Part shown: one piece after another, positions 1 to 64,000 of the stretch
How the letters are laid out: each line of letters opens with the position of its first letter
How positions within the stretch are numbered: the stretch's first letter is position 1
Source: Nanobdellota archaeon
GTDB taxonomy: Archaea > Aenigmatarchaeota > Aenigmatarchaeia > QMZP01
NCBI GenBank assembly: GCA_018816245.1
Contig: JAHIVW010000003.1
Location: 321,453 to 385,452 of the forward strand
Direction: 5' to 3'
DNA length: 64,000 nt
Translations under genes and position numbers: made by a program
Notes under the pieces: model-generated
Seen by the model: the letters and a program-made list of their open reading frames with translations, nothing else
The model's database searches: none
Told to the model about the DNA's origin: nothing

Positions 1-606
1 CCCGACAATCTTTGTATCGTTGGTGAACAATCCTGCACGTTTTGCCTTTTCTGCGTCAAGCAGGATAGCAATTGCATCCGGCACGGTCATGTAGCGGTTC
101 GCCTCTTTCTTGATATCCAATAACACGAGCGTGTGCATTCCGCGGTTCTTGTTCTGCCGAATCACGTCGTAGAAGCTCACGGGAACATACCCCTCTTCAC
201 CATACGCCAGCGTCACGGTCCTGCCGAATTTGTACGGCTGCAATCCGGTCTCCCCGATTGCAGAAAAAATGCTTGACCCGTGGATGGTGTGCACGGTAAT
301 CCCCTGGCGCCGCGCTTCAAGGACCAGTGATGCATGAGTCGTTGCACAGAGAGCGTCCCCGCCAACGAGGATGCCAATATTGGCCTTGAATGCCTCACTC
401 AGGATCTTCCCGCTCTTTTCCTCAAGGTCCGATCGTGTCACCTCAAGGACGGGCCGACCCAGGAACCGGGTAAGTTGCTCTGCATTTGTATTCATCTTCA
501 TGGTGTAGAACTCAACGTAGAGCTTGGCGCAGGTCTTGGCTGCAGTCACAGCTCGAGTACTCATGTCCTTCTCGTCGTGGAGGCCCATGCTGATGAGGTA
601 GAGCAT
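1..606 (-). CDS. dphB: Diphthine synthase (Dph5/DphB), N-terminal ~202 aa; the 3' end lies beyond the window edge
   Basis: Absent from the ORF track because it runs off the edge. Manual translation from the ATG at 606 gives MLYLISMGLHDEKDMSTRAVTAAKTCAKLYVEFYT...ILVGGDALCATTHASLVLEARRQGITVHTIHGSSIFSA, typical of the diphthine synthase methylase family. Confidence 0.85.
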   Translation of the reverse strand, partial: MLYLISMGLHDEKDMSTRAVTAAKTCAKLYVEFYTMKMNTNAEQLTRFLGRPVLEVTRSDLEEKSGKILSEAFKANIGILVGGDALCATTHASLVLEARRQGITVHTIHGSSIFSAIGETGLQPYKFGRTVTLAYGEEGYVPVSFYDVIRQNKNRGMHTLVLLDIKKEANRYMTVPDAIAILLDAEKAKRAGLFTNDTKIVG

Positions 607-655
607 GGTATGCAGAAGCCTGGCAAGCTTTTTATCCCTTTTCCCAAGCAGATTC

Positions 656-1027
656 ATGCTCATTCGTGCGCTTGTGCTTGCTGAATCAGCTGCGCTGATT
701 GTCTTTGCCCTGCTTCCCAGCAGCTCGGTTCCTCCTGGCGATCCCACTGGGGGCGGCTACCTCTTCCATTTCCTCGCCTATACCATCTACGCAACACTCC
801 TCATCATCCTCTTCAGGAAATCCTCATCACAGAAGCGATTCTTCTTCACGCTCGGTATTGCCGTGCTTATGGGTATTCTCACCGAGGGGATTCAGAGTAT
901 TGTCCCGACCAGAAGCGCAGATCTCACAGACCTGCTTGCTGATGTCATTGGGGCGCTTGTAGGTGCCGTGGCTACGAGCGCACAAGCTCGATATCGAGGC
1001 CCATCACCTGCTTCGCGATCTTCTTGA
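656..1027 (+). CDS. VanZ-like small membrane protein
   Basis: Several hydrophobic helices and a C-terminal TEGIQSIVPTRSADLTDLLADVIGALVG segment resembling the VanZ motif. The internal ATG at 656 is preferred because the ATG at 605 would overlap the dphB start. The 3' end overlaps the convergent KH gene. Confidence 0.5.
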   Translation: MLIRALVLAESAALIVFALLPSSSVPPGDPTGGGYLFHFLAYTIYATLLIILFRKSSSQKRFFFTLGIAVLMGILTEGIQSIVPTRSADLTDLLADVIGALVGAVATSAQARYRGPSPASRSS

Positions 1028-1457
1028 TTGTCACAGACTTCAGAAGCAGGGGTTTTCGAGAAACACGGACACGGAGCTGCTGGCTTCCTTTGGTATAAAG
1101 CATAGAAACTTGTTCAACAGTTCCTGGTCGAACCAGCGTCGTGAGCAGCTGATCACGGTCGTTGGTTTCCGGAACAAGGTGTACAGGCTTGCCAATCTTT
1201 TTTGAGAGTTCCTGGACCTGTTTTCCACCGCGACCGACAAGCAAGTGCATGCTTGATGGAGAACAGACCAGTACAAGGGCTTCAGGATACTCAAAAACAC
1301 GGTTAATCTGCACACGCCGGAACCGGGGAAGGGTCTTGCGAAGGCGAGTCACTTCTCTGAAGAGAGCAAGCTGCACCCGGGAAATCGTCCCCTTCTCAAC
1401 TGACGCCTGACACGCACGGCAGAGCAAATCAGATTCCTGACAAAAGGCACAAAGCAT
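972..1457 (-). CDS. KH-domain RNA-binding protein with N-terminal Cys4 zinc ribbon (NusA-like KH family)
   Basis: CAFCQ...CRAC at the N-terminus and a KH GXXG loop (LLVGRGGKQVQELSKKIGKPV). Start is set at MLCAFCQ; the upstream 30 codons of the ORF look non-coding. Confidence 0.6.
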   Translation of the reverse strand: MLCAFCQESDLLCRACQASVEKGTISRVQLALFREVTRLRKTLPRFRRVQINRVFEYPEALVLVCSPSSMHLLVGRGGKQVQELSKKIGKPVHLVPETNDRDQLLTTLVRPGTVEQVSMLYTKGSQQLRVRVSRKPLLLKSVTIKKIAKQVMGLDIELVRS

Positions 1458-1508
1458 ATCACTTGATCGTTGCTCAAGATTTATAACCTCCCACGTGAAG
1501 AGAGAGGT

Positions 1509-2318
1509 ATGGCCAATTACGAACAGCTCCTCAAGGAAGCCTTCCATTTTGGAACAGACTATCGCCGCTGGGGACCGTTGTTTGTGTTTCAGACCGTGCT
1601 GCTTATGATTGCCATTGTCTGGTTCTTGCCCTCATTTGTCATGCTGCTTTCTGCAACAGAAACAAGTGCTGTAGGAGGTATTCTCAATGCCCTGCTTGGC
1701 TTGCTTGGTCTTGGGATTGTTTGGGGACTCGGGACACTATGGTTCTCCCTCGCACTGACGAAGCAGGCGGCGGGAACGAGTTCTTGGGGAACGAGCGGCC
1801 GGTTCGCTGTACGAAAAATCCCGTGGGCAATCCTCTTGTTCATTCTCGTTATGGTTGTCGGCACTGCGGCATCGCTTGTGTCAGCGATCTTTATCCTTGT
1901 TCCACTCCAGTTTGCGGCCAGCATTGTCCTTTCTGTGCTTGTTGGGCTTGCCTTCTTCGTTGCCATCCCGTCGCTTGTTGTCCGGAACACAACTGGTATT
2001 GCGGCATTCAAGGAATCGATATCTCTCTTCCGGAAACACAAACTTTCCGTGCTGGTAGGATGGGCACTGATTACCTTCATTGGCAACTTGATCACAGGCA
2101 TTGTCTTCCTGATTGATGCAACAGTGTTGTGGCAGCTCATCGCTCCGGTGTTCCTCTCTTTGACTGACCCTGCGGTGATGGCGAGTATCTTTTCTTCAGT
2201 TCTCACCAATATCCCGTTGCTGGCGGTTCTTGGCATCATTACAATGATCGGGTTTTCGGTTGCAACTGCCTTCTCACTCGCTGCAACAACATTCTTTTAC
2301 AAACAGCTGAAGAAGTGA
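1509..2318 (+). CDS. Polytopic membrane protein, function unknown
   Basis: Long ORF with at least 6 hydrophobic segments. Start is set at MANYEQLL. It abuts the fen stop. Confidence 0.5.
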   Translation: MANYEQLLKEAFHFGTDYRRWGPLFVFQTVLLMIAIVWFLPSFVMLLSATETSAVGGILNALLGLLGLGIVWGLGTLWFSLALTKQAAGTSSWGTSGRFAVRKIPWAILLFILVMVVGTAASLVSAIFILVPLQFAASIVLSVLVGLAFFVAIPSLVVRNTTGIAAFKESISLFRKHKLSVLVGWALITFIGNLITGIVFLIDATVLWQLIAPVFLSLTDPAVMASIFSSVLTNIPLLAVLGIITMIGFSVATAFSLAATTFFYKQLKK

Positions 2319-3344
2319 TTATTTCTTCAGAAATAATTCGAGTCGTGATTGACCTTTTTTTATTTTCGACAACTTTGCCAGTGAGCTGGAAACCCGTTCC
2401 TCAGAAAAGTCGTGTTCATGAACCAAGAGCTGTTTCACAGCGTCAAGGTCTTGTTTTCCTTTCGGAATGGCGTACTGTTCTGTGGGCGGATGTTTGAAGA
2501 AGTCAAACAAGTCCGCAATACTCATCGGGAAGGCCCACTCAACTGCAGCCTGCAGCGCTGTCGGTGTGGGGTGTTCCTTTACTGCTTTCAGTGCTTTCTT
2601 CGGACCGAATCCCAGAACACCGCCCGCATTATAATCTGTCCCAATTAAGATGCCAAGAAGGATGAGCTGGTCATGAGAGATAGTCAATGATTTCAAAACA
2701 TGGGACAACTGCACGAGCTCGGGAACAACCTCGACGTATAATTCCTTGCGCGGTACTTTCTTTCTTCCGGACACGGTGAGATTGCGGATGAGTCGCTCAG
2801 CACCAAATAATAATGAATCCCAGTCCTGTGACCCAACTGCCCAGACTTTGTTCTCTTGTGCCAACCGGACAGCTTGTGCTTCTCCTTCACTCGGTGCCTG
2901 AATCCACGCCACCCCAAGAGCGCTCAAAAGTTTCTTGGCTTCGTCTGCCATCTCTGGTGTCAGGCGGCTTGTCGCTTGTGCGTACATCCGAATCTTCTCA
3001 ACATCTCCTGTTTTCCGTGCGTGTTCAAGCTGCTCTGCTGCTGCTTCTTTGATCTTCCGTCGCTGGTTGAGGGTGTCCTGCTTCCAGGCGGGGGGTTTCC
3101 CGTCGAACACGTAGACCGGGGTCACCTCTGCTTCAAGGAGCCGAAGTGTCCGGTTAAAGAGTCCGGTCAGATGACTTGTTACCCTCCCTTCACGATCCCG
3201 GAGCGGTTCACCAGTGAACCGATCGCGAATCGTTGCGAGAAACTGGTACATTGTATTGTAGGCATCAATGGCAATGGTGTGACCACGAAGGTCGTCAAAG
3301 GTGATCGGTGTTGCTTCGATGAGTCCTGAGAAAGAGACTCCCAT
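2319..3344 (-). CDS. fen: Flap endonuclease 1
   Basis: MGVSFSGLI...IAIDAYNTMYQFL...GEPLRDREGRVTSHLTGLFNRT...VYVFDGKPP. This is the canonical archaeal FEN1/XPG N and I regions. Confidence 0.95.
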   Translation of the reverse strand: MGVSFSGLIEATPITFDDLRGHTIAIDAYNTMYQFLATIRDRFTGEPLRDREGRVTSHLTGLFNRTLRLLEAEVTPVYVFDGKPPAWKQDTLNQRRKIKEAAAEQLEHARKTGDVEKIRMYAQATSRLTPEMADEAKKLLSALGVAWIQAPSEGEAQAVRLAQENKVWAVGSQDWDSLLFGAERLIRNLTVSGRKKVPRKELYVEVVPELVQLSHVLKSLTISHDQLILLGILIGTDYNAGGVLGFGPKKALKAVKEHPTPTALQAAVEWAFPMSIADLFDFFKHPPTEQYAIPKGKQDLDAVKQLLVHEHDFSEERVSSSLAKLSKIKKGQSRLELFLKK

Positions 3345-3407
3345 GAAGTCTCCTTACACTCCTGAACTTAATATTGGTATATCTATGCACGCCACCAAAA
3401 TGGGGTT

Positions 3408-3959
3408 ATGCACATCAGTTTGCGTTCCAATTTCAGGACACAGAAGCTGGCCATATTCATCGTCAGTGCGATCATTACAGTTGTGATCATGACGACTCCC
3501 TGGTTCCAGGAGAGCTTACTCTCGCTCGGTGATCTTGGCCACATTGGTGCCTTCATCATCGGCTTCTTCTTCTCCTATGGCATGACCACCATTCCTGCCA
3601 TCGCTGCTTTTACTATCCTCGCCAAGACCATGAATCCATTTCTCCTCGCGCTTGTTGGTGCCTTTGGCGCAGTCCTCTCAGATTACCTCATTTTTCACAT
3701 TGTCAGGGACGATATTGTGACGATGGCCAAGATGAAGGCCTGGCGCATCCGAATCCATCCGAAATGGCACCTGATCCTGCACCTCCGCAAGCTGGCCCCC
3801 CTCCTTGGCGGGTTGATTCTTGCCTCACCGCTTCCGGACGAGGTTGCCATGGCAGTCTTCGGGGTAGGCCACCTCAAAAACAAGATGTGGCTTGCAATCA
3901 CCTTTACTGCGAAATTCTTCGCCATCCTCGTCATTGCGCTTGCTGCTCCCTTCTTCTAA
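3408..3959 (+). CDS. Integral membrane protein, function unknown
   Basis: 183-aa ORF with about 5 hydrophobic helices. No diagnostic motif recognised. Confidence 0.5.
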   Translation: MHISLRSNFRTQKLAIFIVSAIITVVIMTTPWFQESLLSLGDLGHIGAFIIGFFFSYGMTTIPAIAAFTILAKTMNPFLLALVGAFGAVLSDYLIFHIVRDDIVTMAKMKAWRIRIHPKWHLILHLRKLAPLLGGLILASPLPDEVAMAVFGVGHLKNKMWLAITFTAKFFAILVIALAAPFF

Positions 3960-3993
3960 AGCTTTTTGTAGGTTTGCACCCAAACAAGAAGGT

Positions 3994-4251
3994 ATGAGTG
4001 CGTTTATCCAGATCCTCGGGTTCATTATCTTCATATTGGGGATTGTTGGTGTTGTGATCGGCAGTGTGGCAGGCTTTGCTGTTGAGGGTGCGATTCAGGA
4101 ACTCTCAGCAAACCCTGATTTCCAGGAGTTCTCTTCTGTTGCAGAAGGTGTTGCAGGGTTTGCAGGTTGGATCTCCTTGCTCATCCAAGTCATTGGAGCA
4201 GGAAACCTCCTCGCTGGGATTGCGATCATTGCAATCGGGCGGCGTGTCTAA
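3994..4251 (+). CDS. Small two-helix membrane protein
   Basis: Internal start MSAFIQILGFIIFILGIVGVVIG. There is a second hydrophobic helix near the C-terminus. Confidence 0.4.
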   Translation: MSAFIQILGFIIFILGIVGVVIGSVAGFAVEGAIQELSANPDFQEFSSVAEGVAGFAGWISLLIQVIGAGNLLAGIAIIAIGRRV

Positions 4252-4526
4252 AGGAGTTCACTAATCAGGCCTGCCAGCTTCACGTCTGCACTTGTCACCC
4301 CACCAACAGAACGAGTCCGGAGCCGAAGCATGACCTTGTTGAATTGAATCGTCATCTCTGGATGGTGATTATATTCAACAGCGAGCTCTGACACCTCTTC
4401 AACAAAGACCATGGCTTCCTTGAAATCGTAGAAGGACACGGTCCGGGCAAGCGCGTTCCGTTCTGCGCGCCATCCCGGGACCAACAGAATCTTTTTCTTC
4501 AGTTCTGCTGGGGTGTATTTCTTCAT
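4248..4526 (-). CDS. Pterin-4a-carbinolamine dehydratase (PCD/DCoH)
   Basis: 92 aa with ...FKEAMVFVEEVSELAVEYNHHPEMTIQFNKVMLRL..., the conserved HHP core of PCD. There is a 4-nt overlap with the upstream gene. Confidence 0.85.
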   Translation of the reverse strand: MKKYTPAELKKKILLVPGWRAERNALARTVSFYDFKEAMVFVEEVSELAVEYNHHPEMTIQFNKVMLRLRTRSVGGVTSADVKLAGLISELL

Positions 4527-5818
4527 GCTTTCTCAGGGAACTGTGATTTCCGGAGGATTTTCCCGGCCTCCCGGATGAACTTGCGGACATATTCCCGCTG
4601 TGCCAGAATATCGTTCTTGGGAATCGACAGGATCTTCCCCCGTTTAATTAACTTCCGCATCTTGTCGAGGTTGGTCAGAACCTCGAGATAGTGTTCTGGA
4701 ACCGTGTGAGTTGTTATCAGGTGCTTCTTGAAGGTAAGGTTGAATGACTCTGATGCTGCCGGTCGTTTCCCCATGGATCGCATCAAGGTCATCGCTGTTT
4801 CGGTCATAATTGCATATGATTTCTGGACCATGCTCTCCCGTTTCAAGATCTCGATCTTCACAATCAACGATCTCATTTTGGAGACGAACTTGTCTGCAAC
4901 ACTGATCCATTTGTCGAGTTGTGCCCCTGTCATGAACTTAATGCGCTTGTGTTCAACTCCCTTTCGAATCTCAATCACGTCTTCGAGTTGTTTGACATCA
5001 TGCTCGGTCATGAGCTTCATTGGAACGAGGATCTTGCGGAGTTCTTTGGGTGCGTCAACAGGCCGTGGTGGGGTCTTGCCCAGAAACATCAGGACAGCTT
5101 GCGCACTTTCGAGCATCGCATAGTAGAGATCCTCCACAACCATGTACATTTTTGCGTTTTTGACGCGTCGGATTCGTTGTGGACCGCGATCGATGAACTT
5201 CTCAACCGCTTCCTTGCTTGGCCGGATCTCGCCCATTTGTAAAAGGCGCTTGATGGGAAGGAAAATATCCTTGTCATAGACCGGCACGCCTTCCCGGATG
5301 AAATTAAAGACGATAGGGTGCCCTTCGCGAACGAGCCGCCAGAACTCGGTCAGGGTATAGGGTTGTTGAATCGAAAGATGCTTGGAACACGCTTTTGCAA
5401 TATCCTCGATCTCCCATTCGATCTTGTCCCGAAGGGCTGGGGTGAGGCGCTGCCGGGTATCGTCAATAATCATGAAGACGTCAATGTCAGACTCGCCTCG
5501 CTCTGTTCCCCGGGCAGTCGACCCGAAGAGGACAATCGACCGGATCACGGATCCGTGTTTCTTCAGGACCTCGGAGGTGAATTTCTTGAGAATTTCAATG
5601 CGTTTTTTCTTGTCAATTTCGTCTGGTTCCTTCTTCTTCTCTTTTGCATCGTCACGAGGCTTCCGTTCCAAGGCCGCATTAATTGCCTTTTCTTCCGAAG
5701 AGCCCGCTCGTTCAGCTGCCTCCTCTAGCGGAACTCCCAGATCTTCAACCTTCTCAGGCTGGTCAGGTCGGTCAACCCGCTCCTTGGGTTCATTTATGAA
5801 CTTCTTGCGAGTAACCAT
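4523..5818 (-). CDS. Fused Pol-beta-type nucleotidyltransferase plus HEPN-like helical domains
   Basis: The NTase signature is LFGSTARGTERGESDIDVFMIID. Helical C-terminal domains follow, with an Rx4H motif (RKGVEH). Start is set at the ATG at 5818, preceded by GGAGG; the longer ORF to 5968 overlaps the upstream gene. Confidence 0.7.
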   Translation of the reverse strand: MVTRKKFINEPKERVDRPDQPEKVEDLGVPLEEAAERAGSSEEKAINAALERKPRDDAKEKKKEPDEIDKKKRIEILKKFTSEVLKKHGSVIRSIVLFGSTARGTERGESDIDVFMIIDDTRQRLTPALRDKIEWEIEDIAKACSKHLSIQQPYTLTEFWRLVREGHPIVFNFIREGVPVYDKDIFLPIKRLLQMGEIRPSKEAVEKFIDRGPQRIRRVKNAKMYMVVEDLYYAMLESAQAVLMFLGKTPPRPVDAPKELRKILVPMKLMTEHDVKQLEDVIEIRKGVEHKRIKFMTGAQLDKWISVADKFVSKMRSLIVKIEILKRESMVQKSYAIMTETAMTLMRSMGKRPAASESFNLTFKKHLITTHTVPEHYLEVLTNLDKMRKLIKRGKILSIPKNDILAQREYVRKFIREAGKILRKSQFPEKA

Positions 5819-5850
5819 ATGGTACTCCTTCCGTAAGGAGACATAAAAGG

Positions 5851-7761
5851 CTACCGGAACTCGCCGCGTTTCCACTGTTCTGGCTTCTTTCCTTTCTGCA
5901 ACACTTCTCGGGAGAGCATGGTCCAGTCCTCCTCGGGGATCTGCAGGAGATCCTTCAGTGGCTCCCATGCCTTATCGCGAATGATTGCCCGCTGGCGCTC
6001 AATGTCACCTGCTGTCAATCCTTTCATCCCAAAGAATTCCATGGGGAGATTTTCTGGTTTCACGAGTTTCTCGGCATACTTTGCAACTTCCCGGAGGACA
6101 TCAACGGATTTCTGAAAAGGATCTTGTGCCCCGCCGCGTTCGAACATAAGGAAGGCGGTTTGTTTCTTTCCCAATCCTGTCTTGCAAAGATTGTAAATCA
6201 GTTCGTACAGTTCGATGTCGCCAATCTCAAGCGGGTTGTGTGGGTGAAGAGGATTTGGGTGGTTCGCATGCACGGAGATTACGATTTCACCGAAATCTGG
6301 TCGCGTCAGCACGTCCTTTCGGCTTTCGACGAGCACATCAACGCCTTGTGTCGCAATATGTTCATTATCCACTATCATCATCACATGGTTCGTGTTGAGA
6401 GTCTTTTGCAGCGTCTTGATAAGCGCATACATTTGTTTGGGACGCCAGATGAAGTACAAACCAGCGTACTGCGCTTCACGCGCATCGGGGTTTTCGAGAC
6501 CAATGATTAAATTCCGCGCGTTTTGTGTCAAGGTTTCGATTTCCTTTTTCTTTTCCGTGGCAGAGAGGTTCGTACTGTTCACTGCCTCGGGGATCTCCTT
6601 CTTAATAAGGACATGTTCAATCCAGTGAAAGGCGTCCCGCAAGTGCCCTTCAATAAATTTCGCACAAATGGCTGCATAAAAGAATTCCTTGAACTCTCGG
6701 TCGTTCGTGTCTTCTGCCTTCTGCCATGCATTCTCAAGCCACCGTTTATCACTATAATCGAGTTTGTATCGCTGCATCAATTCTGGGTATTCCTTAGTCA
6801 TGGCAACCCATTGCGGATCCTTGGTGTAGAAGAGGTAGTGTCCCATAATGTGGTACCCGTCCAACATCCCAACCGGTGCCCGGCGGAGCTCTTCGGATTC
6901 CCAGGGATCTCCCTCCATGAACTTCTCCCGAAGGAAGTTGTCAATCTCCTCCTTCTGAATTTCTGCATTCTTTTCAACCGTGGCCTTGCGAAGTCGCTCA
7001 AAAATATCCTCAACAATTCGATCGAGCTTTGCGTGCCGTGTTTTCCGGGGGATCCCGCGGATGATTGCCGCTTCGATGAAGTCTTCAACAAATTCTTCAT
7101 AGTTCAGATTCCTAGTTCCGCGAGGACTGGAAATTTGAATACCTTCGATGAGTTCTTTGTACGGCGCAAGTTCGCTGCGAAGGCGGTGGTCGGTCTCTTC
7201 CCGCTTCCACCGATCTTCCCGCAACTGATACCGACTTGAGATCACTGTTTGTTCCTCACGGTTGACAATATCTCCATAGTAGATATCGCCTTTCTTCCGA
7301 ATGAACCATTCCCGGAGATCTTCGTTCTCTTTGAGGATGGTTTTGATAAACCGGCCCATGTGATCACAAAAACTCATGGTAAGTTTTCGACCGGTATAGG
7401 TGACGAGTTCAAGCCAGATGTTCAGACATGCGTGAAAATCAATATACTTTGCGCCAAGGTAGACAGCAGACCGCAATGACTTGTATACTCGATCTTGTGC
7501 ATCACGCCATTCGCCTCGCTCGGGGATTTCAAACGGAACAGTCAAATCACCATGGAATGCGAGGGTAACACCCTGTTTTTTGGCAATATGTCGGATCTCG
7601 TAACCTTGGGTGTAGGGGACCTCGTGGGCAACGTCTGCTGCAAGTTCCATAGAAGAGGTTCCTCGGGTGAGGGTGTAGCCGAGCTTCCGCATGATCGTGG
7701 AGAGTTCTTCACTCCGAGCAGCGTAATAGATGCCGCTCGTCACACCGACTTTGAGTGCCAT
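5851..7761 (-). CDS. Xylose-isomerase-like (AP endonuclease 2 family) TIM-barrel protein split by a ~300-aa helical insertion
   Basis: The N-terminus (MALKVGVTSGIYY...AFHGDL...LGAKYIDFHAC) and C-terminus (MMIVDNEHIATQG...VHANHPNPLHPHNPLEIGDIELYELIY...FERGG) resemble the metal-binding strands of sugar-phosphate isomerase/Endo IV TIM barrels. The middle is charged and helical. Confidence 0.55.
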   Translation of the reverse strand: MALKVGVTSGIYYAARSEELSTIMRKLGYTLTRGTSSMELAADVAHEVPYTQGYEIRHIAKKQGVTLAFHGDLTVPFEIPERGEWRDAQDRVYKSLRSAVYLGAKYIDFHACLNIWLELVTYTGRKLTMSFCDHMGRFIKTILKENEDLREWFIRKKGDIYYGDIVNREEQTVISSRYQLREDRWKREETDHRLRSELAPYKELIEGIQISSPRGTRNLNYEEFVEDFIEAAIIRGIPRKTRHAKLDRIVEDIFERLRKATVEKNAEIQKEEIDNFLREKFMEGDPWESEELRRAPVGMLDGYHIMGHYLFYTKDPQWVAMTKEYPELMQRYKLDYSDKRWLENAWQKAEDTNDREFKEFFYAAICAKFIEGHLRDAFHWIEHVLIKKEIPEAVNSTNLSATEKKKEIETLTQNARNLIIGLENPDAREAQYAGLYFIWRPKQMYALIKTLQKTLNTNHVMMIVDNEHIATQGVDVLVESRKDVLTRPDFGEIVISVHANHPNPLHPHNPLEIGDIELYELIYNLCKTGLGKKQTAFLMFERGGAQDPFQKSVDVLREVAKYAEKLVKPENLPMEFFGMKGLTAGDIERQRAIIRDKAWEPLKDLLQIPEEDWTMLSREVLQKGKKPEQWKRGEFR

Positions 7762-7762
7762 A

Positions 7763-9367
7763 CTACTTGATCCTCATCCATCCTTCAAGCAGCTTGACCA
7801 CATCACTGTAAATCGGTCCCATCTCACGAAAATACATCTTCGTCATCCGCTCGTAATAGATGGACTCATAGGGACCTCGTCGCACAAATCGGTAAAAGAT
7901 GAATTCAAAACCAGTTTTGATCGCACGACCGATCCTTCTGTATGGTTTCAGTTTCGCGCTTATCCGTTTCCGACGTCCCGGAACCTCTGGCTCAAACTCT
8001 TTTTCAATATTTTCGAGGACGTTCTCCTCGCTCCTGCGGGAACCAATGATCTCTTCAATATATTTGTCAAAGGCTTTTTCGCGTGCCTTGAGCTCGATGA
8101 GGAAAACCAAAAGAATGTTCTGGGAGATGATATACGTATCAAAAGGAATGAACATGAGGTTATCTGTCTCAAACCCTTCTGGCGGCGGAGCCTTGACGAG
8201 GCTGAGAAGAATGTGCATGTCAAAGAAGACGTAGTACAGGGCTGATGGATCCATCATTGGGAAGTACTGAGAATAATTGGGATCTGTCGCGTTTTCGAGA
8301 ATTGTTTTCACGTCCTCGTTCGTTATCTCCACGTTGTAATGTTCCTCAATTCTTTTTTGCCACTCCTTCACAACGTCGTCATAAGGATGAATGACCCACT
8401 TCGCGCTGCCTTTTGATACTTCAGCATAGGCCTCTGCTTTCCGTCGTTCCGGGACAGTAACCGCCCGCCAGCACCAGAGCCGTACGGCACTGAGTGCTTG
8501 TGATTGTCCCCAGCCCGGGGTGATGTTCGGTTCCGTTAACCACTCGCCAGCATTGTCTTCCTGTTTTTCACGGATCATTTTAAAGCGGGCGATGTACGGC
8601 TTCAGCCACGTTCGGTAGGCATCGATTGATTGGCGCCGGGAACGAAGTAGGGTATCAATGCGAGAGTAGCGTTCCTTAAGGTTGGGGAGAAAGAGCCGCA
8701 CCCACTCTCGGTAGAGCTCGTTCTTTGTTTTCAGGACCGTTGCCTCGGCTTGCGTGACATCGAGTTCCTTCCGGATGGTGTCGATATTGTCCCACCCACT
8801 CTTCATCCGGATGAAATCAGTGATAATGGTCGGCCAGCGCCGGACCATGGTAATCATGGAGTAGTTTTCCCCGGTAAATGCGTCAACCCGGTCGACGAAG
8901 ACGTTCCGAAGGACGTGTTCATCGCCGGTGTGTTTTGCGGTCTTGAAGTAATCGAGCATCTCCCGGTAGCGACGGGCATCATGTGCCAGGAGCTCGTAAT
9001 CAGCGACTGCCTGCGCTGCTGACTGGAGACCCTGTTTGATTGCTCCTTCGAGCTTCTGTTTCTGCGTAACGGTGATATTATAGTAATCTGCATAGGTGGG
9101 GGTGACCTCAAGCCACTCATCCACCTTTTTGACCGTGAATTTCATTTTCGGAAGTTTGTTGATGAGGGCGTGGTAAATCCCGTACGCGCTCCCGCGGAGA
9201 CCAGTATAGTCAAGGGTCGTTGTCATTTCTTTGGGTGCACCGATCACATAGTTTCCCACATGCCTGTAGCTCGCCTGCTGCTTCGAAATAAGTTCATCGA
9301 CAACCAATTTTTCTGTCGGTGGTTTCATGTCTGGCTTCTGAGCGAGCTGCTGAGGGTTGCGATCCAT
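7763..9367 (-). CDS. Large hypothetical protein (534 aa)
   Basis: Uninterrupted ORF separated by 1 nt from the downstream TIM-barrel gene. No motif recognised. Confidence 0.6.
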   Translation of the reverse strand: MDRNPQQLAQKPDMKPPTEKLVVDELISKQQASYRHVGNYVIGAPKEMTTTLDYTGLRGSAYGIYHALINKLPKMKFTVKKVDEWLEVTPTYADYYNITVTQKQKLEGAIKQGLQSAAQAVADYELLAHDARRYREMLDYFKTAKHTGDEHVLRNVFVDRVDAFTGENYSMITMVRRWPTIITDFIRMKSGWDNIDTIRKELDVTQAEATVLKTKNELYREWVRLFLPNLKERYSRIDTLLRSRRQSIDAYRTWLKPYIARFKMIREKQEDNAGEWLTEPNITPGWGQSQALSAVRLWCWRAVTVPERRKAEAYAEVSKGSAKWVIHPYDDVVKEWQKRIEEHYNVEITNEDVKTILENATDPNYSQYFPMMDPSALYYVFFDMHILLSLVKAPPPEGFETDNLMFIPFDTYIISQNILLVFLIELKAREKAFDKYIEEIIGSRRSEENVLENIEKEFEPEVPGRRKRISAKLKPYRRIGRAIKTGFEFIFYRFVRRGPYESIYYERMTKMYFREMGPIYSDVVKLLEGWMRIK

Positions 9368-9410
9368 AGGTATCCCATCTCTTAGTTAGCGGCTATTCCA
9401 TAAAAGGGTT

Positions 9411-9596
9411 CTAGAGGAAGAAAAACGCCCCCGCAAGCATGAGGAAGATAATACCAAGGATAATACCCGTTGTGGAGAATGTTGAGCCCTGATGTTCAGC
9501 TGTCCCGGGGAAGAAGAAAACAAGAAAAACCCCAAGAAGCAGGAGGATAACCCCAACAACACCCCCAGTTAACCCAAAGAGGACCATATACTTCAT
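9411..9596 (-). CDS. Small two-helix membrane protein
   Basis: 61 aa, almost entirely two hydrophobic helices. It is the first gene of the minus-strand string. Confidence 0.4.
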   Translation of the reverse strand: MKYMVLFGLTGGVVGVILLLLGVFLVFFFPGTAEHQGSTFSTTGIILGIIFLMLAGAFFFL

Positions 9597-9640
9597 ATTT
9601 ATGCGGATCTCGTTAAAATATACCCAGGAACGGTGAGAAC

Positions 9641-10162
9641 ATGGTCTTTGCGCGTGCCAAGCTGTTAATGGAGGATCAATGCTTTGATGAAGATCCGGGA
9701 ACCGTGGAAATCAAGTTGATTGGCCCTGACCTGCAGACTATGTATCAGAAGTGCTACGACTTACTGAAATCCGTTTTCAATGTTCCTGACGCTGATATTC
9801 AGGAAACTAATTATAGTTGGGGAAAGAGTGAGAAGGGGGACAAGTTCAAAGTTCGGTGGTGGCTCCACAAGGATCTTGATTTGTTTTCCTATTTCTACAT
9901 CAGATTCGAACTCGCGGGAGAAGGGAACGAGAAACAGGGGAACCTGATGGTCCGGATCCGTGGGCTTCTTCGAACAGAGTACCCACAAGACACACTCTGG
10001 CAACGATCGCTCTTCTACGAGATGCTCCGGGTGTTCTGGCACCGGATTTTCTATCACCGGCGACGAGAAATTTATGCAGAGGAATGTCGTCATGGCATTG
10101 TTCTCTACCAGAAGAAAGTCAAGGCGCTCTTTACAAAACTCACCGAAAAGAAGGAGGTGTAA
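9641..10162 (+). CDS. Hypothetical protein, paralog A of a tandem pair
   Basis: Shares LL.(E/V)D(Q/E)C, GPD, RWW and a C-terminal R....Y.E.CR..I......K..F pattern with the next ORF. Confidence 0.6.
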   Translation: MVFARAKLLMEDQCFDEDPGTVEIKLIGPDLQTMYQKCYDLLKSVFNVPDADIQETNYSWGKSEKGDKFKVRWWLHKDLDLFSYFYIRFELAGEGNEKQGNLMVRIRGLLRTEYPQDTLWQRSLFYEMLRVFWHRIFYHRRREIYAEECRHGIVLYQKKVKALFTKLTEKKEV

Positions 10163-10164
10163 TC

Positions 10165-10677
10165 ATGGGTCAGCTCCTCCTTGTTGACGAATGTCTCACA
10201 CCAAACAGGCAGATTGCAATGACGTATTCTGGTCCAGATCCGTGGGGGATTGCAAAAAAGATTGCTGATAACCTCAAACCATATTTCCATGTCAGCTCGT
10301 CCAAGAACGGAAGACAGCGGATCAACTGGGACGATGCCATGGATCCCATTACCTTCTATGCACGCTGGTGGGTCATGCGACCGAAATCTCGGTTCACAGC
10401 ATTCTGGATCGAAATGTGGGTTATTGGAAACAAAAGCAAGGTCAACAACACCGGTGAATTTACGCTCTACATGGAAGGGAAAACCAAAACAGAGGTCTCG
10501 GGATGGGGGATTTTGTTGCGACCCTTTTGGTTGATGTATTCCTACTTCTACTACGATCGTGTCCGTCGGCAGTACATCGAAAGCTGCAGAAACCAGATTC
10601 TGAACTTCCGAAATGAAATTAAAGAACACTTTGGTTTGGCAAAGACAGAAGTGCCGGTCCATGGTGTCTACGCATAA
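10165..10677 (+). CDS. Hypothetical protein, paralog B of a tandem pair
   Basis: The ATG at 10165 is preceded by AAGGAGGTG. Paralogous to 9641-10162 (see finding). Confidence 0.6.
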   Translation: MGQLLLVDECLTPNRQIAMTYSGPDPWGIAKKIADNLKPYFHVSSSKNGRQRINWDDAMDPITFYARWWVMRPKSRFTAFWIEMWVIGNKSKVNNTGEFTLYMEGKTKTEVSGWGILLRPFWLMYSYFYYDRVRRQYIESCRNQILNFRNEIKEHFGLAKTEVPVHGVYA

Positions 10678-10679
10678 CT

Positions 10680-10991
10680 ATGGGCTATCCACCACTCACC
10701 CAGGGGAGCACGATCCTCCGTGGTTTCCTTGGCGGCGGGCTTATTGTTGCTGGACTTATGAACCCTTGGGGACTCGCTCTCCAAGCTGTTCTCTTCGTCC
10801 TCGGTGTTTTCATCTTGTTTGAGAGTTGCATGCGGCAAAACGGCGGCGTCTATATTCTCACTGCAGTTTTAACGGCGATCGTCAGCGGCATCATCATGGC
10901 GTTCCTTAGCTTGCTCGGCTGGAGTTGGATCTTGGCCGCGCTCTTTGTTATCGGTGCCGTGCTCCTTCTGGTGAAACGGTTCACCCACTAG
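10680..10991 (+). CDS. Small membrane protein (3 TM)
   Basis: 103 aa and hydrophobic. It starts 2 nt after the preceding stop. Confidence 0.5.
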   Translation: MGYPPLTQGSTILRGFLGGGLIVAGLMNPWGLALQAVLFVLGVFILFESCMRQNGGVYILTAVLTAIVSGIIMAFLSLLGWSWILAALFVIGAVLLLVKRFTH

Positions 10992-11024
10992 TCTTTTAAA
11001 TTCTGCAATGAACAGGATGCAACC

Positions 11025-11098
11025 GGGACCGTGGTGCAGTTTGGTTAACATTCGAGGCTGGGGGCCTCGCGACCTGGGTTCAAATCCCAGCGGTCCCA
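11025..11098 (+). tRNA. tRNA-Pro (anticodon GGG)
   Basis: Hand-folded cloverleaf. The acceptor stem is GGGACCG/CGGTCCC. The anticodon stem is CGAGG/CCTCG with loop CTGGGGG. The T arm is CTGGG-TTCAAAT-CCCAG and the discriminator is A. No CCA is encoded. Confidence 0.9.
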
Positions 11099-11099
11099 T

Positions 11100-11540
11100 T
11101 CACCGAACGAGCATCGGGCCTTCTTTGAGCGTATTGAGAATGAGTTTGGTGTGGGTTTGCTCAACAAAATCAAAGGTCTGCAACTCTTTAATAAAGACAT
11201 CAAGCGAGCGTTTGTTTCTGAAGCGTGCCAAGACCGTACAGTCAGAGATGCCAGTGTGATCGTATACGGCAAGGACATTCACATTCGTAGCAACCCGCTT
11301 CTCAACTTCTAATAACTTTCCCTTTGCAATCCGCAGTTCGATTAGAACGTGAAGTTCATACCCAAGTTTGTCGTAGTTGATTGTTGTGGTATAGCCGTTC
11401 ACAATGCCATCGTGTTCAAGCTTGTTTACTCGGTTCATCACCGTTGCCACAGAAACACCGATCCGCTTCGCAATCTGTCGATAGGAAAGCCTCCCGTTTT
11501 TGATCAGCACATTGAGAATTTTCCTGTCTGTTGCGTCCAT
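11100..11540 (-). CDS. lrp: Lrp/AsnC family transcriptional regulator
   Basis: MDATDRKILNVLIKNGRLSYRQIAKRIGVSVATVMNRVNKLEHDGIV is the HTH, and an RAM-domain-like C-terminus follows. Confidence 0.9.
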   Translation of the reverse strand: MDATDRKILNVLIKNGRLSYRQIAKRIGVSVATVMNRVNKLEHDGIVNGYTTTINYDKLGYELHVLIELRIAKGKLLEVEKRVATNVNVLAVYDHTGISDCTVLARFRNKRSLDVFIKELQTFDFVEQTHTKLILNTLKEGPMLVR

Positions 11541-11688
11541 GACCTCTTCACCGTTTGTTTACTATTTCACTAATTTACCTCGCTAGATTAAACATTTTTC
11601 TATCTTTTTTCTTTTATTTTTGACATTTGTTTGTTTTTTCCCCTTCAGTATTAAATACTTTAAAATCACCTTTTCTGAAGGGGATTGT

Positions 11689-13101
11689 GTGTCGAAACCG
11701 TCGCCATCGTTGCTTTCACAGGTAACCCAAAGCGGGGCACAGATTGTTGATTTTCACTTTGTGGATATCCTCGGGCAACTGCACCACAAAAGTATCCCGG
11801 CATCGAATCTCGAAGCGGTTTTGCAGTATGGGGAAGGGATTGACGGATCGAGCATCGCTGGATTCCAAGCAATCCACGAATCTGATATGCTCCTCTTCCC
11901 GGACAAGCATGCTGCTCATTTTCTTGACCCCTTTACCGCGATACCGACATATGTTGTGTTGTGCAGTGTGAAAACACCAGATGGTGACGACTATGAAAAA
12001 GATTCACGAACCATTGCACAACGCGCTGAACGGTATCTTGTGAAGACAGGAATCGCAGAGAAGAGTTTCTGGGGACCAGAGGCAGAGTTCTTCATTTTGA
12101 ATCATCTCTCGTTTGATCAGGGAGCTCATTTTGCTCACTATCTTGTTGACTCAGAAGAAGGGATCTGGAACTCTGGGAAGAACGGTCAACCAAACCTTGG
12201 CCATCGCCCGGGATTCAAGAAAGGGTATTTCCCGTCGCCTCCTATCGATAGCCTTCATGATATTCGGTCAGATATGATGCTGACGTTGAATCGTGTTGGA
12301 GTTCAAACAGAAGCGCATCACCACGAAGTTGCGAGCGGAGGGCAGTCAGAAATTTCAATACAATACGACAGCCTCCTCCGGATGGCGGATAAAACCGTTC
12401 TCTACAAATATATCGTTAAGAATGTTGCCCGTCGGCATGGACGGACAGCAACATTCATGCCCAAGATTCTGTTCGGTGATAATGGGAGCGGCATGCATAC
12501 CCACATCAGCTTGTGGCAGGGAGGAACGCCTCTTTTTTATGAACAAGGTCGGTACGCAGACCTCTCCGAAGCGGCAGAATACTTCATTGGTGGTATCCTG
12601 CGCCATACACCCGCGTTGCTTGCGTTCGTTGCCCCAACGACAAACTCTTATAAACGCCTCGTGCCCGGGTTTGAGGCACCGATCAATCTCGTCTATTCAC
12701 AACGAAACCGGTCTGCGGCAATCAGAATTCCAATGTGTTCCACTCCTGCAGCGAAGCGGATCGAATTCCGTGTTCCAGACCCAAGCTGCAACCCCTATCT
12801 TGCCTTTTCCGCGATCTTATTGGCAGGCATCGACGGAATACAAAATAAGATAAAACCACCGGCACCTATTGACAAGAATACCTACGAGCTTCCGGCCACA
12901 GACCGCCTGCACCTCGCAACACTCCCGAGGAGCCTCGAGCGGGCACTCGAGTTGGTAGATCAGGACAGCACGTTTCTTCGAAAGGGTGGTGTCTTTTCCA
13001 AGGATTTCATTCAGAGTTACCTTGCATTAAAGTGGCTGGAGGTTCATGAGGTTGGGTGCCGGCCACATCCCCAAGAGTTCGCTCTCTATTCTCATATATA
13101 G
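11689..13101 (+). CDS. glnA: Glutamine synthetase type I
   Basis: GSGMHTHISLW, NSYKRLVPGFEAP and RIPMCSTPAAKRIEFRVPD motifs. A GTG start at 11689 after GAAGGGGA is preferred over the upstream ATG, which adds a hydrophobic non-homologous leader. Confidence 0.93.
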   Translation: MSKPSPSLLSQVTQSGAQIVDFHFVDILGQLHHKSIPASNLEAVLQYGEGIDGSSIAGFQAIHESDMLLFPDKHAAHFLDPFTAIPTYVVLCSVKTPDGDDYEKDSRTIAQRAERYLVKTGIAEKSFWGPEAEFFILNHLSFDQGAHFAHYLVDSEEGIWNSGKNGQPNLGHRPGFKKGYFPSPPIDSLHDIRSDMMLTLNRVGVQTEAHHHEVASGGQSEISIQYDSLLRMADKTVLYKYIVKNVARRHGRTATFMPKILFGDNGSGMHTHISLWQGGTPLFYEQGRYADLSEAAEYFIGGILRHTPALLAFVAPTTNSYKRLVPGFEAPINLVYSQRNRSAAIRIPMCSTPAAKRIEFRVPDPSCNPYLAFSAILLAGIDGIQNKIKPPAPIDKNTYELPATDRLHLATLPRSLERALELVDQDSTFLRKGGVFSKDFIQSYLALKWLEVHEVGCRPHPQEFALYSHI

Positions 13102-13123
13102 GTTGACGGATCAATCATACTCG

Positions 13124-14911
13124 ATGCGACACGAACGAATTGCAATTATTGATAGGGAGATGTGTAAACCGAAGGTGTGCGATTGGTACCTCTGTCAGCG
13201 TGTCTGTCCTGTTGAACGTTCAGGAACCGAATGCATCACGGTTTCAGAAACCGATAAAAAACCGTTCATTAATGAGGAGACCTGCATCAGTTGCATGATT
13301 TGTGTCAAAAAATGTCCTACCAAAGCTATTAATATCGTCAATCTTCCCCATGAACTTGATGAACCTCCTGTCCATCGCTATGGAAAGAACGAGTTTGCCC
13401 TCTATCGGTTGCCAATTCCTGAAAAGAATGCCGTTGTTGGGCTTATTGGTCCAAATGGTGTGGGCAAGTCAACGGTAATGAATATCCTTGCTGGTGCACT
13501 CCAACCAAACAGCGGCGTCCTTGAACGAAAAACAGCAGAGTGGAAAGAATTGATTACCCAGTTCAAAGGAAGTGAACTCCAAGCATACTTGGAACGTGTT
13601 GCTGCTAAACAAATTCGTTCTGCGTATAAACCGCAAGCCGTTGATCAAATTCCTCTTATCTGGAAAGGGACTGTTCAAGAGATGCTGGCAACGCTTTCAG
13701 AGAAAAAACGAGTTGTCGATGCTGTCAAGAAGCTTGGGATTGGTCATTTACTGGGAAAAGAAGTAAAGGGACTTTCTGGTGGAGAGCTGCAGCTCCTCGC
13801 CATCGCCGCAACCATCGCCCGGGATGCTGATTTCTACTTTTTTGATGAACCATCCAGCTATCTCGATGTATATGAACGGTTGCGTGCAGCCGGAGCTATC
13901 CGCGAATTAGCAAAACATTCCATTGTGCTTGTTGTTGAGCATGATCTTGCTGTTGCCGATTATCTTGCGGACACGGTTCATGTATTATACGGAGAACCGG
14001 CTGTCTATGGTATTGTGTCCCATCCGCAGGCTGTTCGGAATGGGATCAACTCCTATCTTGATGGCTATTTACCAAGCGAGAATGTTAGGATCCGCCCTGA
14101 AGCTATCCGATTTGACTTGCGTGCAAAAGAAACACAAAAGAGCAAAGTGTTCATGACTTTCCCGGAGTTGGCCAAGACCTTTCCTGGATTTCAACTGCGA
14201 ACCTCCGCAGGAAGTGTGTATAAAGGTGAAGTCATTGGTATCATTGGACCGAACGGTATTGGAAAAACAACCTTCATCAAACTCCTTGCCGGTGAACTGG
14301 CTTCTGATACCGGAACACCTCTTCCAACGATGCGGCTCTCATATAAACCGCAGCGATTGATTCTCACCAACGAAGAAGAAGCGTTCACGGTTCATGAATT
14401 TTTGAGTGAGACGACTGACAGTCTCTCCACCACTGAAGCAAAGCGACTGCTTCGGCTTCTTGGTATCGAGAAACGGTTTGAGAAAATCATGAGCAACTTG
14501 TCCGGCGGAGAGTTACAAGCCGTGTTTATTGCCCGGGCGCTCCTGGCTCCCCATGACATGCTGCTTCTCGATGAGCCTTCGGCATTTCTTGATGTTGAAC
14601 AGCGGCTCGTTGTTGCAAAAATCCTCCGATCCTATACCGAGGACAGACAGATCCCTGCCTTCCTTGTGGATCACGATCTCCAATTTATTGATGTGATTTC
14701 CGACCGGCTTATGGTTTTTGAAGGAGAACGAGGGAAGATGGGCACAGGGAACGCTCCAACTGACCTGACACAAGGAATGAATACCTTCCTCAAGCAACTG
14801 GGGGTAACCTTCAGACGCGATCCGAGCACCGGGCGGCCCCGGGCAAACAAACCAGGATCACAGAAGGACCAGGAACAGAAACAACACGAAGCCTACTTTT
14901 ACGCTTCATGA
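13124..14911 (+). CDS. abcE1: ABCE1 / RNase L inhibitor ribosome-recycling ATPase
   Basis: The N-terminus has two 4Fe-4S motifs (CKPKVCDWYLCQRVCP and CISCMICVKKCP). Two ABC cassettes follow (GPNGVGKST and GPNGIGKTT, each with LSGGELQ). Confidence 0.95.
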   Translation: MRHERIAIIDREMCKPKVCDWYLCQRVCPVERSGTECITVSETDKKPFINEETCISCMICVKKCPTKAINIVNLPHELDEPPVHRYGKNEFALYRLPIPEKNAVVGLIGPNGVGKSTVMNILAGALQPNSGVLERKTAEWKELITQFKGSELQAYLERVAAKQIRSAYKPQAVDQIPLIWKGTVQEMLATLSEKKRVVDAVKKLGIGHLLGKEVKGLSGGELQLLAIAATIARDADFYFFDEPSSYLDVYERLRAAGAIRELAKHSIVLVVEHDLAVADYLADTVHVLYGEPAVYGIVSHPQAVRNGINSYLDGYLPSENVRIRPEAIRFDLRAKETQKSKVFMTFPELAKTFPGFQLRTSAGSVYKGEVIGIIGPNGIGKTTFIKLLAGELASDTGTPLPTMRLSYKPQRLILTNEEEAFTVHEFLSETTDSLSTTEAKRLLRLLGIEKRFEKIMSNLSGGELQAVFIARALLAPHDMLLLDEPSAFLDVEQRLVVAKILRSYTEDRQIPAFLVDHDLQFIDVISDRLMVFEGERGKMGTGNAPTDLTQGMNTFLKQLGVTFRRDPSTGRPRANKPGSQKDQEQKQHEAYFYAS

Positions 14912-14943
14912 ACCTTTTTAATATTGACCCCCCTATCTCGATT

Positions 14944-15522
14944 ATGAAAGCACTTCTCCTCACGCTCATTGTTACCGGTCTGGTTCTGGTTTCAGGAGCA
15001 CAGGCCTGTACGTGCGTCCCGCCGGGAACCCCCTCCGAGGAACTCGTCCATACAGATATGATCTTCGCGGGAACTGTCATCGAACTTGAAAAAATGGTTC
15101 TTGACGGTAATCTCAAGGCAACCTTCCTCGTCCACACCGTCTGGAAGGGTGTTGAAGATCGCCTGATAACGATTGCAACGAGCGGTTCTGAGGAGGCCTG
15201 TGGCTTCCCCTTTGAGCAAGGAAAGGCGTATCTTGTCTACGCTGATGGGGTCACTGACTTTAGCACGAGCAGTTGTTCCCGAACTGCGTTGTTGGGTACT
15301 GCCCAACTCGATCTCGAAGAGCTCGGTCAGGGGACGCAATTCGACGCACCAGAAGAGACGTCGCCATTTGGAATCAACGCTGACTCCTTGGTCCCCCTGC
15401 TTCTCGGTGTTGTTATTATTGTTGTGATTCTTGCAATCATCGCCGGAGTTGTTATCAAAAAACGGGGGATCATACTCCCTAATATTTCACCACATTTGAA
15501 GCACCAAACAATGAATTTATAA
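14944..15522 (+). CDS. TIMP/NTR-like domain protein with signal peptide and C-terminal membrane anchor
   Basis: Signal peptide MKALLLTLIVTGLVLVSGAQA is followed directly by CTCVPPGTP. Further Cys residues in EEACGFPF and SSCSRT have TIMP-like spacing. There is a C-terminal TM helix. Confidence 0.6.
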   Translation: MKALLLTLIVTGLVLVSGAQACTCVPPGTPSEELVHTDMIFAGTVIELEKMVLDGNLKATFLVHTVWKGVEDRLITIATSGSEEACGFPFEQGKAYLVYADGVTDFSTSSCSRTALLGTAQLDLEELGQGTQFDAPEETSPFGINADSLVPLLLGVVIIVVILAIIAGVVIKKRGIILPNISPHLKHQTMNL

Positions 15523-15551
15523 ACTCAGCTCCCTATACGTCTCATTGTCTT

Positions 15552-16691
15552 ATGAAACACCTTCTTTTGGTCGCCTGTATTGTATTCTTGCTCCTTCCAA
15601 CAATCGGAGCAGCGCAGATTCCGAGTATTACGATTGAGGACGTCAGCCCACAACCTGTGGAACCAGGAAAGAATGTAACTATCGTTACCAAATTTGTGAG
15701 TAAGGAACAAGCAATAATGGATTTCACACTTGATCTTGTGATGCCTGACTCGTTTACGCTCATTTCAAAAGATGGTGTTCTTGGAGAAACAAGCATCTGC
15801 GGATTCTGCACACAACAGAAAACGTATATCGTCGCCATTGGCTCGTCAACGATCTCAGGCACCTACATTTTGCAACTCAAAGGATCGTCAGGAACCTTTA
15901 GTGTAACTGCTCCGATTACGGTTCAGGTCACGGGAAACCCAAATCTCCTTGTGGCAACTGACCAGGACAATCTTGGGAAACTTGTTGCAGGCTCGCCGTT
16001 CAGCCTTGATGTTGTCATTACCAATATTGGGACTGCGGTTGCGAGTGAGGTAACCGTTGCTCCTTCATCAACGAACTTTATCCCTCTTGGCGGGGCTACG
16101 AAGAGTGTTGGGATCATTGCACCTGGGAAGAGTAAAACAGTGACATTTAATCTGCTTGTTGGTGAGAGTGTGAGTCCGAACGCCTATTCGTTGCCGATGA
16201 ACATCTCTTATGTTGATGATGAAGGGAACGCGGTGAGTGTTCTTTCTTCCATTGGAGTGCTCGTGATTAATGCCGGGCAGCTCTCTCTTCAGAGCATGAA
16301 GATTGCAACGCAACTCGGAAGCCCGTCTATCTCGGCGGCTGATTCCTTTACGATGATCGCCCGAATCGAGAATGTTGGCCACGGAACAGCAGACTTCATC
16401 ACCACGGAAATTCACTGCTCCTTTGATGGCGGCAGCAAGAAATCATATCTCGGATCACTTGATGAAGGAGAAGATGCTCCTGCTGTTTTTGATTTCCTTC
16501 CAGCGCAAGCAGGCGATCACTCCTGTGATCTGACGGTTTCCTATGCCGATGACCTCGGAGAACATTCGTTTACAGAAAGCATCATGTTTACCATTAGCCC
16601 GGTTGATTATACAGGAGTATTCGTCCTTATCGTTATCATCCTTGTTATTGCTTACTACCTCTACCAACGACGTCAGAAAGGGAAGAAGTAA
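15552..16691 (+). CDS. Secreted CARDB/S-layer-like (COG1361-type) beta-sandwich repeat protein with C-terminal TM anchor
   Basis: Signal peptide present. Repeated segments of the type FSLDVVITNIGTAVASEVTV and FTMIARIENVGHGTADFITTEI. The C-terminal hydrophobic helix is followed by a basic tail. Confidence 0.55.
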   Translation: MKHLLLVACIVFLLLPTIGAAQIPSITIEDVSPQPVEPGKNVTIVTKFVSKEQAIMDFTLDLVMPDSFTLISKDGVLGETSICGFCTQQKTYIVAIGSSTISGTYILQLKGSSGTFSVTAPITVQVTGNPNLLVATDQDNLGKLVAGSPFSLDVVITNIGTAVASEVTVAPSSTNFIPLGGATKSVGIIAPGKSKTVTFNLLVGESVSPNAYSLPMNISYVDDEGNAVSVLSSIGVLVINAGQLSLQSMKIATQLGSPSISAADSFTMIARIENVGHGTADFITTEIHCSFDGGSKKSYLGSLDEGEDAPAVFDFLPAQAGDHSCDLTVSYADDLGEHSFTESIMFTISPVDYTGVFVLIVIILVIAYYLYQRRQKGKK

Positions 16692-16706
16692 CGGGGAGGT
16701 TACTGT

Positions 16707-17984
16707 ATGAGCGGATCACGTGCAGTGTTCTTTCTTGCAGTTCGCGATCTCAAGCGAGATCGGAAAATCTTTGGATTAGTGATCTTTCTCCTCATTTTCT
16801 CATATATTAATCTGACATTCTTTCCCGCATTCTTGAATGGGCTTTCAAACACGTTCCAAGATGAAATTGTTGATACCGGAACAAGTCACATTCTGCTCCA
16901 GCCTGCGTCAGGGAGGGAGTACCTTGACTCGGTGAAGAATATTCAGCAGAAGATTGAACTGATTCCTGGTGTCGTTGCAACGAGCACACACATCGGAGGG
17001 TCGGCTTCTCTTGCTGTCGATGGAGCGACCGCTGGCAAGAAACCAGGCCCTGCAACACCAGTAACAAGCGGGCTATCGCTTGGGGCACAGGTTATGGGTC
17101 TGACTCCATCAGAGGATCAATATGTCACTCCTATTTCCCAGCGAATCGTTTCCGGAGACTGGCTCTCAGATGACGATACGGACAAAGTTGTTCTTGGTCT
17201 CTATATTGCAGGTGAACGGCTCGAGGACAAGATCGGGGAAACAACATTATTCGGTACACTTATGGAAGGGCTTGGTGGAGTCCAGCCAGGTGATGTCGTA
17301 CAAGCGACCTTTACCAATGGAGTTGTCAAGAACTACAAGGTGAAAGGAATTGTTCATAGTGAAGGATTTAGTTTTGTATCACAGACCGCTTACTTCACCA
17401 CCAAGGAACTTGAAGATGTGTACGGATTACACGATCAGGCGAGTTCGATTCTTGTCCGGCTCAATGATCCCGAGAATGCGGACAAAGTGAAGACATTTAT
17501 TATCGGCTTGGGAATCAAGCAAGCAGACATCCTCACTTGGAAGGAAGCAAGTAACTTTGCCGAAGGACTGAGTCAGACCTTCGGGATCGTGAATGTTGTG
17601 ACAAATATTGTGGGGATTGTGATTGTTCTTGCCACAGTCAGCATTGTCATTTTCATCAACACAGCGCGGAAGAAGCGGATTATCGGTGTATTGAAGGCAA
17701 TCGGACTTCGAGAATCGCTCGTTCTTCGCGTGTTCCTTGTTGAGTCGCTTATCTTTGGGGTTATCGGTTCACTTGGCGGGATGGCCATTATGGGGATCCT
17801 GCTTTCGTTTTTCAAGGCAAGTCCGATTGTTCTTCCAATTGGGCTCCTCACACCAGTAGTCGGACCTGATATCTTCTTTGGATCAGCATTCATCATTATC
17901 TTTATCTCGCTCTTCGGTGGGTACTTCCCGTCTCGGCTCGCATCCCGGGCGGACATCATCGACAGTTTAAAGGTGGTCGAATGA
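16707..17984 (+). CDS. MacB/FtsX-type ABC transporter permease
   Basis: An N-terminal TM helix, a ~250-aa extracytoplasmic domain and three C-terminal TM helices. There is a 4-nt overlap with the ATPase gene. Confidence 0.85.
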   Translation: MSGSRAVFFLAVRDLKRDRKIFGLVIFLLIFSYINLTFFPAFLNGLSNTFQDEIVDTGTSHILLQPASGREYLDSVKNIQQKIELIPGVVATSTHIGGSASLAVDGATAGKKPGPATPVTSGLSLGAQVMGLTPSEDQYVTPISQRIVSGDWLSDDDTDKVVLGLYIAGERLEDKIGETTLFGTLMEGLGGVQPGDVVQATFTNGVVKNYKVKGIVHSEGFSFVSQTAYFTTKELEDVYGLHDQASSILVRLNDPENADKVKTFIIGLGIKQADILTWKEASNFAEGLSQTFGIVNVVTNIVGIVIVLATVSIVIFINTARKKRIIGVLKAIGLRESLVLRVFLVESLIFGVIGSLGGMAIMGILLSFFKASPIVLPIGLLTPVVGPDIFFGSAFIIIFISLFGGYFPSRLASRADIIDSLKVVE

Positions 17985-18658
17985 TCGATCTCAAAGATGT
18001 GTGGCGGATTTATGACATGGGTGAGGTCAAGGTTCCAGCACTCCAGGGAATTGATTTCACTGTAAAGAAGGGAGAGTTTGTTTCTGTCATGGGACGGTCA
18101 GGTTCAGGGAAGAGTACCCTCCTCCACATCGCCGGAGTGTTGGATCGCCAGACAAAAGGAAGTGTCAGGATTGAGGGGACAAATGTCTTGACACTTACTG
18201 AACGGCAGCGAACTCTTTTCAGACTCGATAAAATTGGGTTTGTCTTCCAGTTCTATTCCCTGCTCCCTGAACTTACGGCAGTCGAAAATGTCATGCTCCC
18301 GCAACTCATCATTGGGGAGACCCGTGAACACGCCCACAAGCAAGCAAAGAAGGTGATGGATCTTCTGGAAATTGGCAAGCGATTGAACAACTACCCACAT
18401 CAACTCTCGGGTGGGGAACAGCAACGAGTCGGTATTGCCCGGGCGCTTGTCAACGATCCTCTTATTCTCTTCGCAGACGAACCAACTGCTTCCTTGGATA
18501 CAACCTCCGCAAAGATTGTGATAGAAGCCTTCCGAAAGCTTCATGAAGAACGAGGACAAACCACGATAATGATCACCCACGAGGAAGCGCTTGGTCGCGA
18601 GGCAGAGCGGGGCGTCTGGTTGAAGGACGGAAAGATTGAGAAGGAAAAGCGGTTCTAA
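17981..18658 (+). CDS. ABC transporter ATP-binding protein (MacB/LolD-like)
   Basis: Walker A GRSGSGKST, signature LSGGEQQRV and Walker B ILFADEPT. Confidence 0.92.
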   Translation: MIDLKDVWRIYDMGEVKVPALQGIDFTVKKGEFVSVMGRSGSGKSTLLHIAGVLDRQTKGSVRIEGTNVLTLTERQRTLFRLDKIGFVFQFYSLLPELTAVENVMLPQLIIGETREHAHKQAKKVMDLLEIGKRLNNYPHQLSGGEQQRVGIARALVNDPLILFADEPTASLDTTSAKIVIEAFRKLHEERGQTTIMITHEEALGREAERGVWLKDGKIEKEKRF

Positions 18659-18683
18659 ATCAACCATACATGTATAAAGCTGG

Positions 18684-19178
18684 TTGTCAACTCTCAAGAT
18701 GACCAAAATCGTCAAGATTGAAACCACCACACTCGAGCCGTTTGAGAAGGATGCACGGATTGTTTCTATCGGGATCAAGGACACCCAGACAGGGGATGTC
18801 ATCATTCTCGCCGAGCAGGACGAACGGTTCCTCCTTGAGCAGTTCTGGAAGCAGGTCACTGATCGTGTTATTGGATTCAACTTTGATTTTGATTACCGGT
18901 GGCTCATTGTCCGTTCATTGAAACATCAGGTACCGGTGCAGCAACTTGTAGTGACGGACCTGCGGACGGTCCTCGGTCTTGGGAAGAAATTCGCTCCCGG
19001 AAAGCTGGAAGAGTTTGCAGAACTGATCGGCGAAGGTCGTGAGAAGTTCCACAGCCGGGAGATCCCCATTCTCTGGAAGCTGGGGAAACTGGAAGAGATC
19101 AAGTCATTCAACCAAGCCGACCTCGAACTAATTGAAAAACTCTACGAACGGATGAAGGTCATTGGATTGCTTCGGTGA
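18684..19178 (+). CDS. DnaQ/PolB-exonuclease-like RNase H-fold protein
   Basis: VKIETTTL (Exo I-like), GFNFDFDYRWL (Exo II-like) and NQADLELIEKLY (Exo III-like). The first acidic residue of Exo I appears replaced. Confidence 0.5.
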   Translation: MSTLKMTKIVKIETTTLEPFEKDARIVSIGIKDTQTGDVIILAEQDERFLLEQFWKQVTDRVIGFNFDFDYRWLIVRSLKHQVPVQQLVVTDLRTVLGLGKKFAPGKLEEFAELIGEGREKFHSREIPILWKLGKLEEIKSFNQADLELIEKLYERMKVIGLLR

Positions 19179-19182
19179 GGAT

Positions 19183-19725
19183 ATGATTATCACTATCTCG
19201 GGGCTAGCGGGTTCAGGAAAAAGTACGGCCGCAAAACTTCTTGCTAAGAAGCTCGACTACAAACACTACTCTATTGGCGACATGCGGGGTGAGATGGCAA
19301 AAGAACGTGGGATGTCCCTGGAAGAATTCAACATGCTTGGAGAAAAAGAGGCGTTTACTGATAAGGAAGTTGATGACTACCTCAAGAATGTGCTCGGGAA
19401 GCAGGACAACCTCGTGATTGATGGCCGGCTCGGCTTCTTTTTCATTCCCCACTCAGTGAAGATTTTCTTGATTGCTGACCTTGAGGAGCGAGCTAGGCGA
19501 GTTTTCTCTCATGAACGAGTTGATGAGCATTTTGAAAGCGTTGAAGCTGCAAAGAAATCCCTGCAAGCACGGGAACGGTCTGATACTTTTCGGTACCAGA
19601 AATACTATCACGTTGACTGGACTGAGCCCAAACACTTTGACCTGATTGTTGACACCACCCACATCCAACCCGAGGAGACGCTTGAGAAGATTCTGACGTT
19701 CCTTAAGAAAAAGGGAACAATATAA
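19183..19725 (+). CDS. cmk: Cytidylate kinase, archaeal type
   Basis: MIITISGLAGSGKSTAAKLLAKKL is the P-loop. Length and overall pattern fit archaeal CMP kinase. Confidence 0.8.
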   Translation: MIITISGLAGSGKSTAAKLLAKKLDYKHYSIGDMRGEMAKERGMSLEEFNMLGEKEAFTDKEVDDYLKNVLGKQDNLVIDGRLGFFFIPHSVKIFLIADLEERARRVFSHERVDEHFESVEAAKKSLQARERSDTFRYQKYYHVDWTEPKHFDLIVDTTHIQPEETLEKILTFLKKKGTI

Positions 19726-19748
19726 GGCGTCGCCACCGAGAGAAGGAT

Positions 19749-19937
19749 ATGCCAAAGCGACGAGCACGACAACGAGCAAAGAAAGAAAAGGTCAGCTCAG
19801 GAACAGCATTCGTTGGGTTCCTGTTTTTGGGACTCGCGTTCGGGATTCTCTACAACCAAGTCGCCGTTGGTGTCCTGGTAGGGCTTGGCCTCGGCTTCCT
19901 TGCAATGGTTGTTCTGCAGTACAAGGGATTCGAGTAA
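19749..19937 (+). CDS. Small membrane protein with basic N-terminus
   Basis: 62 aa, with MPKRRARQRAKKEK followed by two hydrophobic helices. Confidence 0.4.
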   Translation: MPKRRARQRAKKEKVSSGTAFVGFLFLGLAFGILYNQVAVGVLVGLGLGFLAMVVLQYKGFE

Positions 19938-19938
19938 G

Positions 19939-20190
19939 CTACGACTGATTGAGGATGACCCGCTTTGTGAAGTGGCCCCGGTCAGTTGCCCTTTGGTTTT
20001 GGATCTTGCGGAGTATTTCTTGATCGATGTTTTTGAAAGTCCAAATGGCCTCAAGAACTTCGAGGGTGTCAGCGAGTTCTTCCTCGGTGCTGTTTTCAAG
20101 AAACTCGCTCACCTCTTCCTGAAGTTTTTCCTTAAGTTTCTGCCAGTGTATTAAAGAGGTAGAATATGGAATATCTCCGATGCCAATCAT
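19939..20190 (-). CDS. MazG-like all-alpha NTP pyrophosphohydrolase (short form)
   Basis: KLKEKLQEEVSEFLENSTEEELADTLEVLEAIW resembles the EExxE/D MazG-type core. The start is uncertain: either candidate ATG (20190 or 20229) overlaps the divergent zinc-ribbon gene. Confidence 0.5.
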   Translation of the reverse strand: MIGIGDIPYSTSLIHWQKLKEKLQEEVSEFLENSTEEELADTLEVLEAIWTFKNIDQEILRKIQNQRATDRGHFTKRVILNQS

Positions 20191-20423
20191 GTGGGATGCC
20201 CTTGAGAAAGGAAGATGACTCAGGAACAAACCGCGACGGCAGCAAGAGCGACGAATACTGCCACTTTTGTTTTCAGAACGGCGTCTTCATGGATGAAGGG
20301 ATCTCTCTTGATGGTAAAATTGAGAAGGTTACGGACATAGCGATCAAGATGGACATACCGGAACATCAGGCAAGGTCCATGGCAGAAACCTTGCTCCCGA
20401 GCCTGAAGCGATGGAAGAAATAA
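20166..20423 (+). CDS. Zinc-ribbon domain protein
   Basis: CQSCGMP...YCHFCF gives four Cys in ribbon spacing. 85 aa. Confidence 0.6.
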   Translation: MEYLRCQSCGMPLRKEDDSGTNRDGSKSDEYCHFCFQNGVFMDEGISLDGKIEKVTDIAIKMDIPEHQARSMAETLLPSLKRWKK

Positions 20424-20451
20424 GTGTCCTGGTGTGACAAGAGTCACAGTT

Positions 20452-21723
20452 ATGTGCTACGCTATCCCTGGGAGGGTCGTTTCCATCAAGGGTCAGATTG
20501 CTGTTGTTGATTATTTTGGTGAACAGCGGACTGTCTTGAATGACAACGATGATATTCAGCCTGGGGATTATGTCTATGCACAGGGCGGTATTCTCATTAA
20601 CAAGATTGCGGAAAAGGACGCCCGTGAGATCTTGGGGTTCTGGAAGGAGAAATTTTTTGAGCTGAAAAAAATTGACGCCCAGTATTCGAAACTCCATACA
20701 TCAGGAGAGGGAGAACTTCTCCGAATCTTGCAGAGGGTGAACGTGAAACAGAAATTGAACAATGAGGAATTCATTTATCTCTTGAATCTACAGACAAAGG
20801 AAGAACAAAGCCTTCTTTTTGAAACCGCAAACGTTGTGAGACAAAAAGAGCATGACAACGCGTGTTGTGTTCACGGAATCATCGAGTTTTCAAATTATTG
20901 CCGATGTGACTGTTTCTACTGTGGCCTCAGGAAGTCAACGTCCCAAAAGCGGTACCGGATGACACCCGAGGAAATAATCTCAGCAGCGACATACGCCGTC
21001 AACGAGCTTGGTTTCAAGGCGCTTGTCCTCCAATCTGGAGAAGATGAATGGTATGATGAGGAAAAGCTCGTGACTCTTGTCAAGGAAATCAGAAAACTGA
21101 ATGTCCTTATTTTTCTGAGCATCGGAGAACGAAGCAAAGCATTGTACAAGAAGCTCTACGAGACCGGAGCACGGGCCGTTCTCTTACGATTTGAAACATC
21201 GAACAAGGAAATTTTCCAGAACTTGAGACCTGGAACGAATCTTGAGCAGCGCTTGGATTTGATCCGCTACGCGAAGGAACTTGGCTACATTGTTGCGACA
21301 GGATTCCTGATCGGACTCCCCGGAGAAACAGAAGAAGACATTCTCAACAACATTATGCTGACGAAGTCGCTCGGTGCTGATATGTATTCATTTGGACCGC
21401 TGATCCCTGCAGCAGGAACACCGTTAGAAAAGGAACCTCTTGGAGAAAAAAGCGCAGTGTTGAAAACAATAGCCGTAACACGGTTGCTTGACAGAAAAGC
21501 CAAGATCTTGGTGACAACAGCACTCGAAACGCTTGGGGATAATGCAAAGAAAGAGGGTTTGCTTGCCGGAGCCAATTCGTTGATGATCAATGTTACCCCG
21601 CCAACATACAGGGATTTATATATCATCTATCCAAAACATGGGAAAGAGGTCAAGAAAGCAATTCAAGAAACCATTGACCTGTTGTATTCCTTGGGGAGAG
21701 CACCAACGGATTTGGGGTTGTGA
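20452..21723 (+). CDS. HypC-like domain fused to HydE-like radical SAM enzyme
   Basis: The N-terminus MCYAIPGRVVSIKGQIAVVDYFGEQRTV...PGDYVYAQGGILINKIAEKDAREIL matches the HypC/HupF family. The radical SAM core has NYCRCDCFYCGLRKS (CX3CX2C with the HydE-like CGLR context). Confidence 0.75.
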   Translation: MCYAIPGRVVSIKGQIAVVDYFGEQRTVLNDNDDIQPGDYVYAQGGILINKIAEKDAREILGFWKEKFFELKKIDAQYSKLHTSGEGELLRILQRVNVKQKLNNEEFIYLLNLQTKEEQSLLFETANVVRQKEHDNACCVHGIIEFSNYCRCDCFYCGLRKSTSQKRYRMTPEEIISAATYAVNELGFKALVLQSGEDEWYDEEKLVTLVKEIRKLNVLIFLSIGERSKALYKKLYETGARAVLLRFETSNKEIFQNLRPGTNLEQRLDLIRYAKELGYIVATGFLIGLPGETEEDILNNIMLTKSLGADMYSFGPLIPAAGTPLEKEPLGEKSAVLKTIAVTRLLDRKAKILVTTALETLGDNAKKEGLLAGANSLMINVTPPTYRDLYIIYPKHGKEVKKAIQETIDLLYSLGRAPTDLGL

Positions 21724-21724
21724 C

Positions 21725-23104
21725 ATGCCAATTATCAAGGACATTGTCAATGAAGAGCTGTTACACCGGACTCTTGAGAAGACGAAGAATCCAACAGAAG
21801 AACAGATTATCGGAATTTTGAGGAAAGCACGGAAAAAACAAGGGCTAACATTGGAGGAGGTTGGGGCACTCTTAAATGCGACTGATCCAGCATTGACTCA
21901 GCAGATGTTTTCAACTGCAGGAAAAATTAAACGGGATATTTATGGGGAACGGCTTGTTCTTTTCGCCCCATTGTATGTTTCGAGTTTTTGTGTGAATGAC
22001 TGTGCCTATTGTGGATTTCGTGCACGAAATACCGCTGAGCGGAAGAAACTGTCACTCGAAGAAGTTCGGGAACAGGTCAGAATCCTTGAGGATATGGGAC
22101 ATAAACGGTTGCTGTTGGAGTTTGGTGAACATCCAACCGAAACACCAATTGACTATATTGTTGAAGTGATCAGGACGATCTATGATACCAAATCGGGGAA
22201 AGGGGAGATCAGACGGGTGAACGTGAACATCGCTGCAACCACGGTCGAAGCGTACCAGAAGCTCAAGGCAGTTGGTATTGGGACCTACCAACTATTTCAA
22301 GAAACGTACCACCGGGAGACGTATCAGAAGTTGCATCAGGGGTTGAAGGCAGACTATGAGCGACAGTTGTTTGCCCATGACCGGGCCTTTGCAGCAGGGA
22401 TTGATGACATCGGACTCGGGGTCTTATTTGGGTTGTACGATTATCGGTTTGAGGTATTGGCTCTGATATCCCACGCACAGTATCTTGACAGGACCTACGG
22501 TGTCGGTCCACATACCTTCTCGGTCCCTCGCTGGCAGCCGGCTGATGCTGTTGCTTGGGAGGAACCACCGGCTCCGGTTTCTGAAAATGAACTTCTCAAT
22601 ATCATCGCCATCTTACGGATGGCGGTCCCGTATACAGGCATGATCATTTCGACACGGGAACGACCTGAGATCCGGGAAAAGGCATTTGAGATCGGGATTT
22701 CGCAAACCTCTGCAGCCTCGCGAACAGCTCCAGGAGGATACGGAAAATCAGAGAAGCTTGCTCAATTTTCTTTGGCAGATCACCGAACGGTTGATGATGT
22801 TCTGAAGGGGATTCTGAAACAGGGATTGCTCCCGAGCTTTTGTACTGCCTGTTATCGCAAGGGACGAACAGGAGCAACGTTCATGGATCTTGCCAAGCCA
22901 GGTAATATTCACAATCTTTGTCGGCCGAACGCTCTCTTGACATTCAAGGAATATCTTGAAGATTATGCGTCGCCCGAAGTCAAGGAACGCGGTCTGTTGG
23001 TGATTGAGAACTATCTAGCACAAATTCCTGATGCAGCAACGAAACGGGAAACACGGGCCCGTCTCGACCGGATTGAACAAGGGGAACGGGATTTGTACTT
23101 TTAG
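21725..23104 (+). CDS. hydG: HydG-like radical SAM enzyme (ThiH/HydG family with C-terminal cluster motif)
   Basis: The N-terminal motif is CVNDCAYCGF. The C-terminal segment is SFCTACYRKGRTGATFMDLAKPGNIHNLC, an exact CX2CX22C. It starts 1 nt after the HydE-like stop. Confidence 0.8.
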   Translation: MPIIKDIVNEELLHRTLEKTKNPTEEQIIGILRKARKKQGLTLEEVGALLNATDPALTQQMFSTAGKIKRDIYGERLVLFAPLYVSSFCVNDCAYCGFRARNTAERKKLSLEEVREQVRILEDMGHKRLLLEFGEHPTETPIDYIVEVIRTIYDTKSGKGEIRRVNVNIAATTVEAYQKLKAVGIGTYQLFQETYHRETYQKLHQGLKADYERQLFAHDRAFAAGIDDIGLGVLFGLYDYRFEVLALISHAQYLDRTYGVGPHTFSVPRWQPADAVAWEEPPAPVSENELLNIIAILRMAVPYTGMIISTRERPEIREKAFEIGISQTSAASRTAPGGYGKSEKLAQFSLADHRTVDDVLKGILKQGLLPSFCTACYRKGRTGATFMDLAKPGNIHNLCRPNALLTFKEYLEDYASPEVKERGLLVIENYLAQIPDAATKRETRARLDRIEQGERDLYF

Positions 23105-23118
23105 TCTGAGATAATGTG

Positions 23119-23511
23119 TTACGCAACGACGAGCTTTGCTCGCTGAATTTGTTTCGTCTGCTGAAATCGGTGAAGCATCTCGTGAACGTCTTTCGCCTCT
23201 CCCTTCACGACAACGATCTCAAAACAACCTTGTTTGGTGTTCGTATGGAGTTGTGTTTCCACAAGCGGTTGAAATTCATGGATGATCTGGATCACCTCGG
23301 CAGCGGCGCGGTGGTGATGAACCAAGAGAAGGACACCAGTGATTTTTCCGGCAACCATGTGCTCTTTTCGTTCCTCCTGAAGATTCCGGAGTGCCAGACG
23401 AATGAGATCGCTTCTTCCTCTTGTTTTGAAGTGCTGCTGGAGTGCTATCGCTAAGGCGCTCGTTTCAGGATCCAGCGAGATGCTGATGATTTCGTGGGAC
23501 ATATGGCTCAT
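23119..23511 (-). CDS. nikR: NikR-like ribbon-helix-helix, metal-responsive regulator
   Basis: The RHH N-terminus is ISISLDPETSALAIALQ. The C-terminal domain carries GVLLLVHHHRAAAEVIQIIHEF. Start is taken at MSHMSHEI. Confidence 0.7.
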   Translation of the reverse strand: MSHMSHEIISISLDPETSALAIALQQHFKTRGRSDLIRLALRNLQEERKEHMVAGKITGVLLLVHHHRAAAEVIQIIHEFQPLVETQLHTNTKQGCFEIVVVKGEAKDVHEMLHRFQQTKQIQRAKLVVA

Positions 23512-23537
23512 TAATAGTATCAGGAAAGGATAGAAGT

Positions 23538-23566
23538 TATTAATTATATTCATGTATTTATTAATA
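23538..23566. promoter_or_regulatory. Inverted repeat TATTAAT-N15-ATTAATA in the nikR/ZIP divergent intergenic region (candidate operator)
   Basis: The half-sites at 23538-23544 and 23560-23566 are exact reverse complements. They lie between the divergent nikR and ZIP starts. Confidence 0.4.
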
Positions 23567-23585
23567 CCACCAGAAAGAAGAGGGT

Positions 23586-24335
23586 ATGGTAGACCTCACA
23601 CTTATCCTCGGGGCGGTCATTCTTGTCAGTTTAGTTTCACTTCTGGGTGCTTTGACGCTCCTCAAGACGCGCTTGGTGAATACGCTGCTCTTTGTCTTTG
23701 CAAGCTTTGCTGCAGGGACCCTTCTTGGAAGTGCATTCTTGGGGCTCCTCCCTGAAGCAATTGAGGAAGCCACAAGTGTGGAGTTTGCCCTCTTCTATGC
23801 ACTTGCCGGGGTTGTCCTCTTCTTTATCATCGAACGTGGGTTGCATTGGCATCATTACCACGCCAAGAAAGAGTCACATCCCTTTACGTACTTGAACCTC
23901 ATTGGTGACGGGATCCACAACTTCGTTGACGGTGTTTTGATTACCGCCTCTTTCTTTTTGTCTGTTCCCCTTGGGTTTGCCACAACGCTTGCGATCATTG
24001 TTCACGAGATTCCCCAGGAATTGTCTGACTTCGGTCTCTTAATCTATGGTGGGTGGTCCGCGAAGCGAGCACTGGTGGCCAACTTCATCACCGCGCTCAC
24101 TGCTGTTGTCGGGGCAATTGTGGGGTATCTTTTCTTGAGTGTGATCGAGACCGCCATTGTCCCGCTTGTCAGTATTGCTGCAGGTGGGTTTCTCTATATT
24201 GCCTCAGCGGACCTTGTTCCTGAAATCCATAAAGAGCGGGACTGGAAAAAAATTATTGTCCAGATTCTGGTGTTCTTGCTTGGGATTGCGATCATCTGGG
24301 CTGTCGGTGTCTTTGGACCAAGCCATAGTCATTGA
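23586..24335 (+). CDS. zupT: ZIP-family divalent metal transporter (ZupT-like)
   Basis: HEIPQELSDFGLLI signature within about 8 TM helices. Confidence 0.9.
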   Translation: MVDLTLILGAVILVSLVSLLGALTLLKTRLVNTLLFVFASFAAGTLLGSAFLGLLPEAIEEATSVEFALFYALAGVVLFFIIERGLHWHHYHAKKESHPFTYLNLIGDGIHNFVDGVLITASFFLSVPLGFATTLAIIVHEIPQELSDFGLLIYGGWSAKRALVANFITALTAVVGAIVGYLFLSVIETAIVPLVSIAAGGFLYIASADLVPEIHKERDWKKIIVQILVFLLGIAIIWAVGVFGPSHSH

Positions 24336-24500
24336 TGTTGGCGATAACGCCATGAAAGTTTAATACTCCTTCAATCAATAGAATACTATAACTTAAAGGG
24401 GTGTGTCACACATGGCCAAGAAAAAAAAAGCCAAAAAGAAGAAGTAATCTTTCTTGCTGACTCCAACAGAGTCGCTTGTATTCGTTTTTCTTTGTTTCTT

Positions 24501-24785
24501 TTATTTCCAGGTAATTTTCGCCAAGACCGCCAAGCCAGCAAGCTGAACCACATTGACCAGTGCATTATGGGTTCCGAGGAAGCCAGCAAAAGCGTCTGGA
24601 TCAAGCAACAAGAAAATCAGATCGAGGATGTTCTCGAAAAGGAAAAGCCCCGCGAAGACGATTAAAGCGAGGGTGAACGGTGCTTTGGCTTTCATGTAAC
24701 TCGAGAGGTACACGTAAAGAATCGAGAGCGCGAGCAGCACATTGACGCCGGCAAGCCCGGTGAAGATGATTGCGAGTCCTCCCAT
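24501..24785 (-). CDS. Small membrane protein (3 TM)
   Basis: 94 aa and hydrophobic. It lies immediately downstream of the wHTH gene. Confidence 0.45.
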   Translation of the reverse strand: MGGLAIIFTGLAGVNVLLALSILYVYLSSYMKAKAPFTLALIVFAGLFLFENILDLIFLLLDPDAFAGFLGTHNALVNVVQLAGLAVLAKITWK

Positions 24786-24789
24786 ACCA

Positions 24790-25131
24790 TCACTTTGCTT
24801 TTGACCCCTTTATGTCCTTTTTCCCTAATTTGACGAGGATCTCGTCCAGAATCTCGATATTATTCTCGAGAAGGGGGGTCAGAAAATAGAGCATCCCGTA
24901 TTTCTTCTCGCCTTCATTCGTGGTGATGATGTTGTTCTGTTTCAGCACCCGGATGTGATGCTCCACGGTCTTGTAGTCGAGTTCAAGGGTCTTGGCAATT
25001 TGGTGTGCGTTGTAGGGGCGCTTCATGAGGAGCATCAGAAGTTTTGCCCGGATTTCACCTCCCCGGGTCCCTGCGAGAAGGTACCAGAGGGTCCGGGAGA
25101 GGTTCTTGAGATAGGGATTCTGAAGCTCCAT
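24790..25131 (-). CDS. ArsR-like winged-helix transcriptional regulator
   Basis: RAKLLMLLMKRPYNAHQIAKTLELDYKTVEHHIRVLKQNNII is the HTH. Confidence 0.65.
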   Translation of the reverse strand: MELQNPYLKNLSRTLWYLLAGTRGGEIRAKLLMLLMKRPYNAHQIAKTLELDYKTVEHHIRVLKQNNIITTNEGEKKYGMLYFLTPLLENNIEILDEILVKLGKKDIKGSKAK

Positions 25132-25160
25132 GGACATCTCTTGGACGAGCAACGTTAAAA

Positions 25161-26879
25161 TTACATCTCCTCTGGGGCGGCAATGCCGAGGAGCGCGAGA
25201 CCGGTGTAGAGGACTGTTTTCGTTGCGGCGACGAGGGCAATCCTTGCCGCTTTCACAGCTGCGTCAGCCTGAAGCACAGGAACTGCCTGATAGAAGTGGT
25301 TGAATGCGGTCGCAAGGTCGAAGATGGCGTGTGCAATAATGTGTGGTTTGTTTTCTCGAACCGTTCGGTGGATGGCATGCGGGAAGTGGGCAAGGGAACG
25401 GAGCACCGCGATTTCCTTGGTATCAGTGAGCGCAGCTGCACGGAATGATGGCGGTGTGGTGACACCCCCTTTCTTCAGGATTGAGGTACACCGGGCATGG
25501 GTATATTGAAGATAGGGACCTGTATCACCTTCAAAGGAAAGGAGGTCATCCCAAGAGAACACAATGTTCTTGATCCGATCTCGGGAGAGGTCAGCATACT
25601 TGAGCGCTCCCACACCAACATGGAAGGCAACGTCCTTGCCGCGGTCGGTCGTGAAGAGATCTGGATTCTTTTCTTTCATAATGGTTTCTGCGCGACGTGC
25701 TGCCTCGGCAATCACATCATTGAGATAAACAACACGTCCTTTTCGGGTGCTCATCTTACCGCCAGGGAGGGACATGAGCCCGAAATCAACGTGCGTCGCA
25801 CGAATCACGTCAGGGAGAAGGTTGAGCTTCTTGGCTGCTGCAAAGAGTTGTTGAAAATAGAGTTTTTGTTCTGAGCCAACAACGTAGAGGAGCGAGAAGA
25901 TGTTCGGGATTTTGATTCGTTCCTGCAACATCGCGAGATCGCGGCTTGCGTAGATCGTTGATTCGTTTGATTTCTGGATGATGAGTGGTGGGAGCGGATC
26001 AAGAGGAACGATCCAAGCACCCTTTGATTCCTTTACGATTCCTTGTTTCAGCGCATCCTGGGTCAGGTGCTTTGCTGCAGCAACGTAGCGCCGCTCGCCA
26101 CTCCAGGTATCAAAAGAAATGTTCAAGAGATCATAGGTTTTCTTGAAGCTTTCAGCACTGAGTTTCCAGAACCACTCGAATGTTTTAACGAGCTTGGGAT
26201 CGCCCTCTTCGAGTTTCCGGAAGGCCTCCCGGGCAGCGTCTTCCAAGGTCGGATCCTTTTCTGCCTTGTCATGGAACTGCACATACAAGGAAAGCAATTC
26301 AGGGATAGGGTCGTTCTTGACTTTTTCTTCTGATCCCCATTTCTCGTAGGCAACGAGAAGCTTCCCGAACTGTGTTCCCCAGTCACCGACGTGGTTGTCC
26401 CGGATGATTTTGTAGCCGAGATGTTGGTAGATGCGGGCAAGCGCATCGCCGATGATGGTTGAGCGCATATGGCCGACAGACATCGGCTTTGCAATATTCG
26501 GGCTAGAAAAATCGACGAGAACTGTTTTTTCGTTTCCGATGCTTGAACTACCGAAGGCGTTCCCCTTGGTAATAATGTCTTTCAGGAGGTGATCCCCGAA
26601 AAGAGACCAGTTAGCAGTGATGTTGAGGTATGGTCCGGCGGCGTCAAACCGTTTGATGATGCCGGCTGGCTTGAGGGTTCCCGCAAGATTGTCGGCAATT
26701 TCGTTCGGGGATTTCCTCAGTTGTTTGGCAAGCGCATAACACGGAAAGGCGAGATCGGCGTTTGTTTGTGGAGGAGGGATCTCAAGCTGCTCCTCGACAA
26801 CCGATGACGGCATCTTCGTTTGGGTAGCAATGAGTTCGACAACGGCGTTGAAGAAGGGATTATCGGGGTCCATGGTCAC
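25161..26879 (-). CDS. argS: Arginyl-tRNA synthetase
   Basis: Class I motifs SPNIAKPMSVGHMRS and GGKMSTRKG, with a C-terminal anticodon-binding domain ending ...APEEM. Confidence 0.95.
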   Translation of the reverse strand: MTMDPDNPFFNAVVELIATQTKMPSSVVEEQLEIPPPQTNADLAFPCYALAKQLRKSPNEIADNLAGTLKPAGIIKRFDAAGPYLNITANWSLFGDHLLKDIITKGNAFGSSSIGNEKTVLVDFSSPNIAKPMSVGHMRSTIIGDALARIYQHLGYKIIRDNHVGDWGTQFGKLLVAYEKWGSEEKVKNDPIPELLSLYVQFHDKAEKDPTLEDAAREAFRKLEEGDPKLVKTFEWFWKLSAESFKKTYDLLNISFDTWSGERRYVAAAKHLTQDALKQGIVKESKGAWIVPLDPLPPLIIQKSNESTIYASRDLAMLQERIKIPNIFSLLYVVGSEQKLYFQQLFAAAKKLNLLPDVIRATHVDFGLMSLPGGKMSTRKGRVVYLNDVIAEAARRAETIMKEKNPDLFTTDRGKDVAFHVGVGALKYADLSRDRIKNIVFSWDDLLSFEGDTGPYLQYTHARCTSILKKGGVTTPPSFRAAALTDTKEIAVLRSLAHFPHAIHRTVRENKPHIIAHAIFDLATAFNHFYQAVPVLQADAAVKAARIALVAATKTVLYTGLALLGIAAPEEM

Positions 26880-27727
26880 TTGTTTGTCTTCTGTCTTATA
26901 ACAGCATTTCTCTGAATCTGCTTGAAGGCGATAACCGCAGCGCCTGCATAGTCATCTGTGTCCTGCTTCTGATAAGCGTAGTTCACTGCTGAAGAAGCAT
27001 TGATCCGACAAAGAGGAAGAGGATAAGCGGCATGCTTCAATGATCTCATGATTTCTTCCACTGTTCCGCCCTGACCGCCGATACCCGGAATGAGTAAGGG
27101 AAGCTCTTTGCCACTCTTCGTGAACTGTGTTGCGATGTTTTCAAGTTCCTCGGGGTAGGTCGCGCCGAGCACGGCTCCTGTCCCAAGCTGTGCCCACTGG
27201 AGAAGCTGATCTGCAACCTTCTGATATAGAGGGACTCCTTCAATGAGGAGGTCTTGGATATCCCCGGCACCAGGGTTTGAAGTTCGACAGAGAACATAGA
27301 CACCCCTGTCGGCGTAGTGAAGGAAGGGAGCAATCGAATCTGAACCCATGTATGGTGCAACGGTGACAGCATCGACGTTCCAGAAAACAAAGCAGGCTTT
27401 TGCGTAGGCGGCGCTTGTTTTGCCGATGTCGCCTCGTTTTGCATCAAGAATGATGGGGATGTTTGCTGCTCGCCAGATTGTGATCACGTTTTGGAGCGCT
27501 CGAAGTCCTTCAAATCCATATTGTTCGTAGAAGGCAATGTTCGGCTTAATTGCTCCCGGGAGCACGTTTTCACTCTGGAATGCTTCGAAAAGATCGGTAT
27601 AGAATTTTGTGATAACCTTTTCCGGGTTGCCTTTAATAGGAATCTTTTCCAGGACAGGATCAAGACCAACACAGATGATGCTGCCCGTTCGCTCCGTTGT
27701 TGTGCGGAGGAGATCAAGGTAGGTCAT
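26876..27727 (-). CDS. pyrF: Orotidine 5'-phosphate decarboxylase (type 2)
   Basis: ILDAKRGDIGKTSAAYA motif. There is a 4-nt overlap with argS. Confidence 0.9.
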   Translation of the reverse strand: MTYLDLLRTTTERTGSIICVGLDPVLEKIPIKGNPEKVITKFYTDLFEAFQSENVLPGAIKPNIAFYEQYGFEGLRALQNVITIWRAANIPIILDAKRGDIGKTSAAYAKACFVFWNVDAVTVAPYMGSDSIAPFLHYADRGVYVLCRTSNPGAGDIQDLLIEGVPLYQKVADQLLQWAQLGTGAVLGATYPEELENIATQFTKSGKELPLLIPGIGGQGGTVEEIMRSLKHAAYPLPLCRINASSAVNYAYQKQDTDDYAGAAVIAFKQIQRNAVIRQKTNK

Positions 27728-28647
27728 AACGTTTTCAAATTTCCTTTGACATCTTCGATAGTTTCGTATCCTTTCTTTGCCATGAGTTCGTTGAATTCCC
27801 GTTCAATCCTCTCAAAACAACCGTGTTTTTCCTTCATGAATGTTGTTCCGATCTGCACTGCTGTTGCCCCAGCAAGAATGAATTCAAAGACGTCGGTTCC
27901 GGAAGAGATACCACCGACACCAACAATATCGATAGTTGGGTTGAGGAGTTCAGAAAATTTCCGGACATTGGCAAGTGCTGTTGGCTTGACATAGGCACCA
28001 CCAAGACCGCCGAAACCATTTTTCGGCCGGATAATAACTTGTTCTTTTTCCGGATCAATAACGAGTGCATTGCCAATCGCGTTAATGCAGGTTACAAATC
28101 GTACATTATTTCTGTTAAGAATTGCTGCGATTTGCTCGAAATGGACGAAATCAAAATAGGGTGGGAGTTTCACACCAAGCGGTTTCTTTGTGATATGCAT
28201 GATCTTTCCAAGGACGTCATCGGTTTGTTCGGGATCATAACCCATTTGTGGTTTGCCAATGACATTCGGGCATGAAAGATTAAACTCAATGAGATCAACA
28301 GGAGCATCGTTAAGCGCCTGGATAATCGTGAGATTGTCTTCTAATGAAAGACCAGAAACACTTGCAATGATCGGTTTGTTGTATTTTTTAAGAAGCGGTG
28401 CGAACGCGATGTATTTTTTGTAGCCAAGGTTTGGGAGGCCCATGGAATTCAGGGAACCGTGGGGGATGTCTTGATAGCGGGGTTCAGGATTCCCCTCCCG
28501 CGCTTCGAGCGTGCATGATTTCATGGTGATTGCGGCGGCATGTGATTCACCAAGCACAGTGAGTTCTTCTAATGTTGCATCCAAGGGACCAGCTGCATTG
28601 AAGATAGGATGTTCCAGTTCAATGCCAGCGACTGTTGTCTTTAACAT
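27724..28647 (-). CDS. pyrD: Dihydroorotate dehydrogenase, class 1
   Basis: NLSCPN active-site Cys loop and GVGGISSG FMN loop. No adjacent pyrK was seen. Confidence 0.92.
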   Translation of the reverse strand: MLKTTVAGIELEHPIFNAAGPLDATLEELTVLGESHAAAITMKSCTLEAREGNPEPRYQDIPHGSLNSMGLPNLGYKKYIAFAPLLKKYNKPIIASVSGLSLEDNLTIIQALNDAPVDLIEFNLSCPNVIGKPQMGYDPEQTDDVLGKIMHITKKPLGVKLPPYFDFVHFEQIAAILNRNNVRFVTCINAIGNALVIDPEKEQVIIRPKNGFGGLGGAYVKPTALANVRKFSELLNPTIDIVGVGGISSGTDVFEFILAGATAVQIGTTFMKEKHGCFERIEREFNELMAKKGYETIEDVKGNLKTL

Positions 28648-29908
28648 ACATCCCCTCCTGTTCGAAGAATTTTCCTTCTTTGTAGACGATATTCCCGTTC
28701 ACAATTGTCATACCGAGCCAGCCCTTCACTGAGATTCCATCAAACGGTGTCCACCCACATTTTGAGAATTGCTGATTGTTGGTAATGGTTTCTTCCTTTT
28801 TCATATCAATAACAACAAGATCAGCATAAAACCCTTCTTTAATTTGGCCCCGTTCCATGATGCCAAAGTGTTTCGCTGGGTGCTCAGCGCAGAGTTTGAC
28901 AATATCACAAAGCCCGAGGGTTCCTTTGTTGACTTCGTTGAGGAGAAGCGGGAGCATGGTTTGAACCCCAGGGACACCACATGGTGCGGTTTCAAAGGGA
29001 GCGCGTTTTTCTTCTACCGTGTGCGGCGCATGATCTGTCGCAATGAGATCAACAATACCTTCCTTGATTCCTTGCCAGAGGGCTTCCCGATCTTGAACAG
29101 AACGAAGCGGTGGATTCATCTTCCCGAAGTTACCATGTTCTTTGAAGAATGAGTTATCAAGGAAGAGGTGATGCGGAGCGACTTCACAGGTTACGGAAGG
29201 TGGTTTGTTTGCCCGGAGGAAGTCGATCTCCTCTTTTGTTGAAAGGTGTGCAATATGAACGTGTTTTTTGGACATGTTTGCTAAGAGCGCTGCCGTCACG
29301 GTTGAGACAAGCGCGGCAAGATTGTCCCGCATCTTATGGTGCATCTTCGTCTCCGCGTATTTCTGGGAGAAATAGGTGATCAACTTCTCGTTCTCCGCGT
29401 GCACAACGACAGGTTTCTTTGTCTGGTGGAGGAGGTGTGCGAGATCTTGTGGGTTATCGAGAAGGAGGTCTCCGGTACTTGAGCCAAGATAGGCTTTGAT
29501 GGCAACGGCGTCGGTGTCGTTGAGAATGTCAAGATTTTCTGTGGTTGCGCCTACATAGAACCCATAATTCACGATGGATTTCTTTGCTGCTTCCTTCTTC
29601 TTTTCAAGATCGTCCTGTGAAATAATGGGAGGACTGTTGTTTGGCATGTCGAGGATCGTTGTGACACCGCCGGCAGCTGCTGCCTTGCTACCGGAACAGA
29701 AGTCTTCCTTGTGTGTTTGTCCTGGATCACGGAAGTGGACATGGACATCAATGAGACCAGGAAGAACGGTTTTCCCAGAAATGTCTTCTTCTATGTCAGC
29801 GGTCAGCTTCTGGCCAATCTGCCTAATGCGCCCGTTTTCAATAAGAATGTCTGCAGCAACGAGTTTTCCTTCAGTGAACACCTTGCAATTTTTCAGGACA
29901 AGGCTCAT
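28619..29908 (-). CDS. pyrC: Dihydroorotase
   Basis: GLIDVHVHFRDPG metal-binding motif. The ATG at 29908 forms an ATGA overlap with the pyrE stop. An alternative ATG lies at 29920. Confidence 0.9.
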   Translation of the reverse strand: MSLVLKNCKVFTEGKLVAADILIENGRIRQIGQKLTADIEEDISGKTVLPGLIDVHVHFRDPGQTHKEDFCSGSKAAAAGGVTTILDMPNNSPPIISQDDLEKKKEAAKKSIVNYGFYVGATTENLDILNDTDAVAIKAYLGSSTGDLLLDNPQDLAHLLHQTKKPVVVHAENEKLITYFSQKYAETKMHHKMRDNLAALVSTVTAALLANMSKKHVHIAHLSTKEEIDFLRANKPPSVTCEVAPHHLFLDNSFFKEHGNFGKMNPPLRSVQDREALWQGIKEGIVDLIATDHAPHTVEEKRAPFETAPCGVPGVQTMLPLLLNEVNKGTLGLCDIVKLCAEHPAKHFGIMERGQIKEGFYADLVVIDMKKEETITNNQQFSKCGWTPFDGISVKGWLGMTIVNGNIVYKEGKFFEQEGMYVKDNSRWH

Positions 29909-30525
29909 GCGCGCCTCCATGCGTCTGGGTCCTTACTCCAAGAGAGGACAAGGTCTTTTTGTTCTGGTGTGATGTATCCTGTCTTTGTGGCAAGCATTAC
30001 CACGTCGGTGAATGTTGTTAAGGGATGGAGGGTACATTGCGCCTTCTGGTATCCATCTTTTGCTATTTGTAATTCGTAGGTAAAGATTGCAATGCAGTCA
30101 GTGACGATACCACCAGCAACTCGGACTGCGTCAACAGCACCAAGGGAACTCCCGCCAGTGGAAACCAAGTCCTCGATCACAACAACGTTTTGTCCTTTCT
30201 CGAGGTTACCTTCAATTTGGTTCTGCTTGCCGTAGCCTTTGGCTTTCCTCCGAACATAAACCATGGGTTTCTTGAGTTCCTGCACTAACCATGCTGCCCA
30301 CGCAATGCCTGCTGTTGCGGTTCCTGCGATGACATCGAAGTCAAGTGGTTTGAGGACAGCGAGGAATGCATCGATAATCTTCTCCCGTTGTTCCGGGAAA
30401 CTCAGGAGGAGACGGTTGTCGCAGTAGATCGGGCTCTTAATACCTGATGTGAAGGTAAACGGAGTGTCTGGTTGAAGTGTCACGGCTTTGGTCTCGAGTA
30501 GGATCTGGGCAATGTCCCCTTCCAT
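29905..30525 (-). CDS. pyrE: Orotate phosphoribosyltransferase
   Basis: PRPP-binding loop VVVIEDLVSTGGS. Confidence 0.92.
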   Translation of the reverse strand: MEGDIAQILLETKAVTLQPDTPFTFTSGIKSPIYCDNRLLLSFPEQREKIIDAFLAVLKPLDFDVIAGTATAGIAWAAWLVQELKKPMVYVRRKAKGYGKQNQIEGNLEKGQNVVVIEDLVSTGGSSLGAVDAVRVAGGIVTDCIAIFTYELQIAKDGYQKAQCTLHPLTTFTDVVMLATKTGYITPEQKDLVLSWSKDPDAWRRA

Positions 30526-30527
30526 GA

Positions 30528-30647
30528 TAGCCCCGCCCGGATTCGAACCGGGGTCGACGGGTGTCCTCTTTCACAGCGATGCTCTCGCTCAACGCTTTGG
30601 GTGTGAAACCCAAGGCCCGTAATCTTTGACCGCTAGACGACGGGGCT
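30528..30647 (-). tRNA. tRNA-Gln (anticodon UUG) with a 47-nt intron at the canonical 37/38 position
   Basis: The acceptor stem is AGCCCCG/CGGGGCT (A1-U72, typical of archaeal tRNA-Gln). The T arm is CCCGG-TTCGAAT-CCGGG. The anticodon stem is ACGGG/CCCGT. An hBHBh' motif consists of the 4-bp helix CCTT/GAGG flanked by the 3-nt bulges GGG and ACA, plus an outer helix TTTC/GAAA. The intron is at about 30563-30609. The mature loop is CCUUGGA. Confidence 0.8.
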
Positions 30648-30682
30648 GTTTGGAGAAATGATGGACAAGAGAACATTAAAAG

Positions 30683-30892
30683 CTACTTCTTCAGCGCCCG
30701 CATGCCCTGTTGCGTGACCACGTAGCAGTTGCCCATGCTTTCAACGGCCTCAACGTAGCCGAATTCGCGGAGCCGCTGGAGGCTGACGTCGTTGCTCCCG
30801 TCTTTTGTTTTGAGGGCATTCATCAGTTCCAGTTTGGTCATGAGGAGATTCTTCCCCATAAGCTCGAGAATCTTCTTGTCGGTCTCGGTCAT
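30683..30892 (-). CDS. Small winged-helix DNA-binding protein
   Basis: MTETDKKILELMGKNLLMTKLELMNAL...LQRLREFGYVE has an HTH-like pattern. 69 aa from the internal ATG. Confidence 0.45.
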   Translation of the reverse strand: MTETDKKILELMGKNLLMTKLELMNALKTKDGSNDVSLQRLREFGYVEAVESMGNCYVVTQQGMRALKK

Positions 30893-30920
30893 GATACCAT
30901 TTGCCTTGCGTAACATGAGA

Positions 30921-31490
30921 TCACACGCGGAGATAGGTTACTGGTTCGCTGGGAAGAGCGCCAAGATCTTCTCGCAATCGTGCAGCTTTGGCCTTGCCCT
31001 TCAGTTCCTCAACAAGTTTGAGCGCAAAATCAATAGCTGTCGCAGATCCTTGTGCTGTGATAATGTTGCCGTCAACAACGATGCGTCCGGATCGGGGCAT
31101 GGTCAATTCGCGCTCCATGCCTGGGGCCACGGTGGCCCGTTTGTCATGGAGGATGCCACACTTGGCGAGGATAATCGGAGCGCGGTCAATTGCAGCGAGC
31201 AACTTCTTCTGTTGGTTGAACCGGGTAACCATTGAGGTCAGTGTTTTGGATTGGAGAAAAATGTTGTTTGCGGGATCGCCGGAAACAAGGACCATGGCAT
31301 CGAAGTCGTCCGGGTTGATGTCCTTGAGTTGCCGGTCAGCAGTCAGGTTGAGACCATGGGAGCCTTGGATCATGGTTCCCGGGAGACCGGCAGTCACGAC
31401 AGAGAGGCCAGCTCTTTTGAGAATGTTGATCGAGACGATTGCCTCAAGTTCATCAAAGCCTTTGGAAAGTGGAATAAGGATTTTTGCCAT
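30921..31490 (-). CDS. DJ-1/PfpI (ThiJ) family protein lacking the nucleophile Cys
   Basis: MAKILIPLSKGFDELEAIVSINILKRAG...DAMVLVSG...LLAAIDRAPIILAK. The usual AIC nucleophile elbow reads AID. Confidence 0.8.
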   Translation of the reverse strand: MAKILIPLSKGFDELEAIVSINILKRAGLSVVTAGLPGTMIQGSHGLNLTADRQLKDINPDDFDAMVLVSGDPANNIFLQSKTLTSMVTRFNQQKKLLAAIDRAPIILAKCGILHDKRATVAPGMERELTMPRSGRIVVDGNIITAQGSATAIDFALKLVEELKGKAKAARLREDLGALPSEPVTYLRV

Positions 31491-31604
31491 GCACAACCCC
31501 GGATGTGCTTTATTGGGTGCGAACGTTTATATCTGCTTTGATGGAGAGGAACATAACACCGTTATACATCCAAGACACCATATTTAAACCTTGATACCCA
31601 CAGC

Positions 31605-32042
31605 TTGCCTATGCCAGTTATCGGCTTTACCTTCCAACGCCTTGAAGGGCAGCGCCTCGGTGGCCAGCCCACCGGCGAGATCAAGATCAACTCCACTCCC
31701 AAGATTACCGAACTGAAGGAAGTTGGCCTGCCGAACACCGACAAGAAAGGGATTGACTTCACCTTCGAATTTGTAACAGACTACAATCCTGATGTGGGGA
31801 AGGTCACGGTCTCGGGAAACGTTCTCTTTGTCTCTGACAAGCACAAGGAAATCATGGCTCACTGGAAAGAGAAGAAGGCCCTCCTCGATGATATTTCTGT
31901 TGAGGTTCTGAACTATCTCTTCCGTCGCTGCTTGGTACAGATCACTGCGATTGCAGACGATCTCCAGCTGCCGCCGCCAGTTGCGCTTCCTCGCGTGGAA
32001 CACAAAAAGAAAGAGAAGCCTGCGGACAAGGGTGTTGGGTAA
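31605..32042 (+). CDS. Hypothetical protein (145 aa); weak resemblance to SecB-like chaperones
   Basis: Beta-rich N-terminal half, then LNYLFRRCLVQITAIADDLQLPPPVALPRV and a basic tail. The assignment is tentative. Confidence 0.45.
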   Translation: MPMPVIGFTFQRLEGQRLGGQPTGEIKINSTPKITELKEVGLPNTDKKGIDFTFEFVTDYNPDVGKVTVSGNVLFVSDKHKEIMAHWKEKKALLDDISVEVLNYLFRRCLVQITAIADDLQLPPPVALPRVEHKKKEKPADKGVG

Positions 32043-32045
32043 CTT

Positions 32046-32324
32046 CTAAAGAAACAACAACACAACAAACCCGAGCACGACGAATGCAAGCACAATCAGG
32101 TACAGGATTCCCTTTCCTGAAGCAAAGAAGAACTTTCCAACAAAGAAGGCAAAGATACTGAAGAAAATAATCGTCGGGCCAATTGTGAAGGCACCACCTG
32201 AGGTCACAAAGGAGACAAAGCTTTTCAAAAATGATTGCAACCACTCGACTGCGGTAAAGACGAACGAGAAGCCATTACTCATGATTGTATTTTGCAGGGT
32301 AAACAGCTGCTCCAGAATCGTCAT
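32046..32324 (-). CDS. Small membrane protein (3 TM)
   Basis: 92 aa and hydrophobic. It lies downstream of the PadR gene. Confidence 0.45.
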   Translation of the reverse strand: MTILEQLFTLQNTIMSNGFSFVFTAVEWLQSFLKSFVSFVTSGGAFTIGPTIIFFSIFAFFVGKFFFASGKGILYLIVLAFVVLGFVVLLFL

Positions 32325-32354
32325 AGGATCCTTTTTGGGTTCTGGACTGATAAA

Positions 32355-32660
32355 TCAGGAAGCAAGGCGTTTCACAAGATCTTTGTAGAAGGAGCGCGCC
32401 CGCTGCAGTTCTCCTTTTCCCTTTTCTGTGAGGGAGTAGACACGCTTGCGTCCTTGCACGGTTTTTTTCACAAACCCGTCTTTTTCCAGAAGGTAGAGGA
32501 CCTTGTACGCGGTCATGGTCCCTGGCCGGAATCCATAGCGCTGCTCAATTGTGGCACGGATCGTATACGCGTGGGTCGGCCCGTCCTTGAGGATGCGGAG
32601 CACGTACACCCAGAGACAGTCAGTGGTGTTGAGTTTCCTCAGGCGGTCTGTCGGTTGCAT
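32355..32660 (-). CDS. PadR-family transcriptional regulator
   Basis: WVYVLRILKDGPTHAYTIRATIEQRYGFRPGTMTAYKVLYLLEKDGFV. Confidence 0.85.
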   Translation of the reverse strand: MQPTDRLRKLNTTDCLWVYVLRILKDGPTHAYTIRATIEQRYGFRPGTMTAYKVLYLLEKDGFVKKTVQGRKRVYSLTEKGKGELQRARSFYKDLVKRLAS

Positions 32661-32751
32661 GAGATTCCCTTGGTTTCTGGACGTAAAAGCGACTATTTTA
32701 CAATCATAAAAGTATTTAAGGGTCTGGTCCTATGAAAGAACTAGTGATTGC

Positions 32752-33849
32752 ATGGGAATCCGACTTGCTGTCGCCGGCGTGGGAAACTGCGCCAGCTCGC
32801 TGATTCAGGGGCTGTCCTACTACAAGGACGTTTCTGATACGAATGAATTGGTTCCCGGTCTCATGCACAATATCCTTGGTCCCTATAAGATCAGCGACGT
32901 CCAGCCGGTCGCGGCGTTTGACGTGGACGCCCGAAAGGTCGGCAAGGATCTGAGTGAAGCAATCTTCGCCCTCCCAAACTGCACGACCCGTTTTCAGAAC
33001 GATGTTCCCCGCTACGACGTCACGGTGCAGATGGGCCCGGTGCTTGACGGCGTTGCCAGCCACATGAAGGACTACCCGCCACACCAGAGTTTCGTTGTCG
33101 CAGACAAGAAGCCGGTGGATGTTGCCAAGATCTTGAAGGAAACCAAGGCAGACGTGCTCGTCTGCTACATGCCTGTTGGTTCTGAAGACGCGGTCCAGTA
33201 CTATGCACAGGCTGCGCTGGATGCGGGCGTCGCGTACGTGAACTGTATGCCAGTGTTCATTGCGTCAAATCCCGCGTGGGCACGGAAGTTCGAAGATGCA
33301 AATATTCCTATTATTGGTGATGATATCAAAAGCCAAGTTGGTGCGACCATCACCCACCGCGTGCTGACGCGATTGTTCCATGACCGGGGGGTGAAGATCG
33401 ACCGGACGTACCAACTGAATACCGGCGGGAACACTGACTTCCTGAACATGCTTGAACGCGCCCGGCTGAAGAGTAAGAAGATCTCGAAGACCGAGGCTGT
33501 GCAGTCGCAGCTACCGGCACCAATCGAGCCTGATAATATTCATATTGGCCCATCGGACTACGTTCCGTGGCAGAAGGATAACAAGATCTGCTTCATTCGC
33601 ATGGAAGGGCGAAAGTTTGGGAATGTACCGATTGAGCTTGAGCTGCGATTGTCTGTTGAAGACTCCCCGAACTCTGCTGGCGTGGTGATCGACGCGATTC
33701 GGTGCGCAAAACTCGCAAAAGATCGTGGTATTGGTGGTCCGTTGATTTCTCCCTCTTCCTACTTCATGAAACATCCACCGCAGCAGTTCCCGGATACAAT
33801 CTGCCGGAACATGGTTGAGGAATTCATCAAAGGTGTGCGAGAGCGGTAA
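32752..33849 (+). CDS. ino1: myo-Inositol-1-phosphate synthase
   Basis: [19 protein letters not shown] is the Rossmann motif. Also [15 protein letters not shown] and [10 protein letters not shown], as in archaeal/bacterial MIPS. Confidence 0.9.
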
Positions 33850-34000
33850 GTCAGGAAGGAAAGAAGGAGGGGGTCACACGCGAACGCGTGGTCATTCCGT
33901 TGTTGCATGGGGGTACTGATCCATTCTCCTGACCTATATAAAGTCTTCTCCGGACTGCTTCCCGAGTGATTCCCAAATTGAATTGTGACCCACTGTTTCA

Positions 34001-34008
34001 TTTATATA
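34001..34008 (+). promoter_or_regulatory. TATA-box-like TTTATATA upstream of the L7Ae-S28e-L24e operon
   Basis: Consensus archaeal TATA element about 55-60 nt upstream of the rpl7ae ATG. Confidence 0.4.
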
Positions 34009-34062
34009 CCCCCCTGCTATACTATAGCCGATATTTGACCGGAGACTGCGGTCGAGGAAGGG

Positions 34063-34437
34063 ATGACTATGCCAGGATTTGTGAAATTCGAGGTTGACAA
34101 GGACCTCACCCAGAAAACTCTTGAGGCGATCGGCCTCGCGAAGACGAGCGGCAAGCTCCGCAAGGGTGTTAATGAAACAACCAAGGCACTCGAACGAGGC
34201 ATTGCCAAGTTTGTAGTGATGGCGGTTGACGTGACACCTGAAGAGGTGCTCATGCACGTACCCGTGATCTGTGAGGAAAAGAACGTTCCTTACAGCTATG
34301 TGGTCAGTAAGCTCGAGCTCGGGAAGGCCGCAGGCATTGAGGTACCAACATCCTCGATCGCCGTGATCGAAGAAGGCGAAGCCAAGAAAGTGATCGCTGA
34401 GATCGCTGCGAAGATCAAGACGCTCAAAGGGAAGTAA
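34063..34437 (+). CDS. rpl7ae: Ribosomal protein L7Ae (K-turn binding)
   Basis: KLRKGVNETTKALERGIAKFVVMAVDV...PYSYVVSKLELGKAAG. Confidence 0.95.
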   Translation: MTMPGFVKFEVDKDLTQKTLEAIGLAKTSGKLRKGVNETTKALERGIAKFVVMAVDVTPEEVLMHVPVICEEKNVPYSYVVSKLELGKAAGIEVPTSSIAVIEEGEAKKVIAEIAAKIKTLKGK

Positions 34438-34439
34438 GT

Positions 34440-34646
34440 ATGGCAACTGCTGCTGAGGTACTGACGATCATGGGCCGCCTTGGTGTGAAGGGCGTCCGGC
34501 GCGTTCGCTGCCGAGTACTCGAGGGCGAGGACAAGGACAAGGTACTCGTCCGAAATGTTGTGGGTTCTATCCAGAAAGGTGACGTGATCATCTTGAAGGA
34601 AACCTCAATGGATGTTGCCGGCAAGCTCCAAAAGCGAGGCGGATAA
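34440..34646 (+). CDS. rps28e: Ribosomal protein S28e
   Basis: AEVLTIMGRLGVKGVRRVRCRVLEGEDKDKVLVRNVVGSIQKGDVIILKE. Confidence 0.95.
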   Translation: MATAAEVLTIMGRLGVKGVRRVRCRVLEGEDKDKVLVRNVVGSIQKGDVIILKETSMDVAGKLQKRGG

Positions 34647-34647
34647 C

Positions 34648-34878
34648 ATGAAATGTTCTTTTTGTTCTGATTCCCTACCAGCAGGCGCGGGCAAGATGCT
34701 CGTGAAGCTGGACGGGACAGTCTTGTATTTCTGCGGCAGCAAGTGCGAGAAGAACAAGAAGCTGGGCAGGCAAGGAAAGAAGTTCAAGTGGACACAAACG
34801 TCTCGATCACTCCGAAAACCAGGCCCAAAGCCACCTGCGAAGAAAGCAGCACCCAAACAATCTTACACCGTTTTATAA
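34648..34878 (+). CDS. rpl24e: Ribosomal protein L24e
   Basis: MKCSFCSDSLPAGAGKMLVKLDGTVLYFCGSKCEKN is the zinc ribbon. Start is at the internal ATG just after the rps28e stop. Confidence 0.92.
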   Translation: MKCSFCSDSLPAGAGKMLVKLDGTVLYFCGSKCEKNKKLGRQGKKFKWTQTSRSLRKPGPKPPAKKAAPKQSYTVL

Positions 34879-34911
34879 ACCACGCCAGCCAACCTCTGTA
34901 GAGGGGGATTC

Positions 34912-35901
34912 ATGGCGCGAGATGCAGTGACACTAACACTCGTTGATTATAACGAGAAACGATTGACCGAGAAGCGGATTGCCTTCATTGACGAGTGCTT
35001 CCGCTACAAGAACCAGAAAAGCGTGACCTGGGTCCATCTCGACAGCTTGAAGAACACCACCCTCCTCAAGTCCATTGGTGATGGATTCGGGCTCCATCCT
35101 CTTGTTCTTGAAAACATCCTTGATGCTGACCAGCGGGCAAAGATCGAAGACTATGGCGACTATCTCTTTCTCAACTTTAGTGGCTTTGCATTTGACAAGG
35201 CGAAACGATTCCTAACGACACCGATCAGCGCGGTTTTTGGACCGAAGTTCGTGATCACCTTTCAGGAAGGTGGTGAGGACTTCTTTGCACCAGTTCGAGA
35301 ACAGATCAGAAACGCCAAATCACGCATTCGAAAAGAAGGACCGGATTACCTTGTATATGCCATGCTCGATGCACTGGTTGACCAATACTTCACGCTGGTT
35401 GACCAGCTTGAAGAAAATGTCGAGCTGCTGGAAGACCGATTAACCCGCACGTCGTCCCAGAAGTCCCTGCAGAACCTCCACACCCTGAAACGACAACTGA
35501 CCCATCTGCGACGGGCCGTCGCGCCGCTGCGCGATGTTTTGAGCAACCTAGAACGCGGTTCCACAAGAATCATCAAGAAATCAACGATCGTCTACATGCG
35601 TGATGTCTACGAGCACATGATCCATCTCATTGAAACAATTGAAACACTCCGGGAATCGCTGTCGGGTGCATTGGATGTCTACCTTTCCCGTGAAAGCGCC
35701 CGCACGAACGAAATCATGAAGGTGTTGACAGTGATCTCAACCGTGTTCATCCCACTGACGTTCATTACTGGTGTCTACGGCATGAACTTCCACTTCATGC
35801 CGGAAATCCCGTCAGTGTACGGGTACCCTGCAGCGCTCCTGCTGATGTTGTCCATCGGCGGTTTCATGCTTCTCTACTTCCACCGGAAGAAATGGGTTTA
35901 G
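34912..35901 (+). CDS. corA: CorA magnesium/cobalt transporter
   Basis: GVYGMNF signature followed by two C-terminal TM helices. Confidence 0.92.
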   Translation: MARDAVTLTLVDYNEKRLTEKRIAFIDECFRYKNQKSVTWVHLDSLKNTTLLKSIGDGFGLHPLVLENILDADQRAKIEDYGDYLFLNFSGFAFDKAKRFLTTPISAVFGPKFVITFQEGGEDFFAPVREQIRNAKSRIRKEGPDYLVYAMLDALVDQYFTLVDQLEENVELLEDRLTRTSSQKSLQNLHTLKRQLTHLRRAVAPLRDVLSNLERGSTRIIKKSTIVYMRDVYEHMIHLIETIETLRESLSGALDVYLSRESARTNEIMKVLTVISTVFIPLTFITGVYGMNFHFMPEIPSVYGYPAALLLMLSIGGFMLLYFHRKKWV

Positions 35902-36164
35902 ATTAATTTCTCGCTCGTTGTCTTGTTCGTCACGTGAATGACGTTCACTGGGCAGGCATCGGCTGCTTCCTTGTGTCCGTTCAGGTCGGTCACGGTGAGT
36001 TGCTCGCGAATGATTTCCCCGTTTTCTTCAATTCGTTCTGCATCTTTCAGATCGCTCTTCCCGTCTGCTGCCATTTCCCAGAACTGCGGGCACACTGCTG
36101 TGCAGGCACCACAGCCGATACAGCCGGGTCGTTCATGCTCGATCAAGAATTGTTCGTCGGCCAT
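35898..36164 (-). CDS. Small [4Fe-4S] ferredoxin
   Basis: CIGCGACTAVCP plus a distal ACP. It lies directly downstream of the radical SAM gene with a 5-nt gap. Confidence 0.75.
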   Translation of the reverse strand: MADEQFLIEHERPGCIGCGACTAVCPQFWEMAADGKSDLKDAERIEENGEIIREQLTVTDLNGHKEAADACPVNVIHVTNKTTSEKLI

Positions 36165-36169
36165 AACAA

Positions 36170-38146
36170 TCAGTCACTCCTTCGTTTTATAAGCTCCTCT
36201 GGTTTCACGATCGCGTATGTGGGATCACAGGAACCATATGACTGTGTGTTGCCGGTGAGGATTTTTGTAATTTGTTCGATCGGTGCTGTTGCCTTGTTCT
36301 TGGTGATTATTGTTGCTGCAGCTGCGAGCACGGTATCCGGTGTTTTTGTTTGGAGGCTATCAGGGTCAAAGGCGTCATCCTCTGTGGTAACCTTCCCTAC
36401 TGGTTTGATGAAGTGGTTGTATTGTTCCTTAATCTTCCGCATTTGTTCGGAACTGATGTTCCGATGATACATATCATCCTTCAATTGTTTTCCTGTTTTC
36501 CGTTCCCAGACATCCCGAGGGATGCTGAACTTCTCCTGTACCTTGTCCCGGTACAATCCTGGGATCACGTTGAACGTGCAGAATGGGAGCACGCGACCGT
36601 CAGGAACAGCGTAGTGAATGTCGCATTTGTGGACACGGTCAATGTCCCAGTTGTACGGGTCCTGGAAATGCATCATCCCGAGGAACAATGATTTGAGATG
36701 GAACGCTGCAAGCCCGTGGTAGTTTCCCCCGCCAACGGCACCACTGAGGAGCTTGACAATGTTGAGATTCTGCGGCTTCTTTTTCGAGTCAACGAACTTG
36801 TTCAGGTTCAGGAGCAGCTTGGCGAGCACAACCTTTTTCTTGATTTTCCTGTGCTTGCTGCCGGTAAGTTCCCGTGTCAACTCGCCAAGGTAGTTGAAAA
36901 AGCCTTCCACATCGACAAACGATGGGAGAGGAATGAGTTTGCCGTGCTCATCCTTGAATACGTATGTTGCCATGCCACAGGAGAAGTGCACGGATAACCG
37001 ATACTTTGGTTCCTGTTTGAGCGCTTCGATGAAATCAGTGATCTGTTTTGCACAGGGAACAGGGAACCAGGCGTCCTTGCTGATTTCTCCTGCAGTCTGC
37101 GCTTGGATCCGGTTGATTGAACCAGGAATCGTGATCCGCTGCTTTCGGCGCTGGCGTTCCGGCATGCGGCCAACGAGGGACACGGGCTGGAAGTTCACCG
37201 CGCGCACGGCGTGGATGTTGCCGGATGCGAAGCGGATGATGTCACCCAGTTCGTGATCATTCACGCCGCCGATCACGGTCGGGACCAGCACAACCCCGAT
37301 CCCCGCCTTGTGGCAGTTCTCGATTGCTTGTTGTGCTTCCCAATAATTCTTCGGATTTGTCGACGGGGCCATGCCGTCGAAGGACATGTACAGGTTGGAC
37401 ACGCCGGCCTCGCGGAGGCGCAGGGGAAGGTTCGGATCGCGCGACAGGTTGATCCCGTTGGTGTTCAACTGTATATGATCGTACCCAAGTTCTTTGGCGA
37501 GCTTGATGATGTCAATCAAGTCTTCACGAAGGGTTGGTTCGCCGCCCGTGAACTGAACGGAGTTGGCGCCGACGGGCTTTTCATCCCGCATGCGCGAGAG
37601 CATAAGTTTCATCTGGTCCATGGTCGGTTCATAGATCGGGTCGCCTTCTTTGCTGTAAAAGAAACAGTACCAGCAGGACAGATCGCAGCGATTGGTTACC
37701 ACAATATTACCGAGGCCGGTATGACTTTCATGATTTGCACACAGGCCGCAGTCAGTCGGACAGTTGATGTCACCTTTTTCTATATGCGGGTTCTGGATTT
37801 CGATGCCGGGATCCTGGAATCGCTCTGCTTTTTGGTACAATCCGTAATCTGACCAGTAGACTTCCTTGAAGGGGCCGTGCTTCGGGCAGGACTTCTTGAT
37901 CCAGACCTTGTTGTGCTTCAGATAGGTGACGGCATCGATTTTCATGGTGTTCCACTGTTTGTCCTCGACGCAGCCAGGACAGAGGGACTGGTGGAACTTG
38001 AGCAAGCGGACATCCCCTTCATCTGCGAGGAGAGCGACGAGCTGCTGCTTCCGCTCAGCGGTAAAGTCGTTCACATACGGGGAGGTCGGGACAGCCAAGA
38101 AGTCCTCCCGGGTATGCTGGGTTGCTTGGGGATAAGCGTTCACCAT
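36170..38146 (-). CDS. Radical SAM protein, tetraether lipid synthase-like (Tes / GDGT-MAS, MJ0619-type)
   Basis: The N-terminus has a rubredoxin-like CPGC...CPKHG. The radical SAM motif is NRCDLSCWYCFF, with VQFTGGEPTL. The protein is long (658 aa). The family call rests on recalled motifs only. Confidence 0.55.
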   Translation of the reverse strand: MVNAYPQATQHTREDFLAVPTSPYVNDFTAERKQQLVALLADEGDVRLLKFHQSLCPGCVEDKQWNTMKIDAVTYLKHNKVWIKKSCPKHGPFKEVYWSDYGLYQKAERFQDPGIEIQNPHIEKGDINCPTDCGLCANHESHTGLGNIVVTNRCDLSCWYCFFYSKEGDPIYEPTMDQMKLMLSRMRDEKPVGANSVQFTGGEPTLREDLIDIIKLAKELGYDHIQLNTNGINLSRDPNLPLRLREAGVSNLYMSFDGMAPSTNPKNYWEAQQAIENCHKAGIGVVLVPTVIGGVNDHELGDIIRFASGNIHAVRAVNFQPVSLVGRMPERQRRKQRITIPGSINRIQAQTAGEISKDAWFPVPCAKQITDFIEALKQEPKYRLSVHFSCGMATYVFKDEHGKLIPLPSFVDVEGFFNYLGELTRELTGSKHRKIKKKVVLAKLLLNLNKFVDSKKKPQNLNIVKLLSGAVGGGNYHGLAAFHLKSLFLGMMHFQDPYNWDIDRVHKCDIHYAVPDGRVLPFCTFNVIPGLYRDKVQEKFSIPRDVWERKTGKQLKDDMYHRNISSEQMRKIKEQYNHFIKPVGKVTTEDDAFDPDSLQTKTPDTVLAAAATIITKNKATAPIEQITKILTGNTQSYGSCDPTYAIVKPEELIKRRSD

Positions 38147-38160
38147 GCAGCTTCCTCCAA

Positions 38161-38188
38161 CATTTGAAAGTTATCAAATGTTTCAAAT
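38161..38188. promoter_or_regulatory. Nested inverted repeats between a TATA-like element and the radical SAM start
   Basis: CATTTGA-AAGTTA-TCAAATG spans 38161-38180, and ATTTGAAA-N11-TTTCAAAT spans 38162-38188. A TATA-like TTATATGT (minus-strand sense) lies at about 38203-38210. Confidence 0.35.
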
Positions 38189-38233
38189 ATTGAACTTCAG
38201 AGACATATAAGCGTTTTCTGTATTTTGACTCTT

Positions 38234-39085
38234 TTATACATAGTGTTTGAGCATCATTGAAAGATCAATGTTCGAGATATCCCGCGTCGCCGGGACACCC
38301 TTCTCATAGACCGAAACTTCACCATCATAGGTCGGCCGGTCCTCCTTGAAGAACAACCCAAGTGGCAGTTTGTCAGTTCGCCGAGCGAGCTTCATGGCCT
38401 CGTCCCAGTTGGCAGGATCGTTTCCTTGAAGGACTTGCGTATTCTCCTGATACCATTGAGGCGTGTTCGCCCGGTTATAGTTGACGCATGGTTGCAACAC
38501 ATCGACAAACGCGTAGCCTTTGTGGTTGAGAGCATCAACAAACAATTCCTTGAGCTGGGAGACGTTCAGCGCATAGCCGCGGGCAACATAACTGGCACCC
38601 ATAGTCAAGGCGAGCGCCAGCGGATTCACCGGGGTTTCCAGCGCACCATGTGGTGACGATGGTGATTTGAACCCTTTCTTACTCGTTGGGGAATACTGCC
38701 CTTTTGTCAGCCCGTATACCTGGTTGTCCTGCACGATGTGCACGATATCAAGATTGCGGCGCATGGTATGCATGAAGTGGTTGCCACCAATGCCGTACGT
38801 ATCACCATCGCCGGAGATGGCAATCACCGTCAAGGTCGGATTTGCCAGCTTGATGCCCATAGCAACCGGCAACCCGCGACCGTGCAACCCTTCGAAGCCG
38901 TACGTCTTGACGTAGTGCGGAATCTTTGAACCACAGCCGATTCCTGAAACAATAACAACATCCTTCGGATCAATAACGAGTTCTGCGAGCGCATTCTTCA
39001 ATGACGCGAGGATGGTGTGGTCACCGCACCCCGGACACCAGGTTGGTGTTTCCTGTGTTGTGAGATCAGCAAGAGAAATCGTCAT
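38234..39085 (-). CDS. 2-oxoacid:ferredoxin oxidoreductase beta subunit (TPP-binding)
   Basis: TWCPGCGDHTIL and GDGDTYGIGGNHF motifs. Confidence 0.92.
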   Translation of the reverse strand: MTISLADLTTQETPTWCPGCGDHTILASLKNALAELVIDPKDVVIVSGIGCGSKIPHYVKTYGFEGLHGRGLPVAMGIKLANPTLTVIAISGDGDTYGIGGNHFMHTMRRNLDIVHIVQDNQVYGLTKGQYSPTSKKGFKSPSSPHGALETPVNPLALALTMGASYVARGYALNVSQLKELFVDALNHKGYAFVDVLQPCVNYNRANTPQWYQENTQVLQGNDPANWDEAMKLARRTDKLPLGLFFKEDRPTYDGEVSVYEKGVPATRDISNIDLSMMLKHYV

Positions 39086-40896
39086 ACAATCATCTCCTTG
39101 ATCGCGGCAACAATGTCTTCAGGATCAAAGGGCCGACCGTCATACCGCAAGATCTTTTCTTTAATGGTAATTAGGCACTGTTCCCGGATCAGGGAACCGA
39201 GTTGACTGGTCATGTTACTTTCCACAAGGACCAGTTGTTTCGCCTTTTTCAAAATCCGGGAAACCGTCTCTGTAGGAAACGGGCTGAGATACATGAGCTG
39301 TAGGAAATTCGTTGCAACACCATCTGATTTCAGGAGCTTCATTGCCTCGAGGATCGGCCCTTTCGGTGATCCCCAGCTGACAAAAGTGATCGGCGCATCA
39401 GCCGGACCGATGAGTTTCGGTTGCGGCAGGGTCTTGGCGAGCTGCTCAATCTTGCGGAACCGCTTCTGGTGCATGGCGACCCGGACTGCTGGCTCTTCAC
39501 ACTCGTTTCCTTCCTCGTCGTGTTCGTAACTTGAAGCAACAAACATACAACCGGGAATGCCGGGCCGAGCCCGCGGTGACACTGCGTCCTTGGTCAATGC
39601 GTACCGCTTGTAGTTCTGTTGTGCTGTTGTTACCATTTTCCCGCGGTGCACAGAAAGCTGGTGTGGTAGGGGATCGACTGAACAATAACTTTCTGCAAGG
39701 TACTTGTCTGAAAGAAGAATCACCGGCAGCTGGTATTGATCCGCAAGGTTGAATGCCTCGAACCCGAGTGTGTAGTTCTCAGCGGCATCTCCGGGGGCGA
39801 CCACAACGCGCGGGAATTCGTCCGTTGACGCATGCAACACATACTGGAGATCACCTTGGCCAGAATGCGTTGCCATGCCTGATCCCGGGCCAGGACGCAT
39901 GACGTTTGCCACCACAAGCGGTGTTTCTGTTTGCGCTGCAAGACCGAGTCCTTCAACCATCAGCGCAAAACCGCCGCCACTTGTTGCGGTCATGGACCGC
40001 GCGCCCGCGTAGCTTGCACCGATCGCCGCATTGATCGCGGTAATCTCGTCTTCCGTATGCTTGACCACAATATTGTAGTCTTTCTCATTCGCTGCAACCG
40101 TGTGCAGGATGGATGAGGCAGGTGTCATCGGGTATGCGGCAAAAAACGTGAGGCCTGCTTTGATTGCGCCAGCGGTCATGGCTTCGTTGCCAGACATGAA
40201 CAGTCTCTGCGGGCCAGGTTGTTTCTTCAATGAAACAGGAAATGGTTTTCCTTTGACCAGATCGTATCCTGCTTGGGCGGCCTTAATATTCTTCTGAACA
40301 ACCGCATCGCCTTTCTTCTCAAAGGTTTCTGTGAGGATGGCGATAAATGATGAGAGCGCAACACCGAGCAGGCCAATCGTTGCCCCCATGGCAACCACGT
40401 TTCGCATGATGGGGCCGCCGCATGCGCTTGCGGTCTTGAGGAGGGGAAGCGGGAAGAGTGCAATGTCGCTCCGTTTGAGACTCTCGACGCTCACCTTGAG
40501 GGTGTCTCCGTCGTAAATGATCCCGCCGCCAGGGATGATCTTGCTCGCGTGCTTGTCAACTGCTTCCTGATTCAGGGCAACGAGGAGATCAACCCATTTT
40601 GTGTGGGATGCAAGCGGCTTGTCTGAGACACGGATATCAAGATGATTGTGCCCGCCGCGGATCAGGCTGGGATATTCTGCTGACGCAAAGACGTATAAGC
40701 CGTCCCGCATGCACAGCTTGGCGAACATGCGGCCAGCGTTCAGGATCCCGTCGCCTGCTGCTCCCGCAATCTTCCAGGAAAGGTTGTTGATCCGTTTCCC
40801 TCCCGTGATTGAGCCGTGGGCAGGTGAAGTAGTAGGGATTGTTGCAACCGCGTTTGCGCGTGGAATCATAGCCTCATCCTTCGTGACATACTTCAA
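39082..40896 (-). CDS. 2-oxoacid:ferredoxin oxidoreductase alpha subunit (fused gamma-alpha type)
   Basis: 604 aa. The N-terminus is gamma-like (GAGDGILNAG) and an alpha domain follows. There is a 4-nt overlap with the beta gene. Confidence 0.9.
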   Translation of the reverse strand: MKYVTKDEAMIPRANAVATIPTTSPAHGSITGGKRINNLSWKIAGAAGDGILNAGRMFAKLCMRDGLYVFASAEYPSLIRGGHNHLDIRVSDKPLASHTKWVDLLVALNQEAVDKHASKIIPGGGIIYDGDTLKVSVESLKRSDIALFPLPLLKTASACGGPIMRNVVAMGATIGLLGVALSSFIAILTETFEKKGDAVVQKNIKAAQAGYDLVKGKPFPVSLKKQPGPQRLFMSGNEAMTAGAIKAGLTFFAAYPMTPASSILHTVAANEKDYNIVVKHTEDEITAINAAIGASYAGARSMTATSGGGFALMVEGLGLAAQTETPLVVANVMRPGPGSGMATHSGQGDLQYVLHASTDEFPRVVVAPGDAAENYTLGFEAFNLADQYQLPVILLSDKYLAESYCSVDPLPHQLSVHRGKMVTTAQQNYKRYALTKDAVSPRARPGIPGCMFVASSYEHDEEGNECEEPAVRVAMHQKRFRKIEQLAKTLPQPKLIGPADAPITFVSWGSPKGPILEAMKLLKSDGVATNFLQLMYLSPFPTETVSRILKKAKQLVLVESNMTSQLGSLIREQCLITIKEKILRYDGRPFDPEDIVAAIKEMIV

Positions 40897-40973
40897 ATAT
40901 CCCGTGCTGCGGTCTTCGACAATGAACGGGAATTGTGTCTTATAGGAAAGATATAAGAAGGAATAACTGGTTC

Positions 40974-41132
40974 TTACAGCACAAACTTCACAATCAGCTC
41001 AAAGGCAACAAGAATCGCGATCGCCCCAACAATATGTTCGGGTCGGATCTTCGGACCCTTGGCAGATTCGTCGTAGTAGTTGACCAGTCCACCGCTTGAC
41101 TGCGGCATATAGTTCCGTTGCTGCTTCGCCAT
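40974..41132 (-). CDS. secG: Preprotein translocase subunit Sec61beta (archaeal SecG)
   Basis: 52 aa, below the ORF-track cutoff. Manual translation gives MAKQQRNYMPQSSGGLVNYYDESAKGPKIRPEHIVGAIAILVAFELIVKFVL, matching the archaeal Sec61beta pattern (SxGL.xYxDE...PEHV.G plus a TM helix). Confidence 0.8.
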   Translation of the reverse strand: MAKQQRNYMPQSSGGLVNYYDESAKGPKIRPEHIVGAIAILVAFELIVKFVL

Positions 41133-41162
41133 GGCTGGATTTAGCCGCAGAGGTTTAAAAGG

Positions 41163-41435
41163 TTACTTTCCGGTTGCCCAGGCCTTCAGTTTCTCGTAGG
41201 TCGTGGTGCCGCAGATCCACTTCCCGGTCTTTTTGTTGAAAAGGAAGGGAACGCCGCCGCACTTGCCGCCGTCCAGCTCCTGCCACATGGCTGCATTCTC
41301 TGCGTTGTGCCAGACCTCCAGATGGGTCAGTTCAATCCCGGCTTCTTCTTTCAAGCGGTCGAAGAGCGGTTCCAGTTCATGGCAGTGTTTGCATTCCGTT
41401 CCGTAGAAAACAATTAGATTCGGGTCTGCTGCCAT
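41163..41435 (-). CDS. Thioredoxin-fold / glutaredoxin-like protein
   Basis: FYGTECKHCHELEP is the CxxC motif, with GGVPFLF further on. Confidence 0.75.
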   Translation of the reverse strand: MAADPNLIVFYGTECKHCHELEPLFDRLKEEAGIELTHLEVWHNAENAAMWQELDGGKCGGVPFLFNKKTGKWICGTTTYEKLKAWATGK

Positions 41436-41465
41436 GCCTTCTCCTTGGCACGGGAAGTATAAAAG

Positions 41466-42659
41466 TCAGAGCGGCAGAATGTGGCCGAGCTTTTCCTTTT
41501 TTGTTTTAAGGTAGTTCTTGTTGAACGGGTTTGGGTGCACAAAAATCGGCACGGTTTTCGTAATAGTCAACCCGTGTCCTTCGATTCCCACAACCTTGCG
41601 TGGATTGTTGGTCATCAACCTAATTGTTGACAAGCCGAGGTCCTTCAGGATTTGTGCGCCGATGCCGTAATCGCGAAGATCATGCGGCAAACCGAGTTGC
41701 TCGTTTGCTTCAACGGTGTCGAATCCCCTGTCTTGCAGCTCGTATGCACGCATTTTGTTTTCCAAACCAATCCCGCGGCCTTCCTGTTTCATGTACAACA
41801 GCACCCCGGTCCCTTCGGTTGCGATCTTTTTGAGTGCGCTGTCAATCTGCGGGCCGCAGTCGCAACGGAGTGACCGGAAAACTTCGCCGGTGAGACACGC
41901 AGAATGAACGCGAACCAAGACGTTTTCTTTCCCGTGAACGTCTCCTTTGAGGAGTGCAATGTGATGTTGTCCGTCCAGTTGTGACCGGTAGGTAATCGCC
42001 CGGAAATTTCCGTAGGTTGTTGGGAGACTGATTTCTGCAACACGGTGGATGTGGTTTTCTGTTTTTCTGCGATATGCAATCAAATCACTGATGGAAATCA
42101 ACTTCACGTTGTGCTGCTTCGCAAAATCATGGAGCGCTAGCAGCCGCATCATACTCCCGTCTTGGTGCATGAGTTCGCTGATGATTGCGCCTTCGCGCAG
42201 ACCAGCGAGTCGACACAGATCAACGCCGGCTTCTGTATGACCAGTTCGTTTAAGGACACCCCCATCTTGTGCGCGAAGCGGAAACACATGGCCAGGACGC
42301 CGCAGGTCATGCGGCTTCGCTGCAGGATGAATTGCTGCTCGGATGGTTTGCGCGCGGTCAGGTGCAGAAATGCCGGTCGTAATGCCACGTGCTGCTTCAA
42401 TACTGACTGTGAATGAGGTACCAAATCGTGATGTGTTTTGGTGGACCATGGGAGGAAGGTCCAATTGATCGGCAATGGCATTGTTCAGGGCAAGACACAC
42501 GATCCCGCCGGTGTGATGGATGATAAACGCCATCTTCTCTGAGGTGACATGTTCTGCGGCAAGAATGAGATCGCCCTCGTTCTCCCGGTCTTTGTCGTCA
42601 ACGACGATCACCAGCTTCCCCTGCCGAAAATCAGCAATCGCCTCATCGATCGTGTCCAT
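41466..42659 (-). CDS. ribBA: Bifunctional 3,4-dihydroxy-2-butanone-4-phosphate synthase / GTP cyclohydrolase II
   Basis: The RibB half has [18 protein letters not shown]...HTGGIVC. The RibA half has [23 protein letters not shown]...EGRGIGL. Confidence 0.93.
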
Positions 42660-42702
42660 GATCGTGGTTTCCCTATTGAGATTTAAGAAAGGAAGGGGAG
42701 GG

Positions 42703-42915
42703 CTATTGCGCCCCTAAGAGTTCTGCTTCGAGGTTGCTGAGGTCCCCGTCATCGACGAGCTTGTTCAGCTCTGTTTCGAGCGCGGCATCGATCTCGTCGT
42801 CAACGACACTCCCTGAGACCGGGAGTGTCGGTGCCTTTTCACGGGGAAGGGCCGCAGCAAACGCAACCACTGCGATGATCGCCACGAGGACGATGGTGAC
42901 AGTAACACGGTTCAT
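42703..42915 (-). CDS. Small secreted acidic protein (paralog of 44934-45131)
   Basis: N-terminal hydrophobic signal/anchor, then [34 protein letters not shown]. Confidence 0.5.
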
Positions 42916-42926
42916 TGGGTCACCAT

Positions 42927-43832
42927 TTAGTCGTCAACGGATGCAGTGACAGCAGCGTTGAGTTTGTTTTTGAGTTCTGGCGCTTTGATGCGGACAAGCT
43001 CCAATTTCTCTTTTATGTTTTTGATTTGTTCTGTGGAGATTGCCGTCAATGCATTAGATTGGTCGTCTTCGTCAAGCGAACGCCAGACAGCGAGTTGCGC
43101 TTGGACGGCATTTGCATTACCAGAGCCAAAGTTGACTGGTATTGTTTCAAGCACATTCTTGCAGTCTTCTTTATTAGCGGTGCAGAGTTCGCGAAGACGC
43201 AATCGAACGCGGGCATCCTCGTTCGCGATTTCAGCGTACCCAGCAATTTGTGCCCGAACCCTGTGGGTATAACCGAGTTCGTTACCGTTTTCTTCAGCGT
43301 CAGTTTCGTCTTCCTCGTCCAGACCGGTTACGATCTGCTGTTTGATGACAACGTCCCACTCTTCGCCATTAAGCGTCATGGTTCCTCGTACACGTTCGTT
43401 CCCATCCTCTTTGATGCTGACTGCGAGATCGATGGTACCGACCTGTTGTGTGCTTCCATGAAGGAAGAGATCGCCTGTGACACTGAGCGCTTCGCTGTTG
43501 TAGACGGGATTCTTGATTTGATAGAGTTCTGTTTTCCCGTCATCATTCCCATCGAATTTCAGGAGTCCTGCTGTCTTTTCTGCATTCCCTGCGGTTGTGC
43601 TCACTAGAGCCCGTGCAATGACAACGTGGATTCGCCGAGCGCCTTCGAGATCGTCAAGAGTATAGGTCCCATCAGCGTTTTTGGGAACAGCGAATCCTTG
43701 GCCAACAATGTGAACCTTTGTGAATTTGACACTCTTCCCTTGGTTGCCGAGGCCTTGCGCTGCAGCAATTCCAATGGTCAAGGTGCTTGCAATGAGCACA
43801 ACAACCATGAGGGCTGCGATGATTCCTTTCAT
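42927..43832 (-). CDS. Secreted protein, function unknown (~301 aa)
   Basis: Signal peptide MKGIIAALMVVVLIASTLTIGIAAAQG, then a beta-rich N-terminal half, an acidic linker and a helical C-terminus. Confidence 0.55.
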   Translation of the reverse strand: MKGIIAALMVVVLIASTLTIGIAAAQGLGNQGKSVKFTKVHIVGQGFAVPKNADGTYTLDDLEGARRIHVVIARALVSTTAGNAEKTAGLLKFDGNDDGKTELYQIKNPVYNSEALSVTGDLFLHGSTQQVGTIDLAVSIKEDGNERVRGTMTLNGEEWDVVIKQQIVTGLDEEDETDAEENGNELGYTHRVRAQIAGYAEIANEDARVRLRLRELCTANKEDCKNVLETIPVNFGSGNANAVQAQLAVWRSLDEDDQSNALTAISTEQIKNIKEKLELVRIKAPELKNKLNAAVTASVDD

Positions 43833-43963
43833 ATAGTTTCCTCCTTGATTTGAAACAACGGAGCCTTTGAGTATTGACACCGTTCCGTTGTAATATCTTG
43901 TTCTTAGTGTCTTCCCCTATGAATACTGCCCGTGAAACAGTTTGAAACAGTTGTCTGAAACAA

Positions 43964-44902
43964 TTATTTTTTCTCGGGAGTGAGTTCAAGAAGGTTCTGC
44001 TGCGGCGGTTCCTGCTGCTTTTCTTGAAGAGGGATTGATTTTCCAGTCCAGGTTAGCCTGTTCGTCCTTCCTGCCTTTTCCTTCTTGATCAGGCCGCGGG
44101 CCTCGAGCTTCTTCACGATCCTCGTCATCTTGGCCCGGGAGAACCCGAACTGCCGTTCAATCTTGTTCTGGTAGACGATCTTTGTTTTCTGGACAGCAAC
44201 AATCACCTTGCGTTCATCTTCAAAGAAGGAGAGCAGGAACTGGCTTCGGTGCCGGCGGCGGAGGAAGAAGATGACCGCCACAAGGATACCGATCCCCGCG
44301 GCTGCGGCGAGGATGAGCAGGAACGAGTCTTGCAGGGGAATGCCGCTCTCGAACTGAATCGAAAAGAACTGGGTGCCCTTCGGATCTGTGATCGTCCAGG
44401 TGTACCCAATTTGTTCACCATCTGACACCGGTGTCCCGCTGCCAGGAAAGACACTATTCCCAACAGCAACATAGCCTTTGGGGAGATACGCAGTAACATG
44501 CAAAGTCGTGACTCCGGACGGTGGAGAAAAGGGAAATGTGAACACAAATCCTTCATCATTGGAGAACAGCACGTCTGATGTGGAAAATGAAAGCAGGATA
44601 TCATGGGTTCCCGCCGCTGCAGGGAAGGTCATGGTTGTGAGCCCGTCGTTCCTCGTAATTGTTGGTTCAATGGGTTGGTTGTCGACCAGGATTACCAGAT
44701 TTGTCACCGCCCCATTCACATCATACGAGAGTTCACGGGACTCAGGAAGAGGTTCTGTCAAGAGAATGTGAATTGTTTCCTCTGCCGTGTCAGTGGTGAG
44801 GTCAAACATGATCTCGTACGTGGTGATCGGTAGGGCGCGTCCCTGCGGAATGAGGGAGAGTATGACGAGAAGCGCGATCACGATGCTGATTCTCCTCTTC
44901 AT
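43964..44902 (-). CDS. Membrane-anchored winged-helix regulator with extracellular sensor-like domain (COG2512-like architecture)
   Basis: A signal peptide, a ~190-aa extracytoplasmic beta-rich domain, one TM helix (FLLILAAAAGIGILVAVIFFL), then a cytoplasmic wHTH (FSRAKMTRIVKKLEARGLIKKEKAGRTNRL). Confidence 0.65.
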   Translation of the reverse strand: MKRRISIVIALLVILSLIPQGRALPITTYEIMFDLTTDTAEETIHILLTEPLPESRELSYDVNGAVTNLVILVDNQPIEPTITRNDGLTTMTFPAAAGTHDILLSFSTSDVLFSNDEGFVFTFPFSPPSGVTTLHVTAYLPKGYVAVGNSVFPGSGTPVSDGEQIGYTWTITDPKGTQFFSIQFESGIPLQDSFLLILAAAAGIGILVAVIFFLRRRHRSQFLLSFFEDERKVIVAVQKTKIVYQNKIERQFGFSRAKMTRIVKKLEARGLIKKEKAGRTNRLTWTGKSIPLQEKQQEPPQQNLLELTPEKK

Positions 44903-44933
44903 AGCAACCGAATAGAAAGGAGGTTAAAAAGGA

Positions 44934-45131
44934 CTAGAGATCGCCGAGGAGCTCGTTTTGAAGATCATCAAGAGATTCATCTGGGAGTTGGTTCAATTCA
45001 TTCTCGAGTGCCGTGTTGATCTCGTCGTCAACGTTCGCCGTCGCCCCATTGTCGCCTCCGGTGTCTGCTGGGATTGTGGTACAGCCGGCAACAAGGAGAA
45101 TGGCAATGAGTGCGAACAAGAGGAGTTTCAT
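44934..45131 (-). CDS. Small secreted acidic protein with lipobox-like signal (paralog of 42703-42915)
   Basis: MKLLLFALIAILLVAGC followed by NVDDEINTALENELNQLPDESLDDLQNELLGDL. Confidence 0.5.
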   Translation of the reverse strand: MKLLLFALIAILLVAGCTTIPADTGGDNGATANVDDEINTALENELNQLPDESLDDLQNELLGDL

Positions 45132-45184
45132 TAATATTCTTTGTCCTGTTCCTATAAATACACTGTCCTGTAATAGGCGATAGT

Positions 45185-46033
45185 ATGGTTTTCCAGGAAT
45201 ATTTTCTCGATCCCATTCTTGCGAATGGCTACTTCAATCCGATTAATACCGCAGTGTATGCGATCTTGTTGGTGGTGGCGGTCTATATTGTATATCGCGT
45301 CATCACGAAACTGAACATCCCGATTGACAAACATTTCTTCTACGCGATCCTGCCGTTCGTGGTGTGGGGATCCAGTACGCGTGTGTTGCATGATGCTGCC
45401 TTTGTTGGTGTGCTGCCGTCAGGAGTGCAGGAGTTCTATTCAGCGCCCTTCTTTCCGACACCAGGAAGTTACTTGATCACCTTTGTTTTGGCCTTCTCAG
45501 TGTTCCTGCTCTCGATCGGGATCATGAAGGTGGGGAAGATTCCCTACTGGAAGCCCATGGCCGCGATCGGGTCGCTTCTGGTCCTCGTGAACTTCGTGAT
45601 TACCCCTTGGCGGTTCTTCGAGCCCCTCTGGCTTGTTCTGGGGTTACTGGTGGTGTCGGTGGGGATCTTCAATGGGATTGCCCGGCTCCTGCGGCAGCCT
45701 TCGGTGGCGAGGCTCCATCCTGAACTTCCTCGGATTCTGACGCCCGTGAACCAGGGGATCCTGGCAGCGCACTTTCTGGATGCGAGCGCGACCTTCGTAT
45801 CGCTCAGCTTTTTCGGGTACTTCGAGCAACACGTGGTGCCGAACATCCTGATCCCCTTCGTGGGGCCGGTCGCCATGTTCCTGCTCAAGATCGTGGTCGT
45901 GATCCCCGTGGTCTGGGTGATCGGGAAGTATGCCGAGAACGCGAACTTCAGGAACTTCCTGCTGATTGTGGTCTTCATCTTGGGATTTGCGCCAGGGATG
46001 CGGGATTTGCTGCGGCTCATTGCCGGGGTCTAG
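45185..46033 (+). CDS. DUF63-family archaeal membrane protein
   Basis: About 7 TM helices. The N-terminus MVFQEYFLDPILANGYFNPINTAVYAILL recalls archaeal DUF63 proteins. Confidence 0.65.
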   Translation: MVFQEYFLDPILANGYFNPINTAVYAILLVVAVYIVYRVITKLNIPIDKHFFYAILPFVVWGSSTRVLHDAAFVGVLPSGVQEFYSAPFFPTPGSYLITFVLAFSVFLLSIGIMKVGKIPYWKPMAAIGSLLVLVNFVITPWRFFEPLWLVLGLLVVSVGIFNGIARLLRQPSVARLHPELPRILTPVNQGILAAHFLDASATFVSLSFFGYFEQHVVPNILIPFVGPVAMFLLKIVVVIPVVWVIGKYAENANFRNFLLIVVFILGFAPGMRDLLRLIAGV

Positions 46034-46386
46034 TCGCTGAGGTCGACAAGGACAGCAAGATCGCTTTCGCTTCTGGAAGCTCGCGTGGTGTCGTCAGTCT
46101 TATTTGCTCGTTCCATCTCGGTGTACAACCCATCGAACAATCGATCCCCGTAGGTGTTGGCAAGCGTCTTGAGGGCGGTGAAATAGGTTCTCGCGCTCGG
46201 ATCGATATCGGCAACAGCAGAACGATAGTTGTTAAGGGTGTTCCGGAACGTTTGCACAGGACCATGCCGCCGCACATCGGAGTGCGGAAAGCGGAGTGGG
46301 CTGGCATTGGAGGTATACCTCCTGACGCCTTCGTTCCAATCGGTTACGGCAACCTGGCCGTCGACACAGACAATTTCGCTTTGCAT
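46030..46386 (-). CDS. Hypothetical protein (118 aa)
   Basis: The ATG at 46386 is preceded by AAGGAG. No motif recognised. Confidence 0.45.
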   Translation of the reverse strand: MQSEIVCVDGQVAVTDWNEGVRRYTSNASPLRFPHSDVRRHGPVQTFRNTLNNYRSAVADIDPSARTYFTALKTLANTYGDRLFDGLYTEMERANKTDDTTRASRSESDLAVLVDLSD

Positions 46387-46463
46387 AGCTATCTCCTTTA
46401 CCACTTATTAATGGTTAAAATAAACAATATCCTTATAAAGATTTGCCCATGAGAAAGATTGAC

Positions 46464-46478
46464 AATAACAATGTTATA
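46464..46478. repeat. Palindrome family copy 1 (AATAACAATGTTATA), flanked by direct ATTGAC repeats
   Basis: Arms ATAACA/TGTTAT. ATTGAC occurs at 46458-46463 and 46479-46484. Confidence 0.7.
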
Positions 46479-46494
46479 ATTGACCCAGACAAAC

Positions 46495-46502
46495 TTTAAA
46501 TA
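46495..46502 (+). promoter_or_regulatory. TATA-like TTTAAATA ahead of leader A
   Basis: The same octamer occurs at the equivalent place of unit B (complement of 58764-58771). Confidence 0.35.
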
Positions 46503-46529
46503 CTCATTGGTTCTATTACTGTCATCATA

Positions 46530-46890
46530 AAGTAGTGATTAATGATCATCAACCAATCGACTATCCCCTGGTGCGTCCACACGATGTGCCTTTCCCCATA
46601 CCAGAAACCTGTCCGTGACGGATCCGTCAGCGCTTCTTGAGCGCTGAAAACGCGCGGAGCGTGGTTTCGAGCACGGGAGCGGGAGCTCGGTTGACACCAT
46701 ACACTGACCGATGTGGGGCTGTCTTTCGTCGGTCTTGGGTTTTTACGCCTTCTGATTAGAAGGCAGGATACACGTTTGTGTATCCGCGTCCCGGGGGCGA
46801 CAGGATGGTGCACCAGAATGTCGTCCGTCTCAAGCCGGGACCGGATATTCTTCTCGCCAGTGGACTTGAGACATTGGAAAGGAGGCTCCG
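46530..46890 (+). other. Leader A: GC-rich, hairpin-packed non-coding region (candidate structured RNA or long 5' UTR)
   Basis: There is no credible ORF. Perfect hairpins or palindromes lie at 46616-46629, 46628-46646, 46747-46764 and 46766-46785. It ends in GGAAAGGAGG immediately before the ATG at 46891. Confidence 0.35.
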
Positions 46891-47148
46891 ATGTTGGAGT
46901 TTTTCGTCTATCTGTTCACAGTGGTTGGGATCATCTCGACCGCGATCTACGTCCTGCACAGGAAGGAGATCAACGCTGCTCTCAAGAAGCCTCAGGTTCC
47001 CCAGGGGTCGACGACACCTGCGACTCCTAAGGCACCCGAGGACCCGATGACGAAGCTCACGGAAACCCTTGAGCAAGTCGTCAAGCGGGTCGAGACGCTC
47101 GAGGCCACCGCCAAAAATCCGAAGAGCACAGGAGGTGGTGGATCATGA
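46891..47148 (+). CDS. Small membrane-anchored protein (85 aa)
   Basis: Strong SD (GGAGG 6 nt upstream). An N-terminal TM helix, then a Pro/Thr-rich linker and a helical tail. There is a 4-nt overlap with the next ORF. Confidence 0.45.
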   Translation: MLEFFVYLFTVVGIISTAIYVLHRKEINAALKKPQVPQGSTTPATPKAPEDPMTKLTETLEQVVKRVETLEATAKNPKSTGGGGS

Positions 47149-47816
47149 AGACCGTCATTATCGTTCTGGCAGTCCTCGCCATCAGCGCAGTGCTCTTCGT
47201 TGCCTTCGGCGGTGCCGGCCTCAACTTGGGGAAGGTCAACCCGAACCTGTTTGGTGGTGACAAGGCGCCTCTGACGAAGGGTACCCGGTATCCCCTGGCC
47301 AGCCATGTCAAGCTCTACGGAGCAGACATGGTGAACGAGGCGGAAGTGAAGACGATCTTGGAGTCCCGGGCGACCACCGACGACATCACGAACTTGCGAA
47401 AGCTCGTGATGAGGGGGGATCTGGACACAACTACTCGAGCAACAATCGAGAAGATGGTCGGCAGCTCCTACCTCCAGAACGCCAAGGATGCCACAAGCGT
47501 TGGGTTCGCGGTGACGGGGGACGACGGCAACCTAGTCGCCATCTCCGTTGGCGAACGCGACCCACTCCGCCTGATCGTCTACTACCTACTCGTCTCCTCC
47601 GACAAGATGATCGTCTATGATCCGGGAGAGGACGTGCCGGTAGGTACGAGGGGTGACCTTGGCATGGGCCTTATCACCCCGGCCGCCCGTCCTACGGCTG
47701 TCCGGTGGGTGAATGGTGCGGCCATATGTGGTACCCTGAACGCCGTCCCCGTGAGGGAGCATACGAGTATCTTCACCACAATTGACCTGACGACGGACAA
47801 GGTCAAGGGACCCTGA
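47145..47816 (+). CDS. Secreted/anchored hypothetical protein (223 aa)
   Basis: N-terminal hydrophobic helix MKTVIIVLAVLAISAVLFVAF. No motif recognised. The composition is GC-rich. Confidence 0.5.
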   Translation: MKTVIIVLAVLAISAVLFVAFGGAGLNLGKVNPNLFGGDKAPLTKGTRYPLASHVKLYGADMVNEAEVKTILESRATTDDITNLRKLVMRGDLDTTTRATIEKMVGSSYLQNAKDATSVGFAVTGDDGNLVAISVGERDPLRLIVYYLLVSSDKMIVYDPGEDVPVGTRGDLGMGLITPAARPTAVRWVNGAAICGTLNAVPVREHTSIFTTIDLTTDKVKGP

Positions 47817-47831
47817 TCTCGTCCCCAACCC

Positions 47832-47879
47832 GTCGGCGCGACACGCATGGAAAGTGCCGCGCCGACTTCTTTTCTTTTC
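47832..47879 (+). terminator. Hairpin plus T-run terminator-like element
   Basis: A 9-bp stem GTCGGCGCG/CGCGCCGAC (47832-47840 and 47858-47866) is followed by TTCTTTTCTTTTC (47867-47879). Confidence 0.5.
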
Positions 47880-47881
47880 AT

Positions 47882-47900
47882 AATATAACAGTGTTATATT
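47882..47900. repeat. Palindrome family copy 2 (AATATAACAGTGTTATATT, 9-nt arms)
   Basis: Perfect palindrome around a central G. It lies between convergent gene ends and is followed by GAAAGAAC. Confidence 0.8.
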
Positions 47901-47921
47901 TGAAAGAACAAAATAGAACGA

Positions 47922-50900
47922 TCAAACAATTTCTTGAAACGCCTTCAGGATTTTATCATCATCAAGAGGTGTACTTAACCACTGTTCGTACGCTTTCTTG
48001 CAATTATCCGGGTTTCCGCTATCTTCCAAACAACAGACACCAAGATCTCCTGAAGTTGTGGAAATGGTTTTGCATGCAAGACCTTCTAATGAATTACCAC
48101 CAAGATCGTATTTCGTTACTTGATCACAGTCTGCATCAGCACCTAGGAGTGTTTTGTCACATCCTCCTGCACCAAGACGACAGCCACTCTTCGTCTGCTC
48201 TTTGTACGCTTCGCAATATCCTGGTTTGCCAAAGAGTGAACTCAAACCAGTTATCCCATTCGACGACGTCCCGTTCCCAAAGTCCCCGCAAATGTTGTTG
48301 TTGCACGTCTGCCCGAACGCCGCATACGGGCAGTCGTTCGTCGTTTCGCAGCAGGTCACCCCGCCGAACTCCACCTTCTCGTTCACGGTCTTGGTCTGCG
48401 CAAAGATGTAGTCCGCGTGCGCCCGGACCTGGAACGTCTGCGTCGGGATGTTCTTGTTTCCAAAGGTAAATCGATCCTGGAAGTAGCAGAAGATCGTTGT
48501 CATGCCCTGGGGAATGTTTTCCGGTTTCCATGTATAGGTGGTCGCTGTTGCGCCAGGCGTCGTGGCAAACTTGTTGTTCGTGCAGCTCTTGATTTCCCCA
48601 AGCGCGTTGGGAATGATCAACTGGATCTGCGCGCTCTCGATCTGGGAGCTTGTGGACGCCTGGTATTTCTGCACAGGAACGAGCGACAAACCAATGAACA
48701 GCGGGGTCTTCTCCCGGATCGGTTGTTCAAGGGTGTCGAGGTTCAACTGGACCGGCGCATTGGTGAACGTCGATGCTTTCTTCGTTTGTGTGACAAGTTT
48801 TCCGTCCGCAACCAGGCGATCCCACTCGCCCTGGCTGATGAGCTCCACATCAATGCTGGAGTCGATTTGATACGGATACGTAACCGTGATGTTGAACGGA
48901 ATGTAGAAATTCCGAAGATCTATGTTTGATGTGATTCTCTTGGCACCAATGCCGCCAGCAAGTTTGTTCGCAATTTCGTCGAGGATGTGTTTTGCGCCAA
49001 TCATCTCCGAACAGGAAAACCCATTACTCTGGAAGAATCCCTGGCGGATATCCAGCTTGGTCATGGTTTCAGGAGTTGTGCCGCTGGGCTGCTGGTACGA
49101 GCCAACGGCACCGCCAGGGAAGGGAACGTAAGGGTAATGGACAACCTGATAGCAGGGTTCATCCTTGCTTGTTTGTTGCTGATGATCAACGCCGTCTTTG
49201 TCAATGCATACTTCTTCTCGTTCGGTAGCGTTGAACCCGAACTGGCTGATAGGAACCGTGACCCGGGTGAAGTCGATCTTCCCTCCTGAATCGGAAAACT
49301 TCATGTTGCTCGTTAACGTGACGTTGACATTGCTCGTCTCGAACGCCCCGGAATTCTTCAGTTTGTACACGATCGAGAAAGGTTGGCCTGGAAAGATCGG
49401 CGTGACGTCTATTTTGCCATCAAACTCCACACCGAGCGCTCCTTTTAACCCGGTCGTGGGATCAGTCGCATACGTGCCGTTGAGGATTTGTTGTGTATAT
49501 CCAATGGGATTCGTCAGTAAGAAGACTGCTTGGCCTAACGTGTTGCCAAGTTGCATCATCACTTCTGCTAATGGTTCTGTTAATTCAGCCACGCCGTTGT
49601 GCACGGTGGGCCACCACTGTCCTAACAGTCCGCTGCCAATGTCCTGCGATCCTGGTCCGATACCATAGATGACCGTGGCAGCGCCAAGCATGATCAGCCC
49701 TGCCTCTGGCCGGGCTGCCCGCGATGAAAAGAGTCCTGCGATAAATGAGACAAACCAGAAGTAGAGGAACGTTGCCCGAAGCGTGCCGGTGAGTTCCCAT
49801 CCAGGGCCAAAGGTGAAGAGTGGTGACACAACATTCAGCGCTCCGGAACCCAGCAAAGCAATAAACATCAAACCCACGAAAAGAGCTTTGTCGAACATTG
49901 CGCCAAATTCGCCAGTCGCTGCCTCTTCACTGCTCTCTGTTCCTTTCTTTGATCGCTCCACCGGCGGAACAGCGAAGAAGGCGAGCGCAAGGATTGCAAG
50001 AACATTCGAGTTGAAAATTGTCCCAAACAGGTAGAACGGAATCAAGTAACATCCGAGGATGAGAAATCTCATCAGTGATTCGATTCGTTCGCCAGGAATA
50101 TCAGGATCGTACGCTGTCTTGAGTGAGAAATACCCACCAAGACAAACAATGAGGAAGGCGATGTTGAACGGTCCTCCGAGCGCGCGGAACCCGAAGGCGA
50201 ACAGGGTGATCGCGGAAATCTTGAAAAAACTTCGCATCCAGCCGAACGTGGCATGGGATCGCCCGTCGCTTAACGGATTCATCATCTGGTACCAGATGTT
50301 TTTTCCTTTGTAGAGGTTGCCCTCTTGCGGCGCAGGGGTGACAAAATAGAAGCCAATTGCGAAAAATGCAAACATGAACCAGATCTGGCCGAGCAGGGCC
50401 GACATGGTGATCCCAAGCGCAGCAGCAGCAATTAAATAGAATCCTTTTTGGATGACGCTTTCCCCGTACCGGCGAACGGTCCAGGGTTTTTTGTACGATT
50501 CTTTCAGTTCTTTCAACTTGTCATCAATTTCTTCTTCGTATTGTTTGCTATCACGTTTGAATTGCTCTTCGATTTCCTTTCGCCGTTCATCTAAATCCTT
50601 TTTCGCATCTTGAAAATAATCTTGGGTAATATGACCTCCATTCAATTGATTCTGTAATTTGGTAAGTAAGCCATCAACGTTACGCAGTTCTCGATCACGA
50701 CGAACGCCTGGAAGATCATTCCATTTTTCATGGAGGTTTCTCGTTCTCTCAAGTAAAAGGTTCCGCTGTTGTTGGATATCAGCACGAAGATCCGGATCTG
50801 TTGTTCTTCGAAAACGGTTACCCAGCTCAATACCATGGGTTCGCAGCTGGTCGAGTTCTCTCTTTATTCGCTGCCGCGCAACAAGATGATCACGCTCTGC

Positions 50901-51518
50901 CTTGAGGTCTTTTCTTCGTTGCTTATACTGTTCCCGGACCGGGGCACCGGAGAAGATTCCCGCTGCCTTTCCCTTTTTTTGCTGCTTCTTCACTTGCGCA
51001 GGACTTAATTTTCTTCCTGCATCTCGAAACCCGCGTCGAGTTGCATCCCAATGAGTTGGACAACGCCTATTCAAACAAAAAAACGTCTCTTTTCCTTCAG
51101 TTGAAACGAGCGTGTGCAAGCGTTCCAAACCGCACCACGGACACACAATATCAGAAACCACGCTACTGATTTCGCCACGAAGGATGCGCACTTCGTGTCG
51201 TTTCTTTTCACGCTCCTTTCCTTCAGCACCATAAATGTCCTCGTAAATACCCTGAATTGCTTCCCGGAGTTCTTTCCCAGAAAGATGCCTTGTTTCTTCC
51301 CGAATGCGGCGATCAACTTGTCTGTTTTTTTCTTGCCGCTCAAAAATGGTCCATGCTGATTCTGGTCCCGGACCCGCAACACCAGGCGGCCAGTGGAAAT
51401 CTCCTTCAGGACAGACCACTTCAACCATCCGCTGGCCGGTTCCCGCGACCTTGGATTCGTAGATTTTGAGCTTGCCATGAGCTGAATTAACAGGACATTT
51501 GAGTTCTTTTTCAGCCAA
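47922..51518 (-). CDS. Giant membrane protein (1198 aa): cytoplasmic zinc ribbons plus coiled coil, polytopic core, large extracellular domain with Cys-rich tail
   Basis: The N-terminus has CP...CP and CPWC...C....CP motifs, followed by a long K/R/E-rich helical region. About ten hydrophobic segments lie in the middle. The C-terminal ~560 aa are beta-rich and end in a tail with about 13 Cys. Confidence 0.7.
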   Translation of the reverse strand: MAEKELKCPVNSAHGKLKIYESKVAGTGQRMVEVVCPEGDFHWPPGVAGPGPESAWTIFERQEKNRQVDRRIREETRHLSGKELREAIQGIYEDIYGAEGKEREKKRHEVRILRGEISSVVSDIVCPWCGLERLHTLVSTEGKETFFCLNRRCPTHWDATRRGFRDAGRKLSPAQVKKQQKKGKAAGIFSGAPVREQYKQRRKDLKAERDHLVARQRIKRELDQLRTHGIELGNRFRRTTDPDLRADIQQQRNLLLERTRNLHEKWNDLPGVRRDRELRNVDGLLTKLQNQLNGGHITQDYFQDAKKDLDERRKEIEEQFKRDSKQYEEEIDDKLKELKESYKKPWTVRRYGESVIQKGFYLIAAAALGITMSALLGQIWFMFAFFAIGFYFVTPAPQEGNLYKGKNIWYQMMNPLSDGRSHATFGWMRSFFKISAITLFAFGFRALGGPFNIAFLIVCLGGYFSLKTAYDPDIPGERIESLMRFLILGCYLIPFYLFGTIFNSNVLAILALAFFAVPPVERSKKGTESSEEAATGEFGAMFDKALFVGLMFIALLGSGALNVVSPLFTFGPGWELTGTLRATFLYFWFVSFIAGLFSSRAARPEAGLIMLGAATVIYGIGPGSQDIGSGLLGQWWPTVHNGVAELTEPLAEVMMQLGNTLGQAVFLLTNPIGYTQQILNGTYATDPTTGLKGALGVEFDGKIDVTPIFPGQPFSIVYKLKNSGAFETSNVNVTLTSNMKFSDSGGKIDFTRVTVPISQFGFNATEREEVCIDKDGVDHQQQTSKDEPCYQVVHYPYVPFPGGAVGSYQQPSGTTPETMTKLDIRQGFFQSNGFSCSEMIGAKHILDEIANKLAGGIGAKRITSNIDLRNFYIPFNITVTYPYQIDSSIDVELISQGEWDRLVADGKLVTQTKKASTFTNAPVQLNLDTLEQPIREKTPLFIGLSLVPVQKYQASTSSQIESAQIQLIIPNALGEIKSCTNNKFATTPGATATTYTWKPENIPQGMTTIFCYFQDRFTFGNKNIPTQTFQVRAHADYIFAQTKTVNEKVEFGGVTCCETTNDCPYAAFGQTCNNNICGDFGNGTSSNGITGLSSLFGKPGYCEAYKEQTKSGCRLGAGGCDKTLLGADADCDQVTKYDLGGNSLEGLACKTISTTSGDLGVCCLEDSGNPDNCKKAYEQWLSTPLDDDKILKAFQEIV

Positions 51519-51559
51519 GCAAACCGCCTCAGAGAATACTTGTCGTCAAGAGGTATAAA

Positions 51560-52678
51560 TCAGGCCTTCTGGAGGAGCACGGACGCGTCCCCAATTTCCC
51601 AGTTTCCGGTCCCCGAGAAGATCAGGGTGTTTTTCCCTTCCTGCACGTCAGCAGCGCCAAACGTCACGGTATTCTGCCCCTTCACCACGGACGACAGCTG
51701 GAATTCCTTGTCGTTCAGCGTGACCGATAGGGCACCGTTCTTGAGAATCTCATCAACATTGTAGACCAGCACCACATTAGCGTGCCCGTCCGCAACCTGC
51801 TTGGCCTGTTCCTGCGTCAAATCGAACGTCTTGGCCTTTGACAGCTCGCTCGTCAGGAGGAAGATGTTCAGCTGTCCGCCGCCAATCGTGGTCACGCCGG
51901 TCGAGGAAAAGGTGAGCGTGTTCGTCCCCACCTTGAGCGAAACATCAGTCAGCTCAAACGGGATCTCTTCCACTCCAGTTGGTGCACCAGAGAAGAGCTG
52001 CTGGCCATTCACATTGATTGCCAGGAGCCCGCTGCCTGACCCGAAGAATGACAACTCGCCCCGGTCAAAGGTGGCAAGCTCTGAGGAAAAGAGTTCGAAC
52101 GGGAAGATCCGGTCAGGACCATAATCAAGCTCCACTTTCACGTTCTTCAGCACGTAGACGGTCTGCGCCCAGAAGTACAGGCCAGGACCATCTGTGGTGA
52201 ATTCGAGGGTGTTCACGTTCTTGACCACGTCCTTGTCCAGAGTGAGCGACAGTGGCCCGGGGTTCGGATAGCCTGAATACACGGTCACGCCGTTCCACAG
52301 CACGTTCAGTTTCCCGTAATTGTTCGTGTCAAAGACTGAGAACGTGACGCGCACGTTCCGGGTTGTGTCTTCAAAGGCCTTGGGAACGACAATACTCATT
52401 TCCTCTTTCCGTTCGCCACTCAGCCCCTTGGTGACTTCAAGTTGCAAGATGCTCTTCAAGGTTTCGAACTGGGATTCCCCGACTGTGAAGGTTCCCAGGG
52501 TGAGTGACTTCGACGGGAGATTCTGGGAAAAGCCAACTGACCCGACGGTGAACGAGGCGATTGTGGTTTCCTCAACATCCTGGCCCGTGGTGGTCACGAA
52601 CACCGAGGCAACAGCAAAGACAACGAGAATGAGAATCGCGGCTGCGAGGATGTACATGAAGTCATCTGTCCCGCGCAT
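51560..52678 (-). CDS. N-terminally anchored secreted protein with three lectin/LamG-like repeats (372 aa)
   Basis: The start at the ATG at 52678 (MRGTDDFMYILAAAILILVVFAV) leaves a TATA-containing gap to the divergent pelota gene. Three segments follow the pattern L.V..NG...(15-25 aa)...G.NTL.F...G. Confidence 0.6.
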   Translation of the reverse strand: MRGTDDFMYILAAAILILVVFAVASVFVTTTGQDVEETTIASFTVGSVGFSQNLPSKSLTLGTFTVGESQFETLKSILQLEVTKGLSGERKEEMSIVVPKAFEDTTRNVRVTFSVFDTNNYGKLNVLWNGVTVYSGYPNPGPLSLTLDKDVVKNVNTLEFTTDGPGLYFWAQTVYVLKNVKVELDYGPDRIFPFELFSSELATFDRGELSFFGSGSGLLAINVNGQQLFSGAPTGVEEIPFELTDVSLKVGTNTLTFSSTGVTTIGGGQLNIFLLTSELSKAKTFDLTQEQAKQVADGHANVVLVYNVDEILKNGALSVTLNDKEFQLSSVVKGQNTVTFGAADVQEGKNTLIFSGTGNWEIGDASVLLQKA

Positions 52679-52730
52679 ACTATTCTTTTTTGTGAAGAAT
52701 CCATATAAAGCGGCACGGTGAAGCCTTCTC

Positions 52731-53753
52731 ATGATCGTCACGAAGAAGGACCTGAAGGCAGGGACGCTCTCGGTCACCTTGCAGGCTGCGGACGATCTGT
52801 GGCACCTCTCCCATATCATGGAGCCCGGGGACCTCGTGACCGCGAAGACCCTCCGGACGACCACGATCAAACAGGGCGCTGAATTCAAGAAAGGGGACAA
52901 GGTGCCGATGATCTTGACAATCAGGCTCGAGAAGCTTGAGTTCACCGAGGGGTCTGAGGCACTCCGACTTTCTGGAACAATCGAGCAAGGACCAGAAGAC
53001 GTCCAGCTGCATTCGTACCATACGCTGACCATTGAGGTGCGGTCCCACCTGACGATCCAGAAATCATGGAACGGCTACCAGCTCGACCGGATCGAGCGGT
53101 CGCGGATCAAGCAGCCGCTGCTCGTTGTTGTTGCGATCGACCGGGACGAGGCAACGGTTGCTCTTCTACGGGAATCAGGAATTGAATGGAAAGCAAGTCT
53201 GCAGTGCAAAGGAAAGAAGGACATCAAGGACGAAGGTGATCGTGAAGCATTCCACAAACAGATTGCCGCGGTGTTGCAAGAGCAGCCTGCTGACGTCAAG
53301 GCAATTGTGCTCGCAGGTCCGGGATTTGAGAAAGACCACGTCCAGGACTACTTGAAAAAAAATACTCCCGAGCTCGGCGAAAAAACCGTTACGGAAAAAG
53401 CCGCAGATGCTGGACGCCACGGGGTTCAAGAAGTCGTGCAGCAGAGCTCGCAGCGCATCCTGAAGGAGACGCGGATCGCGAAAGAAACCGGCTACTTGAA
53501 GATTTTCTTCACGGAGTTGCGGAAAGAGGGACTCGTAGTGTACGGACCGAAGGAAACGCAAAAGGCGCTCGAGTACGGCGCAGTTGAATTGTTGCTGGTG
53601 TCGGAACACAAAATCAAGGACTTTGACGCGCAGTTGCAGCAAGCAGAGAAAACAGGTGCGACCATCAAGTTCGTGTCCGCAGATCACGAAGCAGGGGAGC
53701 AGTTCTTGGCGCTTGGTGGTATTGGCGGGATTTTGCGGTACAAGGTGCACTAG
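52731..53753 (+). CDS. pelA: Pelota (aPelota/Dom34) ribosome rescue factor
   Basis: MIVTKKDLKAGTLSVTLQAADDLWHLSHIMEPGDLV and an eRF1-like C-terminal domain. Confidence 0.93.
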   Translation: MIVTKKDLKAGTLSVTLQAADDLWHLSHIMEPGDLVTAKTLRTTTIKQGAEFKKGDKVPMILTIRLEKLEFTEGSEALRLSGTIEQGPEDVQLHSYHTLTIEVRSHLTIQKSWNGYQLDRIERSRIKQPLLVVVAIDRDEATVALLRESGIEWKASLQCKGKKDIKDEGDREAFHKQIAAVLQEQPADVKAIVLAGPGFEKDHVQDYLKKNTPELGEKTVTEKAADAGRHGVQEVVQQSSQRILKETRIAKETGYLKIFFTELRKEGLVVYGPKETQKALEYGAVELLLVSEHKIKDFDAQLQQAEKTGATIKFVSADHEAGEQFLALGGIGGILRYKVH

Positions 53754-54331
53754 ACTTCGTAGAGAATGTTTCTGCAGGTACAGAAGCCGCCCAAGTGACA
53801 GATTGCCAATCGCGTTGCAGTGAAGGTGAACGATTCGGGCGCTTCAAGTCTTCCGACACCAAGCGTGATGTGCGGGTTGTATGCGATACCGCCATGATCC
53901 TGGAAGTTGCTGACCCATGTGAGATCCCGTTCAGCAAACACTGCAGCGGATTCCTTTGAAGCGTTGAACATCGCTGGACGGGGATCATACGTAAGATGCG
54001 GAACAACGTGTTTCATAAGCGTTCGTTGCAGCTCGAGAAGGGGTTCTGTCTTCTCGATCTGGAACGCCACATTGCCTGCCGGCCCACAGCTCACACTGGT
54101 TACTGAAAGCGCAACCGGCAAGAAGCGCGCCGCTGTTTCCTGGAGGAGTGTCTTGATAACCGGAAGGTTCTCATCAGCAAGACATCCCATCACCAAGGTA
54201 ATATGCGGCAAACACGTTTCCTTGTTCAACGTGATCATCCTTCCCTCGCCTAGCGATGTGTTCGCAGCGATCGCCCGGTCCATCACGTCGTCCGGTGGAA
54301 GGAGCGCGATGTCAATAGCCCGCGTTGCCAT
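53750..54331 (-). CDS. 2H phosphoesterase superfamily protein (2'-5' RNA ligase/LigT-like)
   Basis: Two HxTx motifs: CLPHITLVMG and YNPHITLGVG. Confidence 0.8.
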   Translation of the reverse strand: MATRAIDIALLPPDDVMDRAIAANTSLGEGRMITLNKETCLPHITLVMGCLADENLPVIKTLLQETAARFLPVALSVTSVSCGPAGNVAFQIEKTEPLLELQRTLMKHVVPHLTYDPRPAMFNASKESAAVFAERDLTWVSNFQDHGGIAYNPHITLGVGRLEAPESFTFTATRLAICHLGGFCTCRNILYEV

Positions 54332-54382
54332 ACATCACCCTTACACAAACGCTAATAAATTCTTCCGTCGTACAGAAACGCC

Positions 54383-55120
54383 ATGAAAGTTATTTTTCTC
54401 GCCGGTGGCTACGGCACACGGTTGAAGGCGCTTTCGTATAATACACCAAAGGCGCTCCTCCCGCTTGGGGGCAAGCCGATCCTTGATCACCTGCTGGCAA
54501 AGGTCCTGCCACTCAAACCGACCAGGATCTACGTCCTGACCAACAAACGGTTCGCTGCGACGTTCGAGCAGTGGAATGACACAGTCCCATCGAGCGTCGA
54601 CGTCCGGATCGTGGTCGAGCCCGGGACCACAGAAGAGAAGAAGTTAGGCGCCATCGGCGGCCTGGGAAACGTCATTGAACAGGAACGGCTCGCGGATGAC
54701 CTTCTCGTTCTGGCAGCGGACAACTACTTCACTTGCGACCTGACGCAGATAGCTGCGGCCTTCCAGCAGCGGAAGGCGCCCGTGGTCGGCCTCTATGATG
54801 TCAAGGATCGGACGAAAGCGAGCAACTATGGCGTCGTGTCCGTGGACCGCTATGGCCGGATCATCGGCTTCGCCGAGAAGCCCATGCAGCCGAACAGCAC
54901 CCTGGTCTCCACGGGGATCTACTTCCTCCCGCGGGAGGTCCTGGCCTCGGTGCTCGTCTACCTCAGGCAGGGGAAGAACCCTGACGCCTTCGGGAACTTC
55001 ATTTCCTGGCTCTCCGTTGATCGGGAGGTCGTGGGCTACACCCTTCCCAAGGGAGCAGCCTGGTTTGATATCGGTTCCCCGGAGACCTACGAGGCAGCCA
55101 AAGCTGCTACTGGCCCCTGA
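54383..55120 (+). CDS. Sugar-1-phosphate nucleotidylyltransferase
   Basis: LAGGYGTRLKALSYNTPKALLPLGGKPILDH pyrophosphorylase signature. Confidence 0.88.
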   Translation: MKVIFLAGGYGTRLKALSYNTPKALLPLGGKPILDHLLAKVLPLKPTRIYVLTNKRFAATFEQWNDTVPSSVDVRIVVEPGTTEEKKLGAIGGLGNVIEQERLADDLLVLAADNYFTCDLTQIAAAFQQRKAPVVGLYDVKDRTKASNYGVVSVDRYGRIIGFAEKPMQPNSTLVSTGIYFLPREVLASVLVYLRQGKNPDAFGNFISWLSVDREVVGYTLPKGAAWFDIGSPETYEAAKAATGP

Positions 55121-55162
55121 TCAACCGTGCTTTCTTAAAACTGATTTCTGTTAGATCACCCC

Positions 55163-57172
55163 ATGGCGGAGATGGCTCAGGTGCAGGACGATAAACCGAT
55201 GTACCTCGGCCAGTTCAAAGAATTCTTCCACCAGCGCTACAAGGAAGAGCTGACCGAGGCAGCCGCAACCGGCGAGTCGTTTGCCATTGATTTCGCGGTC
55301 TTGGAGAAGTTTTCTCCGACTCTAGCAGAGGCCTTGTTGAAAACTCCTGATGAGATTCTCCCTATTATCAAGGAAGCGGTGAAACAGATTGACTTGCCGC
55401 AAAGCCTGCCGGTGCACGTGACGAACTTGCCGGACCACGCAACAATCGGCATCCGGGATTTGCGGTCAGTGCACATTGGCCAATTCGTCCAGGTGGAAGG
55501 GGTTATCCGGCGGGCGAGCGAGATCCGTCCGGAACTCATGAGTATGATTTACGAGTGCACGGATTGTAACATGAAGATTACTGTTGACCGGCGTGGAACG
55601 TTCATTGGTCGTCCGTTTCAATGCGACTGCGGCAACCGGAAGTTTACGGAATCATCGAAACAGTTAGTGGACATGCGGTGGCTCACCATCGAAGAACCGT
55701 TTGAATTGACAGAAGGGGAGCGACCGAGCCAGGTGACCGTTGTGTTGAAAGATGATTTAGTGAACATGTACGGACGGCGGATCACCGAACCAGGAAACCG
55801 GCTGCGATTGACCGGCGTATTACGCGATATCCCGAAAGGAAAGCAATGGAGTGTGAAGCTTGATTTTTATCTCGATGCGGATCACGCAGATCCAACAGAG
55901 ATCGGCTGGGAACGGGTTCAGGTCTCGTCTGAAGAAGAAGAAGAAATCAAGAATCTGGCAAAGGATCCGCAAATATTTGAAAAACTTATTGGATCGCTTG
56001 CGCCGTCGCTGTACGGCATGGAAGAGATCAAGGAAGCGATTATCCTGCAATTTTTCGGTGGCGTGCCGCGGACGCTTGCAGACAAAACCAAGTTCCGAGG
56101 AGACATTCATGTTTTACTTTTGGGCGATCCAAGTTCGGGAAAGAGTCAACTTCTGAAGCTCGCGCCGCAGATTGTGCCGCGCGGAAGGTATGTTTCCGGA
56201 AAAGGTGCGACGGCCGTTGGGTTGACCGCAGGGGTAACAAAAGATGAACAGTTCATGGGTGGCTGGGTACTCGAAGCTGGTGCCATGGTGTTGAGCAACA
56301 AGGGGCTGTTGTCTATTGACGAGTTCGAAAAAATGTCTATTGAAGATCAGGTTGCAATGCATGAAGCAATGGAGCAAGGTTCTGTAAGTATCGCAAAAGC
56401 GTCAATTGTCGCAACCCTGCCTGCGCAAACGTCCGTATTGGCTGGCGGGAACCCGAAGTTCTCACGGTTCGATCCATACATGCCTATTTCGAAACAGATC
56501 ACAATTCCAGATACGTTGTTGTCGCGATTTGATTTGCGATTCATTCTGCGGGATGTCCCTGATGCAGAAAAGGACACGCTCTTGGTTGATCATGTACTGA
56601 CGGCACGGGAGGATGACCAGGACACTGCCGTCCCGCGAATCAGTACGGCCCTTGTTCGTAAGTATGTTTCGTACGCACGGGAAAAGGTGAAACCGAAACT
56701 TACCAAAGAAACCGGGAAGCTGTTGCGGAACTTCTACATCAAGATGCGACGGAAGGCCGAGGGCGGGAACGCACCGGTCCCGATTACGTTGCGGCAGTTC
56801 GAGGCCATGATTCGGTTGTCAGAAGCAGCGGCAAAGGTGCAATTATCCGAGTTGGTGAAACCAGAGCACGCGCAGCGGGCGATCAGGCTGATGCGGTATT
56901 CGCTGCAACAGGTCGGGTACGATCCCGAGACAGGAACGATCGATATTGACAAGGCCGAGGGGGCGCAGACGAGCTCTGCTGACCGCTCCAAGATCCGGGT
57001 GATCACGGACATCATCAACAAGCTGTCCGAGAGGAAGAAGGAGATCGCCGTGGGGGAGATCATTGAAGAGGCGCGGAAGGCCGGGATTGAAGGGGCCGAG
57101 GAGTACGTGGAGAAACTCACGAGAGAGGGGATGCTGTTCGAGCCGAGTCCGGGGTATGTGCAGAAGGTGTGA
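55163..57172 (+). CDS. mcm: MCM replicative helicase
   Basis: Zn motif CTDCN...CDCG, Walker A LLLGDPSSGKSQLL, Walker B IDEFEKM and arginine finger SRFDL. Confidence 0.96.
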   Translation: MAEMAQVQDDKPMYLGQFKEFFHQRYKEELTEAAATGESFAIDFAVLEKFSPTLAEALLKTPDEILPIIKEAVKQIDLPQSLPVHVTNLPDHATIGIRDLRSVHIGQFVQVEGVIRRASEIRPELMSMIYECTDCNMKITVDRRGTFIGRPFQCDCGNRKFTESSKQLVDMRWLTIEEPFELTEGERPSQVTVVLKDDLVNMYGRRITEPGNRLRLTGVLRDIPKGKQWSVKLDFYLDADHADPTEIGWERVQVSSEEEEEIKNLAKDPQIFEKLIGSLAPSLYGMEEIKEAIILQFFGGVPRTLADKTKFRGDIHVLLLGDPSSGKSQLLKLAPQIVPRGRYVSGKGATAVGLTAGVTKDEQFMGGWVLEAGAMVLSNKGLLSIDEFEKMSIEDQVAMHEAMEQGSVSIAKASIVATLPAQTSVLAGGNPKFSRFDPYMPISKQITIPDTLLSRFDLRFILRDVPDAEKDTLLVDHVLTAREDDQDTAVPRISTALVRKYVSYAREKVKPKLTKETGKLLRNFYIKMRRKAEGGNAPVPITLRQFEAMIRLSEAAAKVQLSELVKPEHAQRAIRLMRYSLQQVGYDPETGTIDIDKAEGAQTSSADRSKIRVITDIINKLSERKKEIAVGEIIEEARKAGIEGAEEYVEKLTREGMLFEPSPGYVQKV

Positions 57173-57190
57173 GGGTTTTGGTTTTCCTAT

Positions 57191-57205
57191 TATAACAGTG
57201 TTATA
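57191..57205. repeat. Palindrome family copy 3 (TATAACAGTGTTATA)
   Basis: Perfect copy between the convergent mcm and rnp1 ends. It has a T-rich left flank and an A-rich right flank (AAGAAAAAAGAAAAGAAC). Confidence 0.8.
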
Positions 57206-57224
57206 TTAAGAAAAAAGAAAAGAA

Positions 57225-57581
57225 CTACCAATTGATATGCCGTTTCTTGATCCGGTCTTCTGGGCGCCCTACGAGCAATTTACCATCAACCCGAACCCAC
57301 TGCCCTGCGGGCACGCGGAAGGAGAAGGTGCTCTGGTCCTTGACGTAGTTCTTGAGCTGACCTTCGATGTCCACGGTGAGGGTGTTCCGGGACTCATCAA
57401 CGACAGTACCTGAATCCCCGATGAAGTTGTGGTTGGTTCGATCAAGCATGCGGACGCCCAAGCCGACGAGCTCGTGCTGGAGGATGTGCTCGGGGATGCG
57501 CAGGGCGGCGGCGATGGCAGCTCGCTTCTCTTTCTTCGGAATAGCCATTTTTGCGACCATAGTATTCGACGGTGCTAACAT
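57225..57581 (-). CDS. rnp1: RNase P protein component 1 (Rpp29/Pop4)
   Basis: LVGLGVRMLDRTNHNFIGDSGTVVDESRNTLTV...VRVDGKLLVGRPEDRIKKR. The start may be the internal MVAKM. Confidence 0.85.
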   Translation of the reverse strand: MLAPSNTMVAKMAIPKKEKRAAIAAALRIPEHILQHELVGLGVRMLDRTNHNFIGDSGTVVDESRNTLTVDIEGQLKNYVKDQSTFSFRVPAGQWVRVDGKLLVGRPEDRIKKRHINW

Positions 57582-57613
57582 GAGAGCCTTCTATTGGGAG
57601 CGGAGATTTATAA

Positions 57614-57655
57614 GATAACGGTGTTAATTTGGTATGATGATATAACGGTGTTATA
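57614..57655. repeat. Palindrome family copies 4a (GATAACGGTGTTAAT, degenerate) and 4b (TATAACGGTGTTATA)
   Basis: Copy 4a is at 57614-57628 and copy 4b at 57641-57655. Copy 4b is followed by TTGAAAAGAAC. Confidence 0.7.
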
Positions 57656-57656
57656 T

Positions 57657-57698
57657 TGAAAAGAACCCAGAGCACGCGAGAAGGTCTCACGCACTCTG
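57657..57698 (-). terminator. Imperfect hairpin plus TTCTTTTC terminator-like element after the 57720-58418 ORF
   Basis: On the minus strand the sequence reads CAGAGTGCGTGAGACCTTCTCGCGTGCTCTG, then GGTTCTTTTC, then palindrome 4b. Confidence 0.4.
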
Positions 57699-57719
57699 AG
57701 TTGTCGGCGACGTGGCCGG

Positions 57720-58418
57720 CTAGTCCTCGTCTTCGAGGTCCGTCTCAGGGATCGGAGGCATCATGAAGTGCACTGTATGGGATCTGATATGCTGCTCCAC
57801 GAAGTGTGAGAACAGGGCGATGCCGCACCTGAGATCGCGCTCCCTGAGCAGCTGGATGATTCCCGCGAAGATCAGTTGCCCCGTGGCGTCGGGGTGCCGC
57901 ATGATCTGCTGGATGTCCCGGCATGCCTCCTCGCTGAGCTGACGCTGGTTCCCTCGCTCCATGTCGCCGACGGACTTGAAGAGATCAGTGAGGTTGATCG
58001 GGAGCGGAGCGTACGGCGCCAGGAGCTCGGTCATGAGGGAGAACTCGGCTACCTCATCAAGGATGTCTGGAGTAACACCGAGGCAGTGGTTCACGATGGT
58101 GGGTAGTGTTGCTCCCTCACGCCTGTATTTATCCACCATACCTGTCACACGCTTCCTGAGTTCGTTCCGCTTGTCGCTCCAGTCGGCGCGATTGAATCCC
58201 TCCACTTGAATGGGAAGCTCGTTCTCAGTGCGTTTCTTGAGGCCGACCGTTGAGAACCAGATGCTGAGGAGGTGCTCTGATTCCTCGGTATGGGCGTCAT
58301 CGCCGTTGACGACCTCTGCCGCGGCCTGTTCCCAAGACCCGTTCTGCCAGATGTCTTCGGTTCTGATGATCAGGTCGAGTTCGAGCTCTCTCTCACGTAA
58401 CGTTTTCTTCGCTGCCAT
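57720..58418 (-). CDS. Hypothetical acidic protein (232 aa)
   Basis: Long ORF with a purine-rich GGGAGGAAGAAAGGAAA upstream of the ATG. No motif recognised. Confidence 0.5.
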   Translation of the reverse strand: MAAKKTLRERELELDLIIRTEDIWQNGSWEQAAAEVVNGDDAHTEESEHLLSIWFSTVGLKKRTENELPIQVEGFNRADWSDKRNELRKRVTGMVDKYRREGATLPTIVNHCLGVTPDILDEVAEFSLMTELLAPYAPLPINLTDLFKSVGDMERGNQRQLSEEACRDIQQIMRHPDATGQLIFAGIIQLLRERDLRCGIALFSHFVEQHIRSHTVHFMMPPIPETDLEDED

Positions 58419-58763
58419 TTGGCGTTTCCTTTCTTCCTCCCAGAACAGAAAACCCGGCAGTGTAGGAGGGAGTGCTGCCGGTGTTGTGTGATTAGTTCAG
58501 AATAGGTTGATTCTCGTTGGGAAGACGAGCGTCACTATAAGGGTGTCTTTGGGGGTAAACGCGGATTTCGTCGGGGGTTTCATTAATTGGCCTCCTCTCC
58601 AATGCGAGACTGTCGAAAGACAGTCTCAAGACGACAAAATTCGTCCACCACTCGCGCTCCCGCTCCTCTTGGTGACGTGCGTGCATTTCTGGATTCTGCA
58701 ACGTTCTTGCGGAACGTGGGAACTGGTGATGTGAGTTGTGAACTTACGAGTTAGTAGTGGAAT
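58419..58763 (-). other. Leader B: GC-rich hairpin-rich non-coding region homologous to leader A
   Basis: Hairpins at 58454-58481 and 58606-58627 (9-bp stem; GAAA loop on the plus strand, TTTC in the leader sense). Three collinear blocks are identical to leader A (see findings). The only ORF here (58492-58701) has no counterpart in leader A. Confidence 0.35.
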
Positions 58764-58771
58764 TATTTAAA
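58764..58771 (-). promoter_or_regulatory. TATA-like TTTAAATA (minus strand) ahead of leader B
   Basis: The plus strand reads TATTTAAA. This is the same octamer and relative position as in unit A. Confidence 0.35.
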
Positions 58772-58851
58772 CCTTATCCCGGCCCGTTCCTTGGCAAACC
58801 ATTAAATGTCCAGATGATTCTTAGGAAAGAGGTACCAGAAAGAACTCTTAG

Positions 58852-58865
58852 TATAACAGTGTTAT
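58852..58865. repeat. Palindrome family copy 5 (TATAACAGTGTTAT)
   Basis: Preceded by AGAAAGAAC. Its last bases contribute the AT of the helicase ATG at 58864. Confidence 0.75.
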
Positions 58866-61806
58866 GGCCCCCTTCCCCCTCTTCAAAAAGCAACTCGGAA
58901 CCCTCGCCCAGGAGCGCTTCTCTTCCCCGACCGAGGTCCAGCAGGCGACGTTCCCGCTTATCCACGAAGGCAAGAACGCTCTCGTGATCGCAGAAACCGG
59001 CTCTGGAAAAACCGAAGCTGTCCTCCTTCCCTTCTTCGACCGCATGCTCCGCGACCGCGGACGCCCGTTCCAGCTCCTCTATATCACCCCGTTGCGAAGC
59101 CTCAACCGCGACCTGCTTTCCCGCGTGCTCTGGTGGGCCAACCGCCTTGACTTCACGGTCTCGGTCCGCCACGGCGACACGAGCCAGTACGAGCGCTCCA
59201 TGCAGGCAGCCAACCCCGCAGACATGCTCATCGTCACTCCCGAAACCCTCCAGGCCATCCTGGTAGGAAAGGTCCTCCGCACCCACCTTGCGAACGTCCG
59301 CTTCGTGGTCATTGACGAAGCCCACGAACTTCCAGACAGCAAGCGCGGCACCCAGCTTGCGGTCGGTCTGGAACGACTCAAAGCGCTCATCACGGAATAC
59401 GGCAACCCGTCCCCGCAACTCGTCGGCATCTCTGCAACCGTCGGCTCCCCAACAATCGTTTCCTCGTTTTTGGCCGGCAGCTCTGACCCGCTCACGGTCA
59501 TCACTGCAGACCGGCACAAGGAATTCTCCATCACGGTCGATGAGCCGGTTCCCACCCAGGATGATCACGAAGTCGGCAACCGCTTGTACGTCGGCCCCGG
59601 CGTCGCGGCGCGCATCCGCACCATGCACAATCTGATCAAAACACATGCACCAGTGCTCAGTTTCACCAACACAAGAGAAGCAGCAGAGGTCCTCGCTTCG
59701 CGTCTGAAAACACTTGACCCTGAACTCGGTGTTGAAACGCATCATTCTTCACTTTCACGAGACGTGCGCATCAGTGCAGAACAACGGTTCAAGGACAATG
59801 AACTCGCTGCCTTGATCTGTACCTCAAGTCTGGAATTAGGCATCGACATCGGTCACGTTGATCTCGTGCTCCAATACCTTTCCCCACGCCAGGCAGTCAA
59901 GCTCGCGCAACGCGTGGGTCGTGCTGGTCACCGACATGATAAGGTTTCACGCGGCGTTGTTCTGACACAAGACACCGAGGACGGCTTCGAAGCAGCAGTG
60001 ATTGCCAAGCGGACCCTGGAAGGCTGGGTGGAGCCAACCATCCTCCGCGAACAATCGCTCGATGTTCTTGCACACCAGCTTATCGGGCTCACCCTTGAAC
60101 GAAAGGACATCACCTTCCTCGATGCGTACACGATTCTCAAACGAGCCTACCCGTACCGGAACTTGTCCGCAGACGACTTGTTCGATGTCGCCAGATTCAT
60201 GATGCGATTACGACTCCTCCGCATCGAGGATCCTGCGCATCCCATGCCGTGGCAGCGACCAAAGACGCAAGAAGATCTTGACGCGCAACACCACATCAAG
60301 CCGCTTGAAGAGAAACCAACCGTCTTCACGCCGCGGCCAGCACTCAAGAAGAAAAATGATTTAACCCTCCACCGAAAGCTCCCAAGCTGGGAATACTACT
60401 ACACGAATCTCTCGACCATTCCGGACAGCAAGAACGTGCAGCTGTTCGACGTCGTGAATCACGCCCCGGTCGGGTCCCTGGACGCGGAATTCGTTTCTCT
60501 GTACGCACAACCTGGTGCAACGATTATCACCAAAGGAACTCCCTGGCGCGTGTTAGAAACCCGTGATCACCGCGTCAGCGTGGAGCCGGCATCCGGCATC
60601 AAGGCAGCCATTCCTGCATGGCAAGGTGAACTCATTCCTGTTCACTTCGAGATTGCCCAGGACGTTGGCAAACTCCGGCGGCTGATTGCAGAAACACTTG
60701 ACAACAACGAAGATCCGATTTCATTTCTAACAACAACCTATCCGGTCACCAAACAAATCGCCAAGGACATGGTGTCCTTGATCAAGAAACAGCGAAAGAA
60801 GGGGATCCTTCCTGACGACAAGACAATTGTGATTGACCGCTGCGAGGACAAGCTGGTCATCCACTTCTGTGGCGGGTCGTTGGTCAACGATACCCTCGGT
60901 CGCGCACTCTCTGTCTTGTTAACCGGAAAGATCGGCACCATTGGCCTGCAAACCGATCCCTATCGTATCATTCTTACCGTGTCACCAGAATATGCAGAAC
61001 GCATAAAAACTGAGTTAACCAAGCTCACCACAAAAACGTTCCAGGATGTGCTTCACCTTGCCCTTGAAAAAACTGATTTGTTCTTCCTCCGCTTTGCGCA
61101 CGTTGCGAAACGGTTCGGCATCATTTCCCGCGATGCAGACATCATGAAAGCGCAGCTCCGGCGCATTGTCCAGCGGTTCGACGGCTCCCCGGTGTATCGG
61201 GAAACATTCAACGAGCTCCGTGACAAGTTCGATGTTGATCAAGCAATCGACGTCTTGCAAAACATCCGCGAAGGAACGTATCCGATCATCATCAATGAAG
61301 GTATGAGTCCGCTCGCACGGTTCGGTGTCTCCCGGAAAACCGAACTCGTGGCAACAGAAAAACCAGAATCAGAAATATTTGCGCTCTTCAAGAAACGGTT
61401 GTTAGGAACACGGATCGGGTTGCTGTGCTGCCAATGCAACACCTGGGGCACGATCACCACCGCAGAAGAGGTTTCACAGCAACCGGTGTGCAAGAAATGC
61501 CAGGCACGGCTCATCGCGATTGTCCCTCGTGACCGTTACACCTTCGCGCATTCCTTACTCGAAAAAAACCGACAGGGAAAACCGCTTTCTGGAGAAGAAA
61601 AGAAAGAAGTGGAAACCATGTTCGCGTCTGCAAGCCTCGTGATCGACCACGGCTATGAAGCAGTTCGTGCGCTCGCCGGTCGCGGCCTCGGGCCGAAAAC
61701 CGCAGCACGCGTGCTCTCCAAACTCCTCCATGGCGACGACCTGCTGCACGACATCCTCGACGCAGAGCGCCAGTTCGTGAAGACCAGGCAATTCTGGAAG
61801 GGGTAG
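58864..61806 (+). CDS. lhr: Lhr-like large ATP-dependent DEAD/DEAH-box helicase
   Basis: PTEVQQATFPLIHEGKNALVIAETGSGKTEA, VIDEAHEL, SATVG and VGRAGH motifs. The long C-terminal domain has a CCQC...CKKC zinc motif. Confidence 0.92.
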   Translation: MAPFPLFKKQLGTLAQERFSSPTEVQQATFPLIHEGKNALVIAETGSGKTEAVLLPFFDRMLRDRGRPFQLLYITPLRSLNRDLLSRVLWWANRLDFTVSVRHGDTSQYERSMQAANPADMLIVTPETLQAILVGKVLRTHLANVRFVVIDEAHELPDSKRGTQLAVGLERLKALITEYGNPSPQLVGISATVGSPTIVSSFLAGSSDPLTVITADRHKEFSITVDEPVPTQDDHEVGNRLYVGPGVAARIRTMHNLIKTHAPVLSFTNTREAAEVLASRLKTLDPELGVETHHSSLSRDVRISAEQRFKDNELAALICTSSLELGIDIGHVDLVLQYLSPRQAVKLAQRVGRAGHRHDKVSRGVVLTQDTEDGFEAAVIAKRTLEGWVEPTILREQSLDVLAHQLIGLTLERKDITFLDAYTILKRAYPYRNLSADDLFDVARFMMRLRLLRIEDPAHPMPWQRPKTQEDLDAQHHIKPLEEKPTVFTPRPALKKKNDLTLHRKLPSWEYYYTNLSTIPDSKNVQLFDVVNHAPVGSLDAEFVSLYAQPGATIITKGTPWRVLETRDHRVSVEPASGIKAAIPAWQGELIPVHFEIAQDVGKLRRLIAETLDNNEDPISFLTTTYPVTKQIAKDMVSLIKKQRKKGILPDDKTIVIDRCEDKLVIHFCGGSLVNDTLGRALSVLLTGKIGTIGLQTDPYRIILTVSPEYAERIKTELTKLTTKTFQDVLHLALEKTDLFFLRFAHVAKRFGIISRDADIMKAQLRRIVQRFDGSPVYRETFNELRDKFDVDQAIDVLQNIREGTYPIIINEGMSPLARFGVSRKTELVATEKPESEIFALFKKRLLGTRIGLLCCQCNTWGTITTAEEVSQQPVCKKCQARLIAIVPRDRYTFAHSLLEKNRQGKPLSGEEKKEVETMFASASLVIDHGYEAVRALAGRGLGPKTAARVLSKLLHGDDLLHDILDAERQFVKTRQFWKG

Positions 61807-61838
61807 CTGTTTTTAAAATCTCCTGTCTTGAATGTTGT

Positions 61839-62462
61839 ATGGACGATGCAAAACAGCTGACGCAGGCAGCGTACGACGCCCACGCAACCATCCTTGCAGA
61901 AAAATACAAGGAACGTATGGACCTCAGCCGACGCCCTGAATTCAAGCGGTTCCTCGAGCTTGTTCCGGGAAACACCATTCTCGACGCCGGTAGCGGTGCA
62001 GGCGACCATGCACGCTACTTCAAGGAACACGACAAGGACGTCCTCTGTATTGACTTCTCGCCGAAGATGATCTCCCTGTGCAAGGAAAAGGGACTTGAGG
62101 CCCGGGTCATGGACATTGAAGCCATGAGCTTCCGGGAACATGCCTTCGACGGCATCTGGGCCGTAGATTCATTCCAGAACATCCGAAAGAGGAACCTTCC
62201 CAAGGTCGTCGCCCGCATGGCGTACATCATCAAACCCGACGGCATCCTCTACGTTGTCGTGCGGGAAGGCGACAGCGAAGGCGTCACCACAACAGAATAC
62301 GGTTCGAAGAAATTCCTTGCCCTTTGGCAGAAGGAAGATATTCTGCTGTTGTTCGAAAAGCAGTTCACCCTGCTCGACTTCAGCCGCGAAACCGTTGGTG
62401 ACAAAACGTATCTCCAGTTCTTCTTCAAGAAACGTCCGGACGCTCCAACAGCAAGTCATTGA
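61839..62462 (+). CDS. Class I SAM-dependent methyltransferase
   Basis: Motif I ILDAGSGAGDHARYF. Confidence 0.85.
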   Translation: MDDAKQLTQAAYDAHATILAEKYKERMDLSRRPEFKRFLELVPGNTILDAGSGAGDHARYFKEHDKDVLCIDFSPKMISLCKEKGLEARVMDIEAMSFREHAFDGIWAVDSFQNIRKRNLPKVVARMAYIIKPDGILYVVVREGDSEGVTTTEYGSKKFLALWQKEDILLLFEKQFTLLDFSRETVGDKTYLQFFFKKRPDAPTASH

Positions 62463-63201
62463 TCGTACCAAGGTCAGTTCCGTCCAGCAGGAACGCGCGC
62501 GCATCCCCGAACCGCGTCAGCTTCAGCATGGGGCTGCGGTGGTCTGCCGGCAGCTGCGGTAAATTCACGACACCACTTCCCGCCAGGTCGGAGAACGCAG
62601 GAACAAGCAACAAGGTCTGTTCTCCTGCGGCAACCGTCGTTGTCTTGTACTGTTCCATGAGCCGCTTCTTCACCACCGGTGCTGCCACCCATGCTGGTTC
62701 GCGCCAGATCTTCCCGGCATCATCATGGAATTCGATGTGCGGATGCACGTGTCCGCACAACAGCATTTCTGCGTTGACCACGTCTTCTGACGGCCACTTG
62801 TGCCCGTGCATGAAAAAGAATTCCCCATCACGAAACCCGCCTGCGTCATGGATCGTGACATTCGGCACGTTGCGCACGATCCGTTCCAAGACAGTATCAT
62901 GGTTCCCGGGAACAATGTCAACCGGAACAATGGATGCGAGTTTCCTGAAAAAAGGCGGCAGCTCTCGCCACTCCTGCTGGCTTGTCCCCGGCACCTCGTG
63001 TTTGACATCCCCGAGAATGAGCAGCCGTTCTGCCTTTTTGGTGAGCTTTTCAATCTTCTCAAGCAGCTGGTCTGTTCCTGAAGGCAGCCGGACGCCGGAC
63101 GCGAGCAACGCTGCCTCGATACCCAGATGCAGGTCAGCGATCACGAGATACTTCCCCACAACCACTGCTGGTTCATTCGTCACAAACTGGAGGCGTTTCA
63201 T
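62425..63201 (-). CDS. Calcineurin-like metallophosphoesterase (COG1407/PdeM-like)
   Basis: DLHLG, GDVKHE, GNHD, MHGHKW and GHVHP motifs. Confidence 0.85.
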   Translation of the reverse strand: MKRLQFVTNEPAVVVGKYLVIADLHLGIEAALLASGVRLPSGTDQLLEKIEKLTKKAERLLILGDVKHEVPGTSQQEWRELPPFFRKLASIVPVDIVPGNHDTVLERIVRNVPNVTIHDAGGFRDGEFFFMHGHKWPSEDVVNAEMLLCGHVHPHIEFHDDAGKIWREPAWVAAPVVKKRLMEQYKTTTVAAGEQTLLLVPAFSDLAGSGVVNLPQLPADHRSPMLKLTRFGDARAFLLDGTDLGTINDLLLERPDVS

Positions 63202-63261
63202 AGTGGCCCATTCCTTCCTGCTGGTTTATATCGTTTTCTTTCCTTTTAGTATCTGGTGCGC

Positions 63262-64000
63262 ATGCGGGAATATGGTACGGTCATCTCTCAATTCGACAGT
63301 CCGTCAACCCAGAAATTCTCCTTTGTGATTAACAAGGACGTTGTTGTCCGCCGCGGTCAGTTTGTCCAGCTGGCAGGCGATGACGGCACCATGATCGGCC
63401 GCGTTGCTGATATTCGCAAGGCAAACCGCTACTATATGCGCCCAGAATCCGTGAACCAGGTGGAGCAGACCGCTTCCCTTGCTGACACGTACCCAACCTG
63501 GGAATGGGAATTCATGGTTGCTGACGTCATTCCGATCGGGATCATCACGCCTACGGGGATGACGGACGCGAACATTCCACCATCTCCTGGTTCCCGCGTG
63601 TTCGAGCCAGAATCCACAATCCTGGAGCAGTTTTTCGGGTTTGAACCCACTGGTCTCCATCTCGGCCAGCTTGCCCATCACGCAGTCCCGGTTCGCCTGA
63701 ATCTCACCAAGCTGCTGCACAAACACCTCGCTATCCTTGCTATGTCCGGCGCAGGCAAGTCCCATCTGATGGCGATCATTATCGAGGAACTCCTCAAACG
63801 GACCCCGGATCAAGGACAAATCGGCATGGTGGTCATCGACCCACACGGCGAATACGTGGCATTCGCTGATGATCCGGCATATGCAAACACCGTTCGCGTC
63901 ATTCCGATCAATGACGTCCAAATCAGCCTCAAGAACTTGCGGGAGGCGAACTTTCACATGTTTATCCCTGATCTCACGAGTGCGCAAAGCCGGGTTCTGG
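63262..64000 (+). CDS. herA: HerA-type DNA translocase/helicase, N-terminal part (continues beyond the window)
   Basis: Absent from the ORF track because it runs off the edge. Manual translation gives MREYGTVISQFDSPSTQKFSFVINKDVVVRRGQFVQL... (HAS-barrel-like), then LNLTKLLHKHLAILAMSGAGKSHLMAIIIEELL (Walker A). Confidence 0.8.
   Translation, partial: MREYGTVISQFDSPSTQKFSFVINKDVVVRRGQFVQLAGDDGTMIGRVADIRKANRYYMRPESVNQVEQTASLADTYPTWEWEFMVADVIPIGIITPTGMTDANIPPSPGSRVFEPESTILEQFFGFEPTGLHLGQLAHHAVPVRLNLTKLLHKHLAILAMSGAGKSHLMAIIIEELLKRTPDQGQIGMVVIDPHGEYVAFADDPAYANTVRVIPINDVQISLKNLREANFHMFIPDLTSAQSRVL

Follow-up and report, generated by a model that had tools for sequence, protein, structure and literature searches.

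A palindrome conserved at predicted replication origins of two DPANN phyla and dispersed across an aenigmatarchaeal genome is a candidate recognition site of a dimeric DNA-binding protein

Background

A single DNA-binding factor can serve a replication origin and many promoters at once, as exemplified by bacterial Fis, IHF, CtrA and DnaA with its boxes, and by yeast Abf1. In archaea, the effect of a regulator typically follows its position: a site upstream of BRE/TATA leads to activation and a site downstream of TATA to repression. TrmBL1/Tgr, which acts on the TGM palindrome (TATCAC-N5-GTGATA), is a position-dependent regulator of this kind, with a coherent sugar-metabolism regulon and no known site at the origin.

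The closest described system is the ucm element of Sulfolobus/Saccharolobus, an essential word in the middle of the DUE that the protein UBP recognizes (Dhanaraju et al. 2025, Nat Commun, PMC12141716). Binding of UBP extends to 329 sites, most of them intergenic, at genes from disparate families. The protein has been reported only from Sulfolobales and Desulfurococcales; the same authors, who name Fis and IHF as well, ask explicitly whether analogous origin factors exist in other archaeal lineages (PMC12141716). The ucm word is TTATACAAAC (bioRxiv 10.64898/2026.08.15.744077).

Palindrome copies in the window

The palindrome, with the consensus TATAACA-N-TGTTATA, is a perfect dyad of 15-19 nt. 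The window, that is, the whole 64-kb stretch of DNA analyzed here, contains six good copies and one degenerate copy, against 0.3 expected, all outside confident genes, which bears out the claim of a sequence-only reading of this DNA that a near-identical palindrome recurs between genes. A pattern search of the window recovered matches with 0-2 mismatches at 46464-46478, 47884-47898, 57191-57205, 57641-57655 and 58852-58866; shuffling yields an expectation of 0.31 matches, and the 12 strand-matches observed were reached in 0 of 100 shuffles. The degenerate copy at 57614-57628, with 3 mismatches, was found by direct reading. The same reading saw no copy in the first 46 kb and described a recurrence within 12.4 kb; however, CATAACACCGTTATA occurs at 31552-31566 between divergent genes, and the 12.4-kb cluster is not special, its five copies giving a contig scan statistic of p = 0.075. 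The features are as follows.

31552..31566, no strand: extra palindrome copy CATAACACCGTTATA, in a divergent-gene spacer
46464..46478, no strand: palindrome copy AATAACAATGTTATA, from the pattern search
47884..47898, no strand: perfect palindrome, non-promoter site at convergent gene ends
55163..57172, plus strand: MCM replicative helicase gene, with a palindrome 26 nt past its stop
57191..57205, no strand: perfect palindrome, non-promoter site with T-rich and A-rich flanks
57225..57581, minus strand: RNase P subunit p29 gene, of the leaderless type; two palindrome copies precede its TATA box
57614..57628, no strand: degenerate copy GATAACGGTGTTAAT, adjoining the p29 TATA box (57606-57614, minus strand)
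57641..57655, no strand: palindrome TATAACGGTGTTATA, lying 27 nt farther upstream of p29 than the degenerate copy
58852..58866, no strand: palindrome TATAACAGTGTTATG, its final three bases being the Lhr start codon
58864..61806, plus strand: Lhr-type large helicase gene, the most conserved non-origin target of the palindrome

The contexts of these copies differ. The copy at 31552-31566 is flanked by a DJ-1/PfpI gene on the minus strand, with its ATG about 69 nt away, and by a gene of 143 aa on the plus strand, 52 nt away. To the right of the copy at 46464-46478, at a distance of 16 nt, is the TATA-like box TTTAAATA (46495-46502); to the left of this copy, on the minus strand, are a TTTATAAG box and a 118-aa gene (ATG 46386). 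Two copies lie between convergent genes: that at 47884-47898, between the stops of a 223-aa gene (47816) and a 1168-aa gene (47922), is bordered by TTCTTTTCTTTTC at 47867-47879 and GAAAGAAC at 47902-47909, and that at 57191-57205 is within the 52 nt that separate the stops of MCM (57172) and p29 (57225). Upstream of p29 (ATG 57581), the center of the degenerate copy is 40 nt from the ATG, the canonical promoter position, and that of the second copy 67 nt; the latter is directly past the T-rich end of a 232-aa gene (stop 57720), with GAAAAGAAC at 57658-57666. The association of the palindrome with GAAA(A)GAAC is genuine, given that five of the eight intergenic copies of this word (106 copies in the genome) abut a palindrome, four of these in the window, but it marks a subfamily of sites and is not a general part of the motif.

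Abundance and conservation of the word

Far from being local to 12 kb, the palindrome is spread over the entire 886-kb Aenigmatarchaeota (DPANN) assembly at an average of about one site per 18 kb: 49 sites are within one mismatch of the consensus, and 26 of these match it exactly. The location where it is most conserved, at the replication origin, is on another contig. Three control palindromes of equal composition have, in the same genome, 0 exact copies and 1-3 within one mismatch. Of the 49 sites, 45 are in the intergenic 9% of the genome and the remaining four in doubtful short ORFs, a tally that relies on crude gene calls (longest open reading frames), so that some context classes are possibly wrong.

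The search of relatives which that reading had called for extends the word across the phylum: exact copies are present in 39 of 41 genomes of the order, with a reversed control near 0, and in 104 of 151 genomes of a phylum-wide sample. Among orc1/cdc6 loci, 55 of the 67 from Aenigmatarchaeota and Nanohaloarchaea have the word at 70-370 nt upstream of the gene, compared with 0 of 13 from Archaeoglobi and Methanosarcinales. The number of copies per genome varies from 1 to about 50 among close relatives, and this genome and a relative, G027, differ in most of their dispersed positions, so that these sites are perhaps dispensable or opportunistic.

Position at the predicted origin

The origin is here a predicted one, delineated by ORB boxes, an AT-rich core and adjacency to cdc6. 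In this genome, two ORB-like boxes bracket an AT-rich stretch that contains the palindrome, at distances of 45 and 40 nt from their cores, and the common spacing across the 28 measurable loci is ORB, ~46 nt, palindrome, ~39 nt, ORB, with the palindrome at most 10 nt from the midpoint between the ORB boxes in 17 of the 28. This mid-ORB position in the unwinding region is the one that characterizes a ucm/UBP-type element. Three genomes (G027, G031 and G034) carry arrays of 3-5 copies beside cdc6, accompanied by canonical ORB boxes and by an AT-rich core. Where the copy number is low, as in G005 and G021, the sole exact copy is about 1 kb from the origin-linked XRE gene. Dispersed palindromes have an ORB partner no more often than expected by chance. 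The palindrome is not itself an ORB or mini-ORB, the kind of box that Orc1 reads with its winged helix and ISM, being a different word that lacks the TTCCAnnGGAAA core and the G-rich tail.

Promoter geometry and target genes

Of the 49 site centers, 12 fall 40-45 nt before an ATG, compared with 2.7 expected and with 0 of 5000 randomizations reaching 12, and 21 are found at 40-61 nt (8.4 expected). TATA centers peak 25-26 nt before the ATG, which implies that the genes are of the leaderless type and that the palindrome covers roughly -49 to -35. The 40-45 nt class is thus directly upstream of the BRE/TATA of leaderless genes, the fixed position relative to BRE/TATA that is expected of a transcription factor operator. 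The functions of these genes are unrelated housekeeping ones (the targets include the thermosome, ribosomal proteins, RtcB, archease, prefoldin, CTP synthase, a tRNA synthetase, topoisomerase IA, Rrp4 and p29), and among these disparate targets we found no functionally coherent, conserved regulon with a known regulator. Origin aside, only Lhr and a thiolase-like gene are upstream targets common to this genome and G027. A palindrome 5-100 nt before the Lhr ATG occurs in 9 of 30 relatives, against about 0.5 expected by our estimate from site densities; of the 28 loci of relatives with a readable MCM 3' end, that of G027 alone also has a palindrome just past the MCM stop. About 8-10 sites in this genome, including two in the window, lie between convergent genes, which precludes a promoter role; such sites are nearly absent in G027 (1 of 46).

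Most copies, being upstream of a TATA box or past a T-rich tract, are outside transcription units, and the RNA fold of the palindrome core is worth only -0.9 kcal/mol, which argues against an RNA hairpin or intrinsic terminator. The suggestion in the sequence-only reading of a site for a DNA- or RNA-binding protein is thus supported in its DNA-binding part, on the strength of the phylum-wide conservation, the concerted variant described below, and the fixed position relative to ORB and TATA boxes, whereas the RNA hairpin is unlikely.

A concerted variant and the putative binding protein

In one genome, G022, TATAAC..GTTATA is absent and is replaced by eight TATTAC..GTAATA sites, two at the origin and six dispersed, with the identical change in both half-sites. 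Such concerted change at the origin and dispersed sites suggests that a single putative trans factor, a symmetric protein, is the reader of all the sites, and the perfect dyad of 15-19 nt implies a dimer. Three candidates for the binder each failed a test: Orc1-1, whose winged helix in G022 is unchanged at the DNA-reading positions although the palindrome changed; the Orc1-2 paralogue, absent from roughly half of those genomes in which the origin palindrome is retained; and the syntenic origin-linked XRE protein, whose recognition helix is invariant in G022.

Discussion

From the observed distribution, conservation, concerted variation and geometry of the sites, we infer the binding of a protein, the sign of regulation and a role in replication. 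TATAACA-N-TGTTATA is probably the recognition site of one conserved dimeric DNA-binding protein, with an ancestral role at the origin and later recruitment to promoters. The binder would be a symmetric, sequence-specific protein of Aenigmatarchaeota and Nanohaloarchaeota, and its ancestral, near-universal site would be in the unwinding region of the orc1/cdc6-adjacent origin, approximately midway between the ORB boxes, where the protein probably acts as an accessory factor, like UBP on the Sulfolobus ucm. In some lineages, this genome being among the most extreme, dozens of intergenic positions appear to have acquired the site. The majority of copies are directly upstream of the BRE/TATA of leaderless housekeeping genes, so that activation or promoter insulation is favored under the usual archaeal position rule, and often the same copy is also directly past the T-rich end of the gene before it. 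In the case of the Lhr helicase gene, the site would be at or after the transcription start, a presumed repressor position, and for the minority between convergent gene ends, the bound protein could serve as a boundary or roadblock.

The palindrome could instead be the operator of an ordinary global transcription factor, with cdc6 as the most conserved member of the regulon and no role in replication initiation. The many sites with fixed promoter geometry fit this explanation, as do the recurrent targeting of Lhr and the XRE gene, the perfect dyad typical of dimeric helix-turn-helix regulators, and the variable distance to the cdc6 ATG (70-370 nt). However, at the origin, it is the position relative to the ORB boxes (~46 and ~39 nt) that is fixed, not that relative to the cdc6 start; the site is inside the AT-rich core between these boxes; arrays of 3-5 copies stretch across the origin in some genomes; the targets lack functional coherence; and convergent-gene sites also exist. 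We regard an operator without an origin function as a possibility, albeit not a likely one.

A termination or boundary element, in which a protein bound past T-rich tracts keeps transcription from reading through into closely packed neighboring genes and into the origin, promoter proximity being a by-product of short gaps, appears very unlikely to us. Flanks facing the incoming gene are indeed T-rich (0.43 compared with a background of 0.27), two sites in the window and about eight more are between convergent ends with T-rich/A-rich arms, and GAAA(A)GAAC abuts five sites. Yet, between tandem genes, the spacing to the following start codon is sharply peaked whereas that to the preceding stop is broad (3-89 nt), convergent sites almost vanish in G027, most convergent gaps and gene ends have no palindrome, and the RNA fold is too weak. 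Hardly tenable is a selfish or recombinational repeat, REP/MITE-like or an attachment or boundary site of mobile cassettes as the sequence-only reading had also entertained: copy number does differ strongly between related genomes, and one pair of copies, 2.3 kb apart, has 13 of 14 flank bases in common, but flank identity is otherwise little above the composition null, the unit is just 15-19 nt and lacks both terminal repeats and target duplications, the pair of supposed units in the window has no homologous leader in common, the same word keeps a fixed place at the origin across two phyla, including Nanohaloarchaea, and nothing supports a cassette boundary.

Within the favored reading, a recognition site of one dimeric protein at origins and promoters, a bolder scenario can be envisaged, speculative and on balance unlikely, in which this single dyad factor, unrelated to UBP, couples replication to growth in host-dependent archaea. 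The factor would occupy the symmetry center of the origin, where two MCM rings load. Its other targets would be the gene of the repair helicase Lhr and a set of housekeeping promoters that each lineage can tune. Besides driving growth genes, the dispersed sites would draw the factor away from the origin, comparable to the titration of DnaA by datA, and thereby set the time when initiation is possible. This would be an independent invention of the UBP logic.

To our knowledge, ucm/UBP in Sulfolobales is the only characterized archaeal origin accessory element. The palindrome offers a concrete, sequence-defined candidate for an origin element in two DPANN phyla, of which Nanohaloarchaea have cultivable members, and would be the first defined cis-regulatory element for Aenigmatarchaeota, a phylum with essentially uncharted gene regulation. 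The perfect dyad is well suited to DNA-affinity capture of the binder, G022 is a natural specificity variant that can validate candidate proteins, and the Lhr site together with the fixed-geometry promoters provides a handle on activation versus repression. Origin-prediction tools would also gain a diagnostic word for these phyla.

Comparison with known systems

The sharing of sites between a replication origin and many growth-gene promoters is reminiscent of Fis, IHF, CtrA, DnaA and Abf1, but these belong to other domains of life, with unrelated proteins and motifs, so that the analogy is one of logic only. The resemblance to TrmBL1/Tgr lies in the palindromic boxes and in the contrast between the class at about -42 and the Lhr class, which fits the position rule; the spacing, unlike the N5 of TGM, is N3. 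With the ORB and mini-ORB boxes of Orc1/Cdc6, the palindrome has in common that it is a conserved repeat in a cdc6-adjacent origin, but canonical ORB boxes (TTCCAnnGGAAA with the G-rich tail) are separately present in the same origins. The closest parallel is ucm/UBP: in both cases, the unwinding region of known or predicted Orc1-type origins has a short conserved word halfway between the ORB boxes, and this word recurs at many mostly intergenic sites beside functionally unrelated genes. The two also differ. The ucm is 10-11 nt long, asymmetric and read by a UBP monomer, whereas the palindrome is a dyad of 15-19 nt, with no match to the ucm consensus; a quarter of the palindrome sites are fixed upstream of BRE/TATA, which has not been reported for UBP; and the number of copies ranges from 1 to ~50 between relatives, compared with 329 UBP peaks in one species. 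Taken together, these likenesses and differences suggest that the palindrome is best viewed as a putative variant of the ucm/UBP kind of element.

Genome-wide distribution of the palindrome

The palindrome TATAACA-N-TGTTATA is a motif of the entire genome, of which the copies in the window are a sample. In the 886-kb assembly (six contigs), the core TATAAC-N3-GTTATA occurs 26 times without mismatches, 49 times with up to 1 mismatch, and 75 times with up to 2 mismatches, compared with 0, 1-3, and 14-30 occurrences, respectively, of three control palindromes equal to it in composition. The weight matrix yields a motif longer than the core, tR-TATAACA-N-TGTTATA-Ya. At up to 1 mismatch, 45 of the 49 sites are intergenic and the remaining four lie inside doubtful short ORFs, in a site classification that rests on crude gene calls (91% coding). 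Folded as RNA, the core yields only -0.9 kcal/mol, and the flanks are unrelated among sites, apart from a T-rich side. Only C4:84263 and C4:86540 resemble the product of a recent duplication in place: the two copies are 2.3 kb apart and agree at 13 of 14 flank bases (tatcaccaagaaa), with the left flank ttccctaa also in common.

The window contains the following copies and neighbouring features.

31552: palindrome
46464: palindrome, TATAACAGTGTTATA-like
46495-47145: about 650 nt from a TATA-like box (TTTAAATA) to a 223-aa ORF, with short overlapping ORFs only; possibly a long leader, or else a non-coding RNA
47832-47866: GC-rich hairpin (cgtcggcgcg...cgcgccgac) followed by TTCTTTTCTTTTC, 3' of the 223-aa gene; looks like a bacterial-type intrinsic terminator, although the host is archaeal
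47884: palindrome, TATAACAGTGTTATA-like
47922-51428, minus strand: 1168-aa protein without a Pfam match; a palindrome lies directly past its T-rich 3' end
51560-53032, minus strand: 490-aa ORF without a Pfam match
52731-53753, plus strand: Pelota/eRF1-like gene, its start overlapping the 490-aa ORF by about 300 nt; probably either the start of one of the two or the 490-aa ORF itself is miscalled
57191: palindrome, TATAACAGTGTTATA-like
57614: palindrome, degenerate
57641: palindrome, TATAACAGTGTTATA-like
58852: palindrome, TATAACAGTGTTATA-like, its final three bases being the ATG of the Lhr helicase gene

The sequence-only reading had claimed at least six copies, all intergenic and clustered within 12.4 kb, with none seen by eye in the first 46 kb. 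It had read six of them directly. Five of these are recovered by a pattern search of the window at 0-2 mismatches each (0.31 matches expected from shuffled sequence), the one at 57614 is apparent on direct reading, and every window copy indeed lies between confident genes. Among the proteins encoded in the window are MCM, RNase P p29, the Pelota/eRF1-like protein, and Lhr. The copy at 31552 had, however, been overlooked, and the cluster does not stand as a local feature: its five good copies form the densest stretch of the contig, yet the scan p is 0.075 at the genome-wide density, so that there is no local island. The motif GAAA(A)GAAC, which had been seen near most copies, does adjoin 5 of the 49 sites, four of them in the window; it forms part of the T-rich tracts that face incoming genes. 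A hairpin, CCCGAAGGCCGGCCG, is common to two palindrome neighbourhoods, with two copies in all. The idea that palindromes delimit two homologous cassettes in the window was rejected, BLAST having detected no significant similarity between the leaders of these units; nor does the similar minus-strand stretch 58418-58771 have significant sequence in common with 46495-47145.

Promoter and gene-end context

TATA-like boxes in this genome peak 25-26 nt upstream of start codons, which implies that most genes are of the leaderless type. Many of the dispersed sites are sharply positioned: 12 of the 49 have their centres 40-45 nt upstream of an ATG (2.7 expected; 12 was reached in 0 of 5000 randomisations), and 21 have them 40-61 nt upstream of one (8.4 expected). 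In the aligned promoters, the palindrome is followed after 3-7 nt by TATA and, about 23 nt later, by the ATG, and by this spacing, the palindrome abuts the BRE. Where divergent genes are separated by a short gap, a single central palindrome is present for both sides. In the window, the p29 promoter has a degenerate copy centred at -40, as is the rule, and a perfect copy 27 nt farther upstream. Two palindromes 31 nt apart (C3:63450 and C3:63481) precede the thermosome gene, and pairs or triplets at 27-33 nt spacing are found also at the window p29 gene and in the related genome G027 (C1:444982-445058), a spacing that suggests cooperative binding on one helix face.

The site flank toward the incoming gene is T-rich (0.43 vs 0.27). 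About 10 sites fall in gaps where two genes converge, 47884 and 57191 among them; in G027, this is the case for 1 of 46. The genes preceded by a site at promoter distance have unrelated housekeeping functions.

Genes of the genome under study with a palindrome at promoter distance
Protein folding: thermosome (two upstream copies), prefoldin
Ribosome: proteins S15, L23, L1
tRNA and RNA processing: RtcB, archease, Trp/Tyr-tRNA synthetase, Rrp4, RNase P p29
Nucleic acids and nucleotides: CTP synthase, topoisomerase IA
Other: DRG GTPase, SAH hydrolase, diphthamide and wyosine synthesis enzymes, transporters

The palindrome at the predicted origin

A second context is the replication origin, which is a prediction in all counts that follow. 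By alignment query, we gathered 80 cdc6 loci from named assemblies, 67 from Aenigmatarchaeota and Nanohaloarchaea and 13 from Archaeoglobi and Methanosarcinales. In 55 of the 67, among them the locus of Nanohaloarchaea archaeon SG9, whose genome is complete, the palindrome precedes cdc6 by 70-370 nt; it does so in none of the 13. In three relatives (G027, G031, and G034), 3-5 palindromes are arrayed in a long AT-rich gap adjoining orc1/cdc6, together with canonical origin recognition boxes (ORBs) such as CTCCATAGGAAACGATGGGGTGG. The cdc6 gene of the genome under study, on contig C6, has several ORB-like boxes in its upstream gap, two of which flank a 74-nt AT-rich stretch with AATAACAATGTTATA no more than 3 nt from its midpoint. 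Among the 28 loci with ORB cores on both sides, the palindrome commonly lies about 46 nt past the first ORB and about 39 nt ahead of the second, and in 17 it is within 10 nt of the ORB-ORB midpoint. Given this spacing and the variable distance to cdc6, the element is fixed relative to the ORB boxes and not to the cdc6 start. The dispersed palindromes of this genome have no ORB partner above chance.

A conserved arrangement runs from cdc6 through the origin to the gene of a 224-aa metallophosphoesterase and then that of a 243-aa XRE-type regulator (C6:5917-8812 here; loci L037-L103 in relatives), with the metallophosphoesterase gene within 2.5 kb of cdc6 in 26 of the 67 loci.

Conservation and a concerted change of the site

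In the search of related genomes that the sequence-only reading had proposed, 39 of the 41 genomes from the order contain the exact word, and the reversed control word is nearly absent there; in a phylum-wide sample, 104 of 151 genomes contain it. The usual number of exact copies is 1-5 per genome (0-5 in nanohaloarchaeal genomes), and a few lineages reach 10-33, with the genome under study (25 exact) near the top. Few positions are common to this genome and G027: upstream in both are the sites at the origin pair, at Lhr, and at a thiolase-like gene, and downstream in both is the one at MCM. The site past MCM is not a conserved feature, being found only in these two genomes among 28 relatives' loci with a readable MCM 3' end. 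The window MCM (669 aa) is free of inteins; in seven relatives (G004, G007, G011, G016, G017, G018, and G038), the MCM match falls in two blocks within open frames of 1071-1669 aa, which suggests one or two inteins. Upstream of Lhr, a palindrome occurs 5-100 nt 5' of the ATG in 9 of 30 genomes (two families), compared with about 0.5 expected by our own estimate from order-wide site densities, frequently in the interval from the likely TATA box to the start codon.

One relative, G022 (L304-L310), has no TATAAC..GTTATA at all and instead carries eight copies of TATTAC-NNN-GTAATA, two at the origin and six dispersed, the substitution being identical in both half-sites and at every locus. Such a concerted switch would be expected if the sites co-evolved with one symmetric protein. 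That the copies are a mobile repeat, or that they serve separate functions site by site, is hard to square with it. G022 is a natural specificity variant, usable for checking any candidate binding protein.

Candidate binding proteins

In 33 of the 67 loci, from both phyla, the 243-aa XRE-type HTH_3 gene (C6:8081-8812 here) is located within 2.5 kb of cdc6; its own promoter carries a palindrome in 6 of 30 relatives. In genomes whose exact palindrome is single, such as G005 and G021, that copy and this origin-linked gene are about 1 kb apart. As the binder, the XRE protein is not supported: its recognition helix, SSVVSDYESGRR, is invariant even in G022, where the site changed. Its PDB matches are generic helix-turn-helix ones, and a homologue search returns close relatives only, titled 'putative transcriptional regulators'. 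Orc1-1 is not supported either: its single change specific to G022, Cys to Ser, falls outside both the recognition helix and the wing. Nor is Orc1-2, which is missing from about half of the genomes of the order, although these keep the origin palindrome. About 21 of the 41 genomes of the order, this one included (343 aa; C4:177092-178120), have a second Orc1/Cdc6 paralogue that is shorter, and the others lack it.

Proposed roles and the nearest known system

The data fit a protein-binding DNA element whose ancestral site would have been inside the origin, with later, lineage-specific expansion to promoters. In archaea, sites upstream of BRE/TATA favour activation, and those at or after the start favour repression, as with TrmBL1/Tgr, Ptr2, and TFB-RF1. 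By this rule of position, a factor bound at the sites centred near -42 may activate or insulate, whereas one bound at the Lhr site may repress.

The closest published system is the Sulfolobus pair of the mid-origin element ucm and its binding protein UBP. The ucm element lies midway between ORB2 and ORB3, and origin firing depends on it; UBP has 329 further sites, mostly intergenic, contacts MCM, and modulates growth-phase expression (PMC12141716). The words differ, that of ucm (TTATACAAAC) being asymmetric, and UBP is a monomer, whereas the symmetry of the palindrome implies a putative dimer. Unlike ucm/UBP, the element described here has many sites sharply positioned upstream of BRE/TATA, and its copy number varies strongly among relatives.

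What the first reader, a model, noticed from the sequence alone, without database searches (positions are those of the whole stretch)
47922..51518. 1198-aa chimeric surface protein: cytoplasmic zinc ribbons and coiled coil, about ten-helix membrane core, large external domain with a ~13-Cys tail
The N-terminal ~340 aa contain two zinc-ribbon-like Cys pairs (CP..x..CP and CPWC...C....CP) and a long K/R/E/Q coiled-coil region. About ten hydrophobic segments follow. The C-terminal ~560 aa are beta-rich, with a terminal Cys-dense module (GVTCCETTNDCPYAAFGQTCNNNICGDF...VCCLEDSGNPDNC). Such a protein links the cytoplasm and the cell exterior in one polypeptide. It sits between the two palindrome-bounded units. 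It is a candidate cell-cell contact, adhesion or conduit protein.
Basis: partly seen in the sequence, partly recalled or inferred. Interest (0 to 1): 0.6.

Follow-up and report, generated by a model that had tools for sequence, protein, structure and literature searches.

The report
Conserved nine-helix surface protein of Aenigmatarchaeota
This is a real 1198-residue membrane protein of a tiny uncultured archaeon, the membrane base of an undescribed cell-surface gene set kept across its phylum; some relatives carry bacterial-wall-cutting enzymes at the outer tip, which suggests a role in contact with other cells.

Summary
The ORF is real. It lies at 47922-51518 on the minus strand (1198 aa, TTG start). 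It has a poorly conserved cytoplasmic N-terminus with one clear 4-Cys zinc ribbon and long helices. Nine membrane helices follow (N-in, C-out), then a very conserved helical segment just outside the membrane. Next come beta-sandwich domains and a Cys-rich tail (13 Cys in the last 146 residues).

It matches no Pfam, NCBIfam or PDB family, and fold searches find only generic beta-sandwiches. It is single-copy and sits in ordinary archaeal chromosome.

Relatives occur only in Aenigmatarchaeota where the source is named, apart from one record labelled Micrarchaeota. They are in nearly every sampled genome of the window's own order and in 117 of 198 sampled genomes of the phylum.

A 372-aa anchored, three-repeat partner gene always lies upstream, beside pelota. 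In distant families three or four lipoprotein genes follow; these are paralogues of the protein's own outer domain. In this genome they lie on another contig beside AglB.

About 9% of family representatives, one confirmed to lie in the same locus, add murein hydrolases (SLT, glucosaminidase, amidase) after the Cys module.

Best reading: the membrane base of a phylum-wide envelope complex with a swappable outer tip used for cell contact. The function is inferred, not shown.

The parts
47922..51518 (-). Gene for the 1198-aa nine-helix surface protein (P0001), including the stop codon at 47922-47924
   Evidence: Open frame. Homologues of 30-46% identity. 238 representative clusters at E<=1e-3. 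Single copy in the 886-kb genome.
50484..51518 (-). Cytoplasmic N-terminal part (residues 1-345): charged, with long helices; poorly conserved
   Evidence: 39% K/R/D/E. Helices 193-343 in the model. Mean pairwise identity 0.20.
51060..51143 (-). Four-Cys zinc ribbon (residues 126-153, CPWC-x18-C-x4-C)
   Evidence: Cys positions. Zinc-ribbon Pfam hits recur in N-termini of relatives, all below the Pfam cut-offs.
49659..50483 (-). Nine-helix membrane core (residues 346-620)
   Evidence: AF2 helices, pLDDT about 90 in the second model. K+R distribution across 26 homologues. Mean pairwise identity 0.51. No Pfam, NCBIfam or PDB match.
49449..49658 (-). Juxtamembrane outer helices (residues 621-690; GPGSQ...GQWWP...LLTNPxGY...NG[ST]Y), the most conserved segment
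   Evidence: Mean pairwise identity 0.61. Invariant residues. Sequon at N680, where N680, G681 and Y683 are (nearly) invariant and homologues read NG[ST]Y.
48363..49448 (-). Outer beta-sandwich domains (residues 691-1052). The first has the N-x-G..A..V signature typical of CARDB domains. The last part is homologous to the C-terminal half of the lipoprotein paralogues
   Evidence: Strands in the models. Only generic beta-sandwich fold hits. The broad profile's positions about 633-810, which I place by eye in the last beta domains, hit separate ~300-370-aa frames at E 1e-13 to 1e-17. BLAST links.
47925..48362 (-). Cys-rich tail (residues 1053-1198): a 5-Cys knot (CC-x5-C-x8-C-x4-C), then an 8-Cys module of about 80 residues ending in AY.EW
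   Evidence: Cys positions. Module aligned in 16 family members. In hydrolase-bearing members it is kept and the enzymes follow it.
51560..52678 (-). Partner gene: 372-aa protein with an N-terminal membrane anchor and three internal beta-rich repeats, 41 nt upstream on the same strand
   Evidence: 34-36% identical homologues in the same position. Distant homologues at E 1e-11 to 1e-21. Repeats by hhalign, probability 91.5 and 84.6. The listed 490-aa ORF overlaps pelota, so the true start is the ATG at 52678.
52731..53753 (+). pelota gene, divergent conserved neighbour (context, probably not functional)
   Evidence: TIGR00111 E 1.1e-73. Adjacent in most loci, including distant families.
45185..46033 (+). 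DUF63 = AliA/AliB-type gene (archaeal lipoprotein lipidation enzyme family), a recurring near neighbour
   Evidence: PF01889 E 7.9e-59. Near the locus in L001-L003, L009, L011, L015, L017 and L028, and beside the lipoprotein genes in L026. Function from PMC12462473 (abstract only).
47884..47898 (.). 15-nt palindrome TATAACAGTGTTATA in the convergent gap just past the stop codon
   Evidence: Exact copy here. 11 strand matches (six sites) in the window at up to 2 mismatches, against 0.02 expected. Role not tested.

Best explanation
The gene encodes the membrane-embedded base subunit of a vertically inherited cell-envelope complex found across Aenigmatarchaeota (small-genome DPANN archaea).

Shown or strongly supported:
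- Nine helices hold the protein in the membrane.
- The zinc-ribbon and helical N-terminus faces the cytoplasm.
- A conserved helical segment, beta-sandwich domains and a disulfide-type Cys module face outward.
- The gene always pairs with an anchored three-repeat partner.
- Its outer domain has lipid-anchored paralogues. These are encoded in the same operon in distant families and elsewhere in this genome.

Inferred:
- The base, the partner and the lipoproteins assemble into one surface structure.
- The far end of that structure is a swappable 'tip'. In this organism the tip is a Cys-rich binding module. In about one lineage in eleven murein hydrolases follow it.
- The structure therefore reaches the wall of a neighbouring (bacterial) cell and serves attachment or local wall opening.
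- The high conservation of the nine-helix core and the juxtamembrane segment suggests the base does more than anchor (gate, channel or signalling). That step is speculative.
For: - Real gene with conserved architecture.
- Topology: the second model has a core pLDDT of about 90. K+R sit in alternate loops in 26 homologues. Cys-rich and hydrolase modules lie C-terminal, zinc ribbons N-terminal. All sequons are outside.
- Lineage-wide and chromosomal: single copy. All 13 named hits in species genomes are Aenigmatarchaeota; 4 further hits are unclassified archaea. Matches in 88 of 201 and, with a broader profile, 117 of 198 genomes of the phylum, and in nearly all of the window's own order. Housekeeping neighbours.
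- Partner-base pair in every locus that holds enough upstream sequence; lipoprotein genes follow the base in distant families.
- The outer domain is homologous to the lipoproteins. Three lipoprotein paralogues lie in the window's own genome on contig C3, beside AglB.
- Murein hydrolase tails occur in P0023, P0027, P0037, P0045 (SLT), P0032 (glucosaminidase + amidase), P0104 (glucosaminidase) and others, about 14 of about 160 representatives. P0023 lies in the same pelota | partner | base | DUF63 locus.
- A separate S-layer-type protein exists in the genome.
- Published ideas link large murein-hydrolase surface proteins of other DPANN to attachment to bacteria (PMC8204110, PMC9723730).
Against: - The window's own protein has no hydrolase domain, and no ligand of the Cys module is known.
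- Assembly of base, partner and lipoproteins into one complex is inferred from gene linkage and paralogy only.
- In this genome the lipoprotein genes are unlinked.
- A nine-helix core with 51-61% identity is more than an anchor needs, so the main activity may lie in the membrane and have nothing to do with cell contact.
- Hydrolase tails could serve feeding on wall debris rather than contact.
- About 40% of sampled genomes of the phylum gave no match. This may reflect divergence or true absence.
- Model confidence outside the core is moderate (mean pLDDT 69.8).
Confidence: 0.5

Rival explanations
1. A purely structural envelope component. The base, partner and lipoproteins organise or tether the cell's own surface layer and play no part in contact with other cells. 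The hydrolase tails of some relatives are membrane-tethered feeding enzymes that use this protein as a convenient anchor.
For: Wide, vertical, single-copy conservation typical of core envelope parts. Lipoprotein paralogues and the AliA/AliB and AglB neighbourhoods point to envelope biogenesis. Only about 9% of members carry hydrolases.
Against: A separate S_layer_C protein exists. The far tip is the most variable and modular outer part (identity 0.26). In every hydrolase-bearing member read in full, the added enzymes are placed after the Cys module, as expected for an outward-facing working end.
Confidence: 0.25
2. Primarily a membrane transporter, channel or membrane enzyme (for example a lipid or glycan flippase, or a GT-C-like transferase). 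Its nine-helix core is the active part and its outer domains are accessory.
For: The core and the juxtamembrane segment are the most conserved parts (0.51 and 0.61). Polar residues are conserved at the outer face (N452, S504, Q625, N670). One homologue is labelled 'MFS transporter' at NCBI. There is a weak fold hit to the soluble domain of P. furiosus STT3.
Against: No Pfam or NCBIfam transporter or enzyme family matches any member. Nine helices with no detectable internal repeat is unlike MFS. A true STT3/AglB lies elsewhere in the genome. The invariant residues are mostly G, P, F, Y and W, with no obvious catalytic set. The STT3 hit has TM-score <=0.2 and covers beta-sandwiches only.
Confidence: 0.12
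3. A gene derived from a virus or mobile element: tape-measure-like (coiled coil + hydrophobic helices + lysin), or related to the pT26-2 plasmid family.
For: The domain order resembles tape measure proteins with lytic domains (from general knowledge). The best PDB fold hit is pT26-6p (E 8e-5). One member has a weak TMP_3 hit (E 0.007).
Against: Single copy in the same chromosomal locus beside pelota across the phylum. G+C is unremarkable. No tblastn match in 50,697 phage or 72,556 plasmid records. No TrbL, and no VirB4-type ATPase above the cut-off. The pT26-6p hit has TM-score 0.10-0.15.
Confidence: 0.03

Closest known systems
Large extracellular or membrane-bound murein-like lytic transglycosylase proteins of Woesearchaeota and Pacearchaeota (fam00969; Castelle et al. 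2021, PMC8204110; Vigneron et al. 2022, PMC9723730)
   Same: DPANN archaea, very large surface proteins, bacterial-type murein hydrolase domains facing outward, proposed attachment to or attack on bacteria. Several members of this family carry SLT, glucosaminidase or amidase domains.
   Different: The window's protein has no hydrolase. The papers do not describe the nine-helix base, the partner or the lipoprotein paralogues. Homology between the two groups was not testable here.
VirB6/TrbL-type polytopic subunits working with VirB1-type wall hydrolases in type IV secretion and conjugation
   Same: A polytopic inner-membrane protein functionally coupled to a murein hydrolase at a cell-cell interface (general knowledge).
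   Different: No TrbL match, no VirB4-type ATPase above the cut-off, no transfer genes nearby. Here the hydrolase, when present, is fused to the polytopic protein.
Archaeal lipobox lipoproteins and their lipidation enzymes AliA/AliB (Haloferax volcanii; PMC12462473)
   Same: The paralogues of the outer domain carry lipobox signals ending in Cys. A DUF63/AliA-AliB gene recurs near the locus.
   Different: The protein itself is anchored by nine helices, not by lipid. No functional link to AliA/AliB was tested.
AglB/STT3 oligosaccharyltransferase
   Same: A polytopic N-terminal part followed by an outer beta-rich C-terminal domain. Weak fold hit to the STT3 soluble domain.
   Different: No STT3 Pfam match, nine rather than 13 helices, no WWDYG motif. 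A true AglB is encoded elsewhere in the genome.
Phage tail tape measure proteins with lytic domains
   Same: Order of long helices, hydrophobic helices and (in relatives) a C-terminal wall hydrolase (general knowledge).
   Different: A chromosomal, syntenic, phylum-wide gene with no phage match. Its beta-sandwich ectodomain and lipoprotein paralogues are not tape-measure features.

Membership tests
MFS transporter (label on homologue MBN2042373.1) | Match to MFS profile models | tested here: not met
   No Pfam or NCBIfam match for P0001. No Pfam match for the labelled homologue P0085 or for the 26 members of A4.
MFS transporter (label on homologue MBN2042373.1) | Twelve helices as two six-helix repeats | tested here: not met
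   Nine helices. No internal repeat by hhalign, probability <2%.
VirB6/TrbL of type IV secretion | TrbL/VirB6 profile match | tested here: not met
   PF04610 finds nothing in the whole genome at E<=0.01. No Pfam hit on the protein.
VirB6/TrbL of type IV secretion | VirB4-type ATPase and transfer genes in the genome or neighbourhood | tested here: not met
   PF12846 gives only an 18.5-bit hit, below the cut-off, and elsewhere in the genome. The neighbours are pelota, the partner, DUF63 and MCM.
AglB/STT3 oligosaccharyltransferase | STT3 profile match, with the WWDYG motif in the C-terminal domain | tested here: not met
   No STT3 match on P0001. The sequence has GQWWPTV but no WWDYG. A true STT3 (PF02516, E 9.8e-21) lies at G000:C3:21914-24487.
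CARDB-type beta-sandwich domain (first outer domain) | Match to PF07705 above its cut-off | tested here: not met
   No hit on P0001. Only sub-threshold hits on two lipoprotein paralogues, E 0.022 and 0.16. The resemblance rests on the N-x-G..A..V motif and the modelled beta-sandwich.
Murein hydrolase surface proteins (SLT / GH73 / Amidase_3) | Presence of a hydrolase domain | tested here: not met
   Absent from P0001. Present in P0023, P0027, P0037, P0045, P0032 and P0104.
Phage tape measure protein | Tape-measure profile match and a phage tail gene context | tested here: not met
   No TMP Pfam match on P0001. One weak TMP_3 hit, E 0.007, in one of 26 members. No phage tblastn match. Chromosomal synteny.
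Aenigmatarchaeota partner / nine-helix base / lipoprotein gene set (unnamed; defined here) | Nine-helix core with the GPGSQ...WWP...LTNPxGY segment, followed by the outer domain shared with the lipoproteins | tested here: met
   Alignments A1, A4 and A5. BLAST and profile links.
Aenigmatarchaeota partner / nine-helix base / lipoprotein gene set (unnamed; defined here) | Anchored partner gene immediately upstream | tested here: met
   Window 51560-52678, and every locus with enough upstream sequence.
Aenigmatarchaeota partner / nine-helix base / lipoprotein gene set (unnamed; defined here) | Lipoprotein paralogues directly downstream in the same operon | tested here: not met
   Not adjacent in the window or in the 21 other loci of close relatives (L001-L021, L028, L029). 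Three paralogues lie on contig C3 of the same genome.

The most novel reading that the evidence does not exclude
The nine-helix base with its conserved juxtamembrane segment is the membrane gate of a new kind of contact and feeding apparatus between an archaeon and a bacterium. The stalk of beta-sandwich domains, with the lipoprotein paralogues and the partner, carries a tip that binds the wall of a bacterial host and, in some lineages, cuts it. The base then passes material or a signal across the archaeal membrane. A similar gene set noted by this scan in a Woesearchaeal genome would make it a platform shared among DPANN archaea.
Probability: 0.15. Interest if true: 0.9.

Novelty: categorically new. 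Interest (0 to 1): 0.62.

Why it matters
How DPANN archaea attach to and exploit other cells is a long-standing open question. For Aenigmatarchaeota there is no cultured pair and no known contact machinery.

This work defines a concrete gene set conserved through much of the phylum: an anchored partner, a nine-helix base and lipoprotein paralogues. Its far end is modular and in some lineages carries enzymes that act only on bacterial murein.

That gives testable targets:
- ectodomain binding assays;
- activity of the hydrolase-bearing relatives on sacculi;
- antibodies for cryo-ET of enrichments;
- metaproteomics.

It also hints that some Aenigmatarchaeota interact with bacteria rather than with archaea. 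Even if the role proves purely structural, it would be an undescribed type of archaeal envelope complex built around lipoprotein paralogues of a polytopic protein.

Tried and rejected
- **Plus-strand reading of the stated coordinates:** full of stops.
- **Pfam and NCBIfam on the protein, on 13 long relatives and on all 26 members of A4:** nothing for the core.
- **Profile search of PDB sequences:** only coiled-coil noise.
- **Foldseek of both models against PDB and BFVD:** only generic beta-sandwich matches with TM-scores <=0.37 (<=0.25 against PDB), and nothing for the membrane core. The pT26-6p and STT3 soluble-domain hits were considered and set aside as domain-level resemblance.
- **Second word-indexed homologue search with alignment A1:** found only the query, because its words came from the low-complexity N-terminus. 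This was a wasted search. A region-restricted search then worked.
- **Internal duplication of the membrane core:** hhalign probability <2%.
- **Downstream convergent 223-aa gene (47145-47816) as a third conserved subunit:** only 17-26% identity to the genes at the same position elsewhere, so not counted.
- **Pilin-type (class III) signal in the partner:** the conserved [DE][DE]F before the hydrophobic helix, and the lack of a K/R-G site in distant homologues, argue for a plain signal anchor.
- **Type IV secretion, phage and plasmid origins:** rejected.
- **S-layer protein role:** a separate S_layer_C protein exists.
- **Spread beyond the phylum:** not testable with the handles available.
Full report
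**1. The observation**

The stated coordinates hold a 1198-codon frame, but on the minus strand. The plus strand is full of stops. The frame starts with TTG. Homologues begin with the same M/L-A-[ED]-K-E residues, and a GAGG lies about 12 nt upstream, so the start is credible. The region has ordinary composition.

It sits among archaeal housekeeping genes: pelota, MCM, a sugar nucleotidyltransferase, an Lhr helicase, riboflavin synthesis genes and 2-oxoacid:ferredoxin oxidoreductase. The genome held for the window is 886 kb in 6 contigs and 88% complete. It carries the gene once.

**2. Anatomy**

- **Residues 1-345.** This part is 39% charged and is modelled as long helices at 193-343. C126/C129/C148/C153 form a four-Cys zinc ribbon.
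- **Membrane core.** Two AlphaFold2 models were made. The full-length model has mean pLDDT 56.5. The model of residues 340-1198, built on 26 sequences, has mean pLDDT 69.8, with the membrane core near 90. Both give nine membrane helices.
- **Topology.** Across 26 homologues K+R residues average 1.6-4.9 in loops 2-3, 4-5, 6-7 and 8-9. They average 0-0.7 in the other loops and after helix 9. This gives N-in, C-out. It fits zinc ribbons on the reducing side and a Cys-rich tail outside. It also fits all five N-x-S/T sequons lying outside. At the first, N680, the N, G and Y are (nearly) invariant and homologues read NG[ST]Y.
- **After helix 9.** Long helices span 624-681 and carry GPGSQ...GQWWP...LLTNPxGY...NG[ST]Y. 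Beta-sandwich domains follow at 691-1052. Then come a 5-Cys knot and an 8-Cys module of about 80 residues.
- **Conservation.** It is highest in the juxtamembrane helices (0.61) and the core (0.51). It is intermediate in the beta domains (0.41-0.42). It is low in the N-terminus (0.20), an insert at 741-815 (0.19) and the Cys tail (0.26).

**3. Relatives and spread**

A word-indexed search gave 11 homologues of 30-46% identity, one named Candidatus Aenigmarchaeota. An exhaustive phmmer search of 1.84 billion cluster representatives gave 238 hits at E<=1e-3 and 132 at E<=1e-30.

All 17 hits in species genomes are archaeal MAGs: 13 are named Aenigmatarchaeota and 4 are unclassified archaea. Named cluster members are also Aenigmatarchaeota, except one labelled Micrarchaeota.

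A profile from close relatives matched 88 of 201 genomes of the phylum, including nearly every sampled genome of the window's own order. A broader profile matched 117 of 198 genomes and 77 of 119 genera. The remaining genomes may hold versions too divergent to detect, or may lack the gene.

**4. Gene neighbourhood**

A 372-aa gene lies upstream on the same strand in every locus that holds enough upstream sequence. In most of these loci pelota lies divergently beside it.

In the window this partner is 51560-52678. The longer 490-aa ORF in the mechanical list overlaps pelota and is an artefact. The partner has an N-terminal anchor and three internal repeats (hhalign probability 91.5 and 84.6).

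In distant families of the same class the order is usually partner, base, then three or four lipobox lipoproteins of about 280-370 aa, with pelota seen beside the partner in two of these loci. These lipoproteins are paralogues of one another. Their C-terminal halves are homologous to the last outer domain of the base protein. BLAST gives E values down to 1.8e-6, and the broad profile hits the separate lipoprotein frames at E 1e-13 to 1e-17.

The window's own genome keeps three such lipoprotein genes on another contig, C3:17319-20498. They lie 1.4 kb from a true AglB/STT3 and a GT4 gene.

A DUF63 gene recurs near the locus. This family is now known as AliA/AliB, the archaeal lipoprotein lipidation enzymes (PMC12462473).

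**5. The key clue to function**

Some members are longer and carry bacterial-type murein hydrolase domains at the C-terminus:
- SLT in P0023, P0027, P0037 and P0045;
- glucosaminidase plus Amidase_3 in P0032;
- glucosaminidase in P0104.

Local searches with these segments flag about 14 of about 160 representatives. In P0027 and P0032 the 8-Cys module is kept and the enzymes follow it; P0023 and P0037 keep a shorter Cys-rich stretch before theirs.

P0023 lies in the same pelota | partner | base | DUF63 locus. It is therefore an orthologue with a different tip, not an unrelated paralogue. The window's protein has no such domain, and its genome shows none beyond one weak amidase-like hit.

**6. 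What it is not**

- No Pfam, NCBIfam or PDB sequence match exists for the core or the outer domains.
- Foldseek against PDB and BFVD returns only generic beta-sandwich proteins (factor XIII barrels, Vps26/arrestin, the STT3 soluble domain, pT26-6p) with TM-scores <=0.37 (<=0.25 against PDB), and nothing for the core.
- One homologue's 'MFS transporter' label has no profile support. The core has nine helices and no internal repeat.
- The genome has no TrbL and no VirB4-type ATPase above the cut-off. There is no phage or plasmid match.
- A separate S_layer_C protein exists.

**7. Most likely mechanism**

Shown: this is a polytopic protein, N-in and C-out, with a conserved partner and lipid-anchored paralogues of its outer domain.

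Inferred: these proteins form one surface assembly with a modular far end. In this organism the tip is a Cys-rich module, probably a binding module. In other lineages murein hydrolases are added, so the tip must reach bacterial wall material. I therefore read the assembly as a device for contact with other cells.

The strong conservation of the core and the juxtamembrane helices suggests an additional membrane activity, which I cannot name.

Rivals are a purely structural envelope scaffold with tethered feeding enzymes (0.25), a transporter or membrane enzyme (0.12) and a mobile-element origin (0.03).

**8. Comparison with what is known, and novelty**

The literature notes large murein-transglycosylase surface proteins in Woesearchaeota and Pacearchaeota. 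It also notes that Aenigmarchaeota have lineage-specific membrane or extracellular families of unknown function (PMC8204110; PMC9723730). I found no description of this nine-helix base, its partner or its lipoprotein paralogues.

Two earlier notes of this scan describe the same gene set in another Aenigmatarchaeota genome, and a similar operon with murein hydrolases in a Woesearchaeal genome. I derived the first independently here. I could not test the second.

No defining feature of any known family that I tested is met, so I rate the system as a new kind. The caveat is that its function is inferred.

**9. Limits**

- No search outside the phylum was possible.

Noticed in passing
G000:C3:17319-25470 (= L031:1319-9470), outside the window: Three tandem lipobox lipoprotein paralogues of the outer domain lie beside a 169-aa protein with a pilin-like N-terminus (MRTGQLVFEFLVAAVLFF), a weak S24-type peptidase hit, a true AglB/STT3 (PF02516, E 9.8e-21) and a GT4 gene. 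Together they look like an envelope-biogenesis island.
   Followed up: partly
window 45185-46033 (+); L026:8559-12703: A DUF63 = AliA/AliB-type gene (archaeal lipoprotein lipidation family) recurs within a few kb of the locus. In L026 it lies directly beside three of the lipoprotein paralogues.
   Followed up: partly
window 47884-47898 (also 46464, 57191, 57641, 58852, 31552): The 15-nt palindrome TATAACAGTGTTATA lies in the convergent gap just past the gene's stop codon. There are 11 strand matches (six sites) at up to 2 mismatches, against 0.02 expected by chance. Its role is untested here.
   Followed up: partly
window 52679-53032 (-): The mechanical ORF list extends the partner gene to 490 aa, which overlaps pelota by about 300 nt on the opposite strand. 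Homologues show that the true start is the ATG at 52678 (372 aa).
   Followed up: yes
L026:2363-7816 (+): In one distant family an 1817-aa protein matches only the outer-domain part of the family profile. It may be a different, larger base or tip architecture.
   Followed up: no
L003:6590-7622 (-): A nucleotidyltransferase (NTP_transf_2/Polbeta) plus a 142-aa gene, a pair typical of toxin-antitoxin modules, is inserted between the partner and the base gene in one relative. The pair can therefore be split without loss of either gene.
   Followed up: no
P0085 and P0037 (public records): The public labels of two family members look wrong. P0085 is labelled 'MFS transporter' but has no Pfam match. 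P0037 is labelled 'NAD-dependent dihydropyrimidine dehydrogenase PreA subunit', but its only Pfam match at E<=0.001 is an SLT domain.
   Followed up: partly
window 49477-49479 (N680) and 48889-48891 (N876): Two N-x-S/T sequons of P0001 sit in conserved blocks, NG[ST]Y just after the membrane core and IP[FI]N[IV]T in the beta domains. This hints at conserved N-glycosylation of the outer part.
   Followed up: partly
G000:C1:70245-70511 (L030), outside the window: An 879-aa frame with an S_layer_C domain (43 bits, above the cut-off) is the likely S-layer protein of this organism.
   Followed up: no

Follow-up and report, generated by a model that had tools for sequence, protein, structure and literature searches.

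Why do two transcription units that encode unrelated proteins begin with leaders of similar sequence? The stretch of DNA analysed here (64,000 nt, hereafter the window) carries two such units, A on the plus strand and B on the minus strand, and a preliminary description had proposed that their leaders are homologous, with three identical blocks occurring in both in the same order. The questions are whether this similarity is real, at which level it is maintained and what it could serve.

Sequence blocks common to leaders A and B

Block 1, GGAGCGGGAGC, is found at 46676-46686 in A and on the complement of 58656-58666 in B, and block 2, CTGTCTTTCG, at 46719-46728 in A and on the complement of 58614-58623 in B; as had been described, 32 nt separate the two in both copies. 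When exact runs of at least 8 nt were counted, blocks 1 and 2 together gave 21 identical nucleotides on one diagonal, compared with a maximum of 12 in 400 dinucleotide shuffles, while the 11-nt run by itself was seen in 2.5% of these shuffles. The proposed third block, ATCCGCGT, does lie where it had been placed (46782-46789 in A; complement of 58559-58566 in B), 53 nt beyond block 2 in A and 47 nt in B, but its homology did not hold up: 2.0 shared 8-mers are expected by chance (P(>=1) = 0.78), and it is absent from other copies of the leader. Two further 8-mers shared by A and B are likewise at the chance level (2.0 expected). In B, this sequence falls within a 28-codon ORF, downstream of the true third block, which the preliminary description had missed. 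The latter, CATTGGARAGGAGGC (CATTGGA[A/G]AGGAGGC), is identical at 14 of 15 positions, lies at 46872-46886 in A and on the complement of 58590-58604 in B, and corresponds to the Shine-Dalgarno region immediately 5' of each unit's first start codon.

Leader A has a presumed promoter, read from the sequence, in the TATA box TTTAAATA (46495-46502, plus strand), 396 nt before the ATG. It is followed by a 5' box, GATCATCAACCAATCGACTATCCCC (46544-46568), in which CAATCGA (46554-46560) is predicted to provide the 5' strand for the outer part of a long-range helix, P1. A variable insert within P1 (46569-46674), which forms its own hairpins and is not conserved among copies, leads to the G block GGGAGCGGGAGC, containing block 1 and continued by TCGGTTG (46675-46693), the predicted 3' strand of P1. 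In the minimum free energy (MFE) fold of A, CAAUCGA pairs with UCGGUUG and UCCCC with GGGA(G). Further downstream, CTGTCTTTCGTCGGTCTT (46719-46736) comprises block 2 and the second GTCTT repeat, according to alignments A4 and A5, and is devoid of a B-type hairpin; the GACCGA/TCGGTC stem noticed earlier (46706-46711 / 46729-46734) is present. An extra segment of 128 nt without counterpart in B then intervenes (46737-46864), with a T5 tract at 46737-46746 and two perfect hairpins at 46747-46764 and 46766-46785, the discarded block 3 being within the second. The leader closes with CTTGAGA, the Shine-Dalgarno block CATTGGAAAGGAGGC and the ATG at 46891 (46865-46893 altogether), a segment that matches CTTGAGAC...CATTGGAGAGGAGGC of B but lacks 18 nt of B's hairpin (14/15 identity and, next to it, a shared 8-mer). 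The cargo of A consists of two overlapping reading frames on the plus strand, for a membrane-type protein of 85 aa (46891-47148) and a protein of 223 aa (47145-47816), neither of which has a Pfam match.

A similar arrangement is observed on the minus strand for B. The TATA box, again TTTAAATA, lies at 58764-58771, and the 5' box CACATCACCAGTTCCCACGTTCC (58711-58733) is the 5' strand of P1 predicted from MFE folds, in which CAUCACC pairs with GGUGGUG, and GUUCC and CGUUCC pair with two GGAGC(G) repeats. The variable insert within P1 (58667-58710) precedes the G block GGAGCGGGAGCG (block 1), which together with CGAGTGGTGG makes up the predicted 3' strand of P1 (58645-58666). Two hairpins come next: a small one, P2 (GACGA AUUUUG UCGUC, 58630-58645), common to B and C and missing from the other copies, and P3 (GAGACUGUC UUUC GACAGUCUC, 58606-58627), the 9-bp hairpin already described, which holds block 2 and both GUCU(U/C) repeats. 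The Shine-Dalgarno block CATTGGAGAGGAGGC (58590-58604) and the ATG of the first ORF (58581-58583) occupy 58581-58604, and a putative 28-codon ORF, MKPPTKSAFTPKDTLIVTLVFPTRINLF (58497-58583), the one that includes the supposed block 3, directly follows the leader. Between this small ORF and the gene of a 232-aa orphan protein (57720-58418, minus strand; no Pfam match), a hairpin CCGGCAG...CUGCCGG followed by GUUUUCUGUUC (58443-58481, minus strand) is, on a reading of the sequence alone, terminator-like.

A leader family within one genome

Leaders A and B are recognisable as members of a multi-copy family, which is so far confined to this genome. In the 0.89-Mb (886-kb) genome, of Aenigmatarchaeota type, the family comprises nine clear copies and three distant members, the latter found via another motif. 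A pattern search, nhmmer and two covariance models recovered the same nine sites in the 886-kb genome, scattered over two contigs (C4 and C6). The covariance model R2 gave 30-75 bits at these sites (60.5 bits for A at 46670-46749, 75.5 bits for B) and never more than 24 bits in 39 genomes of the same family.

The leaders are about 130-370 nt long, the sequence that recurs among the copies measuring roughly 150-250 bases, and sit between a TATA promoter and a gene start, all copies facing a downstream start codon with the TATA box upstream. The order of elements in each copy is TATA box, C/A-rich 5' box, variable insert, G-rich block, spacer of fixed length and GUCUUU...GUCUU repeats, and in 7 of the 9 copies a Shine-Dalgarno site and start codon close the module. 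The G-rich block reads GGGAGCGGGAGCGYGG-UGGUGG, or in general form (GGAGCG)2-YGG-UGGUGG. The GUCUUU-N4-5-GUCUU repeats form a hairpin in about half of the copies, and GTCTTT and GTCTY occupy identical columns of alignments A4 and A5 in 7/9. The insert inside P1 (40-110 nt) has no similarity among copies, and an AUCA(C/U)C motif is recurrent at the 5'-box position. As a separate observation, the 5' box resembles the 3' tail of 16S rRNA, GGAUCACCUCCU: its 6-mer AUCACC is found in B and C, and the resembling sequences are AUCACCUCC in K and AUCACCUC in J.

The transcription start and the extent of each leader are inferred from the TATA boxes, which lie 31-60 nt upstream of the 5' strand of P1 in every copy. 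Genome-wide, the distance from TATA box to ATG peaks at 20-50 nt; in the family units the box is situated about 170-400 nt before the start codon, and more in K. With 396 nt in A, the leader would thus be unusually long.

Outside this genome, no diverged homologue of the leader was found. With Rfam release 15 (4227 families) at the gathering threshold, tRNA alone passes in the whole window, and permissive Rfam scans of both leaders returned noise (<=15.5 bits, compared with thresholds of 35-59). Covariance model R1 on 60 relatives and R2 on 39 family genomes gave chance-level scores only. The pattern GGAGCGGGAGCG-N3-4-TGG-N15-40-GTCTTT, used outside the genome, matched 44 times in all species genomes, every match being single bacterial or due to chance, and 49 times in metagenomes, none above 22 bits with R1; in viral contigs the matches were at the chance level, one set reaching at most 25 bits (R1) and the other at most 13 bits (R2). 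The sole outside match is an essentially identical contig of the same population (Logan assembly of SRR10598177), in which the leader is without any difference. The search for more homologues proposed earlier has therefore yielded many paralogous copies in this genome and no diverged homologue beyond it. All copies being paralogs of one genome, their similarity may partly reflect common descent, and covariation across species is unavailable.

The same module precedes unrelated genes at no fewer than nine genomic sites, which supports, as had been proposed, a homology of A and B at the nucleic-acid and not the protein level. The downstream genes are mutually unrelated and mostly lineage-specific orphans. 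Blastp showed that the cargo proteins are not paralogs, so the similarity is a property of the leader and not of duplicated genes. Pfam assigned no family to 11 of the 13 cargo proteins scanned, the exceptions being an acyl carrier protein (ACP), whose gene is present in 4/40 family genomes, and a weak wHTH-like product of 58 aa. The 232-aa protein of B had no relative but itself among 5.8 billion proteins. In the nearest sampled relative (Lhr 64% identity), RNase P p29 and Lhr are adjacent and the whole B unit is absent, which indicates that unit B is an insertion or a lineage-specific gain.

Predicted pairing and the level of recognition

The structure shared by the copies is predicted, with moderate support, to be the long-range helix P1, joining the 5' end of the transcript to the G block; it had escaped the preliminary description. 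In the MFE folds of 9/9 copies and of 2/3 distant members, the G block is base-paired to the first 5-30 nt of the presumed transcript. The outer part of P1 varies by copy: CCACCA/UGGUGG, CAAUCGA/UCGGUUG, CAUCGA/UCGAUG, CCAUCA/UGAUGG, UCACCUC/GGGGUGA and CAGUCACUCA/UGAGUGGCUG. When cognate and swapped 5' and 3' strands of 12 members were compared, the cognate pairs were more stable (mean -25.4 vs -21.7 kcal/mol; permutation P = 0.0003). The same swap test on the outer helix alone was not significant in the 9 copies (P = 0.19), because CCACC/GGUGG is common to most of them. In a copy-by-copy comparison with shuffled upstream sequence, the duplex of upstream region and G block stands out clearly in two cases alone, D (P = 0.004) and G (P = 0.02), the others giving 0.1-0.8 (Fisher ~0.005).

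The evidence for a common local fold is mixed. A P3-type hairpin occurs in B, C, D, E and F and not in A, G and J, though the sequence motifs are kept there; the fold around block 2 is thus not conserved, and RNAalifold found no consensus fold for the conserved 3' module alone. On the other hand, 73% of P3 cells are paired in alignment A5, against 23-43% for slid partners, and P3 covariation (0.267 vs 0.175 in shuffles) was above 495 of 500 shuffles (5/500), a value that refers to paralogs of one genome. G-U pairs in P3 outnumber A-C mismatches (15 vs 6), a bias that speaks for the sense RNA rather than for a palindrome in the DNA. Relative to dinucleotide shuffles, the leaders fold with a mean z of -2.2 (n=9; range -0.6 to -4.6), and the antisense strands, too, fold better than shuffles (mean z -1.8).

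The conserved module lies 100-170 nt from the TATA box and adjoins the ribosome-binding site. Archaeal repressors usually act at the TATA box or start site; in the position of the module, an RNA-level signal would be anticipated rather than an archaeal transcriptional operator. Our best reading, which we consider somewhat probable, is that the family represents a lineage-specific, cis-acting leader RNA recognised by a putative trans factor. Transcription would start from ordinary archaeal TATA promoters before at least nine unrelated, mostly orphan units. In the RNA, the 5' box would pair with the G block to form P1, tying the 5' end to the module and looping out the variable insert, while the GUCUUU repeats would form the P3 hairpin, 5-10 nt upstream of the ribosome-binding site, in about half of the copies. 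The G-rich and U-rich blocks at their fixed spacing could then constitute a docking site for one trans-acting factor, most likely an RNA-binding protein, through which the accessory mRNAs would all be jointly controlled in their stability or translation. P1 may also bury the 5' end and so shield the mRNA from 5' decay. The family would in this case be a post-transcriptional regulon of lineage-specific genes.

A serious rival, which we nevertheless regard as unlikely, is an operator acting at the DNA level. The module would be an array of protein sites on double-stranded DNA (tandem GGAGCG GGAGCG plus GTCTT repeats one helical turn apart), and one transcription factor, bound between promoter and start codon, would block or assist RNA polymerase at all units. 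Such an array would account for the distance between G block and GTCTTT being fixed in 7/9 copies despite differences in spacer sequence and predicted RNA fold, for the 43 nt (about 4 DNA turns) from the start of block 1 to CTGTC together with the 10-12-nt period of the GTCTT repeat, and for the reversed repeat (AAAGAC...AAAGAC) at the equivalent site in K, N1 and N2; the lack of a consensus RNA fold in the 3' module and the similar excess of folding on both strands are also in its favour. Against it stand the constant orientation to the gene and the position beside the ribosome-binding site, with the only recognisable TATA box 100-170 bp upstream. A protein site should, moreover, keep its sequence, whereas the 5' box and the flank of the G block remain complementary though their sequences vary by copy (P = 0.0003), and the 15 to 6 excess of G-U over A-C in P3 likewise points to RNA.

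Other explanations and related systems

The similarity could also be purely historical: a promoter-plus-leader segment would have been copied before new genes and would now be decaying without a shared regulatory function. The restriction of the family to one genome agrees with this, as do the accessory cargo (the B unit missing between p29 and Lhr in the nearest relative, ACP in 4/40, the 232-aa protein without relatives) and the rearranged look of A, with 128 nt of additional sequence and 18 nt of P3 deleted near the Shine-Dalgarno site. Yet the decay is very uneven, insert and spacers being randomised while short blocks, nearly identical and equally spaced, persist in up to nine copies; the spacer is saturated in sequence and nevertheless free of indels, and cognate strands have retained their complementarity despite sequence differences. 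Since uneven decay and retained complementarity indicate selection, history as the whole explanation seems improbable. It does account for the origin of the family, and in this respect is compatible with the leader-RNA reading.

It is very improbable that the blocks are kept as the coding sequence of a regulatory leader peptide (uORF). In most copies short ORFs do span the G block, with a common frame in B, C and E (…RERE(R)(G)WW…), but the G block reads ERER in B, C and E, GAGA in A and D, and GSGS in J, in keeping with the earlier statement that no reading frame is conserved. Starts are not conserved either (ATG in C is ATC in E), stops fall at differing positions, and the ORFs across the G block have no preceding Shine-Dalgarno site. 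A conserved leader peptide was therefore rejected because the frames differ among copies. Least credible of all is a chance match between two GC-balanced intergenic regions, which suits block 3 and the two further 8-mers but is refuted for blocks 1 and 2, whose shared diagonal beat all 400 shuffles and which recur in seven more copies.

Two types of switch were also considered. A metabolite riboswitch was rejected, because the 40-110 nt enclosed by P1 have no conserved core, conserved sequence being found in and after the 3' strand of P1; besides, the cargo genes have no common pathway or transport function. For pairing that would sequester the Shine-Dalgarno site, as in an anti-Shine-Dalgarno switch or a translational RNA thermometer, no excess was seen: neither the 5' box nor the GUCUUU region is more complementary to the Shine-Dalgarno region of its unit than shuffled controls are (P 0.05-0.9).

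Among known systems, bacterial regulon-defining leaders (riboswitches, ribosomal-protein leaders, CsrA/RsmA-bound leaders) similarly carry a conserved, oriented element between promoter and ribosome-binding site of several units, and bacterial cis-regulatory leaders have, like the predicted P1, a closing helix made of distant strands. CsrA targets bear purine-rich, GGA-containing repeats close to the Shine-Dalgarno site, as the present leaders do, but we know of no CsrA in archaea. Unlike the bacterial leaders, the present family has no conserved core within P1, no common pathway and no Rfam match, is hosted by an archaeon and is limited to a single genome.

In enterobacteria, JUMPStart/ops elements are found in the leaders of RfaH-dependent accessory operons, the 8-bp ops (GGCGGTAG) being the site that a NusG paralog recognises on the non-template strand of the DNA (PMC6775461). 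The likeness lies in a short conserved element within an unusually long untranslated leader, repeated before unrelated accessory or horizontally acquired clusters and thought to recruit one dedicated factor after initiation; here, in contrast, the module spans about 70 nt, and a complementary sequence exists at the 5' end. Recruitment of the ops/RfaH kind was rejected, the best resemblance to the ops core being 6/8, at the chance level. No Spt5 paralog was detectable in the genome, which has a single Spt5-NGN gene.

Mobile promoters, or promoter reuse, were reportedly described in bacteria by Matus-Garcia et al. in 2012, the same upstream segment being duplicated before non-homologous genes in one genome. 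The present family shares this feature, but its TATA region is not conserved beyond the box, and the conserved part is the predicted leader, in which spacing and complementarity are kept. No terminal repeats were seen at the copies. A MITE or small non-autonomous transposon was rejected, since similarity among copies is lowest in the segment between the inverted strands, the conserved part reaches beyond these strands and all copies face their gene. An attC-like integron cassette site was rejected as well, the copies being dispersed over 2 contigs and lying at the 5' end of units with their own TATA box. In phage T7, RNase III processing signals are repeated before genes; comparable is the recurrence here of a predicted fold with a long imperfect helix upstream of unrelated genes. 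RNase III processing was rejected: PF14622 finds nothing in the genome (88% complete), while control genomes respond. A bulge-helix-bulge motif, the signal of the archaeal splicing endonuclease, was not evident in P1.

The leaders also differ in the orientation of their repeat. Most carry (C)UGUCUUU(C/U)G, whereas in K, N1 and N2 the equivalent place is taken by tandem copies of its exact complement (CGAAAGACA, GGAAAGACAG). Beyond this, K goes on for ~450 nt or more with no credible ORF. K-type RNAs might conceivably be trans-acting regulators that base-pair with other leaders in the P3 region, at its loop and 5' half, through perfect 8-9-nt matches, as between CGAAAGACA of the K type and UGUCUUUCG of the B type, a proposal to which we attach little probability. 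If true, an RNA-RNA network would control a lineage-specific gene set of a DPANN archaeon.

To our knowledge, cis-regulatory RNA families are scarce in archaea, and we know of none described for DPANN. In the tiny genomes of DPANN archaea, recognisable regulators are few and many genes lack a known function. Since one leader design is common to 9-12 units that encode almost only lineage-specific small proteins, it would mark these orphan genes as a co-regulated set. The shared leader would thus provide a handle, through joint expression or the binding partner of the leader, on orphan genes beyond the reach of homology annotation. The family, known from one genome, could furthermore serve as a concrete example of the way in which genes that are newly acquired or newly born become integrated into expression.

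The leader family and its layout

The three identical blocks of leaders A (plus strand) and B (minus strand) lie where the preliminary description placed them, and the gaps of 32 nt in both leaders between blocks 1 and 2 and of 53 nt (A) and 47 nt (B) between blocks 2 and 3 were confirmed. When exact runs of at least 8 nt were counted against 400 dinucleotide shuffles of B, blocks 1 and 2 fell on one diagonal with 21 nt of exact match, compared with a shuffle maximum of 12. Block 3, also taken as homologous, did not hold up: it is a chance-level 8-mer (regions of this size have on average 2.0 common 8-mers by chance), is absent from all other copies, falls in B within a 28-codon ORF and is not collinear with a much better Shine-Dalgarno block that had been missed. 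The latter is the true third block, CATTGGA[A/G]AGGAGGC (14/15 identical; A 46872-46886, B complement of 58590-58604), the Shine-Dalgarno region immediately 5' of the first start codon in both leaders. CTTGAGA lies directly 5' of it in A, and the joined stretch resembles B's CTTGAGAC...CATTGG minus 18 nt of the B hairpin. Since these 18 nt are missing and 128 extra nt (46737-46864) have no counterpart in B, A is a rearranged copy.

The proposed homology at the nucleic-acid level was right but understated, as the genome carries at least nine copies. A combined pattern recovered four sites, and nhmmer with two covariance models, R1 and R2, recovered nine. By genome coordinate of the first G in the G block (block 1), these are B (C4:380118, minus strand, R2 75.5 bits), C (C4:434683, minus, 69.4), D (C4:461669, minus, 68.1), A (C4:368128, plus, 60.5), F (C6:108470, plus, 52.3), G (C4:506809, minus, 50.0), J (C6:94097, minus, 47.2), E (C6:97846, minus, 43.8) and K (C4:452295, minus, 30.0). 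Three distant members, N1 (C4:435656, minus), N2 (C4:82575, plus) and N3 (C6:25483, plus), were recognized by a GTCTT/AAGAC repeat or a weak model match.

Element order and orientation are identical in every copy. The TATA box is followed, 31-60 nt on, by a C/A-rich 5' box, ..AUCA(C/U)C..CGUUCC.., then by an insert of 40-110 nt that is dissimilar from copy to copy, the G block GGGAGCGGGAGCGYGG-UGGUGG, a constant-length spacer (gapless or with a one-base difference in 7/9 copies), (C)UGUCUUU(C/U)G and, after another 4-5 nt, GUCU(U/C). A GGAGG-type ribosome-binding site lies 5-10 nt beyond, before the start codon, in seven of the nine; the exceptions are A, with its extra nucleotides, and K, which continues for at least ~450 nt without a credible ORF. 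Since the distance from TATA box to start codon peaks at 20-50 nt genome-wide, the leader length of the family is exceptional in this genome.

A second motif, GTCTTT(T/C)GT(C/T)TGTCTT(T)CC, occurs at C4:452251-452275, C4:435656, C4:82575 and C6:25534; read on the opposite strand it is GGAAAGACAGACAAAAGAC, the complement of the main-family UGUCUUUC motif, and three of the four sites lie within leader-like units, each having a TATA box and a 5' box of its own (K, N1, N2). The 5' box also repeats the 3' tail of the host 16S rRNA (GGAUCACCUCCU), over 9 nt in K (C4:~452370), 8 nt in J (C6:~94150) and 6 nt in B (window 58724-58729) and C (C4:~434790). Its partner strand is Shine-Dalgarno-like (GGUGG, GGGGUGA), with no functional consequence that could be shown. 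Outside the window (C1:12757-13025), the Rfam archaeal SSU model stops at C1:13025, just past AAGUCGUAA, and the canonical 16S 3' end (…GUGCGGCUGGAUCACCUCCU) lies ~250 nt beyond, so that the 3' minor domain of the host gene seems to contain an insertion or intron.

Predicted structure and level of action

In the MFE folds, each of the nine leaders has a long-range helix, P1, a composite of 15-22 bp interrupted by small internal loops, in which the 5' box pairs with the G block and the flanking UGGUGG. A helix of this type is also formed in N1 and N2 from quite different sequences, CCUCAG.ACAC/GUGU..UUGAGG and CAGUCACUCA/UGAGUGGCUG. The outer part of P1 varies between copies with compensating changes, and G-U pairs recur within the helix (CGUUCC with GGAGCG). 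The statistics lend this predicted helix mixed support. When duplex energies were compared in a 12 x 12 matrix, cognate strands paired better, at -25.4 against -21.7 kcal/mol for swapped strands (permutation P = 0.0003); the outer-helix swap test on the nine core copies alone was not significant, and comparison of each copy with shuffled upstream sequence gave weak evidence, only D and G standing out. Taken whole, the leaders are more stably folded than shuffled sequence (mean z = -2.2), their antisense strands almost equally so (-1.8). The predicted hairpin around block 2, P3, is perfectly paired in B, shows covariation in C, D, E and F, and is lacking in A, G and J. In the model-based alignment, 73% of its cells are paired, against 23-43% with slid partners, and its covariation score exceeds that of 495 of 500 shuffles; G-U pairs number 15 and A-C 6. 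RNAalifold returned no consensus fold for the 3' module alone. As modelled, the common structural feature is one long-range helix, the remaining conservation being of sequence and spacing.

On balance, we lean towards the leader being a cis-acting RNA bound by a common factor. Counted for RNA are the orientation strictly towards the gene, the position of the module beside the ribosome-binding site and far from the TATA box, the two distant segments that stay complementary while their sequences change, and the excess of G-U pairs. That the conserved module is instead a DNA-level operator array appears less likely; counted for it are the exact linear spacing of G block and GUCUUU across copies with differing spacers, the GTCTT repeats with a 10-12 nt period, the tandem hexamer GGAGCG and the reversed repeats of K, N1 and N2. 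Less likely still is that the copies descend from a duplicated promoter-leader segment and no longer have a common function; such duplication is nevertheless the most probable way in which the family arose, whichever other reading is correct. Duplication of gene and upstream region together cannot explain the family, the downstream proteins being mutually dissimilar.

No Rfam family was matched by the element. A riboswitch aptamer was rejected because conservation is lowest in the P1-enclosed part and no pathway is common to the cargo genes, a leader peptide because the conserved block lies in three different reading frames and starts are not conserved, and a MITE or attC-like site because the element has a fixed orientation and a variable interior and stands 5' in units that possess a TATA box themselves. 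An alternative pairing sequestering the Shine-Dalgarno sequence was looked for and was unsupported. Since no RNase III was found in the genome (88% complete) and only one protein has the Spt5-NGN domain, RNase III processing and an RfaH/ops-type mechanism each lack their factor. The ops core is GGCGGTAG (PMC6775461), to which the element is alike at six of eight bases, a chance level.

Distribution, cargo genes and the B locus

The source genome comprises 886 kb in six contigs with 51% G+C. The window, C4:321453-385452, is archaeal, with MCM, RNase P p29, DUF63, Lhr and TATA-type promoters. The best Lhr matches in public data are named Candidatus Aenigmatarchaeota, and since even the nearest shows only 64% identity, sampling of the lineage is poor. 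Neither R1 on 60 relatives nor R2 on 39 family genomes gave a convincing match, and a specific pattern gave only chance matches in one genome per prokaryotic species, JGI metagenome contigs and IMG/VR. Within the limits of these searches, the family occurs in this genome alone. The B region is also present in an independent Logan assembly of SRR10598177, where leader and gene are unchanged and the only two differences fall at the extreme upstream edge of the aligned sequence. We therefore regard the element as a previously undescribed leader family restricted to this lineage, for which we infer the mechanism.

Several features were observed around B. The unit is flanked by copies of a ATAACNNTGTTAT palindrome, and the palindrome-type motif ATAAC(N2)TGTTAT (window 57612-57628, 57641-57655, 58852-58865) adjoins the p29 TATA boxes and lies just 5' of the Lhr start. 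Since its placement is the same in the nearest sampled relative (half sites AATAACACTGTT and ATATAACACTG, CAYJVH010000030.1 2960-2972 and 3069-3079), it seems to be a conserved protein site associated with these promoters and not the edge of a cassette. The 28-codon ORF (MKPPTKSAFTPKDTLIVTLVFPTRINLF; 58497-58583, minus strand) directly follows leader B, and no other ribosome-binding site in the unit is as strong as its own (GGAGAGGAGG); it may encode a genuine micro-protein or be a regulatory ORF. Between it and the 232-aa gene lies a hairpin with a U-tract (58443-58481). Just past p29, the relative's contig has a MazE-antitoxin/PIN-domain gene pair (1515-2159) without counterpart there in the window.

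Among the cargo, Pfam matches are limited to an acyl carrier protein behind G (C4:506478-506729; PP-binding, E = 1e-11) and, weakly, a wHTH-like 58-aa product behind C. The former is found in only 4/40 genomes of the family and is therefore an accessory gene in these archaea. A search of 5.8 billion proteins gave no relative for the 232-aa protein of B. RNase P p29 and Lhr flank the complete B unit (leader, 28-codon ORF and 232-aa orphan; window 57582-58863). In the nearest sampled relative the two genes are divergent and directly adjacent, with 158 nt between them, and the whole unit, ~1.2 kb, is therefore missing there; judged from this gene order, the unit either is an insertion specific to this lineage or has been lost from the relative. 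Since the B protein is an orphan, its unit is missing from the nearest relative and the acyl carrier protein is sporadic, the units are accessory. Collectively, the leader marks accessory, lineage-specific genes.
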